Assembly (NCBI GenBank): GCA_017440465.1 | Contig: JAFSHF010000031.1 | Span: 6,064-70,063 of the forward strand | Length of the DNA: 64,000 nucleotides | Direction: 5' to 3' | From: Clostridia bacterium | GTDB taxonomy: Bacteria; Bacillota; Clostridia; Oscillospirales; QAKW01 | Shown here: positions 1 through 64,000 of the stretch, piece by piece | Layout of the letters: each line of letters opens with the position of its first letter | How positions within the stretch are numbered: the first letter of the stretch is position 1 | Program-made: the position numbers and the translations under genes | Notes under the pieces: generated by a model | What the model was told of the DNA's origin: nothing | Databases searched by the model: none | What the model saw: the letters and a program-made list of their open reading frames with translations, nothing else

Positions 1-1
1 A

Positions 2-505
2 ATGCTGAAGATTTTGCCCGACAGCGAGGAAGAGACCTTAGAGATCAGCAACAGTAAGAATTTCGTTGCCTTCCGTTTCGGCAACGTCAAATTGGTCTCC
101 CGCCTGCTGGAAGGGGAGTTTTTGGACTATAAGGCGGCATTGCCCAAGGAGCATAAATTCTATGTGGACGTCAATGTTCGGGAGTTTACCCATATCATTG
201 ATCGGGCGGCGCTGATGGCCAATTCCAATATCATCAGCCCCATCCGCTGTAACTTTGATTATGACCGCATCGAGATCAGCACCGTTTCCAATATCGGTAA
301 GTTTTCCGATACCATGCTGACCGAGACCTTCACCGAAAATATGGTGATCGGCTTTAACTATAAGTATATGCTGGCGGCACTCGCGGCCTGCGACGATGAA
401 GAGATCCGCATCGAGCTGCAAAGCAATTTGGCGCCCATCATTCTGCGCCCCAAGGATAAGGATGATTATCTCTTTTTGGTACTGCCTTTGAGAATGAAGG
501 AATAA
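2..505 (+). CDS. dnaN: DNA polymerase III beta sliding clamp, C-terminal portion (5' end lies left of the window)
   Basis: ORF open at the window edge; clamp C-terminal-domain-like sequence; canonical dnaN-yaaA-recF-remB-gyrB-gyrA order. Confidence 0.9.
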   Translation: MLKILPDSEEETLEISNSKNFVAFRFGNVKLVSRLLEGEFLDYKAALPKEHKFYVDVNVREFTHIIDRAALMANSNIISPIRCNFDYDRIEISTVSNIGKFSDTMLTETFTENMVIGFNYKYMLAALAACDDEEIRIELQSNLAPIILRPKDKDDYLFLVLPLRMKE

Positions 506-508
506 ACA

Positions 509-718
509 ATGAATAAATTATTGATCTATGATGAATATATCCGCCTTTGCGATGCGCTGAAGCTTTGCGGCGAGGCGGAGACCGGCGGGATGGCAAAGCT
601 GATGATCTTAAACGGCGATGTCACCGTCAACGACGAAGTCTGCACCATGAAGGGTAAAAAACTGCGTGCAGGCGACCGCTTTGCCTTCGACGGCATCGAA
701 TATTTGATCGTGCAATGA
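509..718 (+). CDS. yaaA: S4-domain RNA-binding protein, YaaA family
   Basis: 69-aa ORF between dnaN and recF with S4-like sequence (NGDVTVNDEV..KLRAGD); its stop overlaps the recF start. Confidence 0.75.
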   Translation: MNKLLIYDEYIRLCDALKLCGEAETGGMAKLMILNGDVTVNDEVCTMKGKKLRAGDRFAFDGIEYLIVQ

Positions 719-1827
719 AGATCCAATCGTTAAGGCTGGAAAATTTCAGAAATTTTAAGGACGAGACCTTTCTCTTTAGCGCAGGGACCAATATTTTGGC
801 GGGCAATAACGCCCAAGGTAAGACCAACTGCATCGAAGCGATCTATTTTTGCTCCTGCTTAAAGAGTTATCGCGTATTGCGGGAGGAGCAGTTGATCCGC
901 TTCGGGGAAGAGACCGCGACCGTTACCCTTACCTTTGGGGACGGTAATCGGCAGGAACAGCTTCAAATTATATTCCACCGCAATAAGCCCAAGGAATTTA
1001 GGTATAACGGGCTGGTGGTTTCCCGCCTGAGGGACCTTTTGGGTTGCTTTCATTCGGTGATCTTCACCCCCGACCATCTCAATCTTATTAAGGAAGGGCC
1101 CCATAAGCGACGCAACTTTTTGGATATGGCTCTTTGCTCACTGGACCTGACCTATACCGACCAATTATTAAACTATCAAAAGATCATTAAAAACCGCAAC
1201 GCTCTGCTGCGGCAATGCAAAGACCGCCCGGAACTGATCGATATGCTGGAGATCTGGGACGAAAAGCTGGCGCAGGCAGGCGCGTATATCGCCTTGGCGC
1301 GCCGCAATTATATCGATCGGCTCTCGACCTTTGCCAAAGGGTACTACAGCGATATCTCCGGCGGCGCGGAAAAACTGAAACTCATCTATTTAAACCAATT
1401 CACCAAGGATGCGGTGACCGAGGAAGATTACCGCCGCTTGATTTTAGATCGGCTCTATAAAATGCGGGAGACGGATCTCTCTATGGGGCAGACGATGAGC
1501 GGCATCCATAAGGATGATATATTAATACTGCTTTCGGGCAAGAGTATGAAATTCTTTGCCTCCCAAGGGCAGATCCGCTCGGCGGTGCTGGCGATCAAAT
1601 TGGCGGAAGCCGAATGTATCTCGGCGCAGCGGGAGACCGAGCCGGTGCTGTTGCTGGATGATATTTTATCGGAGCTGGACAGTAAGCGGCAAAAATTCAT
1701 CTTTGCGCGGATGGAAGGGCGGCAGACGGTGCTTTCCACCTGCGAGCTGGGCAAGATCCGCAAAAAAGGCGATAAGGTCTTCTTTATTAAAGACGGTGCG
1801 GTGCAAAGGATCCGAGAGAAGGAGTAA
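715..1827 (+). CDS. recF: DNA replication/repair protein RecF
   Basis: Walker A GNNAQGKTN, C-terminal LLLDDILSELD, conserved position. Confidence 0.95.
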   Translation: MKIQSLRLENFRNFKDETFLFSAGTNILAGNNAQGKTNCIEAIYFCSCLKSYRVLREEQLIRFGEETATVTLTFGDGNRQEQLQIIFHRNKPKEFRYNGLVVSRLRDLLGCFHSVIFTPDHLNLIKEGPHKRRNFLDMALCSLDLTYTDQLLNYQKIIKNRNALLRQCKDRPELIDMLEIWDEKLAQAGAYIALARRNYIDRLSTFAKGYYSDISGGAEKLKLIYLNQFTKDAVTEEDYRRLILDRLYKMRETDLSMGQTMSGIHKDDILILLSGKSMKFFASQGQIRSAVLAIKLAEAECISAQRETEPVLLLDDILSELDSKRQKFIFARMEGRQTVLSTCELGKIRKKGDKVFFIKDGAVQRIREKE

Positions 1828-1832
1828 AACGG

Positions 1833-2102
1833 ATGTATCTTCATTTAGGGCAGGATACCCTCATTAAAATCAAAGAGATCATCGGCATCTTCGATATGGA
1901 TAAAGCCACCGTCTCCAAGCGCAGCCGCAACTATCTTGCCGCCAAGGAAAAAGAAGGCAAGGTTTATAACGTTGCCACCGATCTTCCCAAATCCTTTATC
2001 GTATGCCATCGGGATGGGGAAGAAGTGGTCTATATATCGCAGCTTTCACCCCAAACATTGATGAAACGCTGCAAATTCATTCAAAAAATCAGTTACATTT
2101 AA
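1833..2102 (+). CDS. remB: DUF370 protein (RemB/YaaB family)
   Basis: 89-aa ORF between recF and gyrB; sequence typical of DUF370 (IIGIFD..SKRSR). Confidence 0.8.
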   Translation: MYLHLGQDTLIKIKEIIGIFDMDKATVSKRSRNYLAAKEKEGKVYNVATDLPKSFIVCHRDGEEVVYISQLSPQTLMKRCKFIQKISYI

Positions 2103-2120
2103 GATAAGGAGAAGAAGAAA

Positions 2121-4049
2121 ATGGATCAGCAAAAAGTCACCAATCAATACGACGAATCCTCGATTCAGGTATTGGAGGGGCTGGAAGCCGTTCGGAAGAG
2201 ACCGGGGATGTATATCGGATCGACCTCGATCCGCGGATTGCACCACCTGGTGTATGAAATTGTGGATAATTCCATCGACGAAGCGTTGGCGGGGCACTGC
2301 GATACCATCAAGGTATCCATCCTGCCCGGCAACATCATCGAGGTGGAGGATAACGGGCGGGGTATCCCTGTCGGTATCCATCCTAAAATGGGGATCCCGA
2401 CCGTCGAGGTGGTCTTTACCGTTCTGCACGCAGGCGGTAAATTCGGCGGCGGCGGATATAAGGTCTCCGGCGGTCTGCACGGGGTCGGTGCCTCGGTCGT
2501 CAACGCCCTTTCGGAATGGCTGGAAGTGGAGGTCAAGGACGGTCAGCATATCTATACCCAGCGGTATGAGCGGGGTCATAGCGGTTCCACCCTGAAAAAG
2601 ATCGGGGATACCACCGAAAAGGGGACCAAGGTGCGCTTTTTGGCGGATGATCAGATCTTCGAGACCTTGGAATATGAATACGATGTGCTCTTAAAGCGTC
2701 TGCGGGAGCAGGCGTTCCTCAATGCGGGCCTGAAAATCGTCTTTGAAGACCTGCGGGGGGAAGAGAAAAAGAGCAAGACGATGTGCTATGAGGGCGGTAT
2801 CAAGGAATTTGTTACCTACCTGAATAAAAATAAAGAGGCGTTGCACGAAGAGATCATCTATGTTTCGGGGATGAAAAATACCTCCATGGCGGAGATCGCT
2901 ATGCAGTATACCACCCGCTACGATGAAACATTGATCTCCTTTGCCAACGATATCAATACCACCGAAGGCGGTACCCACGAATCGGGCTTTAAGAGCGCGC
3001 TGACCCGCGTTATCAATAACTATGCCAGAAAGTATAACTATCTCAAAGAAAAGGACAGCAACCTTTCCAGCGAGGACGTCCGCGAGGGCTTGACGGTCAT
3101 CATCAGCGTCAAGGTGGAGGAAGCGCAGTTTGAAGGGCAGACCAAGACCAAGTTGGGCAATTCCGAGGTGCAGGGTCTGGTCAGCTCCATCGTTTCCGAT
3201 AAGCTGATGGAATTCTTTGAAGAAAATCCCAAGACCGCCAAGACCATCATCAGCAAGGCAGTCTCCGCTTCCCAAGCCCGCGAGGCGGCGAGAAAGGCGA
3301 GAGAGCACGCAAGAAAGAGCGCCCTTTCCACCTCTATGAGCCTGCCCGGTAAATTGGCAGACTGCCAGAGCAAGGATAATAAGTATACCGAGATCTATAT
3401 CGTCGAGGGGGACTCGGCGGGCGGTTCCGCCAAGGAGGGCCGCGATCGGAGATTTCAGGCGATTTTGTCCCTTTGGGGTAAGATGCTCAATGTGGAAAAA
3501 TCCCGCTTGGACAAGGTGTATAACAACGATAAATTGCAGCCGGTCATCGCCGCGCTGGGCACCAATATCGGTGCCGATTTCGATATCGAAAAACTCCGCT
3601 ACGGCAAAGTCATCATTATGGCGGATGCCGACGTGGACGGCGCCCATATCCGCACCCTGCTTTTGACCTTCTTCTTCCGCTTTATGCGCCCCTTGGTAGA
3701 GGGCGGCTATGTCTATACCGCAGTCCCGCCCCTGTATAAGCTGGTCAAGGGCAAGGAGACCCGTTATGCCTATTCCGATGCCGAACGGGATGCCATCTCC
3801 GCCGAACTGCGCGGGGAGGACGGCAAGGGTAAGGTAGAGATCAGCCGCAATAAGGGTCTTGGTGAAATGGACGCCACCGAGCTTTGGGCGACCACCATGG
3901 ACCCCGAAACCCGTACTTTGAAGCAATTTACTCTGGGCGATGCCATCGCCGCCGATGAGACCTTCTCCATCCTGATGGGTGAAAAGGTGGAGCCGCGGCG
4001 GTTGTTCATCGAGCAAAATGCAAAATATGTTAATAACTTGGATGTGTAA
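2121..4049 (+). CDS. gyrB: DNA gyrase subunit B
   Basis: GHKL ATPase N-terminus, TOPRIM EGDSAGG, PLYKL motif, 642 aa. Confidence 0.98.
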
Positions 4050-4066
4050 GGAGGTGCGTGTGAAAA

Positions 4067-6553
4067 ATGGCTAAATATGATCAATTTGATACCACAGCTT
4101 ATGAAAACCAGACCATTGTTCCGGTGGATCTGGAAAAAGAGATGAAGGAAGCCTATATCGACTATTCCATGTCGGTCATCGTCGGGCGCGCCCTGCCCGA
4201 TGTGCGGGACGGTTTGAAGCCGGTCCATCGCCGCATCCTTTATGCTATGTATGAAGATAATCTCACCAGCGATAAACCTTTCCGTAAGTCCGCCACCTGC
4301 GTCGGTGACGTGCTGGGCCGCTATCATCCCCACGGTGATGCGTCGGTCTATGATGCGCTGGTGCGCTTGGCGCAACCCTTCTCGTTGCGCTACCCCTTAG
4401 TGGAAGGCCACGGCAACTTCGGTTCCATTGACGGCGACCCCGCCGCGGCTTATCGGTATACCGAGGCAAGAATGAGTAAGATCTCCAATGAGATGCTCAA
4501 GGATATTGAAAAGGATACCATCGATTGGGATCCCAACTTTGATGAGACCCGCAAGGAGCCCCGCGCCCTGCCCTCCCGCTTCCCCAACCTGCTGGTCAAC
4601 GGCAGTACCGGTATCGCGGTGGGTATGGCGACGGATATTCCGCCCCATAACTTAAATGAGGTGGTGGAGGGCACCATCGCGGTGTTGGAAAACCCCGAAA
4701 TTGAAGTGGATGAACTCTGTGACATCATCAAAGGCCCCGATTTCCCCACCGGTGCCATCATTATGGGCCGCAGCGGCATCCGCAACGCTTACCGCACCGG
4801 CCGCGCCAAGATCTATGTCCGCGCCCGCGCCGAGATCGAGGAATGGAAGGATGATCGGTATAAGATCGTCGTCACCGAAATTCCCTATATGGTCCGCAAA
4901 GCCGCGTTGATCGAAAAGATCGCCGATGAGGTCAAGACCGGCCGCATCGAAGGCATCTCCGATATCCGCGACGAGACCGATAAGGACGGTCTGCGCTTTG
5001 TGGTAGAGCTTAAAAAAGAAGCCAATCCCCAAGTCATTCTGAACCAACTTTATAAATATACCGAAATGCAGGCCACCTGCTCCATCATTATGCTGGCGCT
5101 GGTCAATGGCGAGCCCAAGATCTTGAACCTCAAGCAGATGCTGGAGGAATACATCAAGCATCAAAAGGACGTTATCCGCCGCCGCACCGCCTTTGAAATT
5201 AAAAAGGCGGAGGCGAGAGCCCATATCTTGGAGGGCTTGCTCAAAGCCATCGACCATATCGATGAAGTTATCTCCATCATCCGCGGCAGTAAGCATATCG
5301 CCGATGCCAAGGAGCAGTTGATGAACCGCTTTGATCTGGATGAGATCCAAGCCCAAGCGATCGTCGAGATGCGGCTGGGTCAACTTTCCGGCTTGGAGCG
5401 GGAAAAATTGGAGACCGAATATAAGGAGATCACCGCCAAGATCGCCGATCTGAAGGATATTCTTGCCAACGATTATCGCGTGGTGGAGGTCTTAAAGACC
5501 GATCTTTCCGAGATCGCCCGCAAGTTCGGCGATGCCCGCCGCACCGAGATCGGCAACGGCGAGATCGGGCTGGAGGATGAAGACCTGATTCCGGTGGAGG
5601 ATTGCATCTTCACCATGACCGAAGCGGGCTATATCAAGCGTCAGCTGACCGATACCTATAAGGCGCAGCACCGCGGCGGCAGAGGCATTACCGGTATGAA
5701 GACCAAGGAAACGGATGTGGTCAAGAGCCTGTTTGCCGCCTCCACCCACGATACCATTCTGTTCTTCACCACCTTAGGGCGGGTCTATAAGCTCAAGGGC
5801 TATGAAGTCCCCGAAAGCTCCCGCACCGCCAAGGGCACCAATGTGGTCAACCTCTTGCCGCTGATGAGCGGCGAGAAGGTCAACGCCATGATCCGTGTGG
5901 AGAACTTCGACCAAGAGGGCTATCTTGTGATGGCGACCCGCAACGGTACCGTCAAAAAGACCGCCCTTGCCGATTATTCCAATATCCGCAAGAGCGGCGT
6001 GATCGCCATTTTGCTGGATGAGGGCGACGATCTGATCAGCGTCCACCTCACCTCCGGCGAGGACCATCTCGTTCTCGCTTCCCACGAAGGCAAGGCGATC
6101 CGCTTCCCCGAAAGCGATGTCCGCGCCATGGGCAGAGTCACCCGCGGTGTCCGCGGCATTAAGCTCAATGAGGGGGATTATCTGGTCGGGATGTGCTTAG
6201 AGCGGGAAGGCGCGCAGTTGCTGACCATCACCGAAAACGGTTACGGCAAGCGTACCCCCACCGAAGAATACCGCCTGCAGACCCGCGGCGGTAAGGGCAT
6301 CGGCAACTATAATATCACCGAAAAGACCGGTAAGATCGCCGCCATTTTGATGGCGGAAGAAGGGGAAGATCTGCTGCTGGTGACCAGCGGCGGCATCATC
6401 CTGCGTACCAAGATCGAGGAGATCTCCTCCCTCAGCCGTACCACCCAAGGGGTGCGTGTGGTCAAATTGGGCGAGGGGATCAAGGTCATCGATATTGCGT
6501 CTGCCGCGCGGGAAGAGGAAGAAGAAACTTCCGACCAACCCGAAGAGGAATAA
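4067..6553 (+). CDS. gyrA: DNA gyrase subunit A
   Basis: Catalytic region [11 protein letters not shown], beta-pinwheel C-terminal repeats, acidic tail, 828 aa. Confidence 0.98.
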
Positions 6554-6666
6554 GGACCAGTCCACAAATCGTGGAATAATTACAACATAAGGTTCTATTC
6601 AATCGAATACGCGTTTGTTATAATTTTATTATCTATAAATATCTGTTCTAAAGGGAGGACAATGAT

Positions 6667-9600
6667 ATGGCAAAGAAGTCGACCCGTGTGTTGAGCTTCA
6701 TCCTTTCGGCATTGCTGCTGGTATCGATGTTACCGGTGGTTTCTTTGGCGGAAGAAGCAAAGTTCTATACCTACGATGAAGCAGCGACCACAAAGAACTA
6801 CTATGATGATCTGGATTTTACCGCTCTGGTCGGCCCCGCAAATGAAAATGAGACAACAAATGTCTTTATTATCGATGCCGATTGGAATTATAAGGCAGGC
6901 GAGGAACCCAAGAGCGTCAGCTTTACGTTCCGCGATGAAAAGATCACCGAGACCTATAATGCAAATCGGCATATGTCGAGCATTTCCAATGCGGTAAATT
7001 ATGTCTCGGAAAACGGGATTAAAAAACCGGTCTTTATCTTCACCGAGGGTGTTTATTCCGATCCGCTGAAGATGGCAAACGGTTTTACTGTCTTAGGTCC
7101 CAAGGCGGGAATGAACCCCAACGTCCCCGATGCCGACCCCACCAAGGAATGGGCGCTGAGCAGCAAGCGTAAGCTCCCCACCAATACCAAGACCAACGGC
7201 GAGGCGGTCTTCCGCACCAACGAATCCGGCGAAGACGGAACCCACCTCATCAATGGCGATAATAACTCGGTCGGTACCCAGAACTATATCATCGACGGTG
7301 TGGTTTTCCAGGGCAACGGCTCCGGTGTGGCGGATGAAGCCTCTTCCGGTTCGGGTACAAGAAATTGGTATATCCAGAACTGCATCTTTGATGACTGCCA
7401 TTCCAAAGGCGGCCGCGGCAGCTCGGTCGGTATTGGTTTCGACCGTCGGTCAGGGCAGACCTACGCCAAAAACCTGTATGTCTGCAACAGCTATGTCATC
7501 AACCAAAATAACTATCCTCTCTATTCCGGTCACGCCACCTCGGTCCATTTCAACGGCGTATCGGTGCAGAAAAGTTCACGTTCTTTGTGTGGCAGGATTC
7601 AATGTCTGCAATGGCAAGGTCAAACCACGGAAGTGACCAACTGCCATTTCTGGAATGCGAAGGGTTCCGAACGTGAAGGCATCTATTTCCCGGTGACCTG
7701 GGATAATTATTGCAATTCCGGTGTCGGCACCGACGACGCGCTCTTTTCTGCCGTCTTCCGCAACAATTCCTTCTATCACATAAACAGAGGGGATGATCCG
7801 ATCATTCAATTTGGTGTGGCGGGCAATACCAATGTCACCATTGAAGAGAATATCTTTATCTCCGAAGAAGACGGAAAGGTCAGAGCTCCCATCAATGTAA
7901 GATACATTACCGTAAATGGTGAAGTCACCCATAACGGCATCGGCCAGACCGTCGACGATGTCCGCACCGTCGCTGTCGTAAGCAACGCCGGTGACTATAA
8001 GCTGACCAACGAGCAGGTGATGGTTCGTAACAACACCTTTATCGGCTCGGAATTTATGACCTTGCCCAACATCGGAACGAACATGAATAAAGAAACCAAG
8101 GTGGAGCTGCTCGGGAACCTCTATCTGAAGAAGCTGGGCGATACAAACGGTCAAATGATCGATCCCTATGTGGAAGGCGCAAAGATCTATAATAAGTGGG
8201 TCTGGTTGGATGCCGCCCGCACCAAGGCTTCTTCCGAGATCGTGGAGGAAGATATTTCCATTACCAGCGGCGGTCAGCCGATAGAAAAGAACGGTTATGA
8301 CCTCTATCTTTCTGCCGGAACAGAGTATGAAAAGCAGATCGAAGTTTCCTGCAACGCAGAAAACTATATCCGTGTGTATAAATCCGATGCATCCTGGTCC
8401 AAAGGTGCGCAGGTGGAAGGGAACAAAGGAACCTATACGCTGAATACCGCGGGGAGAAGCAACTACTACATTGTGACCATCACCTCGACGGATCAGCGGA
8501 CCGAGCTGAACTATAAGCTCACCATTGATCGTGATCCCAACCCGAATGCGCAGCTGAACGCGGTTCATCCGCAAAGCAATGTCCTTTCTTCCTTCAACGA
8601 TAAAGTCACCTATACCTATAGCGTTGGCTTTGATGTCGAAAACTTCGCCTTTAAGCTGGATACCTCTGCCAATGCCATCGTTTCTGTATGGAATGTGGAT
8701 GGAATTATCCGATCCGATGCCGATGGGGTCTATACCACCGGCAAGCTTGAAGCCGGAGCCGAAGAGACCTATGAGATCTGGGTCGTTGACCAAGCAAAAA
8801 ATGAGGAAGTCTACTATCTGAATATTTTCCGCGAGGAAAATTCCGCCACTGAGCTGCTGGGTGTTTCCGCGCCCGAGGCTTCGGCAATCACCGCGGCAGG
8901 CAAGACCTTCAATGTGAAGGTCCCCACCAATGCGGCCGCGTTGAATCTGACCCTTGCGCTCTCCGAAGGCGCGGCGGCGGAGATGACCGACCCGATCTAT
9001 CAGATGCCGATCATCCCGAAGAACGGTGTATTCACCATCAGCCCTGTTCTGGGCGGGAAGAACACCTATTCGGTCACCGTCTATTCGCAGGACGATGCGC
9101 ATCAAGAGGAATGGACGATCGTTGTTGAGCGTGAAGCCAAGAAAGGATGCGAACTGCTGGGCATCGCCGGAACCGAAAAGGTCGGCGATATGTATGTCGG
9201 CTATACCGCAAATAAAGTATTTTTGATCAGCGCAACCGTTTCGGAAGGCGCAACCTATAAGATCTATACCGATCCTGCCTGCACGCAGGCGGTCTCTTCT
9301 CCCAGAGTCGCGCTGACAGCCACGACCAATAACTTCTGGGTCAAGGTCTTTGCGGAGGATACGGCATATGTTTCCGAACCGGTCAAGGTTCTGATCAATA
9401 CCTATGCCGATACCACCGAGCCGGAGGATATCCCGGTCAAACTGCCGATGAACGATGACGGCATCCTCGGTGTCACCGGCGGTGAATTCAATAAGAATAC
9501 CGTAATCGTTCCTTTGGCACCCGAAACCGAGAAGTATACCTTCCGTGTTCAGGGCTTTGATGGTTATGTGGCGCGGGTCTATTCCGATAAGAGCGAAACC

Positions 9601-10341
9601 CCGATGCGCCCTGCCAATGCGGTCGATCTCACCTTGGATTCCGGCAGAACCACCCTTTATGTCACCGCCACCAAGGGAACCGGCGCAAATAAAATCGTCA
9701 AGGAATACACCGTCTATATCGTTGCCCCCAGAGTGTATACCTATACCGATAAGCAGGTCGATTGGGCGGCAGAGTATATCGCTGAGATCGGCACCAACGG
9801 CTGGGGTCTGATGAAGGGTTATCCCGATGGCTCCTTCGGCGGCGATAAGCAGCTGACCCGCTATGAAATGGCGGCATTGATGGTCCGCGTGTCCGGTGCC
9901 AATGTCCATCTCTATGCCGCGGCGCGGAATCCCTTCAGCGATTTCATCGCGGAATGGGCGCTGGGCTATGTCAAGGCCGCTTCCCGCATGGGGATGATCA
10001 ACGGCTATGAGGTTATAAACGACGAAGGTATTACCGTCTTTGAATTCCAAGGCGATAAGAAATCCACCCGAAGCGAATTCTTCCGTGTCTTTGCCAATGC
10101 CGTGCTGGGCAAGGATGTGGATGAGTATTATAAAGCCAATCAAAAGAAGATCGATAAGGCAGTCGAAGAACTGAACCTTGCCGATCTGAACGCGATCGCC
10201 GATTGGGCAAAGCCCGCGGTCTATACCGCCGTTTATTTGAAATTGGTGCAGGGCGACCATAATAAAAAGGTCAACCCCGAAAATAATATCACCAGAAACG
10301 AAGTTGCGGTGGTTCTGGGCAGATACTATAATACCCTTTAA
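6667..10341 (+). CDS. Large secreted surface protein with C-terminal S-layer-homology (SLH) repeats
   Basis: Signal peptide; beta-helix-like N-terminal region; C-terminal SLH-type repeats (DWAAEYI..GLMKGYPDGSFGGDKQLTRYEMAALMVR); SD AGGGAGGA upstream. Confidence 0.85.
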   Translation: MAKKSTRVLSFILSALLLVSMLPVVSLAEEAKFYTYDEAATTKNYYDDLDFTALVGPANENETTNVFIIDADWNYKAGEEPKSVSFTFRDEKITETYNANRHMSSISNAVNYVSENGIKKPVFIFTEGVYSDPLKMANGFTVLGPKAGMNPNVPDADPTKEWALSSKRKLPTNTKTNGEAVFRTNESGEDGTHLINGDNNSVGTQNYIIDGVVFQGNGSGVADEASSGSGTRNWYIQNCIFDDCHSKGGRGSSVGIGFDRRSGQTYAKNLYVCNSYVINQNNYPLYSGHATSVHFNGVSVQKSSRSLCGRIQCLQWQGQTTEVTNCHFWNAKGSEREGIYFPVTWDNYCNSGVGTDDALFSAVFRNNSFYHINRGDDPIIQFGVAGNTNVTIEENIFISEEDGKVRAPINVRYITVNGEVTHNGIGQTVDDVRTVAVVSNAGDYKLTNEQVMVRNNTFIGSEFMTLPNIGTNMNKETKVELLGNLYLKKLGDTNGQMIDPYVEGAKIYNKWVWLDAARTKASSEIVEEDISITSGGQPIEKNGYDLYLSAGTEYEKQIEVSCNAENYIRVYKSDASWSKGAQVEGNKGTYTLNTAGRSNYYIVTITSTDQRTELNYKLTIDRDPNPNAQLNAVHPQSNVLSSFNDKVTYTYSVGFDVENFAFKLDTSANAIVSVWNVDGIIRSDADGVYTTGKLEAGAEETYEIWVVDQAKNEEVYYLNIFREENSATELLGVSAPEASAITAAGKTFNVKVPTNAAALNLTLALSEGAAAEMTDPIYQMPIIPKNGVFTISPVLGGKNTYSVTVYSQDDAHQEEWTIVVEREAKKGCELLGIAGTEKVGDMYVGYTANKVFLISATVSEGATYKIYTDPACTQAVSSPRVALTATTNNFWVKVFAEDTAYVSEPVKVLINTYADTTEPEDIPVKLPMNDDGILGVTGGEFNKNTVIVPLAPETEKYTFRVQGFDGYVARVYSDKSETPMRPANAVDLTLDSGRTTLYVTATKGTGANKIVKEYTVYIVAPRVYTYTDKQVDWAAEYIAEIGTNGWGLMKGYPDGSFGGDKQLTRYEMAALMVRVSGANVHLYAAARNPFSDFIAEWALGYVKAASRMGMINGYEVINDEGITVFEFQGDKKSTRSEFFRVFANAVLGKDVDEYYKANQKKIDKAVEELNLADLNAIADWAKPAVYTAVYLKLVQGDHNKKVNPENNITRNEVAVVLGRYYNTL

Positions 10342-10369
10342 GGAACATCCTTTGGTATAAAACTTAATT

Positions 10370-10406
10370 AAAAGCAGTGTGGAAATTTTTCCACACTGCT
10401 TTTTTT
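10370..10406 (+). terminator. Intrinsic terminator after the 6667 SLH gene (first of two near-identical hairpins)
   Basis: GCAGTGTGGAAA/TTTCCACACTGC stem plus T-run; second copy at 10696-10730. Confidence 0.8.
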
Positions 10407-10575
10407 AGACGGTCAAAAAAGTCCCCGACCGCAGAAAAAGAAAAATTAAAAGCAGTGGAGACCAATTTATAAAGTTTTTCATAGAGAAGGGGTTATACTC
10501 TTTCTCTATGTTCTTTTATAAGGAAAAAATCCGCATAGCAATGCTTATTTTGATTGGATTTTTTCTGCTATCCGC

Positions 10576-10621
10576 CAAACCGCTCTCTACCGTACCTATG
10601 TACGCCGACGAGAACGGTTTG
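10576..10621. repeat. L-hairpin copy 1 (conserved loop TACCGTACCTATGTACGCCGAC, stem CAAACCGCTCTC/GAGAACGGTTTG)
   Basis: Read directly; flanks TTTTTCTGCTATCCGCC and GACGAATTC are shared with the other copies. Confidence 0.75.
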
Positions 10622-10811
10622 ACGAATTCGGAAACATTTTTGCTCCGTCTCCCCAGCGTGTCAAAGATCCAAAGATTTTTTCTTTGACACGCTGTAAAAG
10701 CAGAGTGGAAAAATTTCCACACTGCTTTTTATCGTTCTCCGGTTGCTTTTCTTTTTGAAAATTGTTATAATTAAAATGTATAGAGAAAAATAAAATAGGA
10801 AGGAACGTTTT

Positions 10812-13800
10812 ATGAAACGAATCATTTCTGCCGTTTTAATTTTGATAATGCTCATCCCCCCGATGGTCCTGCCCGCCGAGGCGGCGACCTTGGTGCAAGC
10901 CGATTCAGCGGTGCGTATTACCGCCGATAAGGCGGTGGCAGCGGTCGGAGAGACAGTGACCGTAACCGTAGCGTTTGAGAATATCCCTGCCTGCGGTGCG
11001 GTGGATTTTAATCTGGTCTATGATACGGAATATCTGCAGGCACCGGCGAAAAGTGATGTCTCGATGAATATTGGGGGGACGGTAAAAGATCGAAATCCCG
11101 CCTATAGTATCGACGAAAAGACGTCCGAAGAATATGCGGGGCGGCAAGCGGTGAAGGTGGTTGCCGCGGGTGATTCCAATTGCCTGAAGGGAAGCAGCGG
11201 AACGCTTTTCACAGTCAAATTCGTTGTGGCGAATGAAGCCCCGGCTCCGGGGATCCCTCTTGCGTTTTTCGGGACCTTTAGCGATCTCTACAGTAATCGG
11301 GATCTGCGTAATACCATCCAAGTGTTCAATACCCATATTGCCACCGCCGATCCGACCAAAGAGGTAACCGCGGTTGCTCTGAAGCAAGCGCCGACCAAGA
11401 CCGAATATGTGCAGGGGCAGGCGTTGAATTTGGAGGGCGGCCGCCTTTTGGTCAACTATGACGATAGTTCCTCTCAAGAGGTGTATCTATCCTTGGCGCA
11501 GATCACCCAATATGATTTTACCAAGCTTGGAACCCAGACCGTCAAGGCAGAGTATGCAGGCAAAGAGGTCTCTTTCGAGATCCAAACCGAAGCGTCCGTG
11601 CTCTCTTCCATCTCGGTCGGCCAGGTGCCGGCGACGGTCGAATATATCCAAGGAAAAACAGCTCAATTGGATCGTTCCGAAGGCGTCCTGCTGCTCCATT
11701 ATACCGGCGGCATTGTTAAGACCTTGGAGATGTCCGATGCGGAGGTCACCCTCTCCGGCTATGATAAGGATCAGTTGGGTGTTCAGAAGATCAAGGTGCA
11801 GTACGGCGGCTTTGAAACCGAATATAAGATTGCGGTAGTGAAAAAAGCCATCAGCGATATCGACGTCCGCACCCCGATGGTCTGCGATGCCTGCGGGAGC
11901 GAGTGGAGTGCTTTTGATTTAATTCAGGCGGCAGACGCAAGTGCCGATCCCTACTCGATGGACTTCAATGAGCGGCTGACTTATATCAAAAATACCGCCA
12001 ATAACGTCACCTGCCCTTCCGACACCTGCGCAGGCGCGACCTTTTCCACCAAAATGAAGATGGTCTATTTTGTCGGCGAAGACTTCGATGTGGGAAACGC
12101 CAAACTGTTTGTCACCTATTCCGGCGGTACCACCGAAGAGATCGATATGACCTTGGATATGGTGGAGTTCAAGAACACCTTTGCCACCACTCAAAACGTG
12201 GAGGTGGCGTATGGAGCGCAATGGATGTTGATCAAAAACGTCCAAACCAGAAAAAAAGAAGCCACCGCCATCACCGTCACCCGGAAGCCCAAGACCGAAT
12301 ATGTGAAAGGGCAGTCCTTCGACCGCACCGGCGGAATCATCCATGTGGAATATAATGACGGCTCGGAGGAAGACCTCCCGATGGAGCATGAGGATGTCCG
12401 AGTCCATTATAGTGGGATGGATGAGCTGGGCGAACATAGAGTCACCGTTTTTTATGAAAGCCAACAAGCCTACTTTTATATCAAAGTCATTGCGCGGGTG
12501 GTGAAATCCATCGCCGTTGATCCGGAAGCAACTTCGACCTATGTCCGAGGGCGGGAGCCGGACCCCGACACCAAATTGCTGGTAACCTATAACGACGATG
12601 AAACAGAGACCGCTTATCTTAGAAACGCAACCGTCGAAGGCTATAATTCCGAGCAGATCGGGCTGCAGGTGCTGACCATCACCTACGGCGGTGTGAATTG
12701 TAATTGGCCGGTCACGGTGGAAGAAAAAGTGGTGACCGCGCTGGAAGTGGTGGGTACTCTGCCTACCACCGTTTTGGAAGAAACAGAACTGAATTTAGAG
12801 GGTTGCACCCTCACCGCCACCTATAACGAAGGGAAGTTGGTGGAAGAAAATATCGCCATCACCCCCGATAGGATCAAGAACTTTGATAAAAGTCAGTGCG
12901 GTTTGCAGACCGTCACCATTGAGTTTGGAGAGGGGACCGTCACCTTTGAGATCACCGTCCTTGAAAAATCGCTGACTTCCATTGAGGTGGAGGGCGTCAA
13001 GGAGCAATATCTGCTGATGGATGCGTTGGACCGCTCGGTCGGCAAGATCAAGTTGATCTATAATAACGGTACCGTTGATTATATCGACTTCAGCGATGAA
13101 AACATTTCGGTGGAAGGCTTCCAAAGCGATGTCGCCGGAGAGCAATTGGTAACGGTGGAATATCAAGGGTTTACCGATACGTATCCGGTAACGGTCTACA
13201 TCGAGATCTTGAGCATCTCTGTTACCCCGCCCAAGAAAACCGCCTATATAGAAGGCGAACCGCTGGATCTGACCGAAGGGTTTCTTCATATCACCCAACC
13301 GAACGGAACGATCAATATACCCCTCTCCGAGGGGATGGTTTCGGGGTATGAAGCCGATCGTATCGGCGAGCAGACCCTCACCATCGAAGTGGGCGAGCAT
13401 ACCGCCGACTTCAAGGTTACAGTCAGAGAGAAGCAATTAACGGGCATTACCGTCAGCCCCGAAACCATCGATCATAACGAATGGGAAGAATTGGACTTCT
13501 CCCAAGTCGTCGTAACGGCGTGGTACGATAATAATACATCCAAGACGGTAACAGAAGAAGCAAGTAAAGCCGCGTACGATACTTATGTTATCTACACATA
13601 TGAGGGAAAAACCGCGACATTAAATGTAAATGTCATCAAACGAGCACCTATTTTCATCGAATGGGCAGAAGAACCTCAAAAGAGAACCTATTTTGCGGGC
13701 GAACCGTTGCTCAAAGACGGAACGATTCGGGTGCATTATAACGATCAGTCGAATGAGCAGCTCCCTTTGACCGATGAAAATGTATCGATCATCGGAGATA

Positions 13801-15140
13801 CCAATGTGGAAGGAGCGGAAACGGTCTATGTGAAATATAACGATTTAAGCCCCATTAGCTTTGAGATCACCGTCGTTCCGGTGGTGGTTGAGAAGATCGA
13901 GATTACTACCGAACCTGAGCGTAGCTATATTGAAGGGCAGCCTTTGAATGTGGCAGGCGGGATGATCCTCATCACCTATAATAATGAGGATACCGAGCCG
14001 CTGGCGATGGATGCCGCGGGGGTCACCCTTTCGGGCTATGATCCCAATAAGATCGGGGAGCAGACCGTCACCGTTACCTACGGCGGAAAAACCGCTACCT
14101 TTACCGTCAACGTTCGCGCCAGAAAGGCAGTAAGCATCCGTATATCGACTCGACCCAAGACGGAGTACTTAGAGGGCAAGGATACTGCGCTGAATTTAGC
14201 GGGCGGAAAACTGACCGTGTATTATGATAATAATACTTCGGCAACCATCAATCTTACTGACTCGCAGGTTACAGTAAGTGGTTTTAAAGCGACGCAGATC
14301 GGGGATCAAACGATCACAGTAAGCTACCCCGGCGTTTCATCTGCGACCTTTACTATTACGATGAATAAAAAAGCGGTGGAATCCATCGCCATCGCCGCGA
14401 TGCCGACCAAGATGATGTATCGGCAGGGCGTCGAAAAATTTGATCCCGCCGGCGGGTTGATTACGGTTTTTTATAATAACGATACCAAAGAGACCGTCCA
14501 TCTTTCCAAAGCAACCGTCAGCGGATTTTCCAATCTCTTTGCAGGGGATGTCACCGTCACCGCAGTCTATCAAGGCTCTGCGGTGGAGTTTAAGGTGCTG
14601 ATCCTTGCGGAAAATCCCTTTAAAGACGTCAAGGCGAACGAATATTATGAGACGCCGGTTCTTTGGGCGGTGACCAAGGAGATCACCAAAGGAACGGCAG
14701 AGGATACCTTCAGCCCCAACGATGAATGTACCCGCGGCCAGATCGTCACTTTCCTCTGGCGTGCCGCCGGGGAGCCCGCGACCGAAACCGCCAAAAATCC
14801 GTTTAAGGATGTCAAAAAAGGCGAATATCATTATAATGCCGTTCTTTGGGCGGTGGAAAACGGCATCACCAACGGGATGGATGCCACCCACTTTGCTCCC
14901 GATGCCTCTTGTACCCGCGGGCAGGTCGTCACCTTCCTTTGGCGGGCGGCAGGAGAGCCTGCGCCCGAAACCGCCAAAAATCCGTTTAAGGATATCAAAA
15001 AGAGCGAATATTATTATAACGCCGTTCTTTGGACGGTGGAAAACGGCATCACCAACGGAATGACCGACACGACCTTTGCGCCGAATTCAACCTGTACGCG
15101 CGGACATATAGTCACCTTCCTCTACCGCACCTATGACTAA
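10812..15140 (+). CDS. Giant surface protein: N-terminal cohesin-like domain, about 13 bacterial Ig-like repeats, three C-terminal SLH-like repeats
   Basis: Signal peptide MKRIISAVLIL; cohesin-like GETVTVTVAFENIPACGAVDFNLVYD; ~80-aa repeats (KTEYxxGxxLxLxGGxLxVxY..GxQxVTVxY); three near-identical NPFKDVK..WAVENGITNG..CTRGQVVTFLWRAAGEP units. Confidence 0.85.
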   Translation: MKRIISAVLILIMLIPPMVLPAEAATLVQADSAVRITADKAVAAVGETVTVTVAFENIPACGAVDFNLVYDTEYLQAPAKSDVSMNIGGTVKDRNPAYSIDEKTSEEYAGRQAVKVVAAGDSNCLKGSSGTLFTVKFVVANEAPAPGIPLAFFGTFSDLYSNRDLRNTIQVFNTHIATADPTKEVTAVALKQAPTKTEYVQGQALNLEGGRLLVNYDDSSSQEVYLSLAQITQYDFTKLGTQTVKAEYAGKEVSFEIQTEASVLSSISVGQVPATVEYIQGKTAQLDRSEGVLLLHYTGGIVKTLEMSDAEVTLSGYDKDQLGVQKIKVQYGGFETEYKIAVVKKAISDIDVRTPMVCDACGSEWSAFDLIQAADASADPYSMDFNERLTYIKNTANNVTCPSDTCAGATFSTKMKMVYFVGEDFDVGNAKLFVTYSGGTTEEIDMTLDMVEFKNTFATTQNVEVAYGAQWMLIKNVQTRKKEATAITVTRKPKTEYVKGQSFDRTGGIIHVEYNDGSEEDLPMEHEDVRVHYSGMDELGEHRVTVFYESQQAYFYIKVIARVVKSIAVDPEATSTYVRGREPDPDTKLLVTYNDDETETAYLRNATVEGYNSEQIGLQVLTITYGGVNCNWPVTVEEKVVTALEVVGTLPTTVLEETELNLEGCTLTATYNEGKLVEENIAITPDRIKNFDKSQCGLQTVTIEFGEGTVTFEITVLEKSLTSIEVEGVKEQYLLMDALDRSVGKIKLIYNNGTVDYIDFSDENISVEGFQSDVAGEQLVTVEYQGFTDTYPVTVYIEILSISVTPPKKTAYIEGEPLDLTEGFLHITQPNGTINIPLSEGMVSGYEADRIGEQTLTIEVGEHTADFKVTVREKQLTGITVSPETIDHNEWEELDFSQVVVTAWYDNNTSKTVTEEASKAAYDTYVIYTYEGKTATLNVNVIKRAPIFIEWAEEPQKRTYFAGEPLLKDGTIRVHYNDQSNEQLPLTDENVSIIGDTNVEGAETVYVKYNDLSPISFEITVVPVVVEKIEITTEPERSYIEGQPLNVAGGMILITYNNEDTEPLAMDAAGVTLSGYDPNKIGEQTVTVTYGGKTATFTVNVRARKAVSIRISTRPKTEYLEGKDTALNLAGGKLTVYYDNNTSATINLTDSQVTVSGFKATQIGDQTITVSYPGVSSATFTITMNKKAVESIAIAAMPTKMMYRQGVEKFDPAGGLITVFYNNDTKETVHLSKATVSGFSNLFAGDVTVTAVYQGSAVEFKVLILAENPFKDVKANEYYETPVLWAVTKEITKGTAEDTFSPNDECTRGQIVTFLWRAAGEPATETAKNPFKDVKKGEYHYNAVLWAVENGITNGMDATHFAPDASCTRGQVVTFLWRAAGEPAPETAKNPFKDIKKSEYYYNAVLWTVENGITNGMTDTTFAPNSTCTRGHIVTFLYRTYD

Positions 15141-15301
15141 ACCGTTGAAATGGGCGCATCTTCCGATTTTTTGCCCCTCGGCATATCATTATATAGCCGA
15201 GGGATCAAAGAAATCGAAACCTGCATCCCATTTGAACGGTTTCGACCGAGAGCAAAAATGAAATAAAAAATCGACCTTGAATTTCAAGGTCGATTCTTTT
15301 T
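15141..15301 (+). repeat. Module X copy 1: conserved leader, two hairpins and a terminator (candidate small RNA / 3'UTR element)
   Basis: Starts at the stop codon of the 10812 gene. Hairpin 1 is 15175-15203 (CCCTCGGC/GCCGAGGG, loop ATATCATTATATA). Hairpin 2 is 15214-15245. Terminator is 15271-15301. Confidence 0.6.
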
Positions 15302-16262
15302 GTAGGGAACAGGTTTTCCATCCCGCTATGATCCGTACCAAATGAATTGGTACGAAACAATCCAAACGATTTGGGTGTACCAAATGAATTGGTACGGAAG
15401 CATACAAATGATTTGTATATGCACAATTGAATTGTGGATCGAAACACAAATGATTTGGGGTACCAAATGATTTGTTAGGCACAGATATTTAATTAATTTG
15501 TAGGGGACGATTGTCTTCATCGTTCCGCTTTTGCCGTACCAAATGAATTGGTACGAAAGCATACAAATGATTTGTATGTGCACAATTGAATTGTGGATCG
15601 AAACACAAATGATTTGGGGTACCAAATGATTTGTTAGGCACAGATATTTAATTAATTTGTAGGGGAAGATTGTCTTCATCGTCCCGCTTTTGTCGTACCA
15701 AATGAATTGGTACGAAACAATCCAAACGATTTGGGTGTACCATATGAATTGGTACGAAAGCATACAAATGATTTGTATGTGCACAATTGAATTGTGCACG
15801 ATCCCTTTGCAACATCAAAAAATTCATCGCAAGCCGTTGTTTGCTCGATATTTTTTGTGTTGCGGCAGCTGCTAACCTGCTCCCTTCATCGTCCCGTTTG
15901 CAACATCAAAATATTCATCGCGCGGTGCGCTCGATATCTTTTGTGTTGCGGCACCTGCTAACCTGCTCCCTTCATCGTCCCGTTTGCAACATCAAAATAT
16001 TCATCGCGCGGTGCGCTCGATATCTTTTGTGTTGCGGCACCTGCTAACCTGCTCCCTTCATCTGCCACTGGCAGCGGTCGCAGTCGCAACCACAGGCAGC
16101 GGTCACAGTCGCAACCAAATGAATTGGCACGAAAAACACAAAAGATTTGTGTTTCATACCCCAAATGAATTGGGGGTACCAAATGATTTGGTAGGTGACC
16201 GCCCAAACGAATTGTGGACAAAAAAAAGAAGTGTGCATCGAAACACAAATGATTTGGGGGTT
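15302..16262. repeat. CAAWTGAWTTG palindrome mosaic, locus 1 (about 23 cores, in 159-198 bp higher-order units opened by GTAG hairpins)
   Basis: Examples: GTACCAAATGAATTGGTAC at 15335-53, 15377-95 and 15536-54; also CATACAAATGATTTGTATG, GCACAATTGAATTGTGC and CCCCAAATGAATTGGGG. GTAG hairpins at 15302, 15500 and 15659. Confidence 0.85.
15806..16062. repeat. Tandem repeat, 3 units of 91/86/~80 bp, embedded in locus 1
   Basis: Units start at 15806, 15897 and 15983. Units 2 and 3 are identical where both are present. Each unit can form a long hairpin GCAACATCAAAA...TTTTGTGTTGC. Confidence 0.85.
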
Positions 16263-16338
16263 AGTGACATTTTTCGCCATTGCTTTTTGGCAAAAGATTT
16301 GATATGATTATAGTATCAAGAGAAAGGAATTTTAGAGA

Positions 16339-17397
16339 ATGAAACGAATCATTTCTTGTTTACTGATTTTTGTAATGCTGATGGCCGCCATTCCCGCATC
16401 GGCGGCAGCGGATAAAACCGCGCGTTTGGTGCTGGATGCGCCGTATGGTGTGGTCGGTCAGGAGTTGGAAGTCCAAGTCCGTGTGGAAAACCTTGTCGAA
16501 TGTGCCGGGTTCACTATCGTTTTAGAATACGATCAGAACGTTTTGAAACCCTTAGATTTTAAAGAAGAGAAGCTCGGTGGATTGATGGCCTCCGAAGAAA
16601 AGGGAAAAGGAGTCTATGCATTAATATGGATAGGGTTTGATGATACCAAAAACGATATCGTAACGATTAAAGGCGATGTTGCTATCGGAACGTTTAAATT
16701 CAAAGTGCCTTCCATGCCTAAAAATGGAATGATTGCGATAGATATTAGAGAAGAAGATACAATGTTTGCCGATAATTCTCAAGAAACCGAAGAAATCGAT
16801 TATTCATTTGATCCTGTGTTCATTCCTATGTATAAAAACCATCCCTTTACCGATGTCACGGCTGATTGGTATAAGGAAGCGGTATTGTTTGCATACAATA
16901 ATAATTTGATGAACGGTATGGGCGAGAATAAGTTCAAGCCCGATGACGCCACCACCCGTGCGATGTTGACGACCATTCTTTACCGCTATGAGGGGGAACC
17001 CGATGTTTCGGCAAAAGCCCCCTTTACCGATCTGGAGCAGAATTGGTATAAAACCCCCATCAACTGGGCATACGAAAAAGGCGTTGTCAAGGGTATGACC
17101 AACACGACCTTCGCGCCGGAGGAAAAGGTTACCCGCGAGCAGATCGCGGTGATGATGTATCGTTATGCCGAGGGCAAGAAGCAGGATGTTTCTCAAAGAA
17201 AGAAGATCTCTTCTTTTTCCGATGCCAAAAAGGTTAGCTCTTGGGCAAAAGAAGCGATGGAGTGGGCGTATGCCGAGGGCTTAATCACCGGCAACTCCAT
17301 CAACGGCAAGGTACTGCTGGATCCTCAGGGCAACGCTACCCGCGCTCAGATCGCCACCATTCTGATGCGGTACATTAAGAACGCGGCCGAACAATAA
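16339..17397 (+). CDS. Cohesin-domain protein with three SLH repeats
   Basis: Signal peptide MKRIISCLLIF (first 18 nt identical to the 10812 gene); cohesin-like GQELEVQVRVENLVECAGFTIVLEYD; SLH repeats. Confidence 0.85.
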   Translation: MKRIISCLLIFVMLMAAIPASAAADKTARLVLDAPYGVVGQELEVQVRVENLVECAGFTIVLEYDQNVLKPLDFKEEKLGGLMASEEKGKGVYALIWIGFDDTKNDIVTIKGDVAIGTFKFKVPSMPKNGMIAIDIREEDTMFADNSQETEEIDYSFDPVFIPMYKNHPFTDVTADWYKEAVLFAYNNNLMNGMGENKFKPDDATTRAMLTTILYRYEGEPDVSAKAPFTDLEQNWYKTPINWAYEKGVVKGMTNTTFAPEEKVTREQIAVMMYRYAEGKKQDVSQRKKISSFSDAKKVSSWAKEAMEWAYAEGLITGNSINGKVLLDPQGNATRAQIATILMRYIKNAAEQ

Positions 17398-17398
17398 G

Positions 17399-18472
17399 AT
17401 GAAAAAAGTTTTCTCATTTATTTTAATTTTGACACTGCTTTTGGGCGGATGCGCCGAGCCGACACCGCCCGCACCGATCTATGAAGAAGCCCCCGCGGCG
17501 ACCGAAAAGGGCATCACCGTTGCGGGGTCGCCCCTTTCGGGTGTCTACAGCGACGGTGTGACCGAATATCTCCGCCTGCAGGAGTTTGCCGAGGCGCTGG
17601 GCGGTTCGGTGGAGATCACTCCGCAGGAGCAGACCTTTACCGCCACCTTGACCTTGGGGGATGCGACCCATTCCTTTGCCGAGGGTAAACGCTACGACGG
17701 CGAACAATGGTATCAACCCAAGGAAACTTTGATGCCGTTGCTGGAGGGCTATCATTCCTTTGAAGATACGGAAAAGAAGCACACCTACTATACCGCCTAT
17801 CCGATGGCAGACAATGTGGCGGAGGGGATCGATGTTCCGATTTTGATGTACCACGCGGTGAGCGATAACTGCTGGGGCATCCGGCAACTCTTTGTTTCCC
17901 CCAAATCGTTGGAGGAGCAGTTGCAGTATCTGCAGGAGAACGGCTATACCACCGTCACCTTTGAAGATTTTGATCGCCTTGGGGAGATCGAAAAGCCGGT
18001 GATGCTGACCTTCGATGATGGGTATAGCGATAACTATACCGAGCTGTTTCCGATCTTGCAAAAATATAATGCCAAAGCGACCATTTTTCTAATTTACAAT
18101 AAGCTGGACGAGTTGCCCTATTATCTCACTCGCGAGCAGGTGAAAGAGATGAACGCATCGGGGCTGGTCTCTTTCCAGAGCCATACCATGAGCCATCCCA
18201 ATTTAGATACTCTCAATGAGGAGCAGTTGCAGTACGAGCTGGGTCAATCCAAGCTGGAGCTGACGCGGCTGTTGGGCAAGGAAGTGTTTGCCGTCGCTTA
18301 TCCTTCGGGCAAATGGAGCGAGCAATCGCTGCAGGTGACGCAGGCGCACTATCAATTCGGTCTGCTCTCCCGCGGCGGCACCTATGAGAGCGGCGACCAC
18401 CCCGCCAAAGTCTCCCGCTACTATGTCCGCCGATCCACCACATTAAATGAATTTATCGATATGATCGATTAA
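17399..18472 (+). CDS. Lipoprotein with polysaccharide deacetylase (NodB-homology) domain
   Basis: Lipobox LLGGC; ILMYHAV and TFDDGYSDNY motifs. Confidence 0.85.
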   Translation: MKKVFSFILILTLLLGGCAEPTPPAPIYEEAPAATEKGITVAGSPLSGVYSDGVTEYLRLQEFAEALGGSVEITPQEQTFTATLTLGDATHSFAEGKRYDGEQWYQPKETLMPLLEGYHSFEDTEKKHTYYTAYPMADNVAEGIDVPILMYHAVSDNCWGIRQLFVSPKSLEEQLQYLQENGYTTVTFEDFDRLGEIEKPVMLTFDDGYSDNYTELFPILQKYNAKATIFLIYNKLDELPYYLTREQVKEMNASGLVSFQSHTMSHPNLDTLNEEQLQYELGQSKLELTRLLGKEVFAVAYPSGKWSEQSLQVTQAHYQFGLLSRGGTYESGDHPAKVSRYYVRRSTTLNEFIDMID

Positions 18473-18514
18473 CTCGTTATAAATCCTTTGGGAATTTATA
18501 TCATATTAAAAAAA

Positions 18515-18547
18515 ATCTCTCAACCTTACGGTTGAGAGATTTTAATT
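18515..18547. terminator. Bidirectional terminator between the deacetylase and DUF4234 genes
   Basis: ATCTCTCAACC/GGTTGAGAGAT stem flanked by an A-run and a T-run. Confidence 0.8.
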
Positions 18548-18562
18548 TTGATTGATTTTGAA

Positions 18563-18988
18563 TTAACCGTTTACATTGTAGTGGGCGTTCATTTGGTTGA
18601 CAGCCTTAAACAGCTTGTGCATATAAATGAACGGACCGACAACGATCAGGGCGCCCAATACATTCCAAAGCCAATAATCCGAAGCGCTGAAATTATAAGC
18701 AATGCCGCGTCTTTTCAGCTCTGCGCCGATACGGTTGGAGATTTTGTGGGACCAAACGATGCCTGCAATACCCATGGTAATGGGCGCGATGAGGAAGGTC
18801 AGCAAGCAATAGTGCATAGTTTTCTTGCCGTCGTATCTCGAAGCAACGATATTAATATCGTTCGAAACGGCAGACATAACAACCAAACCATAGATGCCGC
18901 AGGTGATGATCGAGAGCAGGATGGTTTTGAGCAAGCCTTTGTTTGTTTTGAGTTGACCAACGGGGGCAGTTACTACTGTGTTTTCCAT
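18563..18988 (-). CDS. DUF4234-like small membrane protein
   Basis: TM segments and CGIYG motif; start moved to the ATG at 18988, which has SD AAAGGAGA (track ORF begins at an upstream TTG). Confidence 0.6.
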   Translation of the reverse strand: MENTVVTAPVGQLKTNKGLLKTILLSIITCGIYGLVVMSAVSNDINIVASRYDGKKTMHYCLLTFLIAPITMGIAGIVWSHKISNRIGAELKRRGIAYNFSASDYWLWNVLGALIVVGPFIYMHKLFKAVNQMNAHYNVNG

Positions 18989-19071
18989 AAAATTCTCCTT
19001 TCTTTCGGTTAGCAATTATGAACAATTTGTGAACTAACCTAATTTCAGTATACATTAATGAGGGGCTTGTG

Positions 19072-20460
19072 TCAACAATTTTCGCCAAATCCTTTTTTCG
19101 CGCCGTGGAAAACTTGCTCAGCAAGACCCAAAAGCCCGATCAGGTTGGGGATCGCCATCAGGGCGCAGAAGATATCCGCCAAGTTCCAGACCGCCTCGGC
19201 GGTGAGAAAGGTGCCGCTAAAGAGCAGGAGCAAAAATAAAATCCGAAACCAACCGACGCAATGGTTCCGGCAGGGGAGCAGATACCGTAGGCTTTGCTCG
19301 CCGTAGAAACTCCAGCCGATGATGGAGCAAAACCCGAAAAAGAGCAGGCAGACCATATATAAAAAGGAAAGCAGCCCATCGGGGAGCGGCAGATGCCTTA
19401 GGGCATAAAGGGTGATGCCCGCGCCCGAAAGGGAGGGGATCTGCCAGGCATCGGTCAAAATCACCGCATAGCCGGTAAGGGTACACATTAAGACGGTATC
19501 CAAAAAGGGGCCCAGCATCGAGATCAATCCCTGCTTGGCAGGGTCGTCGGTGCGGGCGGAAGCGGCGGCGATGGGGTCGGAGCCCATCCCCGCTTCGTTG
19601 GAAAAGATGCCCCGCCCCAAGCCATAGCGGAGGGCTTTTTGCAGGGTGATACCCGCCGCCGCGCCCAAGGTCGCCTTCGGCATAAAAGCGGAATGGAGAA
19701 TCAGCGCGGTGGCGGCAGGCAACTGCCGCCAATGCAATAAGATCAGCCATAGGGTCAGCCCTGTATAGAGGATCGCCATAAAGGGCACCGCCAAGGTCGC
19801 CACCGAAGCGATGCGGCGGATGCCGCCCGCCAGCACCAAGCCCACCAAGGCGGTGGTCAGCGCGCCTGCGATCAGCGCAGGAATATTGACCGAGATGCCG
19901 AAAAGGGAGAGATTTTGCTGTTTTTGAGGGTCGAAAAAATCCTGCGCGGCATCCACAATGCCGTTGATCTGGGAGGTGGTGCCCATCGAGATGAGGCAGG
20001 TGATCACGCAGGAGAGGGCAAAGATCCGCGCTAAAAAAGGGCGTCTTAGCCCCAATTCCAAATAGAGAAAAGGCCCGCCCAAAAAGGCACCGTCGGGGTT
20101 GCGGCGGCGGTAGCGTACCGCCAAGTACCCTTCGGCATATTTGGTCGCCATCCCGAAAAAGGCGGCGACCATCATCCAAAACAGCGCGCCCGGCCCGCCG
20201 GCGGTGATGGCGGTCGCCACCCCGATGATGTTGCCGGTCCCTAAGGTCGCCGCTAAGGAGGTGCATAGCGCGCCCAGGGGCGAAACATCCCCTTGCCCCT
20301 CGCCTTCGCTGCTTAAAGCGGCTTGAAAGGCGGCTTTGAGCTTTCTCAGCGAAAGCCAGCGGGTGCCGACGGTGAAGTAGATCCCTGTTCCCAACACCAA
20401 AAGCAGCATCCAAGGCCCCCAAAGCAACTCTGCCGTTTTTTCTAAAAAGAATGCCATCAA
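19072..20460 (-). CDS. Alanine/glycine:cation (sodium) symporter, AGCS family
   Basis: 462-aa polytopic protein with AGCS-type N-terminus (GPWMLLLVLGTGIYFT..RWLSLRKL). Confidence 0.9.
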   Translation of the reverse strand: MMAFFLEKTAELLWGPWMLLLVLGTGIYFTVGTRWLSLRKLKAAFQAALSSEGEGQGDVSPLGALCTSLAATLGTGNIIGVATAITAGGPGALFWMMVAAFFGMATKYAEGYLAVRYRRRNPDGAFLGGPFLYLELGLRRPFLARIFALSCVITCLISMGTTSQINGIVDAAQDFFDPQKQQNLSLFGISVNIPALIAGALTTALVGLVLAGGIRRIASVATLAVPFMAILYTGLTLWLILLHWRQLPAATALILHSAFMPKATLGAAAGITLQKALRYGLGRGIFSNEAGMGSDPIAAASARTDDPAKQGLISMLGPFLDTVLMCTLTGYAVILTDAWQIPSLSGAGITLYALRHLPLPDGLLSFLYMVCLLFFGFCSIIGWSFYGEQSLRYLLPCRNHCVGWFRILFLLLLFSGTFLTAEAVWNLADIFCALMAIPNLIGLLGLAEQVFHGAKKGFGENC

Positions 20461-20610
20461 AAAATCCTTTCAAAAAGAATTCGATCATAAAAAATCCGCG
20501 TCTGCGGATTTTATCCATTGTTGCGCCATCGGCGCACATCGTTTTTGCCTATAGACAAAAAAATACCTATGAAAATACGTATATTTTCATAGGTATTATA
20601 CTTCTTGTAT

Positions 20611-21327
20611 TTAGATATACAGCCCGCCGTTGGGGGAAAGCACCTGTCCTGTGATCTGCTCCTGCTCGGCGAGAAAGAGGATTGCTTTGGCGATATCCAG
20701 CCCTGAGCAAAGTTTGCCGGTGGGGACCATCTTTTTGAGTTCTTCCCGATCGAGATCCTTGAGCATTTTGCTTTCCACAATGCCGGGGGAAACGCAGTTG
20801 ACGGTGATGCCCGAGGGTGCCAATTCTTTGGCAAGTGCCTTGGTAAAGCCGATCAAGCCCGCCTTGGCGGCGGAATAGGAGACTTCGCAGGCACCGCCGG
20901 TCTGCCCCCAGACCGAAGAGATATTGATGATCGCGCCGCTCTTTTTTTGGAGCAGATGGGGGAGCAGCAGGCGGGTCAGTGCCATATGGGAGAGTAGGTT
21001 GGTCTGCAGGACCTGCTCAATGGAGTCGGCAGACTCCTCTTGAAACTCTTGATAGTGCGCCGCGCCGAAATTATTGACCAGCAGGTCGATACTGCCGCAC
21101 TCTTCCAGCGCAAAATCGATCAGCTCTTTGCGGGTCTGCTCGATGCAAAGATCCCCTTGAAAGAGATGCACCCTGCCGCCCATCGCGGTAAGATCCTCTT
21201 GCAGGTTTTTTGCCGCCGTTTCGTTTGTATGATAGGCAAGCACCACCTGCCATCCTTGGCGCACCGCCCAATAGGCGGTCATACTGCCGATGGCACCGCT
21301 GCCGCCGGTAACGATCATTGTTTTCAA
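20611..21327 (-). CDS. SDR-family oxidoreductase (FabG-like)
   Basis: TGGSGAIG cofactor motif and YSAAK active site; start set at the TTG at 21327 (GGAAG 8 nt upstream); alternative ATG at 21318. Confidence 0.85.
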   Translation of the reverse strand: MKTMIVTGGSGAIGSMTAYWAVRQGWQVVLAYHTNETAAKNLQEDLTAMGGRVHLFQGDLCIEQTRKELIDFALEECGSIDLLVNNFGAAHYQEFQEESADSIEQVLQTNLLSHMALTRLLLPHLLQKKSGAIINISSVWGQTGGACEVSYSAAKAGLIGFTKALAKELAPSGITVNCVSPGIVESKMLKDLDREELKKMVPTGKLCSGLDIAKAILFLAEQEQITGQVLSPNGGLYI

Positions 21328-21447
21328 AAAAATCACTTCCTTATAGTTTATTCTAAACGATTTTACTTTAGAAGACAAGATTTAATTGAAAAATTGGTTG
21401 ATTTCGTGTATATTAGAAATAGAAATTAAAAAGAAAGGAGTTTTTAT

Positions 21448-23478
21448 ATGAATACACCCATCAAGCAGTTATACGGCATCGGTGCGACCCGCGAAAAACT
21501 CCTTTTGAAATTGGGGATCGAAACCTATGGGGATCTGCTCCGTTGCTATCCCCGCCGCTATGAAGATCGGTCGGTGGTGATCCCCATCGATGAAGCGTCG
21601 ATGCATATGGGGGAGCCCATCAGCATTGTCGCCACCGTGGTGGGCGTTCCCGAAGAACGCCGTATCCGCGGCGGGCGGATCTTGAGCCGTTTTTCGGTGG
21701 AGGACGATTCGGGGCTGATGACCCTGACCTATTTCAATAATCCTTATATTAAAGATAAACTCAAGGTGGGAAAGACCTTTAATTTCTATGGGGTCTGCGA
21801 CCCCAAGATGCTGCTGCATATGGTGGCGCCCCAAGCGGAAGAACTCAAAGCGGGGGAGCAACCCCGCATCCTGCCGGTCTATCCGCTGACTGCGGGGCTG
21901 AACCAGCCTCAGATGCGCCGCTGGGTGGGGCAGGCGATGGCGCGTCTTGCGGGCAAACTGCCCGATCCTCTGCCCGCGCGACTGCGGGAAAAATATGGAT
22001 TAATGGAACTCAATGATGCGTTGCAGGCGATCCACTTTCCCAAGGACCACGCCGCCATCGCGGCGGGGCGGCGGAGGCTGATTTTTGAAGAACTGCTGTA
22101 TTTCCAATTAGGGGTCAACCTTTTCTCCCGCAGGGAAAAGGACCAAAACCGCTTCCCCATCGGCAAGAGCGACGGCGGTTTTTTGGCGTTGCAACCCTTT
22201 ACCCCCACGCCCTCTCAGCAAACAGCGGTGGCAGAGATCCTGGCAGATATGCAGGGAGATTTTGCGATGAACCGCTTGCTGCAGGGCGATGTGGGCAGCG
22301 GCAAGACCTATGTGGCGGGCGAGGCGGCGTATGCCGCCCTTTCGGCAGGCTATCAGGTGGCGATGATGGCGCCCACCGAGATTTTGGCCCGCCAGCACGC
22401 AGACTATTTCCGCCCGCTCTTTGAACAGCTCGGGTATTCCACCGACCTTTTGGTGGGGTCGCTGACCGCCAAGCAAAAGCGGGAAGCCTATGCCCGCCTG
22501 CAAAGCGGCGAGACCCGCCTCATCATCGGCACCCACGCGTTGTTGCAGCAGAAGGTGGAATTTCAACAATTGGGCTTGGTGATCGCCGACGAACAGCATC
22601 GGTTCGGCGTCCGCCAGCGCGCCGCCTTGGCGGCAAAAGGGCAAAAGCCCCATATTTTAATTATGTCTGCCACCCCCATTCCGCGCACTATGGCGCTGAT
22701 GGTATGGGGCGATCTGGACCTTTCGGTGCTGGAGGGCTTGCCCTCAGGCAGAAAGCCCATCCAAAGCTTTTTGGTGGATTCCACCTATCAGGAGCGGTTG
22801 CTGGGCTTTATGGATAAGCAGATGGAAGAAGGCGGCCAGATCTATATCGTCTGCCCGCTGGTGGAGGAAAATCCCGAGGCGGATCTCCAGAGTGCCGAAG
22901 CGTTGTTTGAAGCATTGAAGGAGCAGTACGGCGATGCCGCCGATATGATCCACGGCAAGATGAAGGCCGCTAAAAAAGACGAAGCGATGGCAAAATTTGT
23001 GGCGGGGGAAACCAAAGTGCTGGTCTCTACCACCGTGATTGAAGTGGGCATCAACGTCCCCAATGCGACGATGATGGTCCTGATGAACGCCGAGCGGTTC
23101 GGGCTTTCCCAGCTCCATCAGCTGCGCGGGCGGGTCGGGCGTGGGGAGAAGCAATCCTATTGTATTTTGGTCTCCGACCATCAAAATCCAAAAACGCGGG
23201 AACGGCTGGATTATTTCTGCTCCACCACCGATGGCTTTGCCATTGCCGAAAAGGACCTGCAACTGCGCGGCCCCGGCGATTTCCTCGGCGATATGCAGCA
23301 TGGGATGCCCCAAATGCAGTTGGCGGGGCTGACGAGTGATATGGAACTGCTGACCCTTTCCAACCGTTGCGCCAAGCGGATGCTGGAATTTGATCCCGAC
23401 CTGCAGGCGCCCTATAATCAAGCCATCCGCCAAAAAGTGTTTGAACTTTTTAACGATCAAAGCATCATTTTTAATTGA
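21448..23478 (+). CDS. recG: ATP-dependent DNA helicase RecG
   Basis: Wedge domain plus SF2 helicase motifs GDVGSGKT, DEQHRFG, QLHQLRGRVGRG. Confidence 0.95.
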   Translation: MNTPIKQLYGIGATREKLLLKLGIETYGDLLRCYPRRYEDRSVVIPIDEASMHMGEPISIVATVVGVPEERRIRGGRILSRFSVEDDSGLMTLTYFNNPYIKDKLKVGKTFNFYGVCDPKMLLHMVAPQAEELKAGEQPRILPVYPLTAGLNQPQMRRWVGQAMARLAGKLPDPLPARLREKYGLMELNDALQAIHFPKDHAAIAAGRRRLIFEELLYFQLGVNLFSRREKDQNRFPIGKSDGGFLALQPFTPTPSQQTAVAEILADMQGDFAMNRLLQGDVGSGKTYVAGEAAYAALSAGYQVAMMAPTEILARQHADYFRPLFEQLGYSTDLLVGSLTAKQKREAYARLQSGETRLIIGTHALLQQKVEFQQLGLVIADEQHRFGVRQRAALAAKGQKPHILIMSATPIPRTMALMVWGDLDLSVLEGLPSGRKPIQSFLVDSTYQERLLGFMDKQMEEGGQIYIVCPLVEENPEADLQSAEALFEALKEQYGDAADMIHGKMKAAKKDEAMAKFVAGETKVLVSTTVIEVGINVPNATMMVLMNAERFGLSQLHQLRGRVGRGEKQSYCILVSDHQNPKTRERLDYFCSTTDGFAIAEKDLQLRGPGDFLGDMQHGMPQMQLAGLTSDMELLTLSNRCAKRMLEFDPDLQAPYNQAIRQKVFELFNDQSIIFN

Positions 23479-23579
23479 CAAAATTTGCTTGAATTATTTT
23501 CTCCCTTTGATCCAAAATAATTAGCGTAGACCGAAAAAACAACTTTTCGCTCTAACTCTAATAAGGAGGTGCTAATGAA

Positions 23580-23762
23580 ATGGATAAAGCTGTTAAGAGT
23601 AATGCAAAAGCAGGCCTTGATAAGATGAAGTTCGAGGTTGCCCGCGAGATCGGTGTTGATCTGAAGCAGGGTTATAACGGCGACTTGACTTCTGCTCAGG
23701 CCGGTCATATCGGTGGCCAGATGACCAAGAAGTTGGTTGAGCGTGCCGAACAATCCCTGTAA
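23580..23762 (+). CDS. Small acid-soluble spore protein, alpha/beta type
   Basis: KFEVAREIGV and GHIGGQMTKKLV signature blocks; strong SD AAGGAGG. Confidence 0.85.
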   Translation: MDKAVKSNAKAGLDKMKFEVAREIGVDLKQGYNGDLTSAQAGHIGGQMTKKLVERAEQSL

Positions 23763-23908
23763 GTAAAAGACTTGGATATTTGCGCAGACCGAAAAAGCAA
23801 AAAATAAAGAAAAAATAAATGCTTTAATCTCTGCGTAACCAAAAAATAGGAATAAAAGCGGCTCAAATGAGCCGCTTTTAATTTAAAATTTTTTGCTTTT
23901 TCTATCGC

Positions 23909-23956
23909 CGATCTCGGCGTCTACCGTACCGATGTACGCCGACGCCACCGAGATCG
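23909..23956. repeat. L-hairpin copy 2 (same loop, stem CGATCTCGG/CCGAGATCG)
   Basis: Read directly. Confidence 0.75.
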
Positions 23957-24158
23957 AAGATTCTGCATCAAATCTTCAAGTCTTTTACAGTTTCTGCTCC
24001 TACATAAGTCTGTGCGAAAAGGCGGATATTGGCGCAGACCGCAAAAAACAAAAAAGAAATAATATAGGTCTTTTCAGTTTATGCGAATGCGAAGAATAAG
24101 GAATAAAAGCGGCTCATTTGAGCCGCTTTTAATTTAACTTTTTGTTTTTTGCTATTTC

Positions 24159-24382
24159 CGATCTCGGTGCGGGGAAGCGGGGGTAATTTTGCCTTGCCGC
24201 AAAAAGCGGTCGAAGATTTTTAAAACAGACGAATTTCGGTTGAGCAAGGCAAAAGCGCAGGCAATACCGTCGTATTGCCGAGCATTTTAACGCAGCACAG
24301 GCGGAATTGGTCGGTTTAAAAACAAGGATAAAGTTACCCCCGCTTCCCCTTGTACCGATGTACGCCGACGCCACCGAGATCG
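24159..24382. repeat. L-hairpin copy 3, interrupted in its loop by element E1
   Basis: Left stem at 24159-67 and right stem at 24374-82; the loop remnant GTACCGATGTACGCCGAC follows E1. Confidence 0.7.
24171..24349. mobile_element. Foldback element E1 (179 bp, 16-bp perfect terminal inverted repeat GGGGAAGCGGGGGTAA)
   Basis: Present in one of two otherwise homologous L-hairpin loops; its internal core is homologous to E2. Confidence 0.45.
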
Positions 24383-24485
24383 AAAATTCTACATCCAATC
24401 TTCGCCTTTTTGGTGGTTCCTGCTTCTACATAAGTCTGTGCGTAAAAATGCGCAGACCGCAAAAAACAAATTTAATTTCATAGTG

Positions 24486-24955
24486 CTATAAAACTCGAAT
24501 GATTTTTTTGTGCTGTTTTATAGCGTAATCAAGGGCGATTTTGGTGCCGCTTTTGCGGGTGGTTGGGGTGCGCTGTTCATTGTAATAGACGATGCAAAAA
24601 TGGCTATGATCGATCATTTCATAATTGCGCTCGACATAAGATGCTTTTCCTGCGTTCAGTATCTTTTCGGGATAATAGGTGTCTTCATAAGTTTCAAGTA
24701 AGTAGTTTTTATAGTGCTCGCTTATATAAGGATATTCCGCTCGCACATAAACGCGCTTTATGTGTGGGTGTTTTTCTTTTATCTCAGACACGATTTCAAG
24801 GCACAAATTATTAAACCGGCTCTTACTTCCGAAAAGGAACGTATCAACTTTTCGTCTACGATCAGTTTTTCGATGACTTCAAAAAGGCACACTTTTAGTT
24901 CTGCGGTTTCGTTTATCGTTCTATGTCCAAAAAAGCAACATATATTGTTCTTCAT
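24486..24955 (-). pseudogene. SLOG/DUF1273-like protein gene interrupted by a single frameshift
   Basis: ATG at 24955 reads MKNNICCFFGHRTINETAELKVCLFEVIEKLIVDEK. The homology (VDTFLFGSKSRFNNLCLEIV...) then continues in another frame that joins track ORF 24486..24806. The switch lies at an A4 run near 24848-24853. Confidence 0.6.
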
Positions 24956-25061
24956 AGCACACCTCTTAAAAATAATAGATATACCATATATCCATTTTAA
25001 ACATTATAACACATAAAACATCTAAAATGAATATACAATATATTTATTATGAGGTGTATTT

Positions 25062-25262
25062 ATGGCAATCAAGAGTGTTTCAATAAGAATTGAAGAAGAA
25101 ATGTTGAATAAAATCGCACACATTGCTGAGTACGAAGGCAGAAGTGTAAACAGCCAAGTTCTTGTTTTAATAAGAGAAAATATTAAGGCTTTTGAAGATG
25201 CGAATGGTGCTATTGACGGCAACATTTCTCCGGCTTCAAATGTCAAACCGACTCGTAAGTAA
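25062..25262 (+). CDS. Ribbon-helix-helix (Arc/CopG-like) DNA-binding protein
   Basis: N-terminal beta-strand/helix pattern KSVSIRIEEEMLNKIAHIAEYEGRSVNSQVLVLI; followed by an intrinsic terminator. Confidence 0.55.
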   Translation: MAIKSVSIRIEEEMLNKIAHIAEYEGRSVNSQVLVLIRENIKAFEDANGAIDGNISPASNVKPTRK

Positions 25263-25265
25263 AAA

Positions 25266-25298
25266 AACACTCTGCTGAGTTTCAGCAGAGTGTTTTTT
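25266..25298 (+). terminator. Intrinsic terminator after the RHH gene
   Basis: CACTCTGCTG/CAGCAGAGTG stem plus T6. Confidence 0.8.
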
Positions 25299-25323
25299 GA
25301 TTGCAGAATTGGAGGGTTTCTTT

Positions 25324-25537
25324 GTAGGGGACGGGTTTCCCGTCCCGCTATGACCCGCAACCAAATGAATTGGTAGGGGTAACAAATGAATTGGTGGGGG
25401 GGTAACAAATGATTTGGTAGGGGGACATACAAATGATTTGTAGGCTTGCACAAATGATTTGTGCAAAGAACGTAGCAAATGAATTGGTACAGTAATGCAC
25501 AAATGAATTGTGCAACAGACCCCAAATCATTTGGGGT
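25324..25537. repeat. CAAWTGAWTTG palindrome array, locus 2 (8 cores, opened by a GTAG hairpin)
   Basis: GTAGGGGACGGGTTTCCCGTCCC at 25324, then 8 cores, ending with the inverted CCCCAAATCATTTGGGG next to the TTGACA -35. Confidence 0.85.
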
Positions 25538-25539
25538 AA

Positions 25540-25568
25540 TTGACATTTTTTTAGAAAAAGGCTATACT
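25540..25568 (+). promoter_or_regulatory. Promoter TTGACA-17-TATACT at the right end of locus 2
   Basis: Consensus hexamers with counted spacing. A homologous junction GGGGTTAGTGACATTTTT occurs at 16256-16275, at the end of locus 1. Confidence 0.55.
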
Positions 25569-25597
25569 GATGGCAGTAAATATGAAGGAGAATTCTT

Positions 25598-25771
25598 ATG
25601 CATAAGGTTATTAAAATTCTGCTTTGGGTGTTTGTGCCCATCTTTTTGGTGTTGTTTACATCCTCTGCGTTTATAGAATCTCAGGCGGTGCGGATCGCGG
25701 AATACATTGTGGATGCCATTTTGCTGGTATTGATCGGCATCGAATTGTTTTCATCCAAAAAGGAAAAATAA
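25598..25771 (+). CDS. 57-aa predicted two-TM membrane peptide (below the ORF-track size cut-off)
   Basis: Read by hand: MHKVIKILLWVFVPIFLVLFTSSAFIESQAVRIAEYIVDAILLVLIGIELFSSKKEK; SD GAAGGAG 7 nt upstream; TTGACA-17-TATACT promoter; terminator follows. Confidence 0.35.
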   Translation: MHKVIKILLWVFVPIFLVLFTSSAFIESQAVRIAEYIVDAILLVLIGIELFSSKKEK

Positions 25772-25821
25772 GAAAGGGGCTGTAAAAAAACGAATGTATT
25801 TTACAGCCCCTTTTTGTGCAG

Positions 25822-26000
25822 TTTTTGCTGTCGCAAAAGTGAAGTTGCTCGGGTTCCTTGCAGTGAAGTTTGGCTTTTCGCCAAGTGAAGTTGCTTCGCA
25901 GAGAATGAAAGGTTTGCCCTCTTCGCGAAGCGAAACTTCACTCTCCTTTTGGAGAACTTCACTTATTTATAAACTTCACTTGCCCATCGGGCAAACTTCG
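25822..26000. repeat. GTGAAGTT / AACTTCAC foldback array A
   Basis: GTGAAGTT at 25839, 25863 and 25885. AACTTCAC at 25934, 25955 and 25972, plus a degenerate AACTTCG. The motifs alternate with 4-7 bp-stem mini-hairpins. The array abuts the stop codon at 26003. Confidence 0.8.
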
Positions 26001-26002
26001 TT

Positions 26003-26563
26003 TTATGTTTGAGGGTAATAGACCACTTGAAAGAGATAATCGCCGACGCCGATCGCTTCGGCTAAGAGCATTACCAAAAAGGGAATGGCGATCATCAGCG
26101 GCAGCCAGATCCACCAATAGAATTTTTGGGGTTTTACCTGCGCTTTATACGCCATTTGCTCCTCGATGGAAAGGTCGGCGAAGATCTCGGCGCGTACCTC
26201 GCGGATCAGGGGATTGAGGCCGCGGTAGCCTTCCTTTTCCTCGGTATAGGCTTCTTTGAGTTCATGGCGAATGACAAAGAGGAACAAAACGGCTGTTGCC
26301 GCGGTCAGCGGCAGTGCCCATTGCCAATAGGCGACGCTGAAGATGCCGATATTGATCAGCAACGGCCAGACGGTATTGCCGATCAGCGCCAAGGTGCCGC
26401 GGCGCATCGACTTATTATATCGTTTGAAGATGGCTTCAAAGAGGCAATAGGCGATCAGCAATCCGCCTGCTACCGAGAGTATGTATCCTGCAGAGATCTG
26501 GTCGTACCAGGGCAGGATGGCATATTTTAGTTCCGGTGCATTGGGAAGAACAGAATTGGGCAT
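26003..26563 (-). CDS. Integral membrane protein of unknown function
   Basis: 186-aa ORF with about 4 hydrophobic segments, directly downstream of the GDPD gene. Confidence 0.6.
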   Translation of the reverse strand: MPNSVLPNAPELKYAILPWYDQISAGYILSVAGGLLIAYCLFEAIFKRYNKSMRRGTLALIGNTVWPLLINIGIFSVAYWQWALPLTAATAVLFLFVIRHELKEAYTEEKEGYRGLNPLIREVRAEIFADLSIEEQMAYKAQVKPQKFYWWIWLPLMIAIPFLVMLLAEAIGVGDYLFQVVYYPQT

Positions 26564-26566
26564 TTT

Positions 26567-27364
26567 TTAAACTCCTTGTTTTTCAAAAATGGGGGTGGCG
26601 CGTTGCTTTTCGGCAATCGCCTTGGCTTCTTTGGTGCGGATGGTCCAAAGGAAGATGGGTGCGCCGAAAAGGGCGCGGAACAGGTGATACGCCCAGCCGA
26701 ATTTCTGATAATCATAGGCAAGAAAATCGGGGCGGGAGATGCAATGGACCAGCAGGTGGCGCATCGCAAAATCGATATGCTTGCTTTGCTTTAAGTGATG
26801 GCCCGAAAGCTGACCGCGGACAATTTCGGGCGCGTTTTTGGCAAACCAGCCGACGGCGCGGGGATCGAAGGACTCGATGCAGAGATCGCCATCGTAGCCT
26901 TGGATGGCTTGATAGAGGGCGGCGGAGACGGCGTTATAATTCCCGCCGAAGACCTTGGCTTCGATCAGCAGCGGCACCTTGCCCTGCACCAGCTTGAAGA
27001 CCTCTTCCAACAGCGGCAGGGTCTCTTCGGTGCCTTCCAAGCGGAGATCTTGGATCTCGCTCCAACTGCAATCCTCGATGGGGCGGTCGATGCCGCAGGT
27101 GCGCAGGAGGGAATCATCGTGTTCCACCACCAGCTTGCCGTCCTTGGAAAGATGGACGTCCAGCTCTATCCCGAAGCCCTGCTCCACCGCCAAGCGGAAC
27201 GCCATAAGGGAATTTTCGGGGACGCCTTTTTCGATATCGTGCAAGCCCCGATGGGCAAAGCGGTAGGTCTGCAATTTTTTCAGCAGGGGCGGGCGATGGA
27301 GGCGCGGCGCCATCATAAAGATCCAGACCGCCGAAAGGGCGAGCAAAATCCATATAACAATCAT
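26567..27364 (-). CDS. Glycerophosphodiester phosphodiesterase (membrane-anchored)
   Basis: FAHRG, ENS..AF and GIELDVHLSKDG motifs. Confidence 0.9.
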   Translation of the reverse strand: MIVIWILLALSAVWIFMMAPRLHRPPLLKKLQTYRFAHRGLHDIEKGVPENSLMAFRLAVEQGFGIELDVHLSKDGKLVVEHDDSLLRTCGIDRPIEDCSWSEIQDLRLEGTEETLPLLEEVFKLVQGKVPLLIEAKVFGGNYNAVSAALYQAIQGYDGDLCIESFDPRAVGWFAKNAPEIVRGQLSGHHLKQSKHIDFAMRHLLVHCISRPDFLAYDYQKFGWAYHLFRALFGAPIFLWTIRTKEAKAIAEKQRATPIFEKQGV

Positions 27365-27367
27365 CGG

Positions 27368-28636
27368 TTAGTCCTCCACGTCAAAGGCTTCTAAGCCTTT
27401 GGCGGCATCGGGGCGGTTATCGCCGTGTTTGACAAACAGCATGGTGATAAATGCCAAAACAGAGAAGATCAGCGCGTAGGGGAACATCACCTTATAGCCC
27501 CAGGGCAGATTGGCAAAGAGATAGCCCGAAAGGATGGGGGTGAGGATCTGGGCAGACATAGAGAAGGTATAGTAAAGGCCGGTATATTTGCCCACATCGC
27601 TGCCGCGGCTCATCTCCACCACCATCGGATAGGAGTTGACGTTGATCGCCGCCCAGCCGATCCCGATGACCCCCATAATGACATACGCCATAATGCTGTA
27701 GTGGGGCAGAATGAAGCCGGTCAAAAATGCGGCTGCTAAAAGCGAAACGCCGATCAAAATCATCTTTTTGCGGCCCAATTTGGAGGAAAGGTGGCCCACA
27801 GGAATGAAGGCGGCGGTGGCGACCAGCATGGCGATGATCATCATCGTCGCGCCGGTGCTTTGGCTCTTGCCCCACACTTCCTGCACATAGCGGGAATAGG
27901 CGGTGTTGACCGCGTTATACGCCATAAACCAAAAGGCGACCGAGATCAGAATAAAGAACAGGCTCTTTTTGACGCCCTTTTCCATTGGTTTCTTTTCGCC
28001 GCTTTCGGTCTGCTCCTCTTCTTCGGGCGGCATCAGCGCGCGCAGTTTATTTTCATTGACCGTCAGCCCCAGAATGATGGCGCAGGCGACCATAAAGGCG
28101 GCGATGATAGCGTAGACATAGGTATAATTGCCCATATCGTTATCTTTGACAAAGAGGGCGATGATCAAAAAGGTCATAATCCCGCCCAGCGAGCCCATCA
28201 GATTGATTACCGCATTGCCCTTACTGCGCAGGGGCTTGGGGGTCACGTCCGGCATCAAGGCAACGGCGGGGGAGCGATAAGAGCCCATCACCACCAGAAG
28301 CAGACCCAAAATGATGACGAACAGGGGCAGGTTCTTGGTATTATTGGCAAAGGGAACCACCAGCATCAACACCGCCGCCAGGCAAGAGCCGAGGATGATA
28401 AAGGGCTTGCGCTTGCCAAAGCGGGTGGAAACCTTATCCGAAAGCGCACCGAAGAGCGGCAGTAAAAAGACCGCCAACACATTATCCGCCGCCATAATAT
28501 AGCCGCTGATATCGTCGGTCACCCCGAAGGTGTTTTTCAAAATCAGGGGGATGGCATTATCGTAGAGCTGCCAAAAGGCAGAGATCGCCATAAAGGCCAG
28601 CCCGATCAGAAAGGTGCGCTTATAATTTAACTTCAT
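27368..28636 (-). CDS. MFS transporter (SLC45/GPH-like)
   Basis: 12-TM-type sequence; GALSDK..FGKRKPF loop motif; operon with GDPD. Confidence 0.85.
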   Translation of the reverse strand: MKLNYKRTFLIGLAFMAISAFWQLYDNAIPLILKNTFGVTDDISGYIMAADNVLAVFLLPLFGALSDKVSTRFGKRKPFIILGSCLAAVLMLVVPFANNTKNLPLFVIILGLLLVVMGSYRSPAVALMPDVTPKPLRSKGNAVINLMGSLGGIMTFLIIALFVKDNDMGNYTYVYAIIAAFMVACAIILGLTVNENKLRALMPPEEEEQTESGEKKPMEKGVKKSLFFILISVAFWFMAYNAVNTAYSRYVQEVWGKSQSTGATMMIIAMLVATAAFIPVGHLSSKLGRKKMILIGVSLLAAAFLTGFILPHYSIMAYVIMGVIGIGWAAINVNSYPMVVEMSRGSDVGKYTGLYYTFSMSAQILTPILSGYLFANLPWGYKVMFPYALIFSVLAFITMLFVKHGDNRPDAAKGLEAFDVED

Positions 28637-28691
28637 AGGAGTGCTCCTTTATAGTTTAATACCTATATTTTAATAGAAAACGACCCTAAAG

Positions 28692-31070
28692 TCAATGGCG
28701 GATCAGGGCGGGATCAAAGAGATCGGCGGCGCAAAGCTCCCCTTGGGGCAGAGAGCCATCCAAAAGGCGGGCGGCAAGGGAACTGCTCAGTTCCTTTTCG
28801 ATCACCCGCCGCAACGCGCGTGCGCCATACCGCCGATCGTAGCCGCGGCGAACAACCTCTTCGCAGACATCGGCGGCAAACTCCACCTCCGCCCCTTGCT
28901 CCCGCAGTCGTTGCTGTAGTTGAAGCAGTTCCAACCGCGCGATCTGCAACAGTTGGTTCTGCTCCAGCGGGGCAAAGGGGATGATTTCGTCCAAACGGTT
29001 GACAAATTCGGGCTTTAAGGTGCGCAGAACCGTCTTTTTGATCTCCTTTTCGTAGCCTTCTTGCTTGCCCCCAAAGCCCAGCGGCTCTTGTTGCAAGAGA
29101 TTGCCGCCCAGATTGGAGGTCATCAGAATGACGGTGTTGCGAAAATCGGCAGTCTTGCCCTGCCCGTCGGTCAGCGTTCCTTCGTCTAAAATTCCTAAAA
29201 GAATGTTCAAAACCTCGGGGTGCGCCTTTTCGATCTCATCCAAAAGCAAAATGGCATAGGGGCGGCGGCGGATCCGATCCACCAGCCCGCTCCCTTGGTC
29301 AAAGCCCAAATACCCCGGCGGCGCACCGATCAGCCTTGCCACCGAATGGGGCTCCATATATTCGCTCATATCCAATTTGATGAGTGCCTCTTCTTTGCCG
29401 AACAGGTGCTTTGCCAAAAGCCGCGCCAGCCGCGTCTTGCCCACGCCCGTCGGTCCGCAGAATAAAAGAGAGCAAGCGGGCCGTTTGGGGTCGCCGAGCC
29501 CTGCGCGGGCGCGGAGCAGGGCTTGGTGGATGGCATCGATGGCTGCCTCCTGCCCGATCAGCTCTTGGCTGAGCCGTTCTTTAAGCTCTGTATAAAGGGC
29601 GTTGCCCTCGGGATCGTCGGCGCGCAGGGGGATGCCGGTCTTTTCGGCGATCAGCGCGGTGAGATCCTGCGGGGTGAGCGGGTGCTTTTGGGGCGGCGTC
29701 GGCTTCAAAAGCCGCAGTTGCTCCAATTCCTGATGGGTGGAAAGAGCCGCCGAAAATTGCCGCGCGCGCATCTGCTTTTCCAGATCCGCCTGCTTTTGCA
29801 AAATGGCACTCTCCCGATCCAGCCGCCCCTCCGCAAAGGCGCGCAGTTGGGCGCGCCCGCCCGCTTCGTCCAAAAGATCAATCGCTTTATCGGGCAGATA
29901 CCGATCTCCCAAATACCGCACCGATAGGTTTATGGCGGCTTTTAAGGTCTCGTCCGGCAGTTTCAGCCGATGATGCCTCTCCAATGCAGGGCGTAACCCT
30001 TGTAGAATCTCCAGCGTCTGCTCTTCGGTGGGCTCTTCAATATAAATAGGGGCGAACCGCCGCTCCAAAGCGCTGTCCTTTTCAATATGGCGGCGGTATT
30101 CCTCGGCGGTGGTGGCACCGATGACCTTTAATCTGCCCCGCGCTAAGGCGGGCTTTAAGATATTGGCGGCATCGATGGCACCCTCCGCCGCCCCTGCGCC
30201 CACCAGCATATGCAGTTCATCGATAAAAAGCACCAAGTTGGGGTCCTTTTCCGCTTCGTCGATCAGCGCGTGCAACCGCTCTTCAAATTCACCGCGGTAT
30301 TTGGTCCCCGCGATCAGCGCGGGCAGATCCAGCATTAAGATCCGAACATCTCTCAGCGGCGCGGGCACCTTGCCCAGAACAATGCGATGGGCAAGCCCTT
30401 CGGCAAGGGCGGTCTTGCCCACGCCTGCGGGCCCGATGAGGCAGGGGTTATTCTTGTTTTTGCGCATCAGTACCCCCATCATCGCCCCCAATTCCTGCTC
30501 CCGCCCGATCAGAACATTATCGCCGTTGCCGCGCACCGCCTGACCGATCAGATCGACGGTATATTTCAGCGGCTGTTTGGCGCGGGCCTTCCCCTTTTCC
30601 GATTGCAAGGGCAGGTCGGGCAGATCCATCCGATCGATGAGCTGGCGCGCCAGCTTTTTGGGCTCCAGGGAAAGGGCGGTGAGCATCCGATAGGCGTGGG
30701 ATTGGGGTTGCTCGCAAAGGGCGGCGAGCAGATGGTCGGTTCCCACCACCGAAAAGCCGTGTTTGCGGGCGATTTCTCCCGCTTTGGTCAGCGCTTGCTC
30801 CAAGCGCGGGGTCATATCGTTGACCGAAAGGGGAGAGGGGTCGTCGGCGGCGGGCAGGGCGGCAAGTTGCCGCAAGAGCTGTTCGGGGGTGACCCCTTTG
30901 GAGAGCAGCAACCGCGCCGCCACGCCGTCCGCCTCTTTGGCAAGCCCCGCCAGCAGATGCTCGGTCCCCAAATAATCGTGGCTTTGCTCCTCGGCGATCT
31001 GCAACGCCCGCTCCAGCGCGTGCGCCGCTAATTTGGAAAATCGTTCGATGATTATCGCTCCCTTCTGCAA
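28692..31070 (-). CDS. clpC: Clp/Hsp100 AAA+ ATPase, ClpC-like
   Basis: Two Clp_N repeats; two Walker A motifs (GPAGVGKT, GPTGVGKT); LGF ClpP-binding loop; exact start uncertain (TTG at 31070). Confidence 0.9.
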   Translation of the reverse strand: MQKGAIIIERFSKLAAHALERALQIAEEQSHDYLGTEHLLAGLAKEADGVAARLLLSKGVTPEQLLRQLAALPAADDPSPLSVNDMTPRLEQALTKAGEIARKHGFSVVGTDHLLAALCEQPQSHAYRMLTALSLEPKKLARQLIDRMDLPDLPLQSEKGKARAKQPLKYTVDLIGQAVRGNGDNVLIGREQELGAMMGVLMRKNKNNPCLIGPAGVGKTALAEGLAHRIVLGKVPAPLRDVRILMLDLPALIAGTKYRGEFEERLHALIDEAEKDPNLVLFIDELHMLVGAGAAEGAIDAANILKPALARGRLKVIGATTAEEYRRHIEKDSALERRFAPIYIEEPTEEQTLEILQGLRPALERHHRLKLPDETLKAAINLSVRYLGDRYLPDKAIDLLDEAGGRAQLRAFAEGRLDRESAILQKQADLEKQMRARQFSAALSTHQELEQLRLLKPTPPQKHPLTPQDLTALIAEKTGIPLRADDPEGNALYTELKERLSQELIGQEAAIDAIHQALLRARAGLGDPKRPACSLLFCGPTGVGKTRLARLLAKHLFGKEEALIKLDMSEYMEPHSVARLIGAPPGYLGFDQGSGLVDRIRRRPYAILLLDEIEKAHPEVLNILLGILDEGTLTDGQGKTADFRNTVILMTSNLGGNLLQQEPLGFGGKQEGYEKEIKKTVLRTLKPEFVNRLDEIIPFAPLEQNQLLQIARLELLQLQQRLREQGAEVEFAADVCEEVVRRGYDRRYGARALRRVIEKELSSSLAARLLDGSLPQGELCAADLFDPALIRH

Positions 31071-31177
31071 GGTGTTTAAAAGAATAGTATCATCATTGTT
31101 GACATCTTTTCTTTATTATATGATTGAAATGCCGAAGAAAATATGATATCATTTTTGGAAAAGGACGTGATTTAAAA

Positions 31178-31672
31178 GTGATCCATATCGTATTGATGGA
31201 GCCGGAGATCCCGCAAAACACCGGCAATATCTCCCGCACCTGCGCCGCCACCGGATGCCATCTGCATCTGATCGAGCCGCTGGGCTTTGATATCAGCGAA
31301 AAGGCGGTCCGCCGCGCAGGGCTGGATTATTGGAAATACTTAAGACGGACGGTGCATAAAAGCTTTGAAGAATTTGAGCAGACCGCCCGCGGCAGAATGT
31401 ATTTTTGCACCACCAAAGCGGCGCATACCTATAGCGATATCGATTATCGCACCGAGGAAGATCTTTATTTTATATTCGGTAGGGAATCCTTCGGTCTTCC
31501 CGAGCGGATCTTAAAGCAGCACCCCGAAGAATGTATCCGCATCCCGATGATCGATGAAGCCCGCAGCCTGAACCTATCCAATGCGGTGGCGGTCATCGCC
31601 TACGAAGCCTTGCGCCAGCAAGAATTCGGCGCACTGCAAAAGATCGGGCATCTCACCGGAAGAATAGATTAA
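31178..31672 (+). CDS. trmL: tRNA (cytidine/uridine-2'-O)-methyltransferase TrmL (SpoU/TrmH family)
   Basis: N-terminus IHIVLMEPEIPQNTGNISRTCAATG; start set at the GTG at 31178 inside track ORF 31124..31672. Confidence 0.85.
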   Translation: MIHIVLMEPEIPQNTGNISRTCAATGCHLHLIEPLGFDISEKAVRRAGLDYWKYLRRTVHKSFEEFEQTARGRMYFCTTKAAHTYSDIDYRTEEDLYFIFGRESFGLPERILKQHPEECIRIPMIDEARSLNLSNAVAVIAYEALRQQEFGALQKIGHLTGRID

Positions 31673-31698
31673 ACAATTTCTGCCATAATAAAGGCAAG

Positions 31699-32790
31699 AT
31701 GAAAAATTTTGCCTTATTGATTACCGCCCAGGGATGCTCTCTGACCGGCGGATATATTCAGACCTTGGTGCTTTCCTGGATCGCCGCCAAGCAGAGTGGA
31801 GGTGTGCCGCTGGCGTGGTATATGATCGCCTGCTATCTGCCGGTGGCGGTGCTCTCCTACCCGCTGGGGCGGTTTTTGGACGGAAAACACCTAAAGCCTT
31901 GGCTGATCTCCAGCGAGATCGGGTTGGCGGCTCTGTCGCTGTTGCTTTGGCTGGCGGCGGTGTTTGAATGGTTGAGTTTCCCTTTTCTGCTGGTGTTTGG
32001 CGGGGTGTGGGGATGCGTTCGCGCTCTGCAGACGCCCATCTACCAAAGCCTGCCCAAGCGGCTTGCCAAGGACCTCAAAAAAGGAACGGCGCTGTTGACC
32101 GCCGTCACCTACGCCGCCCGCGGCCTCGGGCCCATATTAGGCGGGCTTCTTTATGCCAAGTGGGGCGCGGCGGTGCCGTTTTCGGTCAATTTCGCCTCGT
32201 TCATCCCCTCGGTGGCCTTGCTCTGCTTTTTGAAAATTCCCCAAGGGGAGCGGGGGCAAAAGCCGCGGCTGAAGGGTTGGATCTCTCCGCTCTTGCGCAT
32301 TTTTGCGGTGGGATTTTTCGGGGTGCAATATAACGTCACCTTTGTATCCCTCATCAAAGAGGCGGGCAAGGGCAGTGCCGCCTACGGCATTGCGCTGGGG
32401 CTGCTGGGGCTGGGTGCCTTGGCGGGCTTTTTGATCAAGACCCGCTTCAAAAAAGAACTCCCCCGCTTTGTTGCTGTCGGCGGGATGGGGGTTTTGAACC
32501 TGCTGCTGTTGTTGCGGTGGGGGATGGTCTGGCAGAGTGCTTGCATTTTGCTCTACGGCAGTTTGGATTTTTGGTTTTTCGCCCAAAGCAGTTATCAGCT
32601 TTCCCGCGCCGCCAAGGAGCGGGAGTTGACGGCGGTGATGGGGTTATATACGATCGCTACCGTCGGCGCGATGCCGCTGGGCGCGTTGCTTTGGAGTTGG
32701 GTCTCCAAGGCGGCAGGGCTTTCGGCAACGTTTTCTGCCATCGGCGGCGCACTATTGATTTTGGCTATTATTGAAAAAAGGAGAAGGTGA
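31699..32790 (+). CDS. MFS transporter
   Basis: 363-aa polytopic ORF; its stop codon lies inside the left arm of foldback element E2. Confidence 0.8.
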   Translation: MKNFALLITAQGCSLTGGYIQTLVLSWIAAKQSGGVPLAWYMIACYLPVAVLSYPLGRFLDGKHLKPWLISSEIGLAALSLLLWLAAVFEWLSFPFLLVFGGVWGCVRALQTPIYQSLPKRLAKDLKKGTALLTAVTYAARGLGPILGGLLYAKWGAAVPFSVNFASFIPSVALLCFLKIPQGERGQKPRLKGWISPLLRIFAVGFFGVQYNVTFVSLIKEAGKGSAAYGIALGLLGLGALAGFLIKTRFKKELPRFVAVGGMGVLNLLLLLRWGMVWQSACILLYGSLDFWFFAQSSYQLSRAAKERELTAVMGLYTIATVGAMPLGALLWSWVSKAAGLSATFSAIGGALLILAIIEKRRR

Positions 32791-33058
32791 CAAGAATAAT
32801 CCGAATCTGCCTCAAAGCAGGACATTTCGGTGCTTTTCGCCCATTTTTCCTTGATAGGCGCCGGCCTATCTGCAAAAAAGATGAACAAAAATCCCACGAA
32901 ATCTCCGTGCTTTGTGGTCGAAGATTTTAAAAAGAGCGGATTTTTGTTTCATCAAGGCATAAAACACAGCCAATGCCGGCGCATTGGCGAGTATTTTAAC
33001 GAGGAGGAAACGGAAATCCGCCTTTTTAAAACAAGGTTCGGATTATTCTTGTCACCTT
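32784..33058. mobile_element. Foldback element E2 (275 bp, 22-bp perfect terminal inverted repeat AAGGTGACAAGAATAATCCGAA)
   Basis: The left arm contains the TGA stop of the MFS gene. The right arm ends 4 nt before the pepD ATG. The core (GGTCGAAGATTTTAAAAAG..hairpin..GAGTATTTTAACG..TTTTTAAAACAAGG) is shared with E1. Confidence 0.45.
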
Positions 33059-33062
33059 AAGT

Positions 33063-34448
33063 ATGAACAGAGTATTTGAAATTTTTGAAGAACTTTCCGC
33101 CATTCCCAGAGAATCGGGCAATGTCAAAGCAGTGTCCGATTGGTGCGCCGCCTATGCGAAAAAGCGGGGATTTGAAGCGGTGCAGGATGCGCACCGGAAC
33201 TGCCTCATCCGCGTCCCCGCCTCCAAGGGCAAGGAAGATCATCCCATCGTCATTTTGCAGGGGCATTTAGATATGGTCTGCGAAAAGGAGGAGGGCAACC
33301 CCCATAATTTTGAGACCGACCCCATCCAAGTGAAAAAGGACGGCGATTGGCTGACCGCCAACGGCACCACCCTGGGCGGGGATAACGGCATCGCCATCGC
33401 CTATTGCTTAGCGTTGCTGGATGAAACCGAAGTTTCCCATCCCGCGCTGGAACTGTTTTTCACCGCCGATGAAGAGACGGGGATGTTCGGCGCGTTCGGG
33501 TTCGACCCCGCGCTTCTTAAGGGGCGGCGGCTGTTGAATTTAGATTCGGAAGAAGAAGGGGCCATCTATGTCTCCTGCGCGGGCGGCAAAAAGGTCGACG
33601 GGCGGATGAAACTGACTTGGGAAGAATGTGATAAACCCGCCTGCACCATCACCGTTTCGGGCTTGCAGGGCGGTCATAGCGGCGCCGAGATCCATCAAGG
33701 CAGAGCCAATGCCAATATTCTGCTGGGTAAGATTTTGGCGGGTCTAAATTGCCGATTGATCTCCATCGATGGCGGCAAAAAGGCGAACGCCATCCCCCGC
33801 TCCGCCACCGCGGTGGTCGCCACCGAGCAGGCGTTGGAGAGCGAAACGCTGACCGCGCTCTTTCAAAGAGAATATGGGGCAAAGGACCCCGATGTTAAGG
33901 TAGAAGTGGCGCATACCACCGCCAAAAAGATGATGACCAAGGACTGCTCCGATGGGGTGATCCGCCTGCTTTCCGCCCTGCCCGATGGGGTGCGGGAATG
34001 GAGCACCGAGATCGAGGGCTTGGTGGAGACCTCCCTCAACTGCGGCATTATCGAAACAAGCGAGGAAGAACTGTTTGCCCTCACCTCCATCCGCAGTATG
34101 AAAAACGCCAAGCGGGATGCGCTGGCGGAGCAGGTGGTAACGCTGATGCAGGACTGCGGCTTTGCCGCCAAGGCGGATGGCGAATATCCCGCCTGGGAAT
34201 ACCGCGCCGACTCCCCCCTGCGGGAGGCGGTCGCCGAGGGCTGGAAAAAGATCAGCGGCAAAGAGCCCAAGATCATCGCCATCCACGCAGGGCTGGAGTG
34301 CGGTCTGTTTGACCAAAAACTCGAAGGGCTGGACGCGGTGTCCATCGGCCCCAATATGCAGGATATCCATACCCCGCGGGAGCGGCTTTCCATTGCTTCA
34401 AGCGTGCGGGTCTGGGAATGGCTGTGTAAAGTGCTGGAAACACTTTAA
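33063..34448 (+). CDS. pepD: Aminoacyl-histidine dipeptidase (M20C, PepD)
   Basis: N-terminal IFEELSAIPRESG; HLDMV and TADEETGM metal-binding motifs; 461 aa. Confidence 0.9.
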   Translation: MNRVFEIFEELSAIPRESGNVKAVSDWCAAYAKKRGFEAVQDAHRNCLIRVPASKGKEDHPIVILQGHLDMVCEKEEGNPHNFETDPIQVKKDGDWLTANGTTLGGDNGIAIAYCLALLDETEVSHPALELFFTADEETGMFGAFGFDPALLKGRRLLNLDSEEEGAIYVSCAGGKKVDGRMKLTWEECDKPACTITVSGLQGGHSGAEIHQGRANANILLGKILAGLNCRLISIDGGKKANAIPRSATAVVATEQALESETLTALFQREYGAKDPDVKVEVAHTTAKKMMTKDCSDGVIRLLSALPDGVREWSTEIEGLVETSLNCGIIETSEEELFALTSIRSMKNAKRDALAEQVVTLMQDCGFAAKADGEYPAWEYRADSPLREAVAEGWKKISGKEPKIIAIHAGLECGLFDQKLEGLDAVSIGPNMQDIHTPRERLSIASSVRVWEWLCKVLETL

Positions 34449-34449
34449 T

Positions 34450-34528
34450 ATGATGTTTGCCTTTGGCAGATGATGTCGGCAAGCCGAATGATGTTGCGCG
34501 TTGCGCAAATGATGTTTGCTTCGCAAAA
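34450..34528. repeat. Four tandem ATGATGT plus mini-hairpin units
   Basis: ATGATGT at 34450, 34470, 34488 and 34509. Each is followed by TGCCtttGGCA, CGGCaaGCCG, TGCGCgttGCGCA or TTGCttcGCAA. The array starts 2 nt after the pepD stop. Confidence 0.8.
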
Positions 34529-34536
34529 TTAAGGAA

Positions 34537-34566
34537 AAAATCCGCTTCGTAAGAAGCGGATTTTTG
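34537..34566. terminator. Bidirectional intrinsic terminator between pepD and the ECF-S gene
   Basis: ATCCGCTTC/GAAGCGGAT stem flanked by an A-run and a T-run. Confidence 0.8.
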
Positions 34567-34581
34567 TTGATTTAAATGCTT

Positions 34582-35094
34582 TTATCTCGGCAAGATTTTT
34601 GCCAAGATTTTTGCTAAAGGATGGTAGATCAAAAGTACCAGCGCAATATTGCTGATGCAATGGACCAGATCAAAGGGGATCCCTTGGATAATATATCCGA
34701 TCCCTGCGCCGATGCCGCCGGTCAGGAAATAGGGGAGGGAACAAAGGGTGCCGAAAAACAGCCCGAAGGCTCCCGCCACCACCGCCCAAAGGAGCGGATG
34801 ACTCCACCGCCGCAAACCCCAAACGATCAGTACCAGCAGCGGCCAGACATAAAGGTAGTTGATCCACCAGATATGAAACCCATAGATCAGCCCTTCCACC
34901 AAAACAAAGGCGAAGACCGCCAAGAGCGATTTGGGGCCCATAAAGACGGTGGCTAAAATGATCAGCAGGGAAACGAGCTCGATGTTCGGCAGTTGCGCCA
35001 TCGCCACCTGCAGGGCGATCATCAAGGCGGCAAACACCGCCAGTGCCGCCAGCTCCCGCAGCTTAATAGGTGCTGATGGTGTAGGTCGCTTCAT
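34582..35094 (-). CDS. ECF-transporter S-component-like membrane protein (putative cobalamin-related)
   Basis: 170-aa, about 5-6 TM; second gene behind a cobalamin riboswitch. Confidence 0.6.
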   Translation of the reverse strand: MKRPTPSAPIKLRELAALAVFAALMIALQVAMAQLPNIELVSLLIILATVFMGPKSLLAVFAFVLVEGLIYGFHIWWINYLYVWPLLVLIVWGLRRWSHPLLWAVVAGAFGLFFGTLCSLPYFLTGGIGAGIGYIIQGIPFDLVHCISNIALVLLIYHPLAKILAKILPR

Positions 35095-35461
35095 AATGAC
35101 CTCCGTCGGTGATGGCGATGTCGTTCATTCCAACGCCCGCATCTTCGTCGTTGACGGTGATCCACCAGAACGCTTTGTCCGCCTCCCAGCTTGCCTCAAT
35201 GCCGTCGATGACGGTATACATCCCGTCCTTGGCGTAGTCCACCAAGCCCTCTTCCACCAAGGCGTCGGCCAAAAACTCCGCGTCGGTGGCTATTTCGTGC
35301 TCCTTGGAGGTGCCGTCTTTTTGCACCACCTCAAAGACAATCGCTTTGTTTCCTTCGTTGGGATCGGCAGAAGATCCTTTCCAAAGAAACACCGCGCCGA
35401 TGATCAGCCCGACCAAAAGAACCGCGCTGATCGCAATCAAAAACAGTTGCTTTTTCTTCAT
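35063..35461 (-). CDS. DUF4430-domain secreted/anchored protein
   Basis: Start set at MKKKQLFLIAIS (ATG at 35461, SD AAAGGAGA); the upstream part of track ORF 35063..35659 is riboswitch leader. Confidence 0.7.
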   Translation of the reverse strand: MKKKQLFLIAISAVLLVGLIIGAVFLWKGSSADPNEGNKAIVFEVVQKDGTSKEHEIATDAEFLADALVEEGLVDYAKDGMYTVIDGIEASWEADKAFWWITVNDEDAGVGMNDIAITDGGHYEATYTISTY

Positions 35462-35604
35462 TGCGTGTTTTCTCCTTTTATAAAGTTGTTTTTTCTCCGT
35501 GATCGAAACACCTTTTTTTGCACACCCCACCGTTCGTTGCATCCTTCTGCCCGATGCACAAACGATGAAATGTGGCCATTCATCGTGACGAGCATATTGA
35601 TCTT

Positions 35605-35750
35605 CTGCGCGGAAAGTATTCCGGCTCGCAACTAAAACGCATCCGCTTCGCCTTCCCATTTTTTAAAAAACAGTGGCATAATGAAGCCTCGCTCGTTGCA
35701 CACGGCGGCGGGACCGCGGGGGCATCGCACCCCTCTTCCATCCCGCGCAG
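35605..35750 (-). promoter_or_regulatory. Cobalamin (B12) riboswitch aptamer
   Basis: Minus strand: P1 CTGCGCGG (35743-35750) pairs with CCGCGCAG (35605-12); GGAUGGAAGAGGGGUGCGAUGCCCCCGCGGUCCCGCCGCCGUGU core; B12 box GCCACUG (35671-77) followed by GGGAAGGC. Confidence 0.75.
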
Positions 35751-35769
35751 ATTGGAGATCTTGACTAAT

Positions 35770-35798
35770 ACTATAACAAAAAAAGGTCGCTCTTGCAA
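35770..35798 (-). promoter_or_regulatory. Sigma-A-type promoter for the riboswitch operon (TTGCAA-17-TATAGT)
   Basis: -35 lies in the loop of the pgsA terminator; 17-nt spacer counted. Confidence 0.5.
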
Positions 35799-35808
35799 GA
35801 GCGACCTT
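35777..35808 (-). terminator. Intrinsic terminator downstream of pgsA
   Basis: AAGGTCGCTCTT/AAGAGCGACCTT stem followed by a T-run on the minus strand. Confidence 0.8.
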
Positions 35809-35844
35809 GGGTTTTTGCTGTTTTTTGTTGGAAATTAGGGTTGA

Positions 35845-36426
35845 TTATTTCCGATAATCGATAAATTCCCAATTTTGCACCAAGTATTGGATGCCCGAGA
35901 CGATGGTGAGGATCACTGCGGCCCAAAGGAAGACGGTGCCCAGCGGGGCATAGTTAAACCACGCAAGCAGGTTGCTTTGGGGGGCGATCCAATGGTAGAT
36001 CACCGGCTCCACCATCAGCAGCAGGGTGGCGACCATCTGGGTGACGGTCTTGGCTTTGCCCATCCAGCCGGCGGCGATGACCTTGCCCGCCGAAGAGGCG
36101 GCGATGAGGCGGATGGAGGTGACCATCAGTTCGCGGGCGATGATGATGACGGTGAAGAGCGGCGGGATCATCCCGAAGTGTTGCAACAGTACCAAGGCGG
36201 TGATGACCAGCATTTTATCCGCCAAGGGGTCCAAAAATTTGCCGAAGTCGGTGACTTCGTTGTTCTTGCGGGCGAGGTGTCCGTCGATCGCGTCGGTGGC
36301 GGAGGCGATACCGTAGACCGCCGCGCCCACCAGCGCACTCCAAGGGAAGGGCAGGAGCAACATTGCCGCAATATACAAGGGAATCATCAAAACACGCAAA
36401 ATAGTTAATTTATTGGGGGTATTCAT
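35845..36426 (-). CDS. pgsA: CDP-diacylglycerol--glycerol-3-phosphate 3-phosphatidyltransferase
   Basis: CDP-alcohol phosphatidyltransferase motif DAIDGHLAR..G..LDPLADK. Confidence 0.9.
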   Translation of the reverse strand: MNTPNKLTILRVLMIPLYIAAMLLLPFPWSALVGAAVYGIASATDAIDGHLARKNNEVTDFGKFLDPLADKMLVITALVLLQHFGMIPPLFTVIIIARELMVTSIRLIAASSAGKVIAAGWMGKAKTVTQMVATLLLMVEPVIYHWIAPQSNLLAWFNYAPLGTVFLWAAVILTIVSGIQYLVQNWEFIDYRK

Positions 36427-37772
36427 TCTTCAATCCTCCGTCCGATCAAGTCAAAATCCATCGTCTCTTCAATCTCGATCTCCAAAATGTCGCCGGCGGC
36501 GATGGTGCCTTCGCCGGTGAAAAAGATCTTGCCGTCGATATCCGGCGCTTCCATATAACTGCGCCCATACCAACATTCCGCCCAGCGGTCAAAGCCCTCG
36601 ACCAGAACCTTTAGCCGCTTGCCCAGCAAGCCTGCCTGCTTTTGCTCCACGATATCCGCCTGGATGGTCTCCAGAACATCGCAGCGCTTTTCCTTGACTT
36701 CGTCTTCGATCTGGTCGGGCATCTCGTAGGCGGGGGTGCCCTCTTCGGGGGAGAAGCAGAAGATGCCCAGCTTATCAAACTGCGCCTTGCGGACAAAGCG
36801 GCAAAGGGCGTCAAACTCCTCTTCCGTCTCGCCGGGGAACCCGACGATGAGGGTGGTGCGAATGACCACATTCGGGATCCGCGCCCGCAGGGTTTGAAGC
36901 AGTTTCAAAAGGCTTTCTTCGTCGCCGGGGCGGTTCATTCGTTTGAGGACACTGCCGACCGCGTGCTGGATCGGCATCTCGATATAGGGAAGCAGTTTAT
37001 TTTCCTGCTCAAACAGTTCGATCAATTCTTCATCGATCTTATCGGGATAGAGGTAGAGCAACCGCAACCACTCGATCCCCTTCACCTGCAGGACCTTACG
37101 GATCAACTCGGGCAGGCAACGCTTGCCATAGAGGTCGATGCCGTAGTTGGTGGTATCCTGCGCGATCAAGATCAGTTCCTTACAGCCCTCGGCAGAGAGT
37201 TTTTCCGCCTCGGCAATAATATTCTCCATCGGGCGGCTATGGAACCCGCCGCGAATTTCGGGAATACAGCAATAGGCGCAACGGTTATTGCACCCATCGG
37301 CAATTTTGAGGTAGGCGGTCTCCCGCGGGGAGGTCCGCACCCGATCGCCTTCTAACTGCAGATCCTTGGCATCATCAAACCAAGCGATCCGCTCGCCTGC
37401 GATCACTCGCTCCAGCGCGTCGCCGATCCGCTGAAAACTGCCGACGCCCAAAAACCCATCGACTTCGGGCAGTTCCGCGGCGATCTCCGCTTGGTACCGC
37501 TGGGGCAGGCATCCCGCAACGATGATCTTCCCGACTTTGCCTTCGTTTTTCAAAGCGACCACCTCGAAGATGGTCTCGATGGCCTCCTGCTTTGCCGATT
37601 CAATGAATCCGCAGGTGTTGATCACCACCGCGGCGCAGTCCTCCATCTCGGCGACCAGTGCATAGCCGCGCGCCTGCGCGGCGGCCATCATCTTTTCGGT
37701 GTTGACGGTATTCTTTTCACAGCCGAGGCCGATAAATCCAATTCGTTTACTCACAGTCACATTCCTCAACAT
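36423..37772 (-). CDS. rimO: Ribosomal protein S12 methylthiotransferase RimO
   Basis: MTTase N-domain, radical-SAM CNNRCAYCCIP, C-terminal TRAM domain. Confidence 0.93.
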   Translation of the reverse strand: MLRNVTVSKRIGFIGLGCEKNTVNTEKMMAAAQARGYALVAEMEDCAAVVINTCGFIESAKQEAIETIFEVVALKNEGKVGKIIVAGCLPQRYQAEIAAELPEVDGFLGVGSFQRIGDALERVIAGERIAWFDDAKDLQLEGDRVRTSPRETAYLKIADGCNNRCAYCCIPEIRGGFHSRPMENIIAEAEKLSAEGCKELILIAQDTTNYGIDLYGKRCLPELIRKVLQVKGIEWLRLLYLYPDKIDEELIELFEQENKLLPYIEMPIQHAVGSVLKRMNRPGDEESLLKLLQTLRARIPNVVIRTTLIVGFPGETEEEFDALCRFVRKAQFDKLGIFCFSPEEGTPAYEMPDQIEDEVKEKRCDVLETIQADIVEQKQAGLLGKRLKVLVEGFDRWAECWYGRSYMEAPDIDGKIFFTGEGTIAAGDILEIEIEETMDFDLIGRRIEE

Positions 37773-38397
37773 TTAATGCTTCGCGGGCGGTCTCAAAATC
37801 AAAGCCCAGCCGCAACAATCCTTGGAACGCACGGTCCCGCTCTTTGCGGTCGGCGCGGTTGATGCGGCGGTATTTGGTCTCCATATGGTAGCGCGCCGAT
37901 TCTGAAAAATCCGTCTCCAACGCGTCCACCGCCTCTTTGGCAAGGGCAGGGTCGATCCCCTTTTGGATGATCTCGGGCAGGATCCGCCGCGGGCCCCAAT
38001 GCTTTGTATTAGCATATTTTTCCGCCAGCTTATAGGCAAGGGCTTCATCGTCGATAAAGCCCTTTTGCTCCATCTTGCTGCAGGTCGCATCCGCCACCTG
38101 CGGCTCGATGCCGAAGCGGGTCAGCTTTTCGTAAAGCTTTTTGCGGGAAAGGTCACCGTAGCCTAAATATTGATAGGCCTTTTCGGTGGCGGGAATTAAC
38201 TTGACCGCCAAAAGAAGCGCGTCCTGCTCCTCTTCTCCGAAGGGATCGCCGCAATGGAGATCCTGCGCCATCAAAAGTTCCAAGGGGAAGGTCATATAAA
38301 ATTCCCCATCCACAAAAAGATCCCGCTTGGCAGGATCTTTTTGGTTGGGTATGATATTGGTTATGATCGGTTTATTCAAAGTCGTCTGCCGATACAT
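37747..38397 (-). CDS. recX: Regulatory protein RecX
   Basis: Three-repeat helical RecX-like sequence immediately downstream of, and overlapping, recA. Confidence 0.85.
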
Positions 38398-39481
38398 CCA
38401 GCGAGACCGCAGGCGCCGCGGGCTTTTCCGCCGCAGGTGCTGCCGCGGGAGCGGCGGCTGCCTTTTTGGGCTTGCTGACCTTGCTGTCCATCTCTCTTAA
38501 AGTGTCGAAATTCTCGCGGATGGCTTGCTCTAATTCATTATAAATGTCGGCATTTTCCCGCAGGAACTCTTTGGCTTTATCTCTGCCCTGACCGATGCGG
38601 ATATCCTTATAGGAGAACCAGGCGCCGCTCTTTTTGACCAGCTTGAGTTTTTCGCCCAGATCCAGCAGTTCGCCTTCCTTGGAGATGCCCTCGCCATACA
38701 TAATGTCGAAGGTAGCGATCTTGAAGGGGGGCGCAACTTTATTCTTAACGACCTTGACCTTGGTCGCACTGCCGATCATCTCGGTGCCCGCTTTCAAGGT
38801 TTCGGTGCGGCGCACGTCCATACGAACGGAGGAATAGAATTTCAGCGCGTTACCGCCGGTGGTGGTTTCGGGGTTGCCATACATCACACCGATCTTCATC
38901 CGCAACTGGTTGATAAAGATCGCCACGCAGTTGGTCTTGGCAAGAACACCGGTCAGTTTCCGCAACGCCTGGCTCATCAAGCGCGCCTGCAGACCCACAT
39001 GGGAATCGCCCATCTCGCCCTCGATCTCGGTGCGGGGAGTCAGCGCGGCGACCGAGTCGACGATGACCAGATCGATGGCACCCGAGCGCACCAACTGCTC
39101 GGTGATCTCCAATGCCTGCTCGCCGTAGTCGGGCTGGGAAACCAAAAGGTTATCCACATCCACGCCCAAGGCAGAAGCATAGACCGGATCCAACGCGTGC
39201 TCCGCATCGATAAAGGCAACGGTTCCGCCCGCCTTTTGCGCCTCGGCGGCAATGTGCAAGGCGACGGTGGTCTTACCGGAAGATTCGGGACCGTAAATTT
39301 CGACGATACGTCCCTTGGGTACACCGCCGATCCCCAACGCTAAATCCAGCGAAAGCGAACCGGTGGGAATCACCCCAACGTTCATATGGGTATTATCCCC
39401 CAGCTTCATAACCGCCCCTTCGCCAAACTGCTTTTCAATCTGCTCTAAGGCCTTTGCCAAGGCATCTTTTTTATCAGCCAT
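38372..39481 (-). CDS. recA: Recombinase RecA (with Ala/Pro-rich C-terminal extension)
   Basis: GPESSGKTT Walker A; L1/L2 regions; near-universal RecA sequence. Confidence 0.98.
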
Positions 39482-39527
39482 CGTGCTTCTCCTTTATATG
39501 TAAACGTATTTTTAAACCCATATAGTA

Positions 39528-39556
39528 ATTATATAATAACCGAATGGATAAATCAA
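39528..39556 (-). promoter_or_regulatory. recA promoter TTGATT-17-TATAAT
   Basis: -35 at 39551-39556 and -10 at 39528-39533 (minus strand); spacer counted as 17. Confidence 0.55.
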
Positions 39557-39619
39557 GAGATTTATCTCTTTTGACCGTCATTATCATACCACGGCGTTTG
39601 TCCGATAAACAGGACACGA

Positions 39620-39652
39620 AATAAAAAATCCGCTTCGGTTGAAGCGGATTTT
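39620..39652 (-). terminator. Intrinsic terminator downstream of the SPFH gene
   Basis: AATCCGCTTC/GAAGCGGATT stem plus T-run on the minus strand. Confidence 0.8.
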
Positions 39653-39708
39653 CAGTTTAGAGTTATGAATTTGCCTTGCGGCAAATGTTATGAGATGCGT
39701 TTTGCGCA

Positions 39709-40647
39709 TCAATCGCAGCAAGGGTCTTTTTTGGTCGGCTTTTTGGCTTCGGGGGCGGGGGCGGTGGTATCGCCCAGACCGGTGGTTTCGGCAAACGCCA
39801 CATTCGCCTTGGTCATCTCCACCATATCGGTGGGGACGATGATCTTGGCGGCTTTCCCATCGGCCATACGGACCATGGCCTCATATTTTTTCAGCTCTAA
39901 AACGGCGGCATCGGCACCTGCCTTCTTTAAAGCGGCCAGACCGTCGGCCTCCGCCTGCTTTGCCAAAAGGATCGCCTTGGCTTCGCCTTCGGCGCGGGCG
40001 ATGCGGGCATCCCGCTCACCTTCGGCGGCAAGGATCATCGCCTGCTTATCGCCCTCGGCGCGGGTGATGACCGCCGCCTTATGACCTTCCGCTTCCAGCA
40101 GAGTCTCGCGGCGGTCGCGCTCGGCTTTCATCTGCTTTTCCATCGCGTTTTGGATCTCGGCGGGCGGGATGATGTTCTTCAGCTCCACGCGGTTGACCTT
40201 GATGCCCCATTGGTCGGTGGCGCAGTCTAAGATCTCAGTCATTTTACCGTTGATGGTATCGCGGGAAGTCAACGTATCGTCCAGCTCCAGCTCGCCGACG
40301 ATGTTCCGCAGGGTGGTGGCGGTCAGGTTGGAAAGGGCACTGATGGGATTGACGGCACCATAGGTGAAGAGATTGGCATCGAAGACCTTGAAATAAACCA
40401 CCGTATCGATCTGCATGGTGACGTTATCCTTGGTGATGACCGGTTGGGGCGGAGAATCCAGCACCTGCTCTTTCAGGGTAACCTTATTGGCGACCCGATC
40501 GATGATGGGGATCAAAAGGTGCAGGCCGGCACCCCAAGTGGTCTGGTATTTCCCCAGCCGCTCAATGACATATTCGGTCGCTTGCGGGACCACCCGCAGG
40601 CAGAGAATAACTAAAACAACAAGCGCAATAATAATTCCTAAAATCAT
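39709..40647 (-). CDS. SPFH/band-7 (stomatin/prohibitin-like) membrane protein
   Basis: N-terminal TM, SPFH core, Ala/Glu-rich coiled C-terminus. Confidence 0.9.
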   Translation of the reverse strand: MILGIIIALVVLVILCLRVVPQATEYVIERLGKYQTTWGAGLHLLIPIIDRVANKVTLKEQVLDSPPQPVITKDNVTMQIDTVVYFKVFDANLFTYGAVNPISALSNLTATTLRNIVGELELDDTLTSRDTINGKMTEILDCATDQWGIKVNRVELKNIIPPAEIQNAMEKQMKAERDRRETLLEAEGHKAAVITRAEGDKQAMILAAEGERDARIARAEGEAKAILLAKQAEADGLAALKKAGADAAVLELKKYEAMVRMADGKAAKIIVPTDMVEMTKANVAFAETTGLGDTTAPAPEAKKPTKKDPCCD

Positions 40648-40673
40648 AATTAAAATCCTTTCTTACATTTAAA

Positions 40674-41669
40674 TTATATCTTTAATCGCCGCTTTAATGC
40701 GGCGAGATATTCATCTTTTAATTCGGCGGGGGCATCCAAGGTGACCTGCGCGCCCAGCGAGAAGAGCCAGCCGTAGAAATGGGAGCTGGGGATGACCTCT
40801 GCGCGGGTCTGCAACCGCCCTTCTGCAATGCGTGTGAGGTTTAGTTCCTTGCCGAAGCGGTCGATCATGGCATCCAGCAGATGATCGGGGAAAGAGAGGG
40901 TGACCATTTGGCTTTTGCCGCCAAACATCCCAAAAACGCGGGCGGTATAGTCCTCCATCCGAATCGCCTTGAAGGCATCGTCCCCTTGGCGGGGTTGGTC
41001 TGCAATCCGAATGTCGCCCATCCGATCGACACGGTAATGGTGGATGGATTGGGATTTATGGTCAAAGGCGATGAGATAATAATATTCATCCTCCCAAAGC
41101 AACTGCCAAGGGGAAGCCTCATAGAGCGCGCCGTCGTGTCGCGGGCGGCGGACCAGCCGCCCCTGCTGATACACCCATTCATAGTAGCGGAAGGTGATGG
41201 CGCGGTTTTCGCGGATGGCGCGGTTGAGATCGTCCACCAGATAAAAGATGGTCTCGTTCATATTTTTAATTCGGCTCGCCACATGGACGCTCCGCTTGAG
41301 TTGCCCGCCTTGATAACGGCTGGCCAACGCCGAAAGCTTTTGGAGCAGTTGGTCGGATTTTTTGGCGGTGATGAACCGCGAGGATGCCACCGCATCCGCC
41401 AGCAGCCGCAGTTCGGCGGTCTCAAATTCCCGCGATGCCAGATAATAATAGCTTTGGTGCCCCTGCTTTTCGGCAAGGATATCCATCCCGCATTGGTTTA
41501 AGGTCTCGATGTTCTCATAGATGCTCTTGCGCTCGGCGTGGATGCCGAAACCCTCCAGCATCGCTAAGATCTCCGCCATGGTGATGCCGTGGTCTTCATC
41601 CGTCTCCTGCAGGAAGATCTGCATCAGCCGCAGCAGTTTTTGGTTCTGGTGGGCAGACTTTGCCATCAT
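40674..41669 (-). CDS. HTH-WYL-domain transcriptional regulator
   Basis: N-terminal wHTH; central WYL-type beta domain (WQLLWEDEYYYLIAFD..HHYRVDRM); C-terminal extension. Confidence 0.85.
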   Translation of the reverse strand: MMAKSAHQNQKLLRLMQIFLQETDEDHGITMAEILAMLEGFGIHAERKSIYENIETLNQCGMDILAEKQGHQSYYYLASREFETAELRLLADAVASSRFITAKKSDQLLQKLSALASRYQGGQLKRSVHVASRIKNMNETIFYLVDDLNRAIRENRAITFRYYEWVYQQGRLVRRPRHDGALYEASPWQLLWEDEYYYLIAFDHKSQSIHHYRVDRMGDIRIADQPRQGDDAFKAIRMEDYTARVFGMFGGKSQMVTLSFPDHLLDAMIDRFGKELNLTRIAEGRLQTRAEVIPSSHFYGWLFSLGAQVTLDAPAELKDEYLAALKRRLKI

Positions 41670-42670
41670 TATACCTCCAAGCCCGAAAGATATTCATTGA
41701 TATGGAAGGGAATTTGAGGAACTTCGTCTAAATAAAATAATTGATAGGTATAGGTGATTGCGCAGGGCTTGCCGCCGTCGCGGGTGCGGGTGGCGGAGCG
41801 GGGAAGATTCTCGGAATCATAGGTAAATTCGGTGACATCGTAGTCGGTATCCACCTTGATGCACCGCCCCTGCTCGTCGTATTCAAAGATGGTTTCGGAA
41901 GAATAGCCGTCGTTATCGGTATGGGCAAGGCGGGTGGGCAGGTTCAGAGAATTATATTCGACCGTGTTGGTGAAAATGCCGCTGGCGCCGGTGTTCTCTT
42001 CGGCTTTGGTGCAAAGCCCCTGCTCGTTATAGGAATAGGTGACGGTGGATTGATGGTAGGCTTCATCCGTCTCATAGGCGGCGGTGTCGGTGCCGAGATA
42101 GGAACGGACGGTGGCGGTCTTTCTCAAGCCCTTTTCATAAGTAAAGAGCGTAATTCCGCCCACATTGGCACCGTTGGTATAGCCGACCTCTTTGATGCAT
42201 TGCCCTTGCTCGTTGTATTCATAGGTGATGACCGATTCGCCCGCTTCGCTTATGGCTTCGGTGCGGAGCAGTTTGCCCTCTTTATCGTAGGTATGCTCTT
42301 CGGAATAGCCGGGGCCTTCTTCTTTGGTATAGGAGCCCTCGCCTTGGAGCAGACGCCCCTTTTCATCATAGGAATAGGTGGTCTTATAATACGCCATCTC
42401 CTCGCCGAAGCCGTCGTCCTGCGCCAAGATCTCGGTGGGCAGGTAGGTAAATTTGGAGGCGTGCAGGGCGCTGTCTTTATAATCGCCCAAGTTCAAAAAG
42501 AGCGGATAGGCCTCCTCCAATTTGCCCTCTTTCAAAAGGTCGCAGGCCTTTTGGTAGGTGGGTTGCAGATCGGCATCCTCCTGCGGAAGAAAGGCAATTC
42601 GATCGCATCCGCTGCAAAGCAGCAGGCAGAAAATCGAAAGAACAGCAAACAAGCGTTTCATAAAAGACAC
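41669..42670 (-). CDS. Lipoprotein with YD/RHS-like repeats
   Basis: Lipobox LLCSGC; repeated YxYDxxGxL-type units (YSYDEKGRLL, HTYDKEGKLL, YEYNEQGQCI, FEYDEQGRCI). Confidence 0.7.
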   Translation of the reverse strand: MSFMKRLFAVLSIFCLLLCSGCDRIAFLPQEDADLQPTYQKACDLLKEGKLEEAYPLFLNLGDYKDSALHASKFTYLPTEILAQDDGFGEEMAYYKTTYSYDEKGRLLQGEGSYTKEEGPGYSEEHTYDKEGKLLRTEAISEAGESVITYEYNEQGQCIKEVGYTNGANVGGITLFTYEKGLRKTATVRSYLGTDTAAYETDEAYHQSTVTYSYNEQGLCTKAEENTGASGIFTNTVEYNSLNLPTRLAHTDNDGYSSETIFEYDEQGRCIKVDTDYDVTEFTYDSENLPRSATRTRDGGKPCAITYTYQLFYLDEVPQIPFHINEYLSGLEV

Positions 42671-42751
42671 CCCCTTTAAATTCAGTATATACGAATTTTA
42701 AGAAATTTGCAATAAAAAATGTGCGAGGAAGGCACCTCGCACATTTTTAAA

Positions 42752-43609
42752 TCAAGTGGTTTTTAAGTATTGGCCGTTGCCCGAAACGGTGCAGGGGAAT
42801 TGGGGCGGGAGCAGGATGCTTTGCCCCTCGGCGGCGGTGATGGTCTCTTCGCCGTAGGTCAGGGTCAGCGCGCCCTCGGTCACCAGAATGGCGCAAAGCT
42901 TTTCCGCCTCCAAGGGTTGGGGTTCGGCGGTCAGCGCCGCTTTTTCCACGCGGAATTTATCGCAGTCTGCCAAAACATCCCCTTGGGGTTGACCGTAAGG
43001 AACGGTGGCGGGAACGCGGTCGGTCACCTCCAGTGCCTTTTCAATGTGCAGGGGGCGTTTGTTGCCTTGGGCATCGGTGCGGTCATAGTCCCACACCCGA
43101 TAGGTAACATCGGAGCTTTGCTGGATCTCGGCGATCTTCAGCCCCGCGCCGATGGCGTGGAGGGTGCCGGCGGGGATAAAGAAGACATCCCCTTTCTGCA
43201 CCGGAACGGTGCAGACCGCCTCGCCCAAGGTGCCGTTTTTGATATGTTGCTCAAATTCCTCTAAAGAGAGGGGCTGATTAAAACCGTAGATCAGCGAGGC
43301 ACCCTCGTCGGCATCCAAAATGTACCACATTTCGGTCTTGCCCTGCTGGTTTTCCACCCGCGCGGCATAGGCATCGTCGGGATGCACCTGCACCGAGAGG
43401 GGATTTTTGGCGTTGATGATCTTGATCAGCCAAGGGAAGGGGTTGGTATAGCCCCAATCAGCAAGAACTTCGGTCAGCGGTCTGCCTGCTTCGGCACCGT
43501 TGACCACTTCGCAGGTCCCTGCAGGGTGGCAGGAAAGGCTCCAAAGCTCGCTGCCCCAGATGTAAGGCTTATCCAACGGTTGCAACAGCAACGGATATTT
43601 TTTGTTCAT
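42752..43609 (-). CDS. manA: Class I mannose-6-phosphate isomerase
   Basis: WGSELW, SVQVHPDD and cupin motifs; start set at the ATG at 43609 with GGAGG 8 nt upstream. Confidence 0.85.
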   Translation of the reverse strand: MNKKYPLLLQPLDKPYIWGSELWSLSCHPAGTCEVVNGAEAGRPLTEVLADWGYTNPFPWLIKIINAKNPLSVQVHPDDAYAARVENQQGKTEMWYILDADEGASLIYGFNQPLSLEEFEQHIKNGTLGEAVCTVPVQKGDVFFIPAGTLHAIGAGLKIAEIQQSSDVTYRVWDYDRTDAQGNKRPLHIEKALEVTDRVPATVPYGQPQGDVLADCDKFRVEKAALTAEPQPLEAEKLCAILVTEGALTLTYGEETITAAEGQSILLPPQFPCTVSGNGQYLKTT

Positions 43610-43828
43610 GGTGGATTCCTCCGTTTTTATATTCATATGTTCAGTATAACATAAATGTAAAAAACTGACAATAGAAACTTTTTTGCGGAAACAGTCGTTA
43701 AATTTTACCTAAAATTTTAGATTGACAATATCCTAAAATCAAAAGAAATAGAAAAAAGCAGACCCATCGGTCTGCTTTCTTATTCTGCCGAAGCCAGCAT
43801 TTTTTCGGTGAAGATGCCGTAACCAAAT

Positions 43829-44107
43829 TTATTTTTCCTTACTTCCAAACAATGCTCCGTAATGATACATACGATAGGCAATTTTTTCTTGGATCCGTAG
43901 CAGAGAGGAGATAATGATTTCCACATCATCGTCTTCGTCTTGAACGCCCAATCGTTCGCAAACACGCATATAGGCATCATACATATCGGAATACCATTGT
44001 TCACAGGGTTTTCCATCTTCAAATAAGTTTTCAACATCGTCAAGCGGATCAATGAGCATTCCTGACAAAGAGTAATAGACTTCTTCTTCAAAATCCATAA
44101 TAAACAC
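43829..44107 (-). CDS. Hypothetical acidic 92-aa protein
   Basis: ORF with a plausible start; no recognisable domain. Confidence 0.45.
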   Translation of the reverse strand: MFIMDFEEEVYYSLSGMLIDPLDDVENLFEDGKPCEQWYSDMYDAYMRVCERLGVQDEDDDVEIIISSLLRIQEKIAYRMYHYGALFGSKEK

Positions 44108-44202
44108 CTCCGAGAGTGTCCTTATACGAACACTACCATTTTCTTTATTTTATGGCGATAATAAAATAAAGTCAAGAAAAATTTCGGGGGGGTGAAGAGC
44201 GG

Positions 44203-44415
44203 ATGATTCGATATGACCGTTTATGGCAGACGATGAAGAAAAAAGGAATTACCCAATACGATCTTTATACCCACCATAACATTAACCGCTCTCAGCTGGA
44301 TCGGTTAAGAAAGAATAAAAACGTGGAAGTCAACACCATCGATAAGCTTTGCAACATTTTGCAATGCCGTGTAGAGGATATTATGGAGCATATTCCCGAT
44401 AACAATGTATTTTAA
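44203..44415 (+). CDS. XRE/Cro-type HTH protein
   Basis: HTH pattern KKKGITQYDLYTHHNINRSQLDRL..TIDKLCNIL. Confidence 0.8.
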   Translation: MIRYDRLWQTMKKKGITQYDLYTHHNINRSQLDRLRKNKNVEVNTIDKLCNILQCRVEDIMEHIPDNNVF

Positions 44416-44451
44416 AAGCAGGTCGCAAGACCTGCTTTTTCTATTATTGTA

Positions 44452-44739
44452 TCATTGATCTTGAGGATCTTGGTTTTTGGTAGGATACTCGCCGAGATTT
44501 GGACGTGGATGGGTGGCGGACGAGGGGTGCACACTCTGTGCCTTGTCGGGCAATGCGATCACCAAAAGATATCCTACGATTCCGCAAAAGAAACATATCC
44601 AAAAGTATTTGCTTTGTGGATGTCCTTTCAATGTTGCTGCCTGATGAAACTCGCCGGCAATCCAGAGACTGAAGAGCGTAACCAAGGCTATGATGATGAT
44701 TCCGACGAGACCCGATCCGAATAATTGAGTTGATTCCAT
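44452..44739 (-). CDS. Small two-TM membrane protein
   Basis: Two hydrophobic segments and a polar Pro/Gln-rich tail. Confidence 0.5.
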   Translation of the reverse strand: MESTQLFGSGLVGIIIIALVTLFSLWIAGEFHQAATLKGHPQSKYFWICFFCGIVGYLLVIALPDKAQSVHPSSATHPRPNLGEYPTKNQDPQDQ

Positions 44740-44859
44740 AGTTCCTCCTAATAAATGAATAATTTAATAAGTTTCTTATCTTTAACACAATTATAGGGCA
44801 AAAATATGTTAATGTCAAGAAAAATGCAAATCTTTAGCATATTTTTTGGGGGTATAGTT

Positions 44860-45102
44860 GTGAAGATCTATGATTATAACGGAAAGAAAAACATTTGCGG
44901 GGAGCGGGTGCACGAAGCGCGGTGTAGGCTTCGGCTGACCCAGAGCGATCTTGCGGCGCAGTTGCAGGTGGCGGGGATCATTGTTGAGCGGGACAGCATT
45001 TCCCGCATCGAGATCGGCACCCGCTTTGTGGCAGATTATGAAATTCGTGCATTGGCAAAGATCTTAAAGGTTTCCGTGGATTGGTTGCTTGGGATCGAAT
45101 AA
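44860..45102 (+). CDS. XRE-family HTH transcriptional regulator
   Basis: GERVHEARCRLRLTQSDLAAQL..ISRIEIG; start set at the GTG at 44860 (GGGGG 7 nt upstream). Confidence 0.8.
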   Translation: MKIYDYNGKKNICGERVHEARCRLRLTQSDLAAQLQVAGIIVERDSISRIEIGTRFVADYEIRALAKILKVSVDWLLGIE

Positions 45103-45141
45103 ATGAAAAAGCAGACCGATGGGTCTGCTTTTTCTATGTGA

Positions 45142-45729
45142 TTATTTCAATTCATTTTTGAATATTTCATATAAATGATCCGTTACACCATTTGCCGCCT
45201 GAATGGTGGCGGTCATTAGGGCAGATGGGTCGATATTGGAAAAATCGAATTGATAACCATTATACTCAATTAGTTTGGCAATAAAGATTCGTTGGGTGCG
45301 ACCGTTTCCCTCCCGAAAGGGATGCAATAGATTGGTGGTGCAATAAAAATCCACCAATTCTTCGATAAACGCTTCTTTAGAAAGTGCTTTAAAATAGTTG
45401 GCTTTTTTGAGGCGGTCAAAGCAGGCATTACAAAGAGTTTCCAACTGATTTGCAGGGCAAAAGGTGGTTCCTTTTTTAGAAATGTCAACGGTACGCAGTT
45501 GACCTGCCCAATCATAGAGATCTTCGAACAAAAAGCGATGGATGGCTTTGTAATAATCAAAATCCAAGGGCAACTTGGCAGGTTGGCTTTCCAAAAGGGT
45601 TGTCTTGGCGTGGGTGATGGTAGCTTCAAGGGTCATCAACTGTTCTTCGTTTTGCACATCAAACTTATTAATAAGGCAGGTAGTTCCCTCATAACAGTTT
45701 GCAGAAATCGAATCGATACTGTAGCCCAT
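45142..45729 (-). CDS. Fic/DOC-family protein (class I Fic toxin)
   Basis: Canonical Fic motif HPFREGNGRTQR; start ATG at 45729 overlaps the antitoxin stop (TAATG). Confidence 0.9.
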   Translation of the reverse strand: MGYSIDSISANCYEGTTCLINKFDVQNEEQLMTLEATITHAKTTLLESQPAKLPLDFDYYKAIHRFLFEDLYDWAGQLRTVDISKKGTTFCPANQLETLCNACFDRLKKANYFKALSKEAFIEELVDFYCTTNLLHPFREGNGRTQRIFIAKLIEYNGYQFDFSNIDPSALMTATIQAANGVTDHLYEIFKNELK

Positions 45730-45902
45730 TATGCGGTAACACCTGCCTTTACTTTTGCCAACGCAATATATTCTTCCATAGAAATCTCTTTGTTTAAGAG
45801 CTTGCGGCACCATTCTTTGGTTTGCTCATCCACCGAAAACCCTTCCATTTCCAAGGAGAATGTGGCGTTTTTGATGCAACGTTCCATTTGTTTTTCGCTC
45901 AT
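45729..45902 (-). CDS. VbhA-type antitoxin
   Basis: Inhibitory (S/T)xxxE(G/N) motif as SLEMEG; translationally coupled to Fic; start set at the ATG at 45902. Confidence 0.8.
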   Translation of the reverse strand: MSEKQMERCIKNATFSLEMEGFSVDEQTKEWCRKLLNKEISMEEYIALAKVKAGVTA

Positions 45903-45925
45903 GCAAAACACCTGCCTTTATGTAG

Positions 45926-45954
45926 AGTATACCACACCGAAGGGTGTGGTGCAA
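45926..45954 (-). promoter_or_regulatory. Promoter TTGCAC-17-TATACT for vbhA-fic, embedded in a hairpin just after the spoIVB stop
   Basis: Minus strand: -35 at 45949-54 and -10 at 45926-31; spacer counted as 17. Confidence 0.45.
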
Positions 45955-45961
45955 CTCTTTT

Positions 45962-47104
45962 TTATTCTGCCGAGGCGAGCATTTTTTCGATGAAGATGCC
46001 GTAGCCGGCGGTGGGGTCGCTGATCAGCACGTGGGTGACGGCGCCGATGATCTTGCCGTTTTGCAGGATCGGGCTGCCGCTCATCCCCTGCACAATGCCG
46101 CCGGTCTCTTTCAGCAATCGTTCGTCGGTGACCTGAATACAGAGGTTTTTTAATTCCGATAAGTTATTATTGATCTTGGTTATACGGATCGTATAGGCTT
46201 TTGGGGTGGTCCCTGAAAGAGTGCAGAGGATCTGCGCCTCGCCCTCCTGCACCTCGTCCTTGAGGCCGACGGGGTAGCGCACCCCTTCAAATTTGCGGTC
46301 GGTGGTGCCGAAAAGGCCGGTCTCGTTGTTGGTGGTCACCTTGCCGAAGGTTTGGTTGGAAAGGGTGCCCAGCAGTTCGCCGGGGTTGCCCTTTTCGCCC
46401 GCCCGAATGCCTTTGACCTCGGCGGTGACCAAGGTGCCGCTTTCCACCGGCATGGTCAGCCCTGTATCCACATCCGAGATGGAGTGGCCCAGCCCTGCCA
46501 CCGCGTTGGTTTGGGGATCATAATAGGTCAGCGTACCCAGCCCTGCGGTACTGTCCCGCACCCAAAGACCGATGACATAGCCCTCTTCCGTTTCGGTGGG
46601 GGTAACCCAAAGGGTCTGGGTGCGTTGATTGCGCAGTAGGGTCACCTTTTGCTTTTTGCCTTGGCAAAGCTGTACCTGCGCCCGCAGTTCTTCGTTGGAG
46701 CGCACCACTTGATCGTTATAGGAAAGAATAATATCACCCACTTGGATGCCCGCCGCGATGCCTGCGCTGCCCTCTTCCGCATCAATAACGATAACACCCT
46801 TGGTATAGAGTTTGACCCCAAAGGGCGTCCCCAACACTACCAGACTTTTTTGGGTGATGCGGTGGACGGTGGCGTCCTTGATGGGCAACAGCCCAAACAG
46901 CTTGACCTTGGCGGTATAGTGATCGGCTTCCTGCTGCTGCGCCGCGGGCGACTCCGCCTCCAATGTATAAAGAGAGGAAACTGCGGGCGGCTGATCGGGA
47001 TAGCAAGTATATTCGGTAGGGATTCGGTAAAAATAAAGGCAGAGTAAGGCTGCCGCGGTGGCAAACGCCACCGGAATTTTGATGATTTTCAAAAATTTTT
47101 TCAT
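45962..47104 (-). CDS. spoIVB: SpoIVB peptidase (S55)
   Basis: PDZ domain (GDIILSYNDQ); S55 motifs GTLTYYDP..GLGH and GMSGSPILQNGKIIGAVTHV. Confidence 0.9.
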   Translation of the reverse strand: MKKFLKIIKIPVAFATAAALLCLYFYRIPTEYTCYPDQPPAVSSLYTLEAESPAAQQQEADHYTAKVKLFGLLPIKDATVHRITQKSLVVLGTPFGVKLYTKGVIVIDAEEGSAGIAAGIQVGDIILSYNDQVVRSNEELRAQVQLCQGKKQKVTLLRNQRTQTLWVTPTETEEGYVIGLWVRDSTAGLGTLTYYDPQTNAVAGLGHSISDVDTGLTMPVESGTLVTAEVKGIRAGEKGNPGELLGTLSNQTFGKVTTNNETGLFGTTDRKFEGVRYPVGLKDEVQEGEAQILCTLSGTTPKAYTIRITKINNNLSELKNLCIQVTDERLLKETGGIVQGMSGSPILQNGKIIGAVTHVLISDPTAGYGIFIEKMLASAE

Positions 47105-47164
47105 GGAAACACCTCGTTCTTGCTTAGTGTTTGCCGATGAAAAAAATCTATGCTACGTAGTTTT

Positions 47165-47203
47165 TGGAAAAAAGAAACGGACTGAAAAAATCAGTCCGTT
47201 TTT
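47165..47203 (-). terminator. Intrinsic terminator after the sigma/anti-sigma operon
   Basis: AACGGACTGA/TCAGTCCGTT stem plus T-run on the minus strand. Confidence 0.75.
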
Positions 47204-47205
47204 GA

Positions 47206-48288
47206 TTAATCGTAAGTCATTTCTACTAATCCGTTTTGCACCGTATAGCGGGCAAAATCCAAGGTAGTCAGCAGCGGGGAAGCCTGCTCCATCGGGACCG
47301 CCTTGCCGTCGATGGTGGTGACGGTGACGATGGCTTTATCGTAGTTGCCGAAATAATAGATCCATTGATTTTTGGTCTTTTTCAAAGGTTTTTTCTCTTC
47401 GCCGACCCCTTGGACCCGCAGCTGGAGGTCCCGCTGGGTTCGGGGCTGGGTGGCACTGACCGCCACGTTGAGGAAATAGGATTCGCTCTCGCCTGCCAAC
47501 AGATAAGAATAGGTATAGCCGCCGTTGGAATAGGCGTAGAGCTGACGGAAGCGGGCGGTGGTGGGTAGCCATGTGGGGACGATCACCAGCGGCTCTTCCA
47601 TCAGATAGTTGGTCTTATAGCCGATCGTCTTTTTGGCGGCGACGGCATCTAAATATGTGCGGAGCGAACGATAGGTCTCGGTCTTTTTATCGGTGATCTC
47701 CACCGGTGCTTTGGGATCGACCGCCTCGGCAGGGGGCGTGGATTGGGAAGCATCGCTTTCGGACTGCTCGGGGGCAGGCTCTTCAACCTTTTCGTCCTCG
47801 GGCGTTTTTTCGGGGTCGGAAGCGGTTCCCTTGTTTTCGTCGGGCGCATCCGTGTTATTGCCATCCCCCTTGGTGTTTTCCGCATGGGAGGAGGAATTGC
47901 CCTGCTGCGGATCGGCAGGGGCGGAGCTATCTGCATCGTTGGTGGCTTTATCGTCGGTGCTGGAATCATTCGAAGCGGCATTGTCGGCGCCGATCTCGTC
48001 GGAGATAAAAGAGTCGCCCGCCTGCAAAAAGAGTTCATTATAGGGATCGCCCATCATGTCGTTAAATTTTTCGGGGCGGGCAAACCAAAACGCTAAGCCG
48101 ACCGTCAAAGCCAGCATCGCCGCCGCACCGCTGACGCAGACCGGCAGGACCCAGCGTTGCTTTTGGGGCTTGGCGGGCTTTGAAAGGGGATGGGCTTGGG
48201 CTTCTTTCATCAGCGCCAAGGTCTCTTCGTTGAGGGCGGGGGAGGGAGCGATCTCGTCAAATTGCTTATTATATTCGTCTTTAAACAA
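47206..48288 (-). CDS. Putative anti-sigma factor (single TM, acidic low-complexity linker, C-terminal globular domain)
   Basis: Overlaps the ECF sigma gene by 8 nt; TM at WVLPVCVSGAAAMLALTVGLAFWF. Confidence 0.6.
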   Translation of the reverse strand: MFKDEYNKQFDEIAPSPALNEETLALMKEAQAHPLSKPAKPQKQRWVLPVCVSGAAAMLALTVGLAFWFARPEKFNDMMGDPYNELFLQAGDSFISDEIGADNAASNDSSTDDKATNDADSSAPADPQQGNSSSHAENTKGDGNNTDAPDENKGTASDPEKTPEDEKVEEPAPEQSESDASQSTPPAEAVDPKAPVEITDKKTETYRSLRTYLDAVAAKKTIGYKTNYLMEEPLVIVPTWLPTTARFRQLYAYSNGGYTYSYLLAGESESYFLNVAVSATQPRTQRDLQLRVQGVGEEKKPLKKTKNQWIYYFGNYDKAIVTVTTIDGKAVPMEQASPLLTTLDFARYTVQNGLVEMTYD

Positions 48289-48763
48289 TGTCGTCCTCTC
48301 CTTCCGTCATAAAATCTTTGAGTTTCCCACGCGCACGCTTGAGCTTAGAGCGTACGGTGGAGGGGTTCATCGCCAGCAGGGTGCCGATCTCCTCGGAGGT
48401 ATAGCCTTCATAATAATATAAATGCACCAAGGTCCGCGCCTGCTCCGATAAGCGCCCTAAGGCTTCGCGGAGCGCAAAGCGGTCGGGATCCTCCGAACGC
48501 GGCTCCATCTCCTCTAAGGGCAGATCGCGGCGGGATGCCTTTTTCAGCCGATCCTTGCAGCAGTTGATGGTCACCCGAATGAACCACGCTTTTTGGTGGG
48601 TGGGGTTTTCAAACTGCGGCTGATGGCGGATCAGCTTTAAAAAAACATCCTGATATGTATCGTCGGCATCCTCGCGGTGACGCAACTGCGCCATCGCAAG
48701 GCGATAGACCGTCGGTCCGTATTCTGCAATCAATTGTTGCATTTGGGTATCGGTATAGGCCAT
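48281..48763 (-). CDS. ECF-type RNA polymerase sigma-70 factor
   Basis: Region 2 (DDTYQDVFLKL) and region 4 (YYYEGYTSEEIGTLL); start at the ATG at 48763 with SD AAAGGGGA. Confidence 0.85.
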   Translation of the reverse strand: MAYTDTQMQQLIAEYGPTVYRLAMAQLRHREDADDTYQDVFLKLIRHQPQFENPTHQKAWFIRVTINCCKDRLKKASRRDLPLEEMEPRSEDPDRFALREALGRLSEQARTLVHLYYYEGYTSEEIGTLLAMNPSTVRSKLKRARGKLKDFMTEGEDDIV

Positions 48764-48866
48764 AATTTTCCCCTTTATATATGATAAAACGAACTTAATA
48801 TCCAATCTGTTGCAAAATTTTCAAAAAAAGACACAGAATGAACTGTGCCTTTTTTATTCTGATTTC

Positions 48867-48972
48867 AAAACGGTTGCAAAAGCGAGATAGATTTTGCCGA
48901 GGCGATCCCGACGGCGTATGTGATACGCCGAGCGGTCGGATCGGCGGAATATAGCCGCTTTTTAACCGTTTT
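48867..48972. repeat. Nested ~105 bp foldback abutting the proS stop codon (possibly a distant E-family member)
   Basis: Paired arms AAAACGGTT/AACCGTTTT, AAAAGCG/CGCTTTT and GGCGTAT/ATACGCC; motifs GCAAAAGCG, GAGC and GGCGGAAT resemble E1. Confidence 0.5.
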
Positions 48973-50412
48973 TTAGTATGCTTTGCCCCAGTAGACTAAT
49001 TTCTTGGCGGGCTTTCCGCAGCAAACGCAAACATCGCTGACCTGCTCCTGATCCTCAAAGGGCATACAGCGGGAGCTGATCTCTGCTTCGTCCTTGAGTT
49101 GCACCTCGCAGGCTTCATCCCCGCACCACATGGCGCGGATAAAGCCGGGCTTGGTGGCGGCGATCTCTTTGATCTGATCAAGGTTGCGGGCGGTATGGGT
49201 CATTGCCAGGCGGCGATCCAATGCGCGCTGATACATATTTTCGTGGATCTCCTTGAGCAGAGCGGGGATGGTTTCGGTCAACTTCTCCAGCTCCACAGTG
49301 ATCTTCTCGCCGGTATCGCGGCGGGAGAGGATGCAGACGCCGTTTTCGATATCGCGGGGGCCCAGCTCCAAGCGGAGGGGAACGCCCTTCATTTCATATT
49401 CGGCAAATTTCCAGCCGGGGCTGTTGGAGGATGCGTCCATCTTGACGCGGCAGACGGCTTTCAGCTCGTTCATCACTTCTTCTGCCTTTTCCAGAACGCC
49501 CTCCTTATGCTGGGCGACCGGGACGATCATCACCTGAGTGGGCGCGATATAGGGCGGGATGACCAAGCCGTTATCGTCGCCGTGGGTCATGATCACCGCG
49601 CCGATCAGGCGGGTGGTGCAGCCCCAGGAGGTCTGGTGGGGATAGGCAAGCTTATTATCCTTATCGGTAAAGGTGACGTCAAAGGCGCGGGAGAAGCCAT
49701 CACCAAAGTAATGGGAGGTACCGCTCTGCAACGCCTTACCGTCGTGCATCAGCGCTTCGATGGTATAGGTGGCTTCGGCACCTGCAAATTTTTCTTTATC
49801 GGTCTTTTTGCCCTGCACCACGGGGATCGCCAGATACTCTCTGCAGAATTTGGCGTAGGTCTCCAGCATCTGAATGGTCTCTTTTTCCGCTTCTTCTTGG
49901 GTAGCGTGCAGGGTATGACCCTCCTGCCATAAGAATTCGCGGGTACGCAGGAAGGGGCGGGTGGTCTTTTCCCAGCGCACTACCGAGACCCATTGGTTAT
50001 ACAGCAGCGGCAGATCTCTCCAGGATTGGACTACGTCCTTAAAATGATCGCAGAACAAGGTCTCGGAGGTGGGGCGGATGCAGAACCGCTCCTCCAGCTT
50101 CTCGCTGCCGCCGAAGGTGACCCAGGCCACCTCGGGCGCAAACCCTTCCACGTGGTCTTTTTCTTTATTCAAAAGGCTCTCGGGGATCAGCATCGGCATA
50201 CAAATGTTTTCATGCCCTAAGTCCTTGAACATTTTATCCAAAGCACCCTGCATCAGTTCCCACATCGCAAAGCCGTAGGGGCGGATGATCATAAAGCCCT
50301 TCACATTGGAATAGGCGGCAAGATCCGCTTTCTTGACAATGTCGGTATACCATTGGGCGAAATCCACATCCATCGATGTGATCTCTTTTACCATTTTCTT
50401 ATTATCGCTCAC
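48973..50412 (-). CDS. proS: Proline--tRNA ligase (archaeal/eukaryote-like type)
   Basis: 479 aa; class II aaRS motifs; C-terminal zinc-binding-type domain ending WGKAY. Confidence 0.95.
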
Positions 50413-50527
50413 GTTTTTTCAACTCCTGCTATGCATAATTATAATAATTATATCTATTTTTCTATTCAATGTCAATCCATTTGACTTTTAAGAGTAAAAA
50501 ATATAGAATATAAACGAGGTGAAATGA

Positions 50528-51541
50528 ATGAAACTTTTGGCCACCGCCGATCTACATATCCGCAAGCAGGAAGATGCCGCCCTTTTGGCGCGCATTTTGC
50601 AGGCGGCGAAGGAAAATGATGCCGAGGCGCTGCTGATCGGCGGCGATCTTTTGGATCGCCCCTTTTTGGAGCCGACCGCCGAGGATGCGGTCCGCCGCCT
50701 TTTGAGCGGGGCGGGCCTGCCCATCTTTTTGGTCGCGGGCAACCACGATCCTGCGGCGGTGACCGCATTATATCAGAACCTGCCCGAGGGGGTCTATCTC
50801 TTCCCCGAAACGGTGGCAGGGGTCACTATTGGCGAAAATATCCGTCTTTGGGGCTATTCTGCCGCCCGCGAGCAAGGGGGCGGCAATCCGTTGCAAGGGT
50901 TTAGCGCGCCTTCCGATGGCATCAACATCCTTTTGGGTCACGGTCAGGTGGATGGCGGCAGCGAAAGTTTCTGCCCCATTTCTTCCGAGTCCCTTGCAAA
51001 CAGCGGATTGGATTTAGCGATCATAGGGCATATTCATAAGGGCGAGCAACGCCGCATCGGCGGTTGCCGCCTGCTCATCCCCGGTATTCCCGAAGGGAAA
51101 GGCTTTGACGAGCTGGGCGAAAAATTTGTGTACTTCATTGATACTGCATCGATGCAGATCGAGCCGATGGCGGTGGCAGAGAAGATCTGGCGGGAATACC
51201 CGGTCGATCTTTCGGGCTGTGCCGAGGATGCCGCGATCTTAGAGCGGCTGATGGCGGTGGAGATCCCCGCCAATACCGTGGGGCGGTTGATCTTGCAGGG
51301 CGCACCCTCCGCCGATCCCGCGGCGGCCGCCGCCATCTATACCGAACGGACGGGGCGGGAGGTCAAGGACCGCACCGATCCTTCCCTTTCGGTGGATGTA
51401 TTAAAAAAGCAAAATACCCTGCAGGGTGCCTTTGTTCGCCGCGCGATGGCGGAGATCCAAGCCGCCGACGCGGCAGACCGCCCGCGGCTGGAAGAAGCCT
51501 TGCGGTTAGGATTGCAAGCTTTAAAGGAGGCGCGGTTATGA
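50528..51541 (+). CDS. Metallophosphoesterase, SbcD/YhaO-like DNA repair exonuclease
   Basis: ADLH, GGDLLD, GNHD and GHIH motifs. Confidence 0.8.
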   Translation: MKLLATADLHIRKQEDAALLARILQAAKENDAEALLIGGDLLDRPFLEPTAEDAVRRLLSGAGLPIFLVAGNHDPAAVTALYQNLPEGVYLFPETVAGVTIGENIRLWGYSAAREQGGGNPLQGFSAPSDGINILLGHGQVDGGSESFCPISSESLANSGLDLAIIGHIHKGEQRRIGGCRLLIPGIPEGKGFDELGEKFVYFIDTASMQIEPMAVAEKIWREYPVDLSGCAEDAAILERLMAVEIPANTVGRLILQGAPSADPAAAAAIYTERTGREVKDRTDPSLSVDVLKKQNTLQGAFVRRAMAEIQAADAADRPRLEEALRLGLQALKEARL

Positions 51542-53463
51542 GAATTTTAAATATCTCGGTCGGTGCCTTCGGCAAACTCAAGGACTTTTCTTTGCAACCC
51601 CAAGCGGGGCTGAACCGCTACCTGCAACCCAATGAGTTTGGCAAGACCACGCTGATCTATTTCATTTACTATATGCTCTACGGTTATGACACCAAACTGC
51701 TCAAGACCTATCTGCCCTGGAGCGGGGAGGATCTTGCGGGCAGTTTGGATCTGGAACTGCAGGGCAAGACCTGGCGGATCACCCGCCGACGTCCCGCAGG
51801 GCGGGGGATGGAAAAACGGCAGATCCTCTGCTTGGAGAACGGGGAAGAGTTGATCCTTGCCAATAAGGAGCAACCGGGCAATCGGTTTTTGGGGCTGGAT
51901 GGGGAGACCTTTTTGCGCTCCTTCTGCATCACCCAGGGCGACCTGCTCTTTTCCCGCACCGATGGGCTGGATGTGGCACTCAAAAATATGGCCGCCACCG
52001 GCGATGAGAACGTTTCTTATCCGCTGGCGGAAGAATATCTGAATAAATTACATACCCAATATAAGCACCGCACCCGCAACGCAGGGCACCTGGTGGAGCA
52101 AAAGGAAGCGTTGGCTCTGGGCAAGGAGCGGGAGCAACAGTTGCGCGCCGCGGCAGAGCGGCGGCTTTCTGAGCGGGAGCAATGGCAGGCATTGGAAGAG
52201 AAGCTTGCCCAAAAGGAGCAGGAGATCGAAGCCCTGCGGCAACGGCTTTCCGCCGCCGAGGGCAGTGATGCGCTGAAGTTATTGCAACGCTTGGATGCCC
52301 TCAAAAATCTGCCCCGCGCCGAAAAACCGCGGTTGGAAAAAGCGGCGCTTTCGGCATTGGAGCAAGCCTTTGAGAATGCCGAGCGGACCCAAGGGGATTT
52401 GCAGGCGGCGCAGTCTGCGCTGGACCGCGCCCAAGCCGAATGGGATCGGATGAAGGAGGTCAAGGGCGGTGCGTTGCCGCTGATCTTGTTGGTGGCAGGC
52501 GCAGTCGCGGGCATTTTGGCCGCCGCGCTGGCGGTCTGGTCGCTCTATTTGGTATTGGGCGGGCTTTGGATCGCCGCCGCCGTTTTGATGCTGACTAAGA
52601 ATACCGCCCGCCGCGCCGAGCGGGCAGGCTTGGAGCGCAATCTGCAAGCCGATCGGCAGGCGCAGCAGCAGGCAAAGGAGCTTGCCGATGCCGCCGCCGA
52701 AACATTAGAGAAACTGCGGCAACAATACCGCATCTTCACCAAGGAAGAGGTGCGGGATCTGCAGATCGCCTGGGGAGTTTATGAAAGCGGCGCGGGGGAA
52801 GAATCTGTCGCGTTGCAGGAGCAGGCGATCTTGGCGGGCAAGACCCGCGCGGAATTGGAAATGCTGGCGGTCAATGCGGTGGAGATCGAAGAGACTGCCG
52901 CGCAGGTGCAGGAACTTCTGCGCCGCGAAGAACTGCAGAGGGAAGATCTGCGGCGGCAAAAGGATGCGTTGGACCCGCGGGAACTGCGGCAGGCGTGGGA
53001 GCGGCTGGAGGAATGTGCCGCCCAAAATGCCCTGCTGGAGCAGGAAATTTCCGAGGGGGAAGAGCGACTCTTAGCTATTCAGCAGAGTCTCTCTTGGCTG
53101 AAAGAAGCCAACGAAGAGATGAACACCCGCTTTGCCCCCAAACTTTGCGAAGCGGCGGGCAAGTATTTGGCACTGCTGACCGACGGTAAGTACCGCGGGC
53201 TGATGATGGACGATGGATTTTCCATCCGCTTGGAGACCGCCGAGGGCAGTTTCCCCGCCGAGCAATTTTCGGCGGGCACGCGGGATGCGGTGTATTTTGC
53301 TTTCCGCTTGGCGGCAAGCGAAATGCTCAGCGCGGAAGCTCTGCCGATGGTGCTGGACGACCCCTTTACCAACTTAGATGAGACCCGCCGCGCCGCCGCC
53401 GAATCGCTGTTGCAAAAGGCGGCATCCAACCGCCAGATTCTCTATTTCAGCTGTAGAATTTGA
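51538..53463 (+). CDS. AAA/SMC-like ATPase, YhaN/SbcC-like
   Basis: Walker A NEFGKTT; long coiled-coil with two central TM-like segments; Walker B LPMVLDDPFTNLD; overlaps the upstream gene. Confidence 0.8.
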   Translation: MRILNISVGAFGKLKDFSLQPQAGLNRYLQPNEFGKTTLIYFIYYMLYGYDTKLLKTYLPWSGEDLAGSLDLELQGKTWRITRRRPAGRGMEKRQILCLENGEELILANKEQPGNRFLGLDGETFLRSFCITQGDLLFSRTDGLDVALKNMAATGDENVSYPLAEEYLNKLHTQYKHRTRNAGHLVEQKEALALGKEREQQLRAAAERRLSEREQWQALEEKLAQKEQEIEALRQRLSAAEGSDALKLLQRLDALKNLPRAEKPRLEKAALSALEQAFENAERTQGDLQAAQSALDRAQAEWDRMKEVKGGALPLILLVAGAVAGILAAALAVWSLYLVLGGLWIAAAVLMLTKNTARRAERAGLERNLQADRQAQQQAKELADAAAETLEKLRQQYRIFTKEEVRDLQIAWGVYESGAGEESVALQEQAILAGKTRAELEMLAVNAVEIEETAAQVQELLRREELQREDLRRQKDALDPRELRQAWERLEECAAQNALLEQEISEGEERLLAIQQSLSWLKEANEEMNTRFAPKLCEAAGKYLALLTDGKYRGLMMDDGFSIRLETAEGSFPAEQFSAGTRDAVYFAFRLAASEMLSAEALPMVLDDPFTNLDETRRAAAESLLQKAASNRQILYFSCRI

Positions 53464-53481
53464 CAACGCAACAAAAAACTA

Positions 53482-53510
53482 TTGTAATTTCGGCAAAAAT
53501 AATATATAAT
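53482..53510 (+). promoter_or_regulatory. Promoter TTGTAA-17-TATAAT
   Basis: Counted spacing; upstream of the Asp23-family gene. Confidence 0.5.
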
Positions 53511-53544
53511 AAAGGATGATATACTTTAAAAGGAGGTTTCTGCT

Positions 53545-53892
53545 ATGACGATCGATAATCATAACGGAAGCATTAACATTACCGAAACTGTGTTTGCAAA
53601 TATCGTCGGCCATGTGGCCAATTCCTGCTACGGTGTGGTCGGTATGGCCGCCAAATCCGCTACCGACGGCTTGGTGTCCCTGCTGAAAAAGGACCATTAT
53701 GAAAAGGGTGTCCAGATCCTGCAGGAAGAGGATGGCGTTGTGGTCGAAATGCATATCGTGGTTCTCTACGGTGTCAATCTGCCTGCCGTGACCCGCAGTA
53801 TCGCCAAGGAGATCAAATATAATGTGGAGCAGATGACCGGCTTTAACGTCAAGAAGGTCAATGTCCATATCGACGGGATCAAAACCGTATAA
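53545..53892 (+). CDS. yloU: Asp23/Gls24-family envelope stress protein
   Basis: Typical Asp23 sequence; paired with a DAK2-domain gene. Confidence 0.9.
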   Translation: MTIDNHNGSINITETVFANIVGHVANSCYGVVGMAAKSATDGLVSLLKKDHYEKGVQILQEEDGVVVEMHIVVLYGVNLPAVTRSIAKEIKYNVEQMTGFNVKKVNVHIDGIKTV

Positions 53893-53912
53893 TTTGAAGG
53901 AGAGATCAATCT

Positions 53913-55553
53913 ATGATAACAGGTAAGCAGTATTGCGAGATGGTCATCTCCGGATGCAATCATATCAGCAACCAGAAAGCAGCCATCAATGCATTGAACG
54001 TGTTCCCGGTCCCCGATGGGGATACCGGTACCAATATGTCCCTGACCATCTCTGCCGCCGCACGCGAACTGCAGAATTTGGGGGATTGCACCATCGCCCA
54101 GGCATCGGATCGTGCCGCAGGCGCGATGCTCAAGGGCGCGCGGGGCAACAGCGGTGTTATTTTGTCCTTGCTCTTCCGTGGTATTTCCAAGGGCTTGAAG
54201 GATAAAGAGACCGCCAACGCCGCCGATTTTTCCGCAGCGTTGCATCTGGGTGTCAAAGCCGCCTATCGCGCGGTAATGAAGCCCACCGAGGGTACGGTGC
54301 TGACCGTTTCCCGCGTGGCGGCGGAAAACCTTTCCAAATATTTAGAGAATGCCCCCGAAACCACCGCCGAGCAGGCGTTGGCTTATTATGTGGAGCAGGC
54401 AAACGACGTTTTGCAGCAGACCCCCGAAATGCTGCCTCAGTTGAAGCAAGCAGGGGTGGTCGATGCGGGCGGTAAGGGCTTTGCCGTTGTGATGGAGGGT
54501 ATGCTCTCCGCACTGCGCGGTCAACCCATCGAGCCGCAGGAAGCACCCGAAGCGGTTGCTGATTCGGTGGTGGATGAACTGCCGATGCGGGAAGAGGACA
54601 TCACCTTTACCTATTGCACCGAGTATATCGTCACTGTGGATGAGACCGCCAAGAAGGATAACCCCGCCGATCTGCGCTCCTACTTGGAATCCATCGGTGA
54701 TAGCGTGGTCTGCGTACCCGATAACGAGATCATCAAGGTCCATGTCCATACCAACCACCCCGGTCGCGCCATCGAAGAAGCGCTCCGCTACGGTTCGTTG
54801 GTCAATTTGAAGATCGATAATATGAAGGAAGAGTTCCGCGCCCGCCAAAAGAGCGCACCCGCCGAACCCGAAAATGCCTTGGCAGAGCCTACCAAAAAGT
54901 ATGGCTTTGTCTCGGTCGTTGCCGGCGCCGGTCTGGCGGCGGTCTGCAAGGATCTGGGTGTCGATACCGTTGTGGAAGGCGGTCAGACCATGAACCCCTC
55001 CACCGCCGATATCCTGGCGGCGGTCAACCGCACCCCCAGCGAAGTCGTCTTCGTTCTTCCCAATAATAAAAATATCATTATGGCGGCAGAGCAGGCAAAA
55101 GAGCTCTCCACCGCAAAAGAAGTGGTGGTCATCCCCAGCAAGACCGTGCCCCAAGGCATCACCGCCATGCTTGGCTTTGATGAGACCTTGGAGACCGAGG
55201 CTCTTGCCGAAGCAATGACCGCCATGCTGGAGACTGTCAAGACCGCGCAGGTCACCTATGCCGCCCGCGACTCTGTTTTCGATGAAAAGGAGATCAAGGA
55301 AGGCCAACTGCTGGGCTTGATGGAGACCAAAGTCACCTTTGTGGAAGATCAGATGGAAGACGTTGTCCGCAAGCTCTTTGAAGAGCTGGGTAAGGACGGC
55401 GGCTCCTATATCAATGTCTACTATGGTGAGGATGTCACCGAAGAGCAGGCCGAGGCCATCACCGCGCAGATCCAAGCGCAGATGCCTCAGGCGGAGGTAA
55501 TGTGTTTGCCCGGAGGGCAACCGGTGTACCATTATATCTTTTCTGTGGAATAA
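53913..55553 (+). CDS. yloV: DAK2-domain fusion protein YloV
   Basis: N-terminal DAK2 (DGDTGTNM) plus C-terminal DegV-like region, 546 aa. Confidence 0.9.
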   Translation: MITGKQYCEMVISGCNHISNQKAAINALNVFPVPDGDTGTNMSLTISAAARELQNLGDCTIAQASDRAAGAMLKGARGNSGVILSLLFRGISKGLKDKETANAADFSAALHLGVKAAYRAVMKPTEGTVLTVSRVAAENLSKYLENAPETTAEQALAYYVEQANDVLQQTPEMLPQLKQAGVVDAGGKGFAVVMEGMLSALRGQPIEPQEAPEAVADSVVDELPMREEDITFTYCTEYIVTVDETAKKDNPADLRSYLESIGDSVVCVPDNEIIKVHVHTNHPGRAIEEALRYGSLVNLKIDNMKEEFRARQKSAPAEPENALAEPTKKYGFVSVVAGAGLAAVCKDLGVDTVVEGGQTMNPSTADILAAVNRTPSEVVFVLPNNKNIIMAAEQAKELSTAKEVVVIPSKTVPQGITAMLGFDETLETEALAEAMTAMLETVKTAQVTYAARDSVFDEKEIKEGQLLGLMETKVTFVEDQMEDVVRKLFEELGKDGGSYINVYYGEDVTEEQAEAITAQIQAQMPQAEVMCLPGGQPVYHYIFSVE

Positions 55554-55769
55554 CCGTTGAAATCGGCGCAGACCGACAGGAATAAGGAAAGAACCTGCCT
55601 TGGCAGGTTCTTTTTTATGTCTTTTCCGTTTTTTCACCTTCGGCATATCATTATATAGCCGAAGGATGAAAGAAACGAAAATCTGCATCCAATTTGAACG
55701 GTTTTAGGGAAGAGATTTAAAAAGAATGAAAAAGAACCGACCTTGAAAGGTCGGTTCTTCTATTTTTTT
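55554..55769 (+). repeat. Module X copy 2
   Basis: Starts at the stop codon of yloV with the same CCGTTGAAATSGGCGCA leader. Hairpin 1 is 55637-55665 (CCTTCGGC/GCCGAAGG, identical loop). Hairpin 2 is 55676-55707. Terminator is 55734-55769. Confidence 0.6.
55591..55616 (+). terminator. Intrinsic terminator of yloV
   Basis: GAACCTGCC/GGCAGGTTC stem plus T6. Confidence 0.8.
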
Positions 55770-55777
55770 AAGGGGCT

Positions 55778-55980
55778 GTACCAAATGAATTGGGAGGTAC
55801 CAAATGATTTGTTAGGAAGGCGAATAAATGAATTATGCATAGAGCGTACCAAAAGAATTGGTACGGAAACATACAAATGATTTGTATATACCCCAAATGA
55901 ATTGGGGGGGGTACCAAATGAATTGTATATACCCCAAATGAATTGGGGGGACCAAATGATTTGTTAGGAAGGTGCACAAA
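55778..55980. repeat. CAAWTGAWTTG palindrome array, locus 3 (9-10 cores)
   Basis: GTACCAAATGAATTGGGA, CATACAAATGATTTGTAT, ACCCCAAATGAATTGGGGGG (twice), GTACCAAAAGAATTGGTAC and others. Confidence 0.8.
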
Positions 55981-56168
55981 TTCGACCTCTACATGTTATT
56001 TATAATTCGTCTGCGAGGCAGACACCGAAATTATTCATTATTCATCAGCGTAAGCGACTTCATTATTCATTGAAAATTCTGTCGAATGAATGATGAATAT
56101 TGAATAATGAAAAATGAATAATACAAAACAAAAATCCCATCGACTTGCAGTCGACAGGATTTTCGTTT

Positions 56169-56256
56169 TGGCGGAGGAGAAGGGATTCGAACCCTTGTGC
56201 CTTTTGGGCAAACGGTTTTCAAGACCGCCTCGTTATGACCACTTCGATACTCCTCC
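56169..56256 (-). tRNA. tRNA-Ser (anticodon UGA) with encoded CCA
   Basis: Hand-folded: acceptor GGAGGAG/CTCCTCC, anticodon stem GCGGT/ACCGT with loop CTTGAAA, long variable arm TGCC/GGCA, T-arm AAGGG-TTCGAAT-CCCTT, 3' GCCA. Confidence 0.9.
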
Positions 56257-56269
56257 GTATCGGTTTTCT

Positions 56270-56298
56270 ATTATACCCATATTTTAAAAGAATGTCAA
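56270..56298 (-). promoter_or_regulatory. tRNA-Ser promoter TTGACA-17-TATAAT
   Basis: Consensus hexamers on the minus strand; spacer counted as 17. Confidence 0.6.
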
Positions 56299-56353
56299 GG
56301 CGCAGGTAAAAAATCGTAGGGGATGGGCAAGATAACAGAAAGAGGTGAATCTT

Positions 56354-57247
56354 ATGTGCACAGCGATTTTATGGAAGCATTATTTCGGCAGGACCTTGGA
56401 TTATGAACTTTCTTTTGGGGAGCAGGTGGTTTTGGTACCGCGGCGGATGCCGCTGGAGTTTTGTATCAAGCCGCCCCTCAAAAGTCATTACGCCATCTTA
56501 GGGATGGCGTCGGTACAGCAAGGGGTGCCGCTCTTTTTTGATGGGATGAACGAGCGGGGGCTGGCGATGGCGGGGCTGCAGTTTGCAGAGTTCGCCGATT
56601 ATTCCAAAGGCGGGACCCTTGCGCCCTTTGAGCTGATTCCTTGGGTTTTGGGGCAATGCGCCGATCTGGCGCAGGCGCGGCGGCTTTTGCGTGGGCAGGA
56701 GCTTTGCGATATTTCCTTTGCGAAAGACTTGCCCAACGCACCGCTCCATTGGATGATCGCCGATGGGAGCGGCGCGCTGATCTTAGAGCCGACGGCGGAG
56801 GGGTTGCGGATGTATGAAGCCACCGAGGGGGTGATGACCAACAGCCCGCCCTATCCCTATCACAAACTGCGATACGAAGAACTGCGGCATCTTTCAGCAG
56901 AGCCTGCGCCCCATTCAGCGCGGCGGGGGCTCCAAGCGGTGGGGTTGCCGGGGGATTATTCCTCCGCCTCCCGCTTTATTCGGGCGGCATTTATCCGCGC
57001 CCATTTGCGGGGAGAGGGGGAAGGAGCCTTCTATTCTATGACCGATAACATCTCCGTTCCCCGCGGGTGCATTCGCCTGCCCCAAGGGGATGCTTTTACC
57101 CGCTATACCTGTTGTTGCGATCTTAAAGGCGGCATCTATTCCTATACCACCCATCAAACCCGCGCGCCCATCGCTTTTTCCTTTGCCGAGCGGGATTTGG
57201 ACGGCGATCAAATTTTTTGTTGCAAATTGGAAAAAACTATGATATGA
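56354..57247 (+). CDS. Choloylglycine hydrolase-family (linear amide C-N, Ntn) hydrolase
   Basis: Met-Cys N-terminus (MCTAI) giving the Cys nucleophile; start set at the ATG at 56354 with SD GAGGTG. Confidence 0.85.
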   Translation: MCTAILWKHYFGRTLDYELSFGEQVVLVPRRMPLEFCIKPPLKSHYAILGMASVQQGVPLFFDGMNERGLAMAGLQFAEFADYSKGGTLAPFELIPWVLGQCADLAQARRLLRGQELCDISFAKDLPNAPLHWMIADGSGALILEPTAEGLRMYEATEGVMTNSPPYPYHKLRYEELRHLSAEPAPHSARRGLQAVGLPGDYSSASRFIRAAFIRAHLRGEGEGAFYSMTDNISVPRGCIRLPQGDAFTRYTCCCDLKGGIYSYTTHQTRAPIAFSFAERDLDGDQIFCCKLEKTMI

Positions 57248-57256
57248 TAGAGAACA

Positions 57257-57358
57257 TCAGAGTAGATCATTATGGGTTAAGTGCTTGAAGGACGGGGAGT
57301 TGCCTTCGGGACGAAGAAAGGCGGATGCCTTTTGCCGTATGGTGATCGCATCCCGCTG
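57257..57358 (+). promoter_or_regulatory. THF (tetrahydrofolate) riboswitch
   Basis: AGAGUAGAUCAUU..GGGUUAAGUG..GACGAAG..GGUGAUCGCAUCCCGCUG resembles the THF-I consensus as I recall it; followed by an SD-sequestering hairpin ACCTCCT/AGGAGGT plus T-run; upstream of folT. Confidence 0.7.
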
Positions 57359-57420
57359 CCGAAAAAGATAGGACGATACCTCCTGATTTTCGAAGTGGAA
57401 TGAAGGAGGTATTTTTTATT

Positions 57421-57957
57421 ATGAATAGCAAAAAACTCAGATTGTTGTGCCTTACCGCGGTGATGGCGGCGGTCTATGTGGGGCTGGATTTCCTTTCGGA
57501 AAGTGCCAGCGCGGTGTTCGGCGGGTCGATGAAAATTTCGCTGAGCGGCTTGCCGGTGGTCATCGTTGCCATCGTTGCAGGGCCCCTTTGGGGCGCGGTG
57601 ACGGGATTTATCGGCGAGCTTGTTGTCCAATTATGGATCTATGGGCTGATGCCGACCACCCTGCTTTGGGTATTGCCCGCGATGGCGCGGGGGCTTGTGA
57701 TGGGCTGGTTGTTCCGCGCTTTTAAAAAGAGCACCCATCCTGCCATCCTTGCGGTGGAAACGGTGCTTTCTTCGGTGGTGGTGACGCTGCTCAATACCGT
57801 CGGCATCCTGATCGACCAGACCATCTACGGCTATTCCACCTATATTGCCACTTTGGTCAAGATCCCCCTGCGGATCGCCACCGGCGCGGTCTCCGCCATC
57901 ATTTTTGCGTTGATCCTGCCGATCGTTCTGCGGTCGTTGAAAAAGTACATCAGATGA
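57421..57957 (+). CDS. folT: Folate-family ECF transporter S component
   Basis: About 6-TM, 178-aa protein behind the THF riboswitch; start at the ATG at 57421, inside track ORF 57400..57957. Confidence 0.8.
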   Translation: MNSKKLRLLCLTAVMAAVYVGLDFLSESASAVFGGSMKISLSGLPVVIVAIVAGPLWGAVTGFIGELVVQLWIYGLMPTTLLWVLPAMARGLVMGWLFRAFKKSTHPAILAVETVLSSVVVTLLNTVGILIDQTIYGYSTYIATLVKIPLRIATGAVSAIIFALILPIVLRSLKKYIR

Positions 57958-58028
57958 CAAAAATCTCTTAAAAGCGAAACTTGCAATAAAACAGCAGAAA
58001 AAATAATTATTCTTCTGCCCGTAAAAAA

Positions 58029-58066
58029 GCACCACAGACTCATTTTTGAATCTGTGGTGCTTTTTT
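58029..58066 (+). terminator. Intrinsic terminator of folT
   Basis: GCACCACAGA/TCTGTGGTGC stem plus T6. Confidence 0.8.
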
Positions 58067-58071
58067 GTTTA

Positions 58072-58240
58072 GTGAAGTATTTTGCCGAAAGCAAAATGTG
58101 AAGTTATGGCTTTCGCCATAGTGAAGTTTTGCTCTACGCAAAGTGAAGTTAAGTTTGCTCACTACGCCGATAGGTGTAACTTCACTACGAAGGAACTTCA
58201 CTGCCATCGGCAACTTCACTTGCCCGTAAGGGCAAACTTA
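58072..58240. repeat. GTGAAGTT / AACTTCAC foldback array B
   Basis: GTGAAGT(T) at 58072, 58098, 58121 and 58143. AACTTCAC at 58178, 58194 and 58212, plus a degenerate AACTTA. The last unit TTGCCCGTAAGGGCAA parallels TTGCCCATCGGGCAA in array A. Confidence 0.8.
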
Positions 58241-58293
58241 GTCTTAGCGTGATTTGTCCGTTAAGGACATCACGCTAACGATCGAGAGATTTT

Positions 58294-59001
58294 TTAATCA
58301 TCCAACTTGGGTTTTGTTAAATTAAAGTGCCCGCTTTCCACCATCGAGATGGCGTTGGTGCCGCAGACAACGACATGGTCCAGCAGGGCGATCCCGCCGG
58401 TCAGCAGGGTGGCGCGGGCGGTGCTTGTGACCGAAATATCCTCCAGCGAGGGGGTGGCGTCGGTAAAATGGTTGTGCGCTAACACCACATAGCGGCAACC
58501 TCTCTTTTTCGCCTCTTGCAACAGGGTGGGCGCGTGGAGATGAACGGTGTTATTATATCCTTGGCCGATGGGTGCGTAGTCGATCAACTGCTTGGTCTCG
58601 TCCAGAAAAGCGGCGAGGATACATTCGTTCTTATACCCGATAAAGCGGGGAATAAAGAAGGAAATGCATTGCTCTGGATTCATCAGCCGCGGTTTCGGGT
58701 CCGCCAACTGCTCATAATAGCGGCGGGTGATATCGGGGAGCATCGAAAGGAAGAAGGCGGTGGTGGGCCCCACTAAGTTGACCCGCTCCAGCTTTTCTTC
58801 GCCCGCCTCCAAAACACCGCGCAGGCTGCCGAATTGCTCGATCAGCCGATGGGCGATGGGGTTGGTATCTTTTTGCAGGATGGTATAACCCAAAAGAAGC
58901 TCCAAGATCTCGTGGTCAGTGAAATGATCCAATCCCGCTTCACGATAGCGCGCCCGCAACCGCTCGCGGTGGCCGGCGTGGATGGAATTTTTCGCTTCCA
59001 T
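58294..59001 (-). CDS. radC: RadC-family JAB/MPN-domain protein
   Basis: HhH N-terminus; JAMM-like HNHFTDATPSLED motif. Confidence 0.85.
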   Translation of the reverse strand: MEAKNSIHAGHRERLRARYREAGLDHFTDHEILELLLGYTILQKDTNPIAHRLIEQFGSLRGVLEAGEEKLERVNLVGPTTAFFLSMLPDITRRYYEQLADPKPRLMNPEQCISFFIPRFIGYKNECILAAFLDETKQLIDYAPIGQGYNNTVHLHAPTLLQEAKKRGCRYVVLAHNHFTDATPSLEDISVTSTARATLLTGGIALLDHVVVCGTNAISMVESGHFNLTKPKLDD

Positions 59002-59030
59002 GGGGAAACCTCCTTTTTAGTGGATTGATC

Positions 59031-59870
59031 TCATATAAACCGTATGGTACGGCGGATATAGTAGGATTTTCGTTGGCTTTTCATCAACTTGAGCTTGACC
59101 GAAAGGGTACCGTGCTTGGTGGGCAGAAGGCACTCGGCATTTTTTTCGTCGATGGGAGTAAAGGCAGGGACAGTCAGCTTCTCGCCGCAGATGGGGCAGA
59201 GCAGGGTTTTAAGTTTGGGGTCTGCCAACGCCTTTTCGGGGGTGCGGAAGGTGGGGAAGAAATCCTTGGTGCTATGCATACTATGCCATAAAATGCCGTT
59301 GAGCTCGGCATAGTTGCGCACCCCTTCCTTCAGGTCCAACGCACCCGCCACTCTTGCGGTATAGATGGCATCGTTGAAGGCGTTATGCACCTGCAGATTG
59401 GGGACGATCCCTAATTTATCCATTGCAAATTCCAGCGAAAATTGGCGATTTTCCTTGGCAATCTGATGGTTGAAGATGCCCTGCAGGTTGAAGCAGGGGG
59501 GCAGCCAATCTTCGTCCAGATCGTGCATCAAGAGGTTGTCCCGCAGCATTTGAATGTCATCGTAGCCCCAGGAGAGCAGGACGCAATCCTCCCCGCACCA
59601 TTTTTTGAAATCCTCGATGGCGGCTTTAAATTTCTTCTGCCCCTGCAGCATCTCGCGGGAGATGCCGGTCATCTTTCGGATGCGGTGGTGCAGTTTGCGG
59701 TAGAAGGTGGGGGCGATCAGCAGGTCAATGCAATCGATCGCCGCGCCCTGCGCATTCAGCTTGATGGCACCGATCTGGATGATCTCGCCCGATAGATAGA
59801 TGGGGGATTGGATCGCCGTCTCCTTGGAGAAGGGTTGATTCCATTCCATATCAAAAACAATGTAGGTCAT
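59031..59870 (-). CDS. DEDD-family 3'-5' exonuclease domain protein
   Basis: ExoI motif FDMEWN, later DD..ML and HNAFNDA motifs; C-terminal CPICG zinc-ribbon-like tail. Confidence 0.8.
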   Translation of the reverse strand: MTYIVFDMEWNQPFSKETAIQSPIYLSGEIIQIGAIKLNAQGAAIDCIDLLIAPTFYRKLHHRIRKMTGISREMLQGQKKFKAAIEDFKKWCGEDCVLLSWGYDDIQMLRDNLLMHDLDEDWLPPCFNLQGIFNHQIAKENRQFSLEFAMDKLGIVPNLQVHNAFNDAIYTARVAGALDLKEGVRNYAELNGILWHSMHSTKDFFPTFRTPEKALADPKLKTLLCPICGEKLTVPAFTPIDEKNAECLLPTKHGTLSVKLKLMKSQRKSYYIRRTIRFI

Positions 59871-59963
59871 AAAATTATATACCTTATTTTACGAATTTGG
59901 TTTTTTTCGAGACGGGATAGATCTGCAGAGCAGATTTATATCGCTGAAATCAACGCGTTGGCG

Positions 59964-60659
59964 TTATACGCTCAACGATTTGATTTCAGGATGTTCATCC
60001 ATAAACTTCAGTACGTCACTAAAACGGATATTATTCTTCATCCGCACCTGCAGGACCATATTGAGGGTGTTATCGGCGCAGGTGGTGATGCGGGAGGAAA
60101 CGATGGTGATACCAAGTTCCTTTTGCTTTTCCTTTAAAATCTTGCGGATCTCGGGGGTATCCACTAAAGTGATGCGGATCTCGCCGTTGGAATAGGCGTC
60201 GTAGCCCACGTTGAAGTGGTGCATCAGCAACTGCACGCCGATGATCAGAACGGTCATAAAGAGGCAGACCCAATATAAACCGCTTCCGCACGCCATACCC
60301 ACAGCGGCGGTCGCCCAGATGCCTGCGGCGGTGGTCAGCCCCTTGACGGTGCTGCCGTTTTTATAGATAACACCGGCACCCAGGAAGGAGATACCGGTCA
60401 CCACCTGCGCAGCAATACGCGCGGGATCGGCGCCGCGGGAGCCTTCGATCATTGCCATATCGGCAAAGCCGTATTTGGAGATGATCATAAAGAGTGCCGC
60501 CGCGCCCGCAATGATGCAGTGGGTACGGATGCCCGCTTCCTTGGAACGCTTGGTACGCTCCAGACCGATGAAGGCACCGCAAAGGGTAGCCAGCAGCATA
60601 CGCAGCAGGTAGACAAAGATGGGATATGTATGGAAAAATTCTTTGATAGAGTCAAACAT
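59964..60659 (-). CDS. MgtC/SapB-family membrane protein
   Basis: GLERTKRSKEAGIRTH motif; ACT-like C-terminus. Confidence 0.85.
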   Translation of the reverse strand: MFDSIKEFFHTYPIFVYLLRMLLATLCGAFIGLERTKRSKEAGIRTHCIIAGAAALFMIISKYGFADMAMIEGSRGADPARIAAQVVTGISFLGAGVIYKNGSTVKGLTTAAGIWATAAVGMACGSGLYWVCLFMTVLIIGVQLLMHHFNVGYDAYSNGEIRITLVDTPEIRKILKEKQKELGITIVSSRITTCADNTLNMVLQVRMKNNIRFSDVLKFMDEHPEIKSLSV

Positions 60660-60674
60660 AATTAAAATCTCCTT

Positions 60675-61379
60675 TTAGATCGAAATATCTTTCACTTCCG
60701 GATGGGTATCCAGAAAACGGACGGTATCTTCAAATCGGATCGTTTTTTGGGAGCGGATCTGCATCTGCACCTGCACCGTTCCTTCCTCGTCCGAGCGGGA
60801 ATAGCGGGCAGAGATCAGCTGAACGCCGTAGTCTTTCTGCGCTTGCCTGAGCAGTTGCCGCACCTGCGCGTTGTTTGCCACAGTGATCTTTAGGGTACGC
60901 AGCGGCATGATCTGCACCCCGCGTAAGGAGAGGATCCAATGGTTGAGCAGCAAGAGCAGGGTACACAAAATGCCCAAAAGCTCCAGCCCGCAACCGCACG
61001 CCATACCGATGGCGGCGGTCGCCCAGATGTTGGCGGCGGAGGTCATTCCGGTGATAATGTCCCCCTCGGGTCTGCTGCAGATGATGCCTGCGCAGAGAAA
61101 GCCCGAACCGTCGATGATGAACCCTGCGACCAGCGTGGGATCAAAGCCCTGCGACCAGGCGGGCAGGCCCAGATCCAAAAAGCCGTATTTGGAGATGATC
61201 ATAAAGAGCGCCGCACTGCTTGCCAAGATCGCGTGGGTACGAATGCCGGCGTCCTTGGAACGAAAGGTTCGTTCGGCACCGAGAATTACCCCGCAAAGAA
61301 GCGCGATCAGCAACCGAAGGCAATAGATCCATTGCGGCGCAAGGTCGAGATATTCAGTTAAGCCAAGCAGATCCATCAC
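60675..61379 (-). CDS. MgtC/SapB-family membrane protein (tandem paralogue)
   Basis: GAERTFRSKDAGIRTH motif; same architecture as the neighbouring gene. Confidence 0.85.
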   Translation of the reverse strand: MMDLLGLTEYLDLAPQWIYCLRLLIALLCGVILGAERTFRSKDAGIRTHAILASSAALFMIISKYGFLDLGLPAWSQGFDPTLVAGFIIDGSGFLCAGIICSRPEGDIITGMTSAANIWATAAIGMACGCGLELLGILCTLLLLLNHWILSLRGVQIMPLRTLKITVANNAQVRQLLRQAQKDYGVQLISARYSRSDEEGTVQVQMQIRSQKTIRFEDTVRFLDTHPEVKDISI

Positions 61380-61487
61380 CCCCTTAAAAAGAAGTATATA
61401 TGTTAAATATATATTATATATCGTTTTAAAGTAAATGTCAAATCCGAAAAGATTTCAAAAAAGGGTTCATATAATTTCGGAGAGGTA

Positions 61488-61516
61488 TTGAAATTTGCAA
61501 AAAAAGGGAGTATAAT
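61488..61516 (+). promoter_or_regulatory. Promoter TTGAAA-17-TATAAT
   Basis: Counted spacing; upstream of the signal-peptidase-like gene. Confidence 0.5.
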
Positions 61517-61570
61517 GTATGTCCTATTAATATATATTTTTTTATTTATTATTATTAAGGAGGCGCAGAG

Positions 61571-62098
61571 ATGAAAGCGGGAAGCAAACATTTGAAGAAA
61601 AATGCAAAGCTGCAGGCGCAATGGCTGCGCTCCACAGGGCTGATCATCGTGGTGGTCCTTTTGGCAACCTCGTTGCTTTTAAATCTATTCCAAATGGTAT
61701 TTCCGGTGGTGAAATATTATGGAACCGGAATGGAACCTTCCTTAAAGGACGGGCAGATCCTTATTGTAAACAAATTGGCAAAGATCAAAAAAGGAGATAT
61801 CGTTGCATTCTATTTCAATAATAAAGTGTTGGTCCGCCGAGTGATTGCGGCGGAAGGAGACGAAGTCTCCATCGATATGTTCGGGGCGGTTTCGGTCAAC
61901 GGCAAGGTGCTGGAAGAGCCCTACGCGTCCGAAAAGACCTTGGGTCAATGCAATTTGAAGTTTCCCTATACCGTTCCTGCCCACCATTATTTTGTTCTGG
62001 GGGATCAGCGGCAGGTGGCGATGGACAGCCGATTAAAAGAGATCGGCTCGGTGGATCGGGATCGAATGATCGGAAAGGTATTCTTCACATTAAACTGA
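61571..62098 (+). CDS. S26 signal peptidase I homologue lacking both catalytic residues (pseudo-peptidase)
   Basis: Box B reads GTGMEPSL (Gly where the Ser nucleophile is expected, codon 61727-29). Box D reads VRRVIA (Arg at the Lys/His position, codon 61835-37). Box E GDQRQVAMDSR is retained. Confidence 0.85.
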   Translation: MKAGSKHLKKNAKLQAQWLRSTGLIIVVVLLATSLLLNLFQMVFPVVKYYGTGMEPSLKDGQILIVNKLAKIKKGDIVAFYFNNKVLVRRVIAAEGDEVSIDMFGAVSVNGKVLEEPYASEKTLGQCNLKFPYTVPAHHYFVLGDQRQVAMDSRLKEIGSVDRDRMIGKVFFTLN

Positions 62099-62099
62099 C

Positions 62100-64000
62100 A
62101 TGAGCAAAGCGACCCAAATAAAACTGAATATCGGGCGCATTCTGCTTTGGTTTTGGGCAGGGCTGCTCTGCATCGGGCTGGGCATCGGCGTTTTTTACCG
62201 GGGGATGTTGCCTGCGGTGGCGCTGGAGCAGGAGCTGCGGTGCGGCATCGCGGAGCACGTACATACCGACGAATGTTATCAAGGCGATTTTCTGCAATGC
62301 GAAAAGACCGCCCATTCCCATAATGAGAACTGCTATATCGTTCTGCTGGAAGATAATAATATCGATGGCGTTTTCGGGATGATGGAAGAAGGGCAATCGC
62401 TGGAGGGTGTTATCGACAGCACCGTTTCCGGCGCATTGATCTTTAACGAAGATCTCAATGCTCCCACCGCCGAGGGCGGAATGGAGCAGCAAACGGTGGC
62501 GGCGCTCAATGCGACCATCGCCGAAGAAGAAACGCTGCCGGATATCGTTCTCAACGAAGAGTTGAACAATCTTTCCACAGTGCAACAAGAGCAGCCGCAG
62601 ACGGAAGGATTTATCGAGCTGGAGCAAAGCAATCCGCTTCTTAGCGGCAGCGCTTCTACCTATGCGGTGGGGAGCGAGCCGGATACCACCGCGAATAAAG
62701 CAAACATTTATGTTTATATCGACGGCTCCTGGCAATGCATCGGCACCCTGCCTTTTACAACGAGCAGCAGCTCCAGCGGAACCAATAATCGCTACGATGG
62801 ATATGTGCAGACAGCGGACCTATTGCAGATGGTCAATCAATCGTTGGGCACTTCGTATACCGCAGGTAACTTCGGCATTGTTTCCTCCACATCCCGAACC
62901 ACCGGCTATTCCGGATCATCGCTGAATATCGGAGCAACCACCGCCCGAATCTTCTATAACGCGCGCTCCAATGCGCGCACCAGCACCCGCTATGTCCGGC
63001 TGGTTCCCGCCGGCTATACCTCGTCCACAACGTCCTTTGGCTTTTATAGCGTAACGCTGGAATACCCCGAAGGATATGTCGATACCCATTATGTTCGGAC
63101 AAACAGCACCTTTACCTTCCCTGCGGAAAATTATGAATGGTCCAATGCCGCAGGCACCCAAACCTATCAGGCAGGGGAGAGCGTTACGGTCCGAAGCAAA
63201 TCCACCTACTACGGTACTAAGCTGGGTCCCATTACCGAGGTGACGGTGCACTACGATGTCAACTTCCCCACATTGAATTCTGCGACGGTTTCGACCAAGC
63301 CTACCTTGGCAGGAACAGCGGTTACCACCCTTTCTGATCTTTATAGTGAAGGCGCATCCGCAACGCTTCATAATATTTCGCAGCAAACGGTTGCGGGCCA
63401 GGTGAACAACAACAATACCGGCCTTTCCCGCGTGGCGCAGTTTAAGGGCTGGCGGATCGAAGGAACGGATATCATCCTTGCCGCCAATACCACGCTGGTC
63501 TGGGAAGAATTGTTGCAATATCAGACCAAAGGAACGATTTCGCTGGAAGGCGTTTGGGACCACGGCGAAAAGGTTACCGCCTCCTTCTTTGTTCGATTCG
63601 ATTCGGTGGCGGTGGATTCCGGCGGCAATGTTACCGGGCAGGATTCGAATAAATATACCAAAGAAATATTCGTTACCTATGTGGGCGGGATCGATACCAC
63701 CCAGAGCGTTTCCGCTCTGCATACGATGCATTATATCGACGGTGAATCGGCGGAGAACTCTTATGCTGTCGATAAAGAGATCCGCAACCTTTATGGCGGC
63801 GTTGGCAGAAACGGTGCCTGGCTGGCCGGCTTCCCCGGTGATGAATTTGTCTTTCAGGAATTGGTGCAATATGCCGAGACCGGCTATCTTTCGGTGGAAG
63901 GGGAGCCGGTGGCGGTGGAGCGGCTGAACGCGCAAAACTATGCGATCCGCTGGTATGTCTTCAAGGCGCAGGACGATGCCTGGCATATCGATGGCAGGCT
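62100..64000 (+). CDS. Large membrane-anchored surface protein, N-terminal 633 codons (3' end beyond the window); absent from the ORF track
   Basis: Hand translation finds no in-frame stop from the ATG at 62100 to the window end. N-terminal TM is ILLWFWAGLLCIGLGIGVF. The ATG lies 1 nt after the upstream stop. The long antisense ORFs 62085..62735 and 62916..63986 look like its shadows. Confidence 0.65.
   Translation, partial: MSKATQIKLNIGRILLWFWAGLLCIGLGIGVFYRGMLPAVALEQELRCGIAEHVHTDECYQGDFLQCEKTAHSHNENCYIVLLEDNNIDGVFGMMEEGQSLEGVIDSTVSGALIFNEDLNAPTAEGGMEQQTVAALNATIAEEETLPDIVLNEELNNLSTVQQEQPQTEGFIELEQSNPLLSGSASTYAVGSEPDTTANKANIYVYIDGSWQCIGTLPFTTSSSSSGTNNRYDGYVQTADLLQMVNQSLGTSYTAGNFGIVSSTSRTTGYSGSSLNIGATTARIFYNARSNARTSTRYVRLVPAGYTSSTTSFGFYSVTLEYPEGYVDTHYVRTNSTFTFPAENYEWSNAAGTQTYQAGESVTVRSKSTYYGTKLGPITEVTVHYDVNFPTLNSATVSTKPTLAGTAVTTLSDLYSEGASATLHNISQQTVAGQVNNNNTGLSRVAQFKGWRIEGTDIILAANTTLVWEELLQYQTKGTISLEGVWDHGEKVTASFFVRFDSVAVDSGGNVTGQDSNKYTKEIFVTYVGGIDTTQSVSALHTMHYIDGESAENSYAVDKEIRNLYGGVGRNGAWLAGFPGDEFVFQELVQYAETGYLSVEGEPVAVERLNAQNYAIRWYVFKAQDDAWHIDGR

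Follow-up and report, generated by a model that had tools for sequence, protein, structure and literature searches.

The window, by which we mean the whole stretch of 64,000 nucleotides that was analysed, is a region adjacent to the replication origin of an uncultured gut Clostridia-type bacterium and starts with dnaN-yaaA-recF-gyrB-gyrA. Hairpin-forming repeats occupy about 47% of its 7.7 kb of intergenic DNA (Table 1). All the repeats named in a previous, sequence-only reading of this DNA were found at the positions it gave; its labels "L-hairpin" and "E element" were mapped presumptively, L as the conserved loop TCTACCGTACCKATGTACGCCGAC (~10575, 23905 and 24350) and E as the large foldbacks at 23763-23988, 24000-24470, 32784-33058 and 10404-10696. 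The repeats are genuine and deviate widely from chance: the core CAAATGA[A/T]TTG is present in 40 units, against about 1.5 expected, and the GTGAAGTT word 12 times, against 1.4; fold z-scores range from -4 to -12 across elements (-6 to -12 for the foldbacks), and the families were seen again at many loci and in many genomes.

The elements may be arranged in three putative superfamilies. The first would comprise TA-flanked foldback elements, namely X, FB/E/N and the proS foldback; the second, Gut-1-type arrays of words and mini-hairpins (GTGAAGTT, ATGATGT and, in relatives, CGATATG), which would lie 3' of stops and terminators, typically where two genes converge and as half-arrays inverted to each other; the third, arrays in which 19-nt palindromes that share an invariant CAAATGAWTTG centre follow one another head-to-tail, often with a GTAG-tagged REP hairpin in front. 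The five sequence-unrelated families proposed previously were an overstatement: the GTGAAGTT and ATGATGT arrays form one spacer-hairpin class with one architecture; X, E and the proS foldback have termini and modules in common; and X, terminator, GTAG hairpin and palindrome array make up a single polar composite. The common grammar proposed for them, an invariant word or loop with covarying arms, was borne out against shuffled controls by palindrome-arm covariation, hairpins in the word-array spacers, covariation of the X stem and compensated pairs in FB.

Table 1. Repeat features of the window and their positions.
Feature	Position	Strand	Description
E1-like mosaic insert	10404-10696	+	one L-hairpin, ~10575-10625, z -4.7
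Module X copy 1, short form	15138-15242	+	foldback, 98 nt + TAAA; fold z -7.5
GTAG-tagged GC hairpin ("head")	15298-15334	+	3' of terminator 15265-15299; pattern TTGTAGGG[GA]A
Further GTAG hairpin copies	15496-15535, 15655-15694, 25320-25352		
Palindrome array 1	15335-15800	+	17 units, core CAAATGAWTTG, including a 159-nt tandem duplication
Tandem modules, 86-nt x3 + 25-nt x2	15802-16117	+	TRF; inside mosaic region
Palindrome array 2	16112-16260	+	6-7 units
Two tandem E-type foldbacks	23763-23988, 24000-24470	+	directly 3' of SASP stop 23760-23762
Palindrome array 3	25355-25540	+	8 units, last unit flipped
GTGAAGTT array A	25822-26002	.	3 forward + 3 reverse words, mini-hairpin spacers
FB foldback	32784-33058	+	fills entire MFS / M20-peptidase spacer; 25-nt terminal inverted repeats; z -11.6
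ATGATGT x4 word-hairpin array	34449-34533	+	words 34450-34515
proS foldback	48862-48972	-	terminal repeats AAAACGGTT...AACCGTTTT; z -6.2
Module X copy 2, long form	55551-55704	+	nested GCGCAGACCG...terminator module inside
Palindrome array 4	55776-55970	+	8 units; whole feature 55776-56135
GTGAAGTT array B + hairpin 58244-58279	58070-58282	.	array 58070-58242, 3 forward + 3 reverse words

The elements X and FB/E and the proS foldback resemble MITEs and are flanked by TA. The left terminal repeat of X copy 1, TAAACCGTTGAAAT, holds the TAA stop of an SLH/cohesin scaffoldin gene (10812-15140), and copy 2 starts on the TAA stop of a fakA-like gene (53913-55553). X abuts the stop in 15/15 copies, distributed over seven gene families, always with the same end and orientation; its terminal repeat supplies the stop codon, and two orthologues have an ORF that is closed by a TGA belonging to X. 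In 2-3 species orthologous genes have retained the element, between stop and terminator and in sense orientation. Its stem covaries at positions 1, 11 and 13, and a G.G mismatch in it is conserved across 14 of 15 copies; a right-hand TA flank is found in 10 of 16. Two observations on X run against a mobile-repeat view: all 15 copies share one orientation relative to the upstream gene, which a TA target alone is insufficient to explain, and the TA flanks of X, as of the window FB, are imperfect.

The E1-like mosaic insert has a copy of a 37-nt terminator hairpin on either side (10367-10403 and 10696-10732); the orthologous spacer of JAZSBU (L107) measures just about 140 nt and contains one terminator, which is a different one. 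Each tandem E foldback contains one terminator hairpin and one L-hairpin, the second of which is interrupted by a nested foldback, N (24171-24349), just as a terminator module is nested in the long X; E2 folds at z -9.3, and at this site sister species carry a single copy or two, without N. The left arm of FB carries the TGA stop of gene 31699-32790, and its left flank is GA. Copies in JAZTXG (L099) and JAZNEH (L055) occupy other loci and have TA flanks and compensated arms; the former lies between the recG promoter and ribosome-binding site, flanked by TA...TA, and 21378-21448 is the corresponding empty site of the window. Over the three copies 21 of 104 pairs are compensated, and the terminal repeats covary as well (L055 versus window), an observation at odds with the mobile-repeat view, since it is unexpected under a sequence-specific transposase and fits better with folded-strand selection. 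The proS foldback, as an insert, separates the proS stop (48973-48975) from the terminator of that gene; same-species contigs (L001-L003) have it too, and in JAZSBU (L023) it is missing, so that stop and terminator adjoin.

One placement rule, adjacency to stop codons, had been proposed for all these families, and it is robust for X only. Elsewhere it holds in part, as the ATGATGT array lies 1 nt, the proS foldback and E2 0 nt and the right end of array A 2 nt from a stop, and an FB arm contains one; it fails for array B and for every palindrome array. Beyond X, stop proximity comes about largely because 3' UTRs are tiny and whole intergenic regions are replaced: terminators of the window commonly begin 2-40 nt 3' of the stop, and in two related loci (L119 and L122) the entire stop-to-stop spacer is a different allele, with breakpoints at both stops. 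The same two findings, together with replicated placement evidence confined to X and with array B and all palindrome arrays, none of which touches a stop, speak for a reading with no common rule, in which each repeat would be an independent local duplication or terminator-like hairpin and very short 3' UTRs would create the stop proximity. We consider this very improbable; it is already largely refuted for X, given the constant end and orientation in all copies and gene families, and for the grammar, as arm and spacer statistics lie far above shuffled controls and the families recur at many loci and genomes.

The GTGAAGTT array A reaches to within 2 nt of the stop of gene 26003-26563 (-), folds at z -5.5 and matches the Gut-1 model with 34.9 bits; it is missing in L119 and L122, where the flanks are about 98% identical and a CGATATG unit is present instead. 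Array B, with its hairpin and a new terminator (58023-58066), splits an ancestral terminator (~57961-57972 / 58273-58290), which is all that JAZTXG (L081) has, intact, at this site; it folds at z -6.9, with Gut-1 matches of 37.0 and 35.6 bits across the full model. The ATGATGT array, which follows the M20 peptidase stop (34446-34448) and precedes a terminator (34536-34565), scores only 16 bits and folds no better than shuffles (z -0.5), as do the left halves of the GTGAAGTT arrays. Taken together, the word-array spacers form a hairpin of at least 4 bp in 10 of 14 cases versus 0.69 expected, and none of 2000 shuffles gave as many. Each GTGAAGTT half-array reads GUGAAGUU towards the centre, so that each half is sense to the nearer convergent gene.

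Not all the families are new. The GTGAAGTT arrays are sub-threshold variants (35-37 bits versus a gathering threshold of 50) of the Gut-1 RNA motif, Rfam RF01706, and the ATGATGT and CGATATG arrays are of like architecture. Gut-1 consists of four 7-8-nt words (GUGAAAU or GYGAUAU) with three variable hairpins between them (Weinberg et al. 2010); in seed examples it lies 3' of a stop and terminator and is followed by an inverted half-array before the convergent stop. This is exactly the architecture of the GTGAAGTT arrays, three half-arrays of which match the full model at E ~1e-3. However, they remain below the curated 50 bits and their word is GUGAAGUU, while the ATGATGT and CGATATG arrays fall short of the model; moreover, they behave as fast-turnover repeat DNA, with close relatives differing in word at one locus, which is not described for Gut-1. 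The motif was rated likely RNA by its discoverers (PMC2864571), and this resemblance is a further observation that sits uneasily with the mobile-repeat view.

The palindrome arrays are strongly oriented, with TGA on the + strand in 39/40 units, and two of them end at promoter-like sequences: array 2 just 5' of a promoter-like site (TTGGCA-16-TATAGT, 16287-16314) of the cohesin/SLH gene 16339-17397, and array 3 against the TTGACA -35 hexamer of a small membrane gene (25598-25771). Array 4 is followed on its 3' side by an AT-rich ATTATTCAT/ATGAATAAT word foldback and then by a tRNA (56172-56256, -). Each unit of the 86-nt module is a hairpin (z -4.4); the 86-nt and 25-nt modules adjoin arrays in more than ten related loci, in inverted form in L023. 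Over 273 palindromes from nine related genomes the four outer pairs are variable yet complementary. In the palindrome units 84.9% of cells are paired versus 66.0 +/- 1.1 after shuffling (0/500 shuffles), and the covariation score is 0.413 versus 0.126, slid partners giving 0.03-0.14. The 11-nt core is invariant in at least nine species-level genomes. At the orthologous site of array 3 there are 2 units in JAZTXG, 8 in the window and about 15 in JAZSBU, the indels being whole units bounded by TGCACAAATGA; such shifts, bounded by conserved cores, point to unequal recombination or slippage, and chimeric units are also present. The array heads are GTAG-tagged REP/REPIN hairpins: one copy (25318-25352) folds at z -4.3, and in related loci they show covarying stems and REPIN-like inverted doublets, which their sequence also forms in unrelated metagenome contigs.

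The arrays appear to be concentrated around oriC. Among the matches listed for the two closest MAGs are 18 chunks of 8 kb that bear arrays, and 12 of these either share synteny with the window or come from the opposite side of oriC (yidC-jag-mnmE, rny), an estimate drawn from fragmented MAGs of uncertain genome size. This clustering was unexpected, and is not obvious for a genome-wide selfish repeat. The palindromes could be DNA sites that organise the origin region, a centromere-like or cruciform platform for a hairpin- or palindrome-binding protein, as in sporulation origin anchoring or replication control, the other families being ordinary mobile repeats. The position of four arrays in a window that opens with dnaN to gyrA, the chunk count, the invariant core, a unit spacing of about two helical turns and an Arc/RHH gene adjoining array 3 are consistent with this reading. 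Nevertheless, a dimeric duplex-binding protein leaves the covariation of the four non-conserved outer pairs unexplained, the arrays are recombination mosaics of 2 to 15 units at one locus, and the RHH gene is found neither in JAZTXG nor at other arrays; RAYT-driven REPs also cluster near their enzyme gene (PMC2817692). With the clustering estimate itself limited by the fragmented MAGs, we regard such a role as improbable.

Elements are gained, lost and swapped between species and between strains with 98%-identical flanks; the proS foldback, array B, E1 and array A are all missing from orthologous sites in sister species or strains. This turnover bears on the possibility that the repeats are functional RNAs, X and the foldbacks being 3'-UTR modules (exonuclease blocks or translation-termination-coupled regulators) and the arrays protein-binding multi-hairpin RNAs, the invariant single-stranded word or loop of which would bind an RNA-binding protein or titrate it, in the manner of CsrB/RsmZ with CsrA. 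An invariant loop or word with covarying stems is indeed a classic structured-RNA signature; X is always sense and kept at orthologous genes, the two FB copies known run in the sense direction of the transcription unit beside them, and each GTGAAGTT half matches the Gut-1 model in the sense of the nearer gene. In addition, E. coli REPs less than 15 nt from the stop reduce translation, according to work that PMC12306157 cites. On the other hand, over the 273 palindrome units the sense strand has no excess of G:U over A:C (50 versus 66), and X1, X2, two copies of FB and the proS foldback each fold better, by 5-7 kcal/mol, as the antisense strand, findings that leave the proposed RNA stabilisers or insulators unsupported. 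Unit number and order are not conserved in arrays, which can be replaced outright between near-identical strains; the ATGATGT array and the left GTGAAGTT halves fold like shuffles; and with a terminator inside the long X foldback the full stem would rarely be transcribed. On balance, a functional-RNA role is unlikely.

We prefer, with about an even chance of its being right, the reading that the intergenic DNA of the window has been colonised by lineage-specific non-coding hairpin repeats of the REP/REPIN, BIME and MITE kind. Because stems covary and mismatches are conserved, the elements are taken to be recognised or maintained as folded single strands. Foldbacks would insert as units, often in the TA of a stop codon or between stop and terminator, and their A-rich or TGA-containing terminal repeats would re-create the stop. 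A RAYT-type Y1 enzyme may spread the GTAG hairpins in trans and a TA-duplicating transposase the foldbacks, both encoded elsewhere. Copies would persist where harmless, in the few bases from stop to terminator, in terminator hairpins themselves and in convergent spacers, and such persistence, not a dedicated stop-codon mechanism, would account for most of the apparent placement rule; RNA effects (3' UTR structure, ribosome stalling at the stop) would be secondary. Structured selfish repeats would thus accumulate in 3' safe havens, with arrays expanding by unequal recombination. A hairpin-recognising enzyme such as the sequence-only reading had suggested was looked for as Y1/RAYT, IS110 or DDE and found neither in about 46 scanned ORFs of the window, nor, in a weak search, by tblastn with approximate query sequences in 281 kb of related DNA, window included, nor in multi-copy families among 150 ORFs of related loci; this counts against the mobile-repeat view. 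RAYTs occur in Clostridia (PMC5581495).

Most of the repeats are new, but related either to selfish repeats of the known REP and MITE types or to the Gut-1 motif; they are of specialist interest and not a system of a new kind. The analogy with REP/BIME organisation drawn previously stands for the GTAG GC hairpins with covarying stems, the REPIN-like doublets, the mosaic spacers and the filled and empty sites between sister species, and breaks down for the palindrome units, which run head-to-tail, not alternating, and have no GTAG tag. As in the GTAG super-family of REP/REPIN and RAYT (E. coli, Pseudomonas), the heads combine GTAG with a GC-rich 8-10 bp stem-loop, and are extragenic and multi-copy, with inverted doublets about 25 nt apart in relatives; REP termini can give flanking ORFs their stop codons (PMC3733652), and new REPs arise close to the rayt gene and cluster there (PMC2817692). 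Unlike these systems, the window has only four GTAG singlets and no RAYT gene in the scanned ORFs, and its dominant CAAATGAWTTG palindromes are AT-rich, without GTAG or CGTC tags, the invariant part being the loop and not the stem foot. Modular mosaics of small palindromes and linkers fill spacers, and differ in module number and order between strains, as in BIMEs and neisserial intergenic mosaic elements; however, successive REPs of a BIME point in opposite directions, the modules show no sequence relationship and the host is a Clostridia-type spore-former.

X and FB resemble Correia (Neisseria), RUP (S. pneumoniae) and ERIC/IRU elements in being 95-275-nt intergenic foldbacks with terminal inverted repeats and TA flanks, which differ in location between species, can contribute an ORF end and, by analogy, would be co-transcribed with neighbouring genes. 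Correia elements and RUP duplicate TA. In contrast to all of these, X and FB have terminal repeats that are not fixed but covary from copy to copy; X conserves a G.G mismatch and is strict in its position and orientation at stop codons; and neither has a known parent IS. BOX of Streptococcus pneumoniae is built as boxA-(boxB)n-boxC, a head, variable tandem internal units of 45 nt and a tail, and a GTAG head followed by (palindrome)n and a promoter-proximal end recalls this plan; the sequences, however, are dissimilar, and the window units measure 19-24 nt, in arrays that reach 16-17 units and appear origin-proximal.

The repeats of this window are a mixture, comprising new representatives of known classes (GTAG-tagged REP/REPIN hairpins and TA-flanked, MITE-like foldbacks), a variant of the described but unexplained Gut-1 motif and one distinctive family, the hairpin arrays with the core CAAATGAWTTG (palindrome arrays). 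The first observation, made on the sequence alone, was largely right, and its formulation as five unrelated families with one grammar and one placement rule was too strong. The repeats that it named are real: the core CAAATGA[A/T]TTG, with one mismatch at most, is found 40 times, spread over four arrays, where shuffled sequence gives about 1.5 matches, and the word GTGAAGTT occurs 12 times against 1.4 expected, in two blocks that each hold three forward and three reverse words. Coverage was computed from the curated gene list, counting the repeats named in this analysis only, and amounted to 3.66 of the 7.72 kb of intergenic DNA (47%); the statement that repeats fill most of the spacer DNA apart from promoters, terminators and riboswitches is therefore fair. 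The L-hairpins of the sequence-only reading were taken, with some uncertainty, as the hairpin with the conserved loop TCTACCGTACCKATGTACGCCGAC, and its E elements, equally with uncertainty, as the large foldbacks at 10404-10696, 23763-24470 and 32784-33058. Small hairpins of the TTGCC..GGCAA / TGCGC..GCGCA class lie in 3' spacers outside the named families (39665-39709, 20520-20536, 34590-34614 and 56020-56130), and short word repeats, GCAAGATTTTT (twice) and ATTATTCAT/ATGAATAAT, are found in the same set of sites.

The 64-kb window has a G+C content of 52% and starts with the C-terminal part of dnaN followed by yaaA (S4 domain), recF, gyrB and gyrA (1-6553), a gene order indicating that it adjoins the replication origin. 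It also codes for an alpha/beta SASP, two cohesin/SLH proteins and a further large SLH protein, RecG, an Arc-like RHH protein, ProS, FakA, a CBAH hydrolase, a folT-like ECF component, RadC, ClpB, RecA, RecX and SpoIVB; this set is in keeping with a spore-forming, cellulosome-bearing member of the Clostridia. Proteins identical to those of the window are carried by metagenome contigs only, and the species-level collection offers as its closest genomes MAGs with the label 'Eubacteriales bacterium'; identity to the window is about 91% for JAZSBU (in syntenic stretches) and about 85-89% for JAZTXG. The comparison set consisted of about 280 kb from related MAGs (loci designated by L-numbers) and same-species metagenome contigs, the window's own genome lying outside the species-level collection; a search for contigs encoding the folT-like gene found none. 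The cluster at 40674-45813 groups a WYL/WCX regulator with an RHS-repeat protein, a small HTH gene (44204-44413) and a Fic/DOC protein, and is possibly an islet for toxin, immunity or defence functions. A YpsA/SLOG-like gene (24486-24955, minus strand) seems to be split in two ORFs, 24486-24806 and 24779-24955, and is probably a frameshifted pseudogene; JAZTXG is without the 1.4-kb segment (24020-25425) that holds it together with the Arc/RHH gene (25062-25262).

Coordinates of the repeats and of accompanying features in the window
Feature	Position	Strand	Remarks
Palindrome array 1	15335-15800		
Palindrome array 2	16112-16260		
Palindrome array 3	25355-25540		
Palindrome array 4	55776-55970		
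Palindrome hairpin unit			GTAC-CAAATGAATTG-GTAC
Heads (GTAG-tagged hairpins)	25320-25352; 15298; 15496; 15655		TTGTAG-GGGACGGG-TTT-CCCGTCCC
Foldback module X, short form (X1)	15138-15242		terminus of X TAAAACCGTTSAAAT
Foldback module X, long form (X2)	55551-55704		
Foldback FB	32784-33058		terminus RGGTRACAAG
Nested foldback N	24171-24349		
Foldbacks E2 and E3	within 23763-24470		
proS foldback	48862-48972	-	
Word array A	25822-26002		word GTGAAGTT
Word array B	58070-58242		word GTGAAGTT
ATGATGT array	34449-34533		
Further large SLH protein	6667-10341		
THF riboswitch	57256-57360	+	upstream of folT-like ECF S component; above Rfam gathering score
Cobalamin riboswitch	35594-35762	-	Rfam score above gathering threshold
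tRNA	56172-56256	-	

To the four heads of the window, related loci add about 24 copies that have compensated stems, with stem variants such as GGGAGGGG/CCCCTCCC, GGGCGGGG/CCCCGCCC, GGGACGATG/CATCGTCCC and GGGGTGCCGA/TCGGCGCCCC. In the REPIN manner, heads form inverted doublets spaced by about 25 nt twice in L120 and several times in L065; the heads of the window are four singlets. With GTAG-tagged hairpins here and REPIN-like doublets in relatives, the analogy to REP/BIME organisation that had been drawn from the sequence is apt. A metagenome scan with the head hairpin returned 12 contigs from unrelated taxa of very different G+C content, often with doublets, and in one of them (L134) a doubtful RAYT-like fragment lies beside the hairpin (tblastn E 0.035, no Pfam match). 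A check for Y1, DDE and serine/tyrosine recombinases revealed none: Pfam detected none in about 46 ORFs of the window, tblastn with RAYT/IS200 queries, a weak search, found none in 281 kb of related DNA (window included), and among 150 ORFs of the related loci, as summarised by Pfam, there was no multi-copy transposase family. Since no recombinase was seen in the window or in related DNA, we infer the enzyme that would spread the repeats; RAYT group 1 has been reported from Clostridia (PMC5581495). All-against-all clustering of 952 ORFs yielded, as multi-copy genes, only spurious ORFs over repeats, which were lumped into a false 'multi-copy family'. Such ORFs, of 76-174 aa, are found on both strands, at 15326-15799 (-), 25022-25546 (-), 15984-16307 (+) and 32830-33060 (+), and a spurious product of 76 aa inside FB is called as a gene in public assemblies.

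The fold z values of the foldbacks and hairpins are -7.5 for X, -6.2 for the proS foldback, -4.7 and -4.3 for the L-hairpins, -9.3 for E2 and -11.6 for FB. Among 15 copies of X, both strands of the stem vary at positions 1, 11 and 13, and a G.G mismatch at stem position 6 is kept in 14; three copies of FB have 104 predicted pairs, 21 of them doubly changed, including seven in the terminal stem. The terminal inverted repeats measure 25 nt in FB (96% complementary) and 13-16 nt in X, with one conserved mismatch, and read AAAACGGTT/AACCGTTTT in the proS foldback. FB and N have in common an 86-nt centre, 79% identical, with unrelated arms, and X-long consists of X-short plus a 50-nt module, GCGCA/GACCG...AGGAATAAGG-terminator, which is also the left part of the E elements. 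The order X, terminator, GTAG hairpin, palindrome array is constant, as is its polarity, at two places in the window and in L011, L019, L033, L092, L107, L113 and L120. Upstream of the SASP gene (23478-23580) a unit made of GCG(C/T)AGACCG, an A-run and AGGAATAAGGA overlaps the SASP ribosome-binding region; the unit is also found inside E2, E3 and X-long (23782, 24032, 24450 and 55566), directly before a terminator hairpin, and looks like a promoter-and-leader module minus the coding part.

The single placement rule proposed for all families, contact with a stop codon, is real for X, in 15 copies at seven gene families. TAA(A) stands directly 5' of CCGTTGAAAT in all 15 forward copies, and this TAA closes a long ORF at the scaffoldin, FakA, NagB, Jag, Asd and RNase Y genes; the GH18-like gene (L011, L019) has it out of frame, and there the ORF ends in the TGA of X itself, which adds Val-Asn-Arg. 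The gene-facing end is constant, and several copies have the orthologous position in two or three species. The inverted repeat of X reaches into the flanks (TAAAACCGTT...AACGGTTTTA), indicating that the stop codon is part of the element; TA flanks it on the left in 15 of 15 copies (within the TAA) and on the right in 10 of 16. Elsewhere, contact with stops is given by single cases, at a distance of 1 nt for the ATGATGT array, 0 for the proS foldback, 2 for the right end of array A and 0 nt for E2, and the left arm of FB contains a TGA stop; array B and all palindrome arrays have no such contact. In the window's genome terminators often begin 2-40 nt past the stop, and the proS terminator of JAZSBU abuts it, so that any insert upstream of a terminator must sit on the stop; outside X, placement is thus largely a consequence of compact 3' ends. 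REPs at most 15 nt from a stop lower translation in E. coli, as reported in work cited in PMC12306157, and by analogy some influence of X on the genes that carry it is likely.

Comparison with related loci indicated gain, loss and replacement of several elements. FB lies in the MFS/M20 spacer in the window and in the gap between recG promoter and ribosome-binding site in JAZTXG (L099), where the insert is flanked by TA...TA; the window has the corresponding empty site at 21378-21448 (...GAAATT/AAAAAG...). A third FB locus, in JAZNEH (L055), has different yet self-complementary termini; L055, like L099, has TA at either end of the insert, whereas the window copy has GA...TA. JAZSBU (L023) lacks the proS foldback, and X yielded no empty site. 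Where the window has array B, JAZTXG shows a lone terminator, AAAAAATCTCTCAACCGAATGGTTGAGAGATTTTTT, the halves of which flank about 290 nt of new sequence in the window; the E1 spacer is 470 nt long in the window vs about 140 nt in JAZSBU, and N splits an L-hairpin whose counterparts in E2 and in the two sister species are uninterrupted. Over the full length of the spacer 25776-26003, two strains (L119 and L122) carry a different allele despite flanks about 98% identical, with the two stops as breakpoints.

In the palindrome arrays TGA is on the plus strand in 39 of the 40 window units. Comparison of 273 distinct units, drawn from eight related genomes as well as the window, revealed an essentially invariant 11-nt centre, with four flanking positions on each side that are variable yet complementary: Watson-Crick pairs numbered 216, 200, 187 and 150 of 273 at the successive outer positions, against 127, 95, 76 and 68 expected from column composition. 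The two outermost positions show all four pair types, and the signal is absent past the fifth pair. By pair counting in 150 sampled units, 84.9% of cells were paired vs 66.0 +/- 1.1 in shuffles (reached in 0 of 500), and the covariation score of the 150 units was 0.413 vs 0.126 shuffled, or 0.03-0.14 when partners were slid by 1-3 columns. The arms (GTAC, CATA/TATG, TGCA, ACCC/GGGT, AACA/TGTT) vary around a centre that is the invariant part. Array 3 comprises eight units in the window and, at the orthologous site, two in JAZTXG and about 15 in JAZSBU; its differences among close relatives are indels of whole units bounded by TGCACAAATGA, and chimeric units, such as AACA-core-GGGT, point to exchange inside the conserved core. 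Tandem modules of 86 nt (fold z -4.4) and 25 nt accompany the arrays in more than 10 related loci, inverted once. The Arc/RHH gene beside array 3, a candidate for the binding protein, was dropped because it is missing in JAZTXG and at other arrays. The literature matches to the 11-mer that were inspected appear to be PCR primers only. The core CAAATGAATTG (for example 15339-15349) is identical to what we take to be the universally conserved 16S rRNA segment targeted by primer 907R (AAACTCAAATGAATTGACGG), probably a coincidence. A two-core pattern scan of 596 Gb gave matches in Bacteroidales, Paracoccaceae, Tannerella and Anaerolineaceae with a 21-nt period; these loci (L004, L006, L024, L029, L047, L057 and L059) hold tandem arrays with CAAATSATTTG or CAAATGAATTG, and those of Paracoccaceae are AT-rich (40% G+C) and largely non-coding, with no ORF of at least 120 aa in the 5-5.5 kb around the arrays. 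Such cross-phylum matches are most likely a chance capture of tandem repeats, the recurrent 21-nt period being odd.

Covariation, together with the conserved mismatch, indicates that the folded single strand matters, be it RNA or DNA. A function as sense RNA is kept alive by X, which is strictly sense-oriented and retained at orthologous genes; against it, on the TGA strand of the palindromes G:T-type mismatches are not above A:C (50 vs 66), the antisense strand folds better as RNA, by 5-7 kcal/mol in a two-strand MFE comparison, for X1, X2, both FB copies and the proS foldback, and X-long has a terminator inside the foldback.

Word arrays A and B align end to end and are two copies of one composite element, in the order TTTTGC-loop-GCAAAA hairpin, three words, centre, three inverted words and TTGCCC-loop-GGGCAA hairpin; the ATGATGT array has four words at about 20-nt spacing, straight after a stop codon. 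Perfect stems of at least 4 bp are found in 10 of the 14 word-array spacers vs 0.69 expected, a count reached in none of 2000 shuffles, and whole-array fold z is -5.5 for A and -6.9 for B. Stability does not exceed that of shuffles for the ATGATGT array and for each left half of the GTGAAGTT arrays (z -0.5, -0.1 and -0.6), so that their regularity is one of pattern, not of thermodynamics. The grammar that had been ascribed to every family, a conserved word or loop with variable self-complementary arms, is borne out statistically for the palindromes, the word-array spacers, X and FB. Neither are the families five unrelated ones: besides the unity of A and B, modules and polar order are common to families, as are classes of spacer hairpins, those of A, B and the ATGATGT array all being TTGC...GCAA or TGGC...GCCA.

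At gathering thresholds the Rfam matches in the window were limited to one tRNA and the two riboswitches, for THF and cobalamin; in E-value mode Gut-1 (RF01706) was the sole relevant match, and nothing relevant was obtained there for the CAAATGAWTTG palindromes or for X, E or FB. The permissive scan matched model positions 1-77 in three of the four GTGAAGTT half-arrays, with 37.0, 35.6 and 34.9 bits (E 1e-3 to 5e-3 over the whole window); the ATGATGT array reached 16 bits. With these scores, below gathering, the GTGAAGTT arrays count as a variant of a motif described before. CGATATG/CATATCG arrays with the same layout are found in relatives (L084, L068, L094 and L120), and the loci with them had no Gut-1 match at E of 0.01 or less. 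The Gut-1 consensus has four GUGAAAU words with three variable hairpins between them; some seed members use GYGAUAU, placed past a stop and a terminator and followed by an inverted AUAUCAC half-array and a convergent stop (PMC2864571). The seed rows BAAZ01000095 and BAAZ01025322 share the layout of the GTGAAGTT arrays.

Palindrome arrays seem concentrated around oriC. Among the matches listed, five of the seven array-bearing 8-kb chunks of JAZTXG are on one origin-spanning contig of 107 kb, three of them syntenic with the window and two with yidC-jag-mnmE or rny-bacA; seven of the 11 chunks of JAZSBU are origin-proximal, and for these two closest MAGs together 12 of the 18 listed are window-syntenic or on the other origin flank (yidC-jag-mnmE, rny). 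As the MAGs are fragmented and chunks were counted only among the matches listed, this pattern (loci L050, L033, L041, L065 and L120) is treated as a lead and not as a result; REPs are known to accumulate near their own rayt gene (Nunvar et al., PMC2817692). In the close relative L120 (GCA_045587805.1, JAZNCZ010000102, 1-3398) rnpA-yidD-yidC-jag is followed by the small membrane gene of window 25598-25771 and then by X and arrays; since this gene adjoins jag across the arrays, the order points to an inversion or other rearrangement around the origin, broken within the repeat arrays.

As a history of the whole, structured selfish repeats would pile up in the safe havens of 3' ends, and arrays would then lengthen through unequal recombination, an account we consider about equally likely to be right or wrong. 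It is rather improbable that the palindrome arrays are instead a functional hairpin platform near the origin, conserved in at least nine uncultured species of Clostridia type and read by a dedicated protein as folded single strands; the idea may extend to Gut-1-type word arrays. Were it true, the strand read could be DNA exposed at the replication origin, or RNA, with possible roles in origin organisation or segregation in a spore-former, or in titration of a nucleic-acid-binding protein, and the orphan Gut-1 motif would gain a biological context. To our knowledge, REP/REPIN and MITE biology is known almost wholly from Proteobacteria; here, in an uncultured, cellulosome-bearing, spore-forming gut lineage, about half of the origin-proximal intergenic DNA consists of elements of these types. 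X stands out because its terminal repeat supplies the stop codon in seven gene families, in one orientation only, and the palindrome arrays for their length, head-to-tail 19-nt units, invariant loop, covarying stems and apparent clustering at oriC. Gut-1, classed as an orphan small RNA since 2010, appears here as one word-variant of fast-evolving word-plus-hairpin arrays that swap words at one locus. In practice, such repeats break metagenome assemblies, mediate inversions around the origin and yield spurious ORFs on both strands, with lengths of 100-175 aa in cases such as 15326-15799 and 25022-25546.

Among known systems, integron attC sites carry the core sites R'' (RYYYAAC) and R' (GTTRRRY), which bracket an imperfect palindrome; by inspection the ends of X, CCGTTGAAAT and ATTTGAACGG, are not of this form, and no integrase gene (intI) is in the window. 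CRISPR repeats measure 24-48 nt with unique spacers of like length (PMC3733652), whereas the arrays here have a period of 19-24 nt, words of 7-11 nt and spacers of 8-17 nt, with no cas genes; iterons were rejected on unit size and lack of rep genes. The palindromes keep neither a GTAG nor a CGTC tag at either hairpin end, as would be expected of REPs, and differ from BIMEs, in which REPs are regularly spaced, alternate and have conserved linkers, by their near-uniform orientation and variable linkers. The GTGAAGTT arrays share the architecture of Gut-1 (GUGAWAU word, three variable hairpins, position after a stop or terminator and inverted partner), although their half-arrays do not reach its gathering score of 50 bits. 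FB, X and the proS foldback have the terminal inverted repeats of MITEs; FB also occupies different loci, one of them matched by an empty site in the window, and the proS foldback is missing from one relative. The heads, as judged from their sequence, are members of the GTAG-tagged REP class of Di Nocera et al. (PMC3733652), having the GC-rich imperfect palindrome of 20-40 nt with GTAG at the 5' foot that defines this super-family, whose GTAG termini often provide the stop codon to flanking ORFs (PMC3733652).

Follow-up and report, generated by a model that had tools for sequence, protein, structure and literature searches.

The element that lies directly behind a cohesin/SLH gene, and again behind yloV, in the analysed stretch of DNA (64,000 nt, here called the window) is referred to as Module X. 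It probably belongs to a family of MITE-like foldback repeats that are dispersed and non-coding, and its nearest functional analogues are SPRITE, ERIC, and Correia. This reading is based on its presence in multiple copies behind unrelated genes, on its terminal inverted repeats, and on its organization as one long palindrome. According to a previous study, bacterial MITEs are shorter than 200 bp, carry terminal inverted repeats (TIRs), and form long stem-loops by pairing of the 5' end with the 3' end (Delihas 2008, PMC2229807). Module X is likewise shorter than 200 bp and non-coding, with terminal inverted repeats and many dispersed copies at non-homologous sites. The first-pass annotation had proposed a functional RNA and named a match to the end of an IS or MITE as an argument against this proposal; the resemblance now found is one of kind, consisting of TIRs, a single palindrome, and dozens of dispersed copies.

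Copies in the Window

Copy 1 extends from 15139/15141 to 15242 and lies directly 3' of the TAA (15138-15140) of a cohesin/Big_3/SLH gene (10812-15140, 1442 aa), followed by a host terminator up to 15301. Copy 2 extends from 55552/55554 to 55704 and lies directly 3' of the TAA (55551-55553) of a DAK2/FakA-like yloV gene (53913-55553), followed by a host terminator up to 55769. Alignment and gene calls thus bear out the earlier description of two copies that both start at the base after the TAA of unrelated genes. The two copies are homologous, with a 76-nt core that is 87% identical in pairwise alignment; the homology begins exactly at the stop codons, and at both loci it runs on downstream, into arrays of other repeats.

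Copy 1 represents the short form, and all of its parts are given on the plus strand. The left arm of the terminal inverted repeat, AAACCGTTGAAATGGG (15139-15154), which shares its first two A's with the TAA stop, pairs with the right arm, CCCATTTGAACGGTTT (15227-15242), and the central G15147 stands opposite G15234 as a conserved mismatch. The foldback interior (15155-15226), delimited by the fold and by stem covariation across type A copies, contains an extended hairpin 1, with the stem CCCTCGGC (15175-15182) and GCCGAGGG (15196-15203), the tip ATATCATTATATA (15183-15195), and the outer stem TTTTTTG/CAAAGAAA. The intrinsic terminator of the cohesin/SLH gene, a bidirectional hairpin AATCGACCTTGAA..TTCAAGGTCGATT with a T-run (15269-15301), belongs to the host locus and lies outside the repeat.

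Copy 2 represents the long form, also on the plus strand. Its left arm, AACCGTTGAAATCGGC (55552-55567), was placed by end-pairing analysis and takes its first two A's from the yloV TAA. It is followed by a terminator cassette, GCGCAGACCGAC..AAGGAAAGAACCTGCC-TTGG-CAGGTTC-TTTTTTATG (55568-55621), which is missing in short forms, and by the extended hairpin 1 with an A-rich linker (55622-55688), which was recognized by fold and stem covariation. Hairpin 1 consists here of the stem CCTTCGGC (55637-55644) and GCCGAAGG (55658-55665), the tip at 55645-55657, and the outer stem TTTCA/TGAAA. The boundary of the right arm, CCAATTTGAACGGTTT (55689-55704), was set by locus L227 of MAG JAZSBU, where another form lies between the same flanks. 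The intrinsic terminator of the yloV locus (AAGAACCGACCTTGAAAGGTCGGTTCTT plus a T-run, 55732-55769) lies outside the repeat and is kept in L227, where the repeat is of another type.

Both copies are thus followed by CGACCTTGAA..AAGGTCG terminators with T-runs, as had been noted before. However, the CGACCTT stem occurs only at copy 1, at copy 2, and at their orthologues L018 and L016, and because it is confined to these two loci and their orthologues, the trailing terminators are a property of the host genes and not of the repeat. With 14 pairs, a 4-nt loop, and TTTTTT, the terminator inside copy 2 (55585-55616) qualifies as an intrinsic (rho-independent) terminator. It had been regarded as an extra insertion peculiar to copy 2; it is present as described, but it is the mark of the canonical long form, and the cassette is found in 14 of 29 aligned copies. 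Its stem is compensated across copies (GAACCTGTC/GACAGGTTC, GAACCCGC/GCGGGTTC, and GGGACCTCT/AGAGGTCCC).

Structure of the Repeat Family

The family ends, (A)AACCGWTGAAATSGG and CCSATTTGAWCGGTT(T), are inverted repeats that form a helix of 14-16 bp with a fixed G:G mismatch inside it. The short form is a single imperfect foldback or palindrome of about 100-104 nt, and the long form, the common one, is about 150 nt and corresponds to the short form plus an intrinsic-terminator cassette of about 50 nt in the left arm. Complete copies measured 101-158 nt as extracted, with the exception of L107 (192 nt), in which another repeat is inserted. The central hairpin is either of type A (tip ATATCATTATATA) or of type B (tip GTATCGACATAC), and the tip motif TATC..ATA is invariant and common to both subfamilies. 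Copy 1 folds into a nearly continuous 50-bp hairpin (-49.6 kcal/mol, z -8.6); the fold of copy 2 adds a side arm to the same hairpin (-64.8 kcal/mol, z -7.3).

End-to-end folding was found in all 30 copies, and RNAalifold predicts the end-to-end helix unaided. Among the 28 distinct copies of the 29-copy alignment, 93.9% of the cells of this helix are paired, compared with only 17-47% in slid-partner controls; both sides have changed at 8 of 14 pairs (42 such cells), a result that none of 500 shuffles matched. The compensated arm variants include AATCG/CGATT, ACGAAT/ATTCGT, GACCG/CGGTC, CGCT/AGCG, and a C-G to G-C change at an S position. These co-varying positions flank invariant 6-nt cores in the arms (TGAAAT/ATTTGA), and the G:G mismatch at the arm centre (G9/G155) recurs in 27 of the 28 distinct sequences.

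The compensated stem of hairpin 1, on which the first-pass annotation relied, holds across the family: CTC/GAG occurs in seven sequence variants and TTC/GAA in six, with no mismatch, and the stem reaches about 16 bp when extended outward, where further compensated variants occur. The loop of 13 nt is identical in both window copies, as had been claimed, but it closes further (AUAU pairs with AUAU, leaving one bulged A and a 4-nt loop), it is replaced by GTATCGACATAC in the type B subfamily, and its invariance is partly by construction, since copies were fetched by an exact 19-mer match. The proposed hairpin 2 did not hold up. It has no compensatory pairs, its pairing (81.4%) equals that of shuffled alignments (81.3%), and its 3' half consists of right-arm bases, which pair with the supposed leader.

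Several other readings of these sequences were rejected. A small peptide was excluded, since the forward ATG of copy 2 is ATC in copy 1. The antisense ORF, 448 codons from the reverse ATG at 55688, was rejected, as 1-nt indels break the frame in other copies; on inspection of the alignment, no ORF of copy 2 is kept in other copies, where starts are missing or 1-nt indels occur. A type I toxin was also rejected. A promoter at the TATAAT-like tip was discarded, as no promoter-like site was found on either strand and type B copies are without the motif.

Distribution and Search Results

The tip of hairpin 1 plus three stem pairs, taken as the 19-mer GGCATATCATTATATAGCC, has 19 exact matches, which are spread over four MAGs of uncultured Eubacteriales/Clostridia from the gut; one MAG accounts for 11 of them. 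A profile from the 19-mer copies recovered about 12 more complete copies with the same ends and a type B hairpin (..GACGTATCGACATACGTC..), as well as partial copies; type B and further copies are located in the 19-mer MAGs and in two more. The module had been presented as a pair of copies; over 35 copies of the family were found, distributed among six or more related MAGs of Eubacteriales, and both the copy counts and the range rest on genomes that are all fragmented MAGs. MAG JAZSBU alone carries at least 15 copies after unrelated genes. The upstream genes include those for MutS2, Asd, a GalE-like protein, Jag, FtsK, RsmG, RF2, GGGtGRT, cohesin/SLH, and YloV, and non-orthologous copies are 96-97% identical by our own count on the alignments.

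The Rfam search of the whole window at gathering thresholds returned only a THF riboswitch, a cobalamin riboswitch, and a tRNA, with none at either copy, and in E-value mode over 55500-56000 all matches were far below gathering and on terminator hairpins; the previous statement that the module belongs to no known RNA family is therefore upheld. BLAST against plasmids and phages and the search of viral contigs gave no family matches. In the JGI metagenomes, the tip 19-mer had no match, and a left-arm 20-mer matched six times, each time by chance in unrelated GC-rich DNA. When genome contigs were scanned with a degenerate left-arm pattern, the matches listed were mostly fortuitous ones in coding DNA. 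Of the metatranscriptomes, only a single one contained 6% of the words, and these covered pieces of conserved genes and the tRNA, not the module; none of the RNA runs searched contains the SLH gene, the host of copy 1.

Position and Orientation at Gene Ends

In the first set, each of the 30 complete copies is located where a long co-directional ORF ends. Relative to the left-arm CCG, the stop codon ends between -13 and +12 nt, and in most copies it ends 0-2 nt ahead of this CCG. Only 15.5% of the strand-specific non-coding positions in the family loci qualify as such a site (P about 7e-21). Three genes have an ORF that continues into the arm and uses the arm's own TGA as its stop. At convergent gene pairs in L002 and L011 there is one copy per gene, arranged head to head, indicating that the orientation follows the gene and not the replication strand. 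The element is placed ahead of the gene's own terminator.

The element might bring its own TAA, an idea to which stop usage lends no support, as the stops beside the element (22 TAA, 7 TGA, and 1 TAG) resemble the window background (26, 13, and 1); a counterpoint is the TAAACCG found out of frame in L107 and L245. The C-terminus of YloV (..SVE*) is native, with the same end in 22 homologues without the element. A native stop might also have been displaced to the right flank: by our own count, a stop triplet directly follows CGGTTT in 15 of 34 copies, a figure confounded by the T-run followed by purines.

Turnover and Constraint between Related Genomes

The window and the MAGs JAZSBU and JAZTXG differ by about 10-12% across the yloV region. 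At the yloV site, the window and JAZTXG (L016) carry a type A long copy, identical at 152 of 155 positions (98%), compared with 153 of 200 third codon positions (76.5%) and 64 of 75 positions of the downstream spacer beside it. At the same site JAZSBU (L227) carries a type B short copy with the same flanks (TAA | ... | TAGGGAAGAG). At the SLH site, the copy is short and 100% identical in the window and JAZSBU (L018), and long in JAZTXG (L015); at the FtsK site it is type A long in L006 and degenerate type B in L008/L229. These comparisons suggest that the copies are both constrained or homogenised and exchangeable, and, judged from them, the sequence constraint on the element is real. Among the orthologous sites compared, no clean empty site was found, only swapped forms, and metagenome contigs break in the repeats.

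The degenerate copies at the FtsK gene end of two MAGs (L229:5587-5678 and L008 about 2100-2440, minus strand; L006 is from a third MAG) are type B copies that lack the outer 8 bp of both arms symmetrically, with a TAA on each side (TAA|AATGGG...CCCATTT|TAA).

Proposed Mode of Spread and Its Difficulties

If Module X is a MITE-like repeat, it would spread or be exchanged as DNA through a trans-acting transposase or recombinase, and recombination or conversion between copies might add to the exchange. At gene ends the element may be tolerated or favoured, as the transcribed 3'UTR would gain a stable 3' hairpin from the short form or a terminator from the long form. Its most likely role would be that of a generic 3'-end module rather than of a gene-specific regulator. 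A cis effect on the host mRNA, by a 3'-end hairpin or terminator, is plausible, and an RNA function or protein binding of the element is possible.

Some observations stand against the MITE-like reading. With the boundaries of the maximal stem, a TA target-site duplication on both sides was found in none of 25 copies, and the commonest flanks were a T on the left and a T on the right (11 of 25); in our own reading, TA..TA flanks suit about one third of the copies, and only if an asymmetric placement of the ends is allowed. Neither an autonomous element nor a transposase with matching ends was found in about 50 family loci (about 350 kb). A transposase binding both ends predicts that these are conserved, but here they co-vary within a single genome. 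Nor would pure selfishness explain the stop adjacency of 30 out of 30 copies, the fixed orientation, or the identity of 98% against 76.5%. What keeps the family of interest is its strict placement at stop codons, its single orientation, and its high conservation, none of which is yet explained.

We give a rather small chance to a gene-end-homing element, which would be inserted or exchanged like a cassette at stop codons in the orientation of the gene, sensing the end of translation or of coupled transcription, and which the host would keep as a modular 3'-end cassette under sequence-level selection. Its folded single strand might, for example, be recognized where the non-template DNA becomes exposed downstream of the stop codon.

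Alternative Explanations

The functional RNA that was first suggested, in the form of a conserved 3'UTR element, a 3'UTR-derived sRNA, or a protein-binding RNA with plus-strand hairpins under selection, appears unlikely. The compensated stems of hairpin 1 and of the end-to-end helix would suit it, as would the invariant tip motif in both subfamilies, an orthologous copy far more conserved than synonymous sites, and a strict co-orientation and start at the stop codon by which the element would necessarily be co-transcribed. However, an intrinsic terminator lies between the arms of the long form, so most long-form transcripts could not form the end-to-end helix, yet this helix co-varies in long forms too. 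The minus-strand RNA folds more stably in 26 of 30 copies (mean -59.1 vs. -53.1 kcal/mol), and the transition-type mismatches of the terminal helix on the plus strand are two G.U against six A.C. The better minus-strand fold, the few G.U mismatches, and the covariation of long forms leave no signature of selection on a plus-strand transcript. Compensation itself can be mimicked, since DNA quasi-palindromes gain compensatory changes by template switching without selection, as known from the work of Ripley and Lovett, although template switching would not keep the G:G mismatch. Dozens of near-identical copies after genes without a common function, the lack of a promoter-like site, and the unsupported hairpin 2 also speak against this RNA. 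Of the structure described in the first-pass annotation, hairpin 1 and the terminators stand, while hairpin 2, the leader, and the extra terminator had been misread; the sRNA interpretation is not supported, though it keeps a small probability.

A structure-specific single-stranded DNA site, in which the folded top strand is recognized by a tyrosine or HUH recombinase as for attC, REP/REPIN, or the ends of IS200/IS605, seems quite improbable as well. Insertion into the non-template strand exposed past the translation stop would set both position and orientation, and the invariant 6-nt cores beside co-varying positions, the nearly constant G9/G155 mismatch, the lack of a target-site duplication, the absolute orientation despite nearly symmetric ends, the cassette-like replacement between fixed flanks, and the GTAG-headed REP-like hairpins in the same spacers are in line with such a site. 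Against it, no recombinase gene lies beside any copy examined, copies are not in cassette arrays, the gene-following orientation at convergent pairs misfits a replication-strand mechanism of the IS200/IS605 type, and the R-loop or non-template-strand step is pure conjecture. The last alternative, an immobile ancient duplicated intergenic sequence left by segmental duplication or arising from convergent terminator-like sequences, is highly implausible. The two window loci do share downstream repeats and similar host terminators; but the upstream genes are unrelated and the homology begins exactly at the stop codon, the copies number dozens across several genomes, non-orthologous copies are nearly identical, and forms are swapped at orthologous sites. 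The MITE-like repeat remains our preferred reading.

Comparison with Known Repeats

The terminator-like repeat SPRITE shows enrichment at CDS 3' ends, and a target-site duplication is not established for it (2011, PMC3049150). Like Module X, it is a short, AT-rich, dispersed Firmicute repeat near CDS 3' ends with a predicted stem followed by a U-rich tract, simple A-run/T-run termini, and no established target duplication, and its co-option as a terminator has been proposed (PMC3049150). However, SPRITE has no sequence similarity to Module X, in which specific arms of 14-16 bp with a fixed mismatch are combined with a separate central hairpin and, optionally, a terminator cassette; Module X lies within a few nt of the stop in one orientation, whereas for SPRITE the position is no more exact than near the end of a CDS.

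ERIC/IRU and Correia (CREE/NEMIS) elements, bacterial MITEs that are palindromic over their whole length, are also non-coding, measure 100-160 bp, carry terminal inverted repeats, and give a stem-loop transcript paired from the 5' to the 3' end; they have short and long isoforms that differ by an internal segment, are located in transcribed intergenic regions, and may have orientation-dependent effects on mRNA through RNase E or RNase III (PMC2229807, PMC10969869). Unlike Module X, for which no TSD was found and which is co-oriented and abuts the stop, they show TA duplications, both orientations, and many kinds of intergenic sites. They come from another host phylum and have no sequence similarity to Module X.

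The REP/BIME of enterobacteria and pseudomonads and REPIN resemble Module X as extragenic palindromes after stops, which form mosaic clusters with other repeats, act as mRNA 3' stabilisers, and have conserved hairpin mismatches. They differ in being 20-40 nt, GC-rich, GTAG/GGAG-headed, and RAYT-mobilised, whereas Module X is about 100-150 nt and AT-rich. A REP/REPIN reading was rejected on the AT-richness and the lack of a GTAG head, and the nearby GTAG hairpins are a separate repeat. Ribosomes can reportedly be stalled by a REP that lies no more than about 15 nt from a stop codon, a finding of Liang and Deutscher from 2015. The MIRU described by Supply et al. in 1997 are said to be dispersed repeats tied to an upstream stop codon and oriented with the operon, as Module X is; unlike Module X, they are reportedly tandem direct repeats with small ORFs for translational coupling, and neither foldback nor terminator.

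The attC consensus reads R'' RYYYAAC ... R' GTTRRRY, and attC sites form cassette arrays next to intI. An integron attC was rejected, since the motifs of Module X, GTTGAAAT ... ATTTGAAC, stand in the reverse order (GTT../..AAC) and are one base longer, and the copies are scattered behind housekeeping genes. A PATE of the IS200/IS605 type, with subterminal hairpins, no terminal inverted repeats, and replication-strand orientation, was rejected because the element has TIRs and an orientation set by the gene.

Other Repeats and Genes in the Window

Arrays of mini-palindromes are located at 15339-16256, 25362-25533, and 55782-55963 of the window, with 41 units spaced about 18-24 nt and nearly all on the plus strand. 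Their core, (C)AAATGAWTT(G), is constant (30 occurrences vs. 0.17 expected), and the outer arms are variable and complementary (gtacc/ggtac, catac/gtatg, cccc/gggg, tgcac/gtgca); at least four extra flank pairs are present in 46% of the units, compared with 1.6% in controls. Two loci have an array whose end directly abuts the -35 of the following gene (GTAATTGACA.. at 25537 and GTTAGTGACA.. at 16260). The unit GTACCAAATGAATTGGTAC is limited to the same Eubacteriales MAG clade, save three single stray matches. These arrays may be more unusual than Module X.

The palindrome arrays are opened by GTAG-headed, GC-rich hairpins, REP-like in form (e.g., GTAGGGGACGGGTTTCCCGTCCCGC), at 15302-15330, 15500-15530, 15659-15690, and 25324-25347; such a hairpin is also inserted inside a Module X copy of L010, and others are found in L005 and L008. 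A tandem repeat of 86 nt has three copies at 15843-16100 (98% and 69% identity to the first), and the same unit is dispersed elsewhere: it lies inside a Module X copy of L107, truncates a copy in L005, and occurs in the opposite orientation in L015 and L227. The spacer after copy 1 varies in length between strains: in a metagenome contig from goat gut (run X7), 15393 is joined to 16129, with 735 nt skipped. A second cohesin and SLH gene (16339-17397, +) follows directly after this repeat-filled spacer.

The spacer after copy 2 is bounded by a tRNA gene (56172-56256, -). Next to it are a gene of the choloylglycine (bile-salt) hydrolase family (56345-57247, +), which fits a gut origin, and the THF riboswitch (57256-57360, +, 76.4 bits) ahead of an ORF at 57400-57957; the cobalamin riboswitch is located at 35594-35762 (-, 72.1 bits). 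At 23841-24446 and about 25060-25265, a 95-nt repeat (85% identical) and a terminator-containing 59-nt repeat (83%) each occur twice, upstream of a small ORF that we read as a putative ribbon-helix-helix protein, and the third palindrome array follows directly after.

Implications

What was presented as a candidate new regulatory RNA is recast as an uncatalogued repeat family. For annotation it matters that these elements break MAG assemblies, several copies being located where contigs end, and that conserved sRNAs could be annotated in their place. If targeting to gene ends or domestication by the host holds true, the family would offer a tractable mobile 3'-end module, composed of a terminator and a stabilising hairpin, in Firmicutes, and a natural test of the effects of stop-codon hairpins on termination, ribosome release, and mRNA decay.

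Follow-up and report, generated by a model that had tools for sequence, protein, structure and literature searches.

The 64,000-nt window analysed here, a stretch of contig JAFSHF010000031.1 from a Clostridia bacterium, contains a gap between two genes for SLH/cohesin proteins that is filled with copies of the 11-nt palindrome CAAWTGAWTTG. The initial annotation noticed that the bases outside this core differ from copy to copy and yet pair within a copy, and considered REP-type elements, a sponge-type RNA and a field of protein-binding sites as possible explanations. What are these arrays, and what keeps the core intact?

The gap was initially described as devoid of credible open reading frames (ORFs). 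Indeed, neither of the two mechanical ORFs, 15326-15799 on the minus strand and 15984-16307 on the plus strand, has a credible Pfam match, and some of the tandem periods in the arrays (39, 41, 86, and 159 bp) are not multiples of three. An assembly artefact and a known non-coding RNA, both named at the outset as possible refutations, found no support either: an independent assembly (L043) is identical to locus 1 over all 1199 bp, and no Rfam family fits, that is, none of the three loci described below has a match at the gathering thresholds, and in the E-value mode, locus 1 produced merely sub-threshold chance matches to microRNA and sRNA models.

A mosaic of several repeat modules

The window contains 33 exact matches to CAAWTGAWTTG compared to 0.40 expected, with at most 2 in any shuffle. 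All these matches are intergenic, 32 of the 33 are on the plus strand, and they form three loci, namely, 15339-16256 (locus 1), 25362-25533 (locus 2), and 55782-55963 (locus 3). A recount of locus 1 yielded 18 exact and five one-mismatch copies (15363, 15723, 15741, 16139, and 16204), reproducing the initial count of about 23.

The cores are only one component of these loci (Table 1). The long imperfect hairpin module that precedes the array of locus 1 represents a separate repeat family within the mosaic, which recurs at 55554-55700 and in loci L005, L006, L008, and L028; the region 55552-55715 also aligns to L023 and L031. The apical stem of this module differs between copies in a compensatory manner, CCTCGGC/GCCGAGG versus CCTTCGGC/GCCGAAGG. 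In L006, L014, L028, and L047, the 86-bp module is inverted with respect to the cores. The spacing of the GTAG tetranucleotides at 15302, 15500, and 15659 defines higher-order units of 198 and 159 bp, as originally proposed, and TRF reports a period of 159 for locus 1, with 95% identity. The predicted promoter downstream of locus 1 begins 30 nt past the last core and that downstream of locus 2 only 6 nt past it. The REP-like hairpin of locus 2 lies 3′ of a terminator at about 25266-25299, and the array of locus 3, in which no REP hairpin was found, lies 3′ of two plus-strand terminators (55585-55616 and 55732-55759).

Table 1. Features of the three loci and of the adjoining cassette (window coordinates)
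Feature	Position	Strand	Details
Long imperfect hairpin module	15141..15240	+	CCGTTGAAAT ... ATTTGAACGG; directly 3′ of the stop codon of the SLH/cohesin gene
Intrinsic terminator before array	15269..15295	+	12-pair stem, then CTTTTTGTAG
GTAG-footed REP-like hairpin, copy 1	15302..15326	+	GTAGGGAACAGGTTTTCCATCCCGC
7-core sub-array	15335..15474	+	exact 15339, 15381, 15405, 15424, 15447, 15464; variant 15363
REP-like hairpin, copy 2	15500..15528	+	8-bp stem, 7-nt loop, 1 mismatch
5-core sub-array in 159-bp higher-order repeat	15536..15633	+	15540, 15564, 15583, 15606, 15623
REP-like hairpin, copy 3	15659..15687	+	
5-core sub-array	15695..15799	+	15699, 15723, 15741, 15765, 15784
86-bp unit, three copies	15802..16062	+	each with long hairpin GCAACATCAAAA...TTTTGTGTTGC; separate mosaic module
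25-bp unit, two copies	16065..16117	+	CCACAGGCAGCGGTCACAGTCGCAA; accompanies the 86-bp module
Distal 6-core sub-array	16112..16260	+	16116, 16139, 16162, 16180, 16204, 16246
Sigma-70-like promoter of downstream cohesin/SLH gene	16287..16314	+	TTGGCA-16-TATAGT, 10/12 matches
Two-gene accessory cassette adjoining locus 2	24486..25262	both	
YpsA/SLOG-like gene of the cassette	24486-24955	-	apparently frameshifted
Arc-like ribbon-helix-helix gene of the cassette	25062-25262	+	
REP-like hairpin, locus 2	25324..25348	+	GTAGGGGACGGGTTTCCCGTCCCGC; -9.6 kcal/mol as DNA
Locus 2 array	25358..25537	+	8 core units, the last C-centred
Predicted promoter of downstream small membrane-protein gene	25540..25568	+	TTGACA-17-TATACT, 11/12 matches
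Locus 3 array	55778..55968	+	7 exact cores and variant 55850

The core unit defines a new repeat family

The motif is not confined to the three loci of the window. We found related arrays at 27 loci in 9 species-representative metagenome-assembled genomes (MAGs) classified as "Eubacteriales/Clostridia"; the 11-mer persists across the 9 species, in which the flanking genes are merely 71-93% identical. Taken together, the arrays comprise 277 exact cores, 68 with one mismatch, and 26 with two, at a variable spacing of either 17-25 bp or 39-42 bp, and within each array of the relatives, 80-100% of the cores point one way. The CAAWTGAWTTG units are a new repeat family, each about 19-23 bp long and consisting of a 13-bp inverted repeat, 5′-M CAAAT G AWTTG K-3′, plus 3-5 usually complementary bases on each side.

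A scan of metagenomes returned 43 loci, among which L082 is the sole member of this family; nearly all of the others are unrelated simple tandem repeats that contain the 11-mer by chance. The matches from odd taxa in the genome scan (L007, L012, L020, L021, L022, L026, L027, and L033) similarly turned out to be simple tandem repeats or other elements; L020 and L066, with GATATC arms and without a long ORF, resemble eukaryotic satellite DNA. Viral contigs scanned with the three-core pattern gave no matches, and neither did BLAST searches of plasmids and phages. The 11-mer is also identical to positions 911-921 of E. coli 16S rRNA (the 907R primer region), where the general bacterial consensus is CAAAGGAATTG; we judged this to be a coincidence.

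Conserved core and covarying arms

In locus 1, at least three contiguous flanking bases are complementary in 12 of the 23 copies (for example, GTAC/GTAC, CATA/TATG, TGCA/TGCA, CCC/GGG, and AACA/TGTT), and the arms of the other 11 are mismatched, much as first described. Across 276 unique copies from the window and the 27 related loci, Watson-Crick pairing at positions ±1 to ±5 amounts to 80, 73, 68, 53, and 37%, compared to 48, 38, 27, 25, and 25% after shuffling. Perfectly complementary 4-nt arms, of 16 distinct types, are present in 105 of 292 copies against 14 expected; the arm types are few and are common to several species. The arm covariation score is 0.393, a value reached by 0 of 500 shuffles, versus 0.147 in the shuffles, and all slid controls remained at or below 0.177. 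Single-strand folding is far stronger than that of shuffles (z = -7.9 and -10.6; locus 2 folded as DNA, z = -7.9), and each unit, folded as DNA, has an energy of -5 to -8 kcal/mol. Pairing, arm types, covariation, and folding all agree with the initial view of the units as hairpin-capable palindromes with outer arms that covary beyond chance.

The contrast drawn at the outset between a conserved centre and variable arms needs correcting, in that the very centre is not the most conserved part. The apical three bases (T-G-A, core positions 5-7) vary most, accounting for 45 of the 68 single deviations. Near invariance is seen instead in the CAAA/TTTG inner stem and in the M...K pair that flanks the core: the base to the left of the core is A or C in 268 of the 276 copies and that to the right is T or G in 271. 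Since the M...K pattern is kept even in the 41 copies in which the flanking bases are unpaired, it looks like independent reading of half-sites.

The strength of this constraint can be gauged in old tandem arrays, where core and spacer are of the same age. In three such arrays from three species (L001, L010, and L016; 36 units), deviating cells number 2 of 360 in the core, 47 of 360 in the arms, and 127 of 648 in the spacers. The fixed core thus deviates at a rate of 0.6% compared to 19.6% for the adjacent spacers, a roughly 30-fold difference (odds ratio 0.023, p=6e-24), with some ascertainment bias because three exact cores had to be present for an array to be detected; the spacers diverge by 13-26% between units whose cores stay intact. 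Strong, purifying constraint acts on the core copies. The arms, by contrast, are weakly constrained and decay through single pair-breaking changes: among closely related units, 94 single changes were counted versus one independent compensatory event. Arm pairing therefore may reflect the birth of the units rather than selection, and the near absence of compensatory changes among recently diverged units weakens the case for ongoing selection on pairing. In arguing that the reverse pattern would be expected of a protein operator, the initial annotation went too far, given the core and spacer rates, the M...K rule, and the weak constraint on the arms.

GTAG-footed REP-like hairpins

The second family in the mosaic consists of the TTTGTAGGGGA...CCCGC elements, which, judging by sequence, look like canonical GTAG-footed REPs. 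By definition, a REP is a stem-loop with GT[AG]G at its 5′ foot (PMC6006769), formed by a GC-rich imperfect palindrome of 20-40 nt whose pairing persists although the sequence varies among copies. In the window, the 5′ GTAG foot is present at 15302, 15500, 15659, and 25324; about 20 other distinct copies come from the related loci, and all copies are intergenic. Explicit stem enumeration yielded GC-rich stems of 8-10 bp with at most one mismatch, the sequence of which differs between copies (variants include GGGACGGG, GGGAGGGG, GGGCGGGG, GGGACGATG, and GGGCGGATG); alignment of the REP copies with MAFFT and RNAalifold showed no covariation, with the variable loops misaligned. The hairpins of the window are all single copies, and inverted doublets (REPINs) are found in L008 (4344/4414), L023 (7582/7651), L025 (2243/2317), and L032 (6286/6393). 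The foot, the variable GC-rich stem, and the doublets match the published anatomy, so the REP signature recognized in the initial annotation is borne out for these hairpins, and GTAG-footed REP-like hairpins with REPIN-like doublets are present in an uncultured rumen Clostridia lineage.

It does not extend to the CAAWTGAWTTG units, which have no 5′ GTAG foot and in which the foot varies while the stem is conserved towards its apex; a TARG motif accompanies only 23 of 292 core units, and on the 3′ side. REPs go with a cognate single-copy RAYT/TnpA_REP gene, which they usually flank. A tblastn search with IS608 TnpA, IS200 TnpA, and E. coli RayT detected no Y1 transposase in the window and loci L001-L053 (~0.45 Mb); a gene present once per genome can easily lie outside such a sample, and this negative result carries little weight.

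Genomic context and variation between relatives

The arrays are located 3′ of intrinsic terminators, and no promoter-like site is detectable inside or just before them on either strand. Their orientation relative to the flanking genes is mixed: the G-centred strand is sense at locus 1 of the window and antisense to both neighbours in L001 (both checked by eye) and in 9 other cases; and opposite orientations are seen within 5-6 kb on a single contig (L013, L023). With respect to replication as judged by GC skew, the orientation is positive in 18 of 28 loci.

The comparison of related contigs that had been proposed uncovered apparent polymorphism. Arrays on contigs of one species differ by whole higher-order units: L042 differs from the window solely in this way, lacking the 159-bp unit and one 86-bp unit. 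In L014, a 305-bp mosaic is present upstream of recA that is absent from the window and from six contigs of the window's species, and syntenic spacers show turnover of the mosaic content. The observed indels comprise entire higher-order units or composite blocks and not single hairpins. The arrays are present or absent as blocks and border small accessory cassettes; in an all-against-all comparison of the flanking ORFs, only large SLH/cohesin surface proteins and syntenic genes recur as neighbours.

Comparison with known repeat systems

BIMEs are extragenic clusters of palindromic units with other motifs, which bind IHF, gyrase, and Pol I in E. coli (PMC2817692, PMC6006769); the palindromic units are regularly spaced and alternate in orientation (PMC2817692). 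Like the BIMEs of E. coli, the arrays described here are extragenic, lie at gene 3′ ends, vary in copy number, and are mosaics that include GTAG-footed hairpins, with REP hairpins, core units, and the long-hairpin, 86-bp, and 25-bp modules combined in varying order and orientation. The likeness may extend to a role as a protein platform, for which binding has been shown in E. coli and is presumed here. In BIMEs, however, the foot and stem of the REP are conserved, whereas here the dominant unit is AT-rich, lacks the GTAG foot, and is variable at the foot and conserved towards the apical end of its stem, with one orientation per array and irregular spacing in place of regular alternation, and the host belongs to a Gram-positive-type Clostridia lineage. 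Loci 1-3 are best read as BIME-like mosaics of several extragenic hairpin repeat families, the new component of which is a DNA-level, multi-copy putative protein-binding site. Most likely, the arrays are a new form, in a Gram-positive lineage, of the mosaic repeat clusters known from E. coli.

With the REPIN-RAYT systems of Pseudomonas and Enterobacteria and the SMAG elements of Stenotrophomonas, the mosaics share the GT[AG]G foot, the variable GC-rich stems, and the inverted doublets; the core units, in contrast, fall outside the REP definition, and we know of no such system with arrays of a second, foot-less palindrome. To our knowledge, nearly all descriptions of REP/BIME-type systems and of the RAYTs that partner them come from Proteobacteria, Cyanobacteria, and Bacteroidetes. 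Integron attC sites are also hairpins that are partly defined by structure and adjoin small variable gene cassettes, but in attC the outer ends (R″/R′) are conserved and the middle is variable, each cassette carries a single site, and an integrase gene accompanies them; the arrays here reverse this pattern of conservation, and no integrase was seen in the array flanks. Along with attC, CRISPR, type III toxin-antitoxin RNAs, iterons, Ter sites, and DNA uptake sequences were ruled out by their anatomy. Variable spacing, the presence of several arrays per 64 kb of chromosome, the lack of a recurrent neighbour gene, and the lack of matches in plasmid, phage, and viral collections further speak against plasmid iterons and parC/parS arrays, which are regularly phased repeats adjoining rep or par genes on a replicon or mobile element.

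A putative docking platform and its alternatives

We put at about even chances the possibility that the arrays act at the DNA level, as platforms with many docking sites for a protein that recognizes a specific sequence. In its pattern of conservation, the 13-bp inverted repeat resembles a sequence-specific binding site, and a site that stays intact copy by copy amid drifting DNA is what a binder acting in trans on a great many sites of the chromosome would leave behind. The mosaic, of which the GTAG-footed GC-rich REP hairpins and the 13-bp inverted-repeat units are the most important families here, fills the predicted untranscribed spacer that separates the terminator of a gene from the promoter or terminator of its neighbour. 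In such a platform, the putative protein would read the inner stem or the half-sites (MCAAWT), and the outer arms would lengthen the palindrome, such that a unit could extrude as a hairpin or cruciform. We infer that a protein binds the arrays and lean slightly towards the hairpin-capable form, rather than the duplex, being what it reads. By analogy with BIMEs, the cellular role could be insulation, the handling of supercoiling, or nucleoid organisation.

Operators of winged-helix dimers offer a further parallel, and one such dimer is known to bind the core: the operator co-crystallized with the Fur protein of M. gryphiswaldense (MgFur) is TTAATTGCAAATCATTTGCAATTGC, which includes GCAAATCATTTGC, equal to the core (PMC4506495). 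BIMEs and REPs, too, are established platforms for proteins (PMC2817692, PMC6006769). Like the core, the 7-1-7 boxes of the Fur family are rich in A and T and consist of an inverted repeat around one central base, and the M...K rule resembles the independent reading of two half-sites. In the Fur site, however, G precedes CAAAT, as is the case in 4 of the 276 copies here, and winged-helix operators are single, overlap promoters, and have non-covarying flanks, whereas here 8-23 copies occupy predicted untranscribed spacers. The operator of OhrR, TACAATT-A-AATTGTA, belongs to the same general class. A tblastn search with PerR and Fur found no Fur-family gene in the DNA examined, which, like the lack there of a Y1 gene and of any recurrent neighbour but the SLH/cohesin genes, counts against docking. 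The half-sites are unequal, with CAAAT on the left in 97% of the copies and CAATT on the right in 59%; a symmetric dimer explains neither this inequality nor the complementarity of the variable arms, both of which count against docking.

The arrays could instead be selfish REP- or MITE-like elements, moved as single strands by a RAYT or IS200-type Y1 (HUH) transposase encoded elsewhere, with no gain to the host; self-targeted insertion followed by slippage would build the arrays. GTAG hairpins with differing stems and inverted doublets lie within 150 nt of the arrays, the mosaic upstream of recA and the turnover at syntenic spacers fit mobility, the arms appear perfect at birth and decay later, and group 1 RAYTs have been reported in Clostridia (PMC5581495). 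We nevertheless regard this scenario as unlikely: the core units lack the GTAG foot and, with a variable foot and a stem conserved towards its apical end, are the reverse of REPs, intact cores amid diverged spacers are not what a turnover of mobile copies by birth and death would produce, the indels do not involve single hairpins, and, for what little it weighs, no Y1 gene was found in the ~0.45 Mb searched. A neutral by-product seems very unlikely. Slippage and unequal crossing-over would amplify founders, and template switching at quasi-palindromes would keep the arms complementary, with no recogniser involved; the 95% identity of the higher-order units, the whole-unit differences of L042, and the limited set of arm types common to several species all fit, but the far lower variability of the core compared to spacers of the same age and the persistence of the same 11-mer in 9 species do not, and the strict M...K rule is left unexplained.

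A structured RNA, either 3′ UTR read-through or an sRNA with AUGAA/UGA loops that would titrate an RNA-binding protein in the manner of CsrB or protect mRNA 3′ ends, would account for the many hairpins with a similar apex, a feature of CsrB and RsmZ as well, and for the strong single-strand folding; in addition, REPs of E. coli can stabilise upstream mRNA (PMC6006769). CsrB and RsmZ, however, are transcribed from one fixed strand, between a promoter and a terminator of their own, and carry a conserved motif in the loop; the arrays show none of these three features. The arrays begin past strong intrinsic terminators, lack a promoter, and occur in either orientation, which argues against the sponge suggested in the initial annotation; the loop, moreover, is the least conserved part of the core, taking most of the single deviations, G:T and A:C mismatches are symmetric (78 vs 66), with no strand-specific G:U-compatible excess, and no Rfam family matches. 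We therefore consider an RNA role very unlikely.

Implications and variable neighbourhood

A broader proposal, which we hold only tentatively and rate as possible but doubtful, is that about 1,000 copies of the 13-bp inverted repeat per genome, a number extrapolated from 3 arrays with about 40 sites in 64 kb, are kept intact by selection, in arrays placed in terminator-to-promoter spacers, as the binding field of an uncharacterised protein that recognizes the duplex or the hairpin/cruciform. The field would form a new nucleoid-organising or insulating system, and the arrays would also serve as recombination-prone landing zones for SLOG and repressor cassettes. If so, this would be a Clostridia analogue of BIME with IHF and gyrase, built from unrelated parts, and its defined site would provide a tractable handle on nucleoid organisation and inter-gene insulation in Gram-positive anaerobes. 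It would also account for the breaks that assemblies of these genomes show at spacers of this kind and make the arrays markers for hotspots of accessory-cassette exchange. Even as merely selfish DNA, the arrays would constitute a new family of repeats that could serve in strain typing and in assessing the quality of assemblies.

The SLOG/ribbon-helix-helix cassette next to locus 2 (Table 1) belongs to the variable neighbourhood of the arrays; this stretch is missing from the syntenic locus L018.

Core arrays in three intergenic spacers

In the 64-kb window, exact matches to the 11-mer CAAWTGAWTTG (the core) number 33, against 0.40 expected; 32 of these are on the + strand, and all are restricted to three spacers, 15339-16256, 25362-25533 and 55782-55963 (loci 1, 2 and 3). 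With one mismatch allowed, locus 1 contains 23 core copies, in line with the estimate in the initial annotation, and only three matches lie beyond the three loci; no isolated core sites stand out elsewhere in the window. Locus 1 occupies a 1.2-kb spacer between two surface-protein genes. This gap had been described as devoid of credible ORFs and, indeed, the two ORFs predicted mechanically within it show no credible family match. The entire spacer is identical in an independent assembly (L043; L numbers denote loci from other contigs or assemblies compared with the window), which rules out an assembly artefact.

Coordinates of the core arrays' surroundings and accompanying features (window positions unless a locus is named)
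Feature	Coordinates	Context
Big_3/SLH/cohesin surface-protein gene, 1442 aa	10812-15140	5' neighbour of locus 1 spacer
183-bp tandem repeat, 2.2 copies, 82-88% identity	14727-15123	3' end of the surface-protein gene; corresponds to the protein's three SLH domains
Long imperfect hairpin module	15141-15240	first element of locus 1 spacer
Intrinsic terminator	15269-15295	second element; precedes locus 1 array
Three higher-order units	15302, 15500, 15659	GTAG-footed GC-rich hairpin at each position, then 5-7 small palindromes each
86-bp unit, three copies	15802-16062	locus 1
25-bp unit, two copies	16065-16117	locus 1
Six further small palindromes	16112-16260	distal part of locus 1
Sigma-70-like promoter	16287-16314	last element of locus 1 spacer
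Cohesin/SLH gene, 352 aa	16339-17397	3' neighbour of locus 1 spacer
Small acid-soluble spore protein gene	23580-23762	
~80-bp repeated module	23900-24010, 24340-24430; L018 5800-6300	three copies in L018
SLOG cassette	24486-25262	
SLOG cassette	L047 2778-3510	also L051, L052; middle of locus 3
SLOG cassette	L002 6667-7359	
Terminator	~25266-25299	precedes locus 2 array; by inspection
Cobalamin riboswitch	35594-35762 (-)	72 bits, above Rfam gathering threshold
Long imperfect hairpin module	55554-55700	
Terminators	55585-55616, 55732-55759	precede locus 3 array
AT-rich segment	55990-56125	7-bp AATGAAT tandem at 56085-56122 (TRF)
tRNA gene	56172-56256 (-)	
THF riboswitch	57256-57360 (+)	76 bits, above Rfam gathering threshold

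A constant inverted repeat within drifting arms

Among 276 unique copies, the base to the left of the core is A or C in 268, and the base to the right is T or G in 271. This flanking pair is A:T in 118 copies and C:G in 104, and the 41 main unpaired combinations (C..T, 21; A..G, 20) likewise all follow the M...K pattern, which extends the core to a 13-bp inverted repeat; beyond it, arm positions accept any base pair. Watson-Crick pairing of the arms at positions +-2 to +-5 amounts to 73, 68, 53 and 37%, compared with 38, 27, 25 and 25% in shuffled sequences, and perfectly complementary 4-nt arms, of 16 types, occur in 105 of 292 copies versus 14 expected. The covariation of the outer arms proposed initially is borne out by an alignment of 150 copies, with a score of 0.393 against 0.147 for shuffled arms; none of 500 shuffles reaches this value, and slid controls do not exceed 0.177. 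As single-stranded DNA, a single unit folds at -5.4 to -8 kcal/mol, and whole arrays fold far better than shuffles (z = -7.9 and -10.6).

Cores inside arrays comprise 277 exact copies, 68 with one mismatch and 26 with two. Apical core positions 5-7 take 45 of the 68 single deviations (among them 16 of G6 to C, 13 of G6 to A and 7 of T5 to C), and inner-stem positions change 1-7 times each. Sequences of the same age were compared in three long regular tandem arrays from three species, the units of which have already diverged: L001 (41 bp, 11 units), L010 (39 bp, 9 units) and L016 (41 bp, 16 units). Departures from the consensus number 2 in 360 cells for fixed core positions, 47 in 360 for the arms (five positions per side) and 127 in 648 for spacers (core versus spacer, odds ratio 0.023, p=6e-24; arms versus spacer, odds ratio 0.62, p=0.009), with some ascertainment bias in the core conservation, as discovery required three exact cores per array, a requirement that most units fall outside. 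Unit pairs with near-identical outer context display 94 single pair-making or pair-breaking arm changes versus one independent compensatory event. The picture is that of a sequence-specific 13-bp inverted repeat that stays intact in every copy, within arms that begin complementary and later drift. An intact repeat within drifting arms is more in keeping with a site bound by protein than with a hairpin of purely structural function, contrary to the initial argument that in a protein operator the pattern would be reversed.

Core spacing across all arrays often alternates between 23-24 and 17-18 bp, for a sum of ~41 bp; one-core-per-unit arrays of other species have a period of 39-41 bp, and the L016 spacer holds a decayed second core. 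Together, these observations suggest an ancestral unit of two cores and ~41 bp, roughly four helical turns.

DNA platform, RNA or mobile hairpins

The three window arrays all start downstream of intrinsic terminators, and neither strand has promoter-like sites within or just upstream of them; the sole promoters belong to the downstream genes and lie 30 nt and 6 nt past the last core. By crude ORF calls, the G-centred strand is antisense to both co-directional neighbours in 10 arrays and sense in 5, while 5 further arrays have convergent neighbours and 1 has divergent ones. By eye, locus 1 is sense and L001 antisense: on the opposite strand, L001 is flanked on one side by a start codon with a ribosome-binding site and on the other by sequence coding for a C-terminus. 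On each of two contigs (L013, L023), arrays of opposite orientation are separated by 5-6 kb; therefore, array orientation appears to track neither transcription nor replication, with a positive GC skew in 18 of 28 loci, and the single orientation within an array is accounted for by tandem duplication. Arm mismatches are without strand bias (78 G:T-type versus 66 A:C-type) and the loop is variable, which makes the sponge-type RNA once offered as an alternative, or another structured RNA, unlikely. With the terminators, the lack of internal promoter-like sites and the mixed orientations also counting against it, we consider a structured RNA highly improbable; that the arrays are a neutral by-product is similarly hard to credit.

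The GTAG elements consist of TTGTAGGGG, a stem, a loop, the complementary stem and CCCG. The stem, 8-10 bp and GC-rich, varies in sequence between copies (variants include GGGACGGG, GGGAGGGG, GGGCGGGG, GGGACGATG and GGGCGGATG), with pairing kept. Single hairpins usually stand at the head of an array, in the same orientation, and inverted doublets, 70-100 bp apart, are present in L008, L023, L025 and L032. By foot and variable paired stem, these hairpins have the anatomy of REPs, as the initial annotation suggested; the core units fall outside the REP definition, given that only 23 of 292 carry a TARG motif, which is situated on their 3' side and nearly restricted to units of the ATTTG variant. 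Altogether, the initial observation is confirmed and its interpretation upheld in part. RAYT subclasses, the Y1-type transposase partners of REPs, belong for the most part to Proteobacteria, Cyanobacteria or Bacteroidetes, and Group 1 has been reported in Clostridia as well (PMC6006769, PMC5581495). No RAYT gene, a single-copy gene, was detected in ~0.45 Mb of DNA covering the window and compared loci. We regard purely selfish, RAYT-mobilised hairpins as an unlikely account of the arrays. The closest known system is the BIME, in which palindromic units are mixed with other motifs in extragenic mosaics at the ends of genes; BIMEs vary in copy number and act as platforms for protein binding (PMC2817692, PMC6006769). 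The present mosaic follows the same logic and contains canonical REP hairpins. Its main unit differs in kind: it is AT-rich and without the GTAG foot, all units of an array point the same way, and conservation lies at the stem's apical end instead of its foot.

The half-site MCAAWT, with its single central base, is similar to winged-helix dimer operators, and the Fur co-crystal DNA TTAATTGCAAATCATTTGCAATTGC includes the core itself (PMC4506495), which may provide a lead toward a winged-helix binder. However, a simple symmetric dimer on duplex DNA leaves unexplained both the complementary arms and the left-right asymmetry (left half CAAAT in 97% and right half CAATT in 59% of the copies). For this reason, we favor a DNA-level multi-site platform, at many sites of which a putative protein would dock and the units of which could extrude as hairpins, a reading that we judge evenly poised. 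That this protein is a new nucleoid or insulator protein, with a predicted thousand or so selected sites per genome, is conceivable but rather doubtful.

Distribution

A search for three cores in a row in one genome per species (185,579 species) yielded 35 loci. Twenty-seven of these, with the same design as the window arrays, come from nine MAGs labelled Eubacteriales or Clostridia bacterium, the sample codes of which suggest sheep and yak; related arrays contain 3-19 cores each, with up to 11 arrays per fragmented MAG. By exact-protein matches, the window's species is represented by ruminant gut assemblies (GCA_045587805.1, GCA_017516595.1, GCA_017473825.1 and ENA XIEF21 scaffolds). A JGI-type metagenome collection gave one true relative (L082) among 43 chance tandem repeats. 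The viral contigs searched produced zero matches, and plasmid and phage collections none; thus, the family is chromosomal and specific to this lineage. A match of the arrays to a known ncRNA family, considered at the outset, was not found in Rfam.

The remaining eight loci of the genome scan are unrelated simple tandem repeats or other elements. In L021 (6425-6540, an Anaerolineaceae MAG), a double-foot REP, GTAGGGGCAATTCATGAATTGCCCCTAC, is followed by tandem partial copies; this is an unrelated GTAG-tagged palindrome that contains the 11-mer by chance. L020 (4581-4892) and L066 (3463-3676) are 21-bp-period arrays built from a constant palindrome, (A/G)AGATATCT(C/T), in alternation with CAAWT-N-AWTTG-like cores that occur in either orientation; because the surrounding DNA lacks long ORFs, they are probably eukaryotic satellite DNA mis-binned into a MAG. 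The core sequence CAAATGAATTG is also identical to E. coli 16S rRNA at about positions 911-921, the 907R/926R primer site, probably by coincidence.

Turnover and accompanying modules

Between species with 77-90% identical flanking genes, arrays are kept at corresponding spacers (locus 1 with L028, locus 2 with L018, locus 3 with L006), and their content is unalignable except at the ends. Within the window's species, all that sets L042 apart is that one 159-bp unit and one 86-bp unit are missing, which could be real or an assembly collapse. In a sister species, a 305-bp composite mosaic (L014, 3215-3515) lies upstream of recA, between its promoter region and the adjoining terminator, and is made up of one inverted core, the modules of 25 and 86 bp, four cores, one REP and one degenerate core. 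Neither the window (39615-39624) nor six contigs of its species carry this mosaic, and no target-site duplication is evident. In many cases, contig ends fall inside arrays. A strain-variable cassette of a YpsA/SLOG-like gene (an assignment resting on weak matches to Pfam PF06908, with the window copy apparently frameshifted) and a divergent small repressor, Arc-like RHH in the window and XRE HTH elsewhere, is located immediately next to core arrays or within them at three independent places. Given these block and unit differences and cassettes, the arrays mark plastic, recombination-prone spacers.

Several other modules accompany the arrays. The long imperfect hairpin, ~100-150 bp and bounded by CCGTTGAAAT...ATTTGAACGG, is also found in L005, L006, L008, L023, L028 and L031; it follows stop codons, usually upstream of a terminator and an array, shows compensatory apical-stem differences and could be a MITE or 3'-UTR element. 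The 86-bp unit, with the internal hairpin GCAACATCAAAA...TTTTGTGTTGC, always occurs together with the 25-bp unit (window 15802-16117; L006, L014, L028, L047), in both orientations relative to the cores, and the pair is, therefore, a separate invertible or mobile module. Each copy of the ~80-bp module (ccgatgtacgccgacgccaccgagatcgaagattc...), located in the window between the spore protein gene and the SLOG cassette, adjoins a terminator-like hairpin. The AT-rich segment, which separates the locus 3 array from the tRNA gene's terminator, carries ATTATTCAT/ATGAATAAT inverted repeats.
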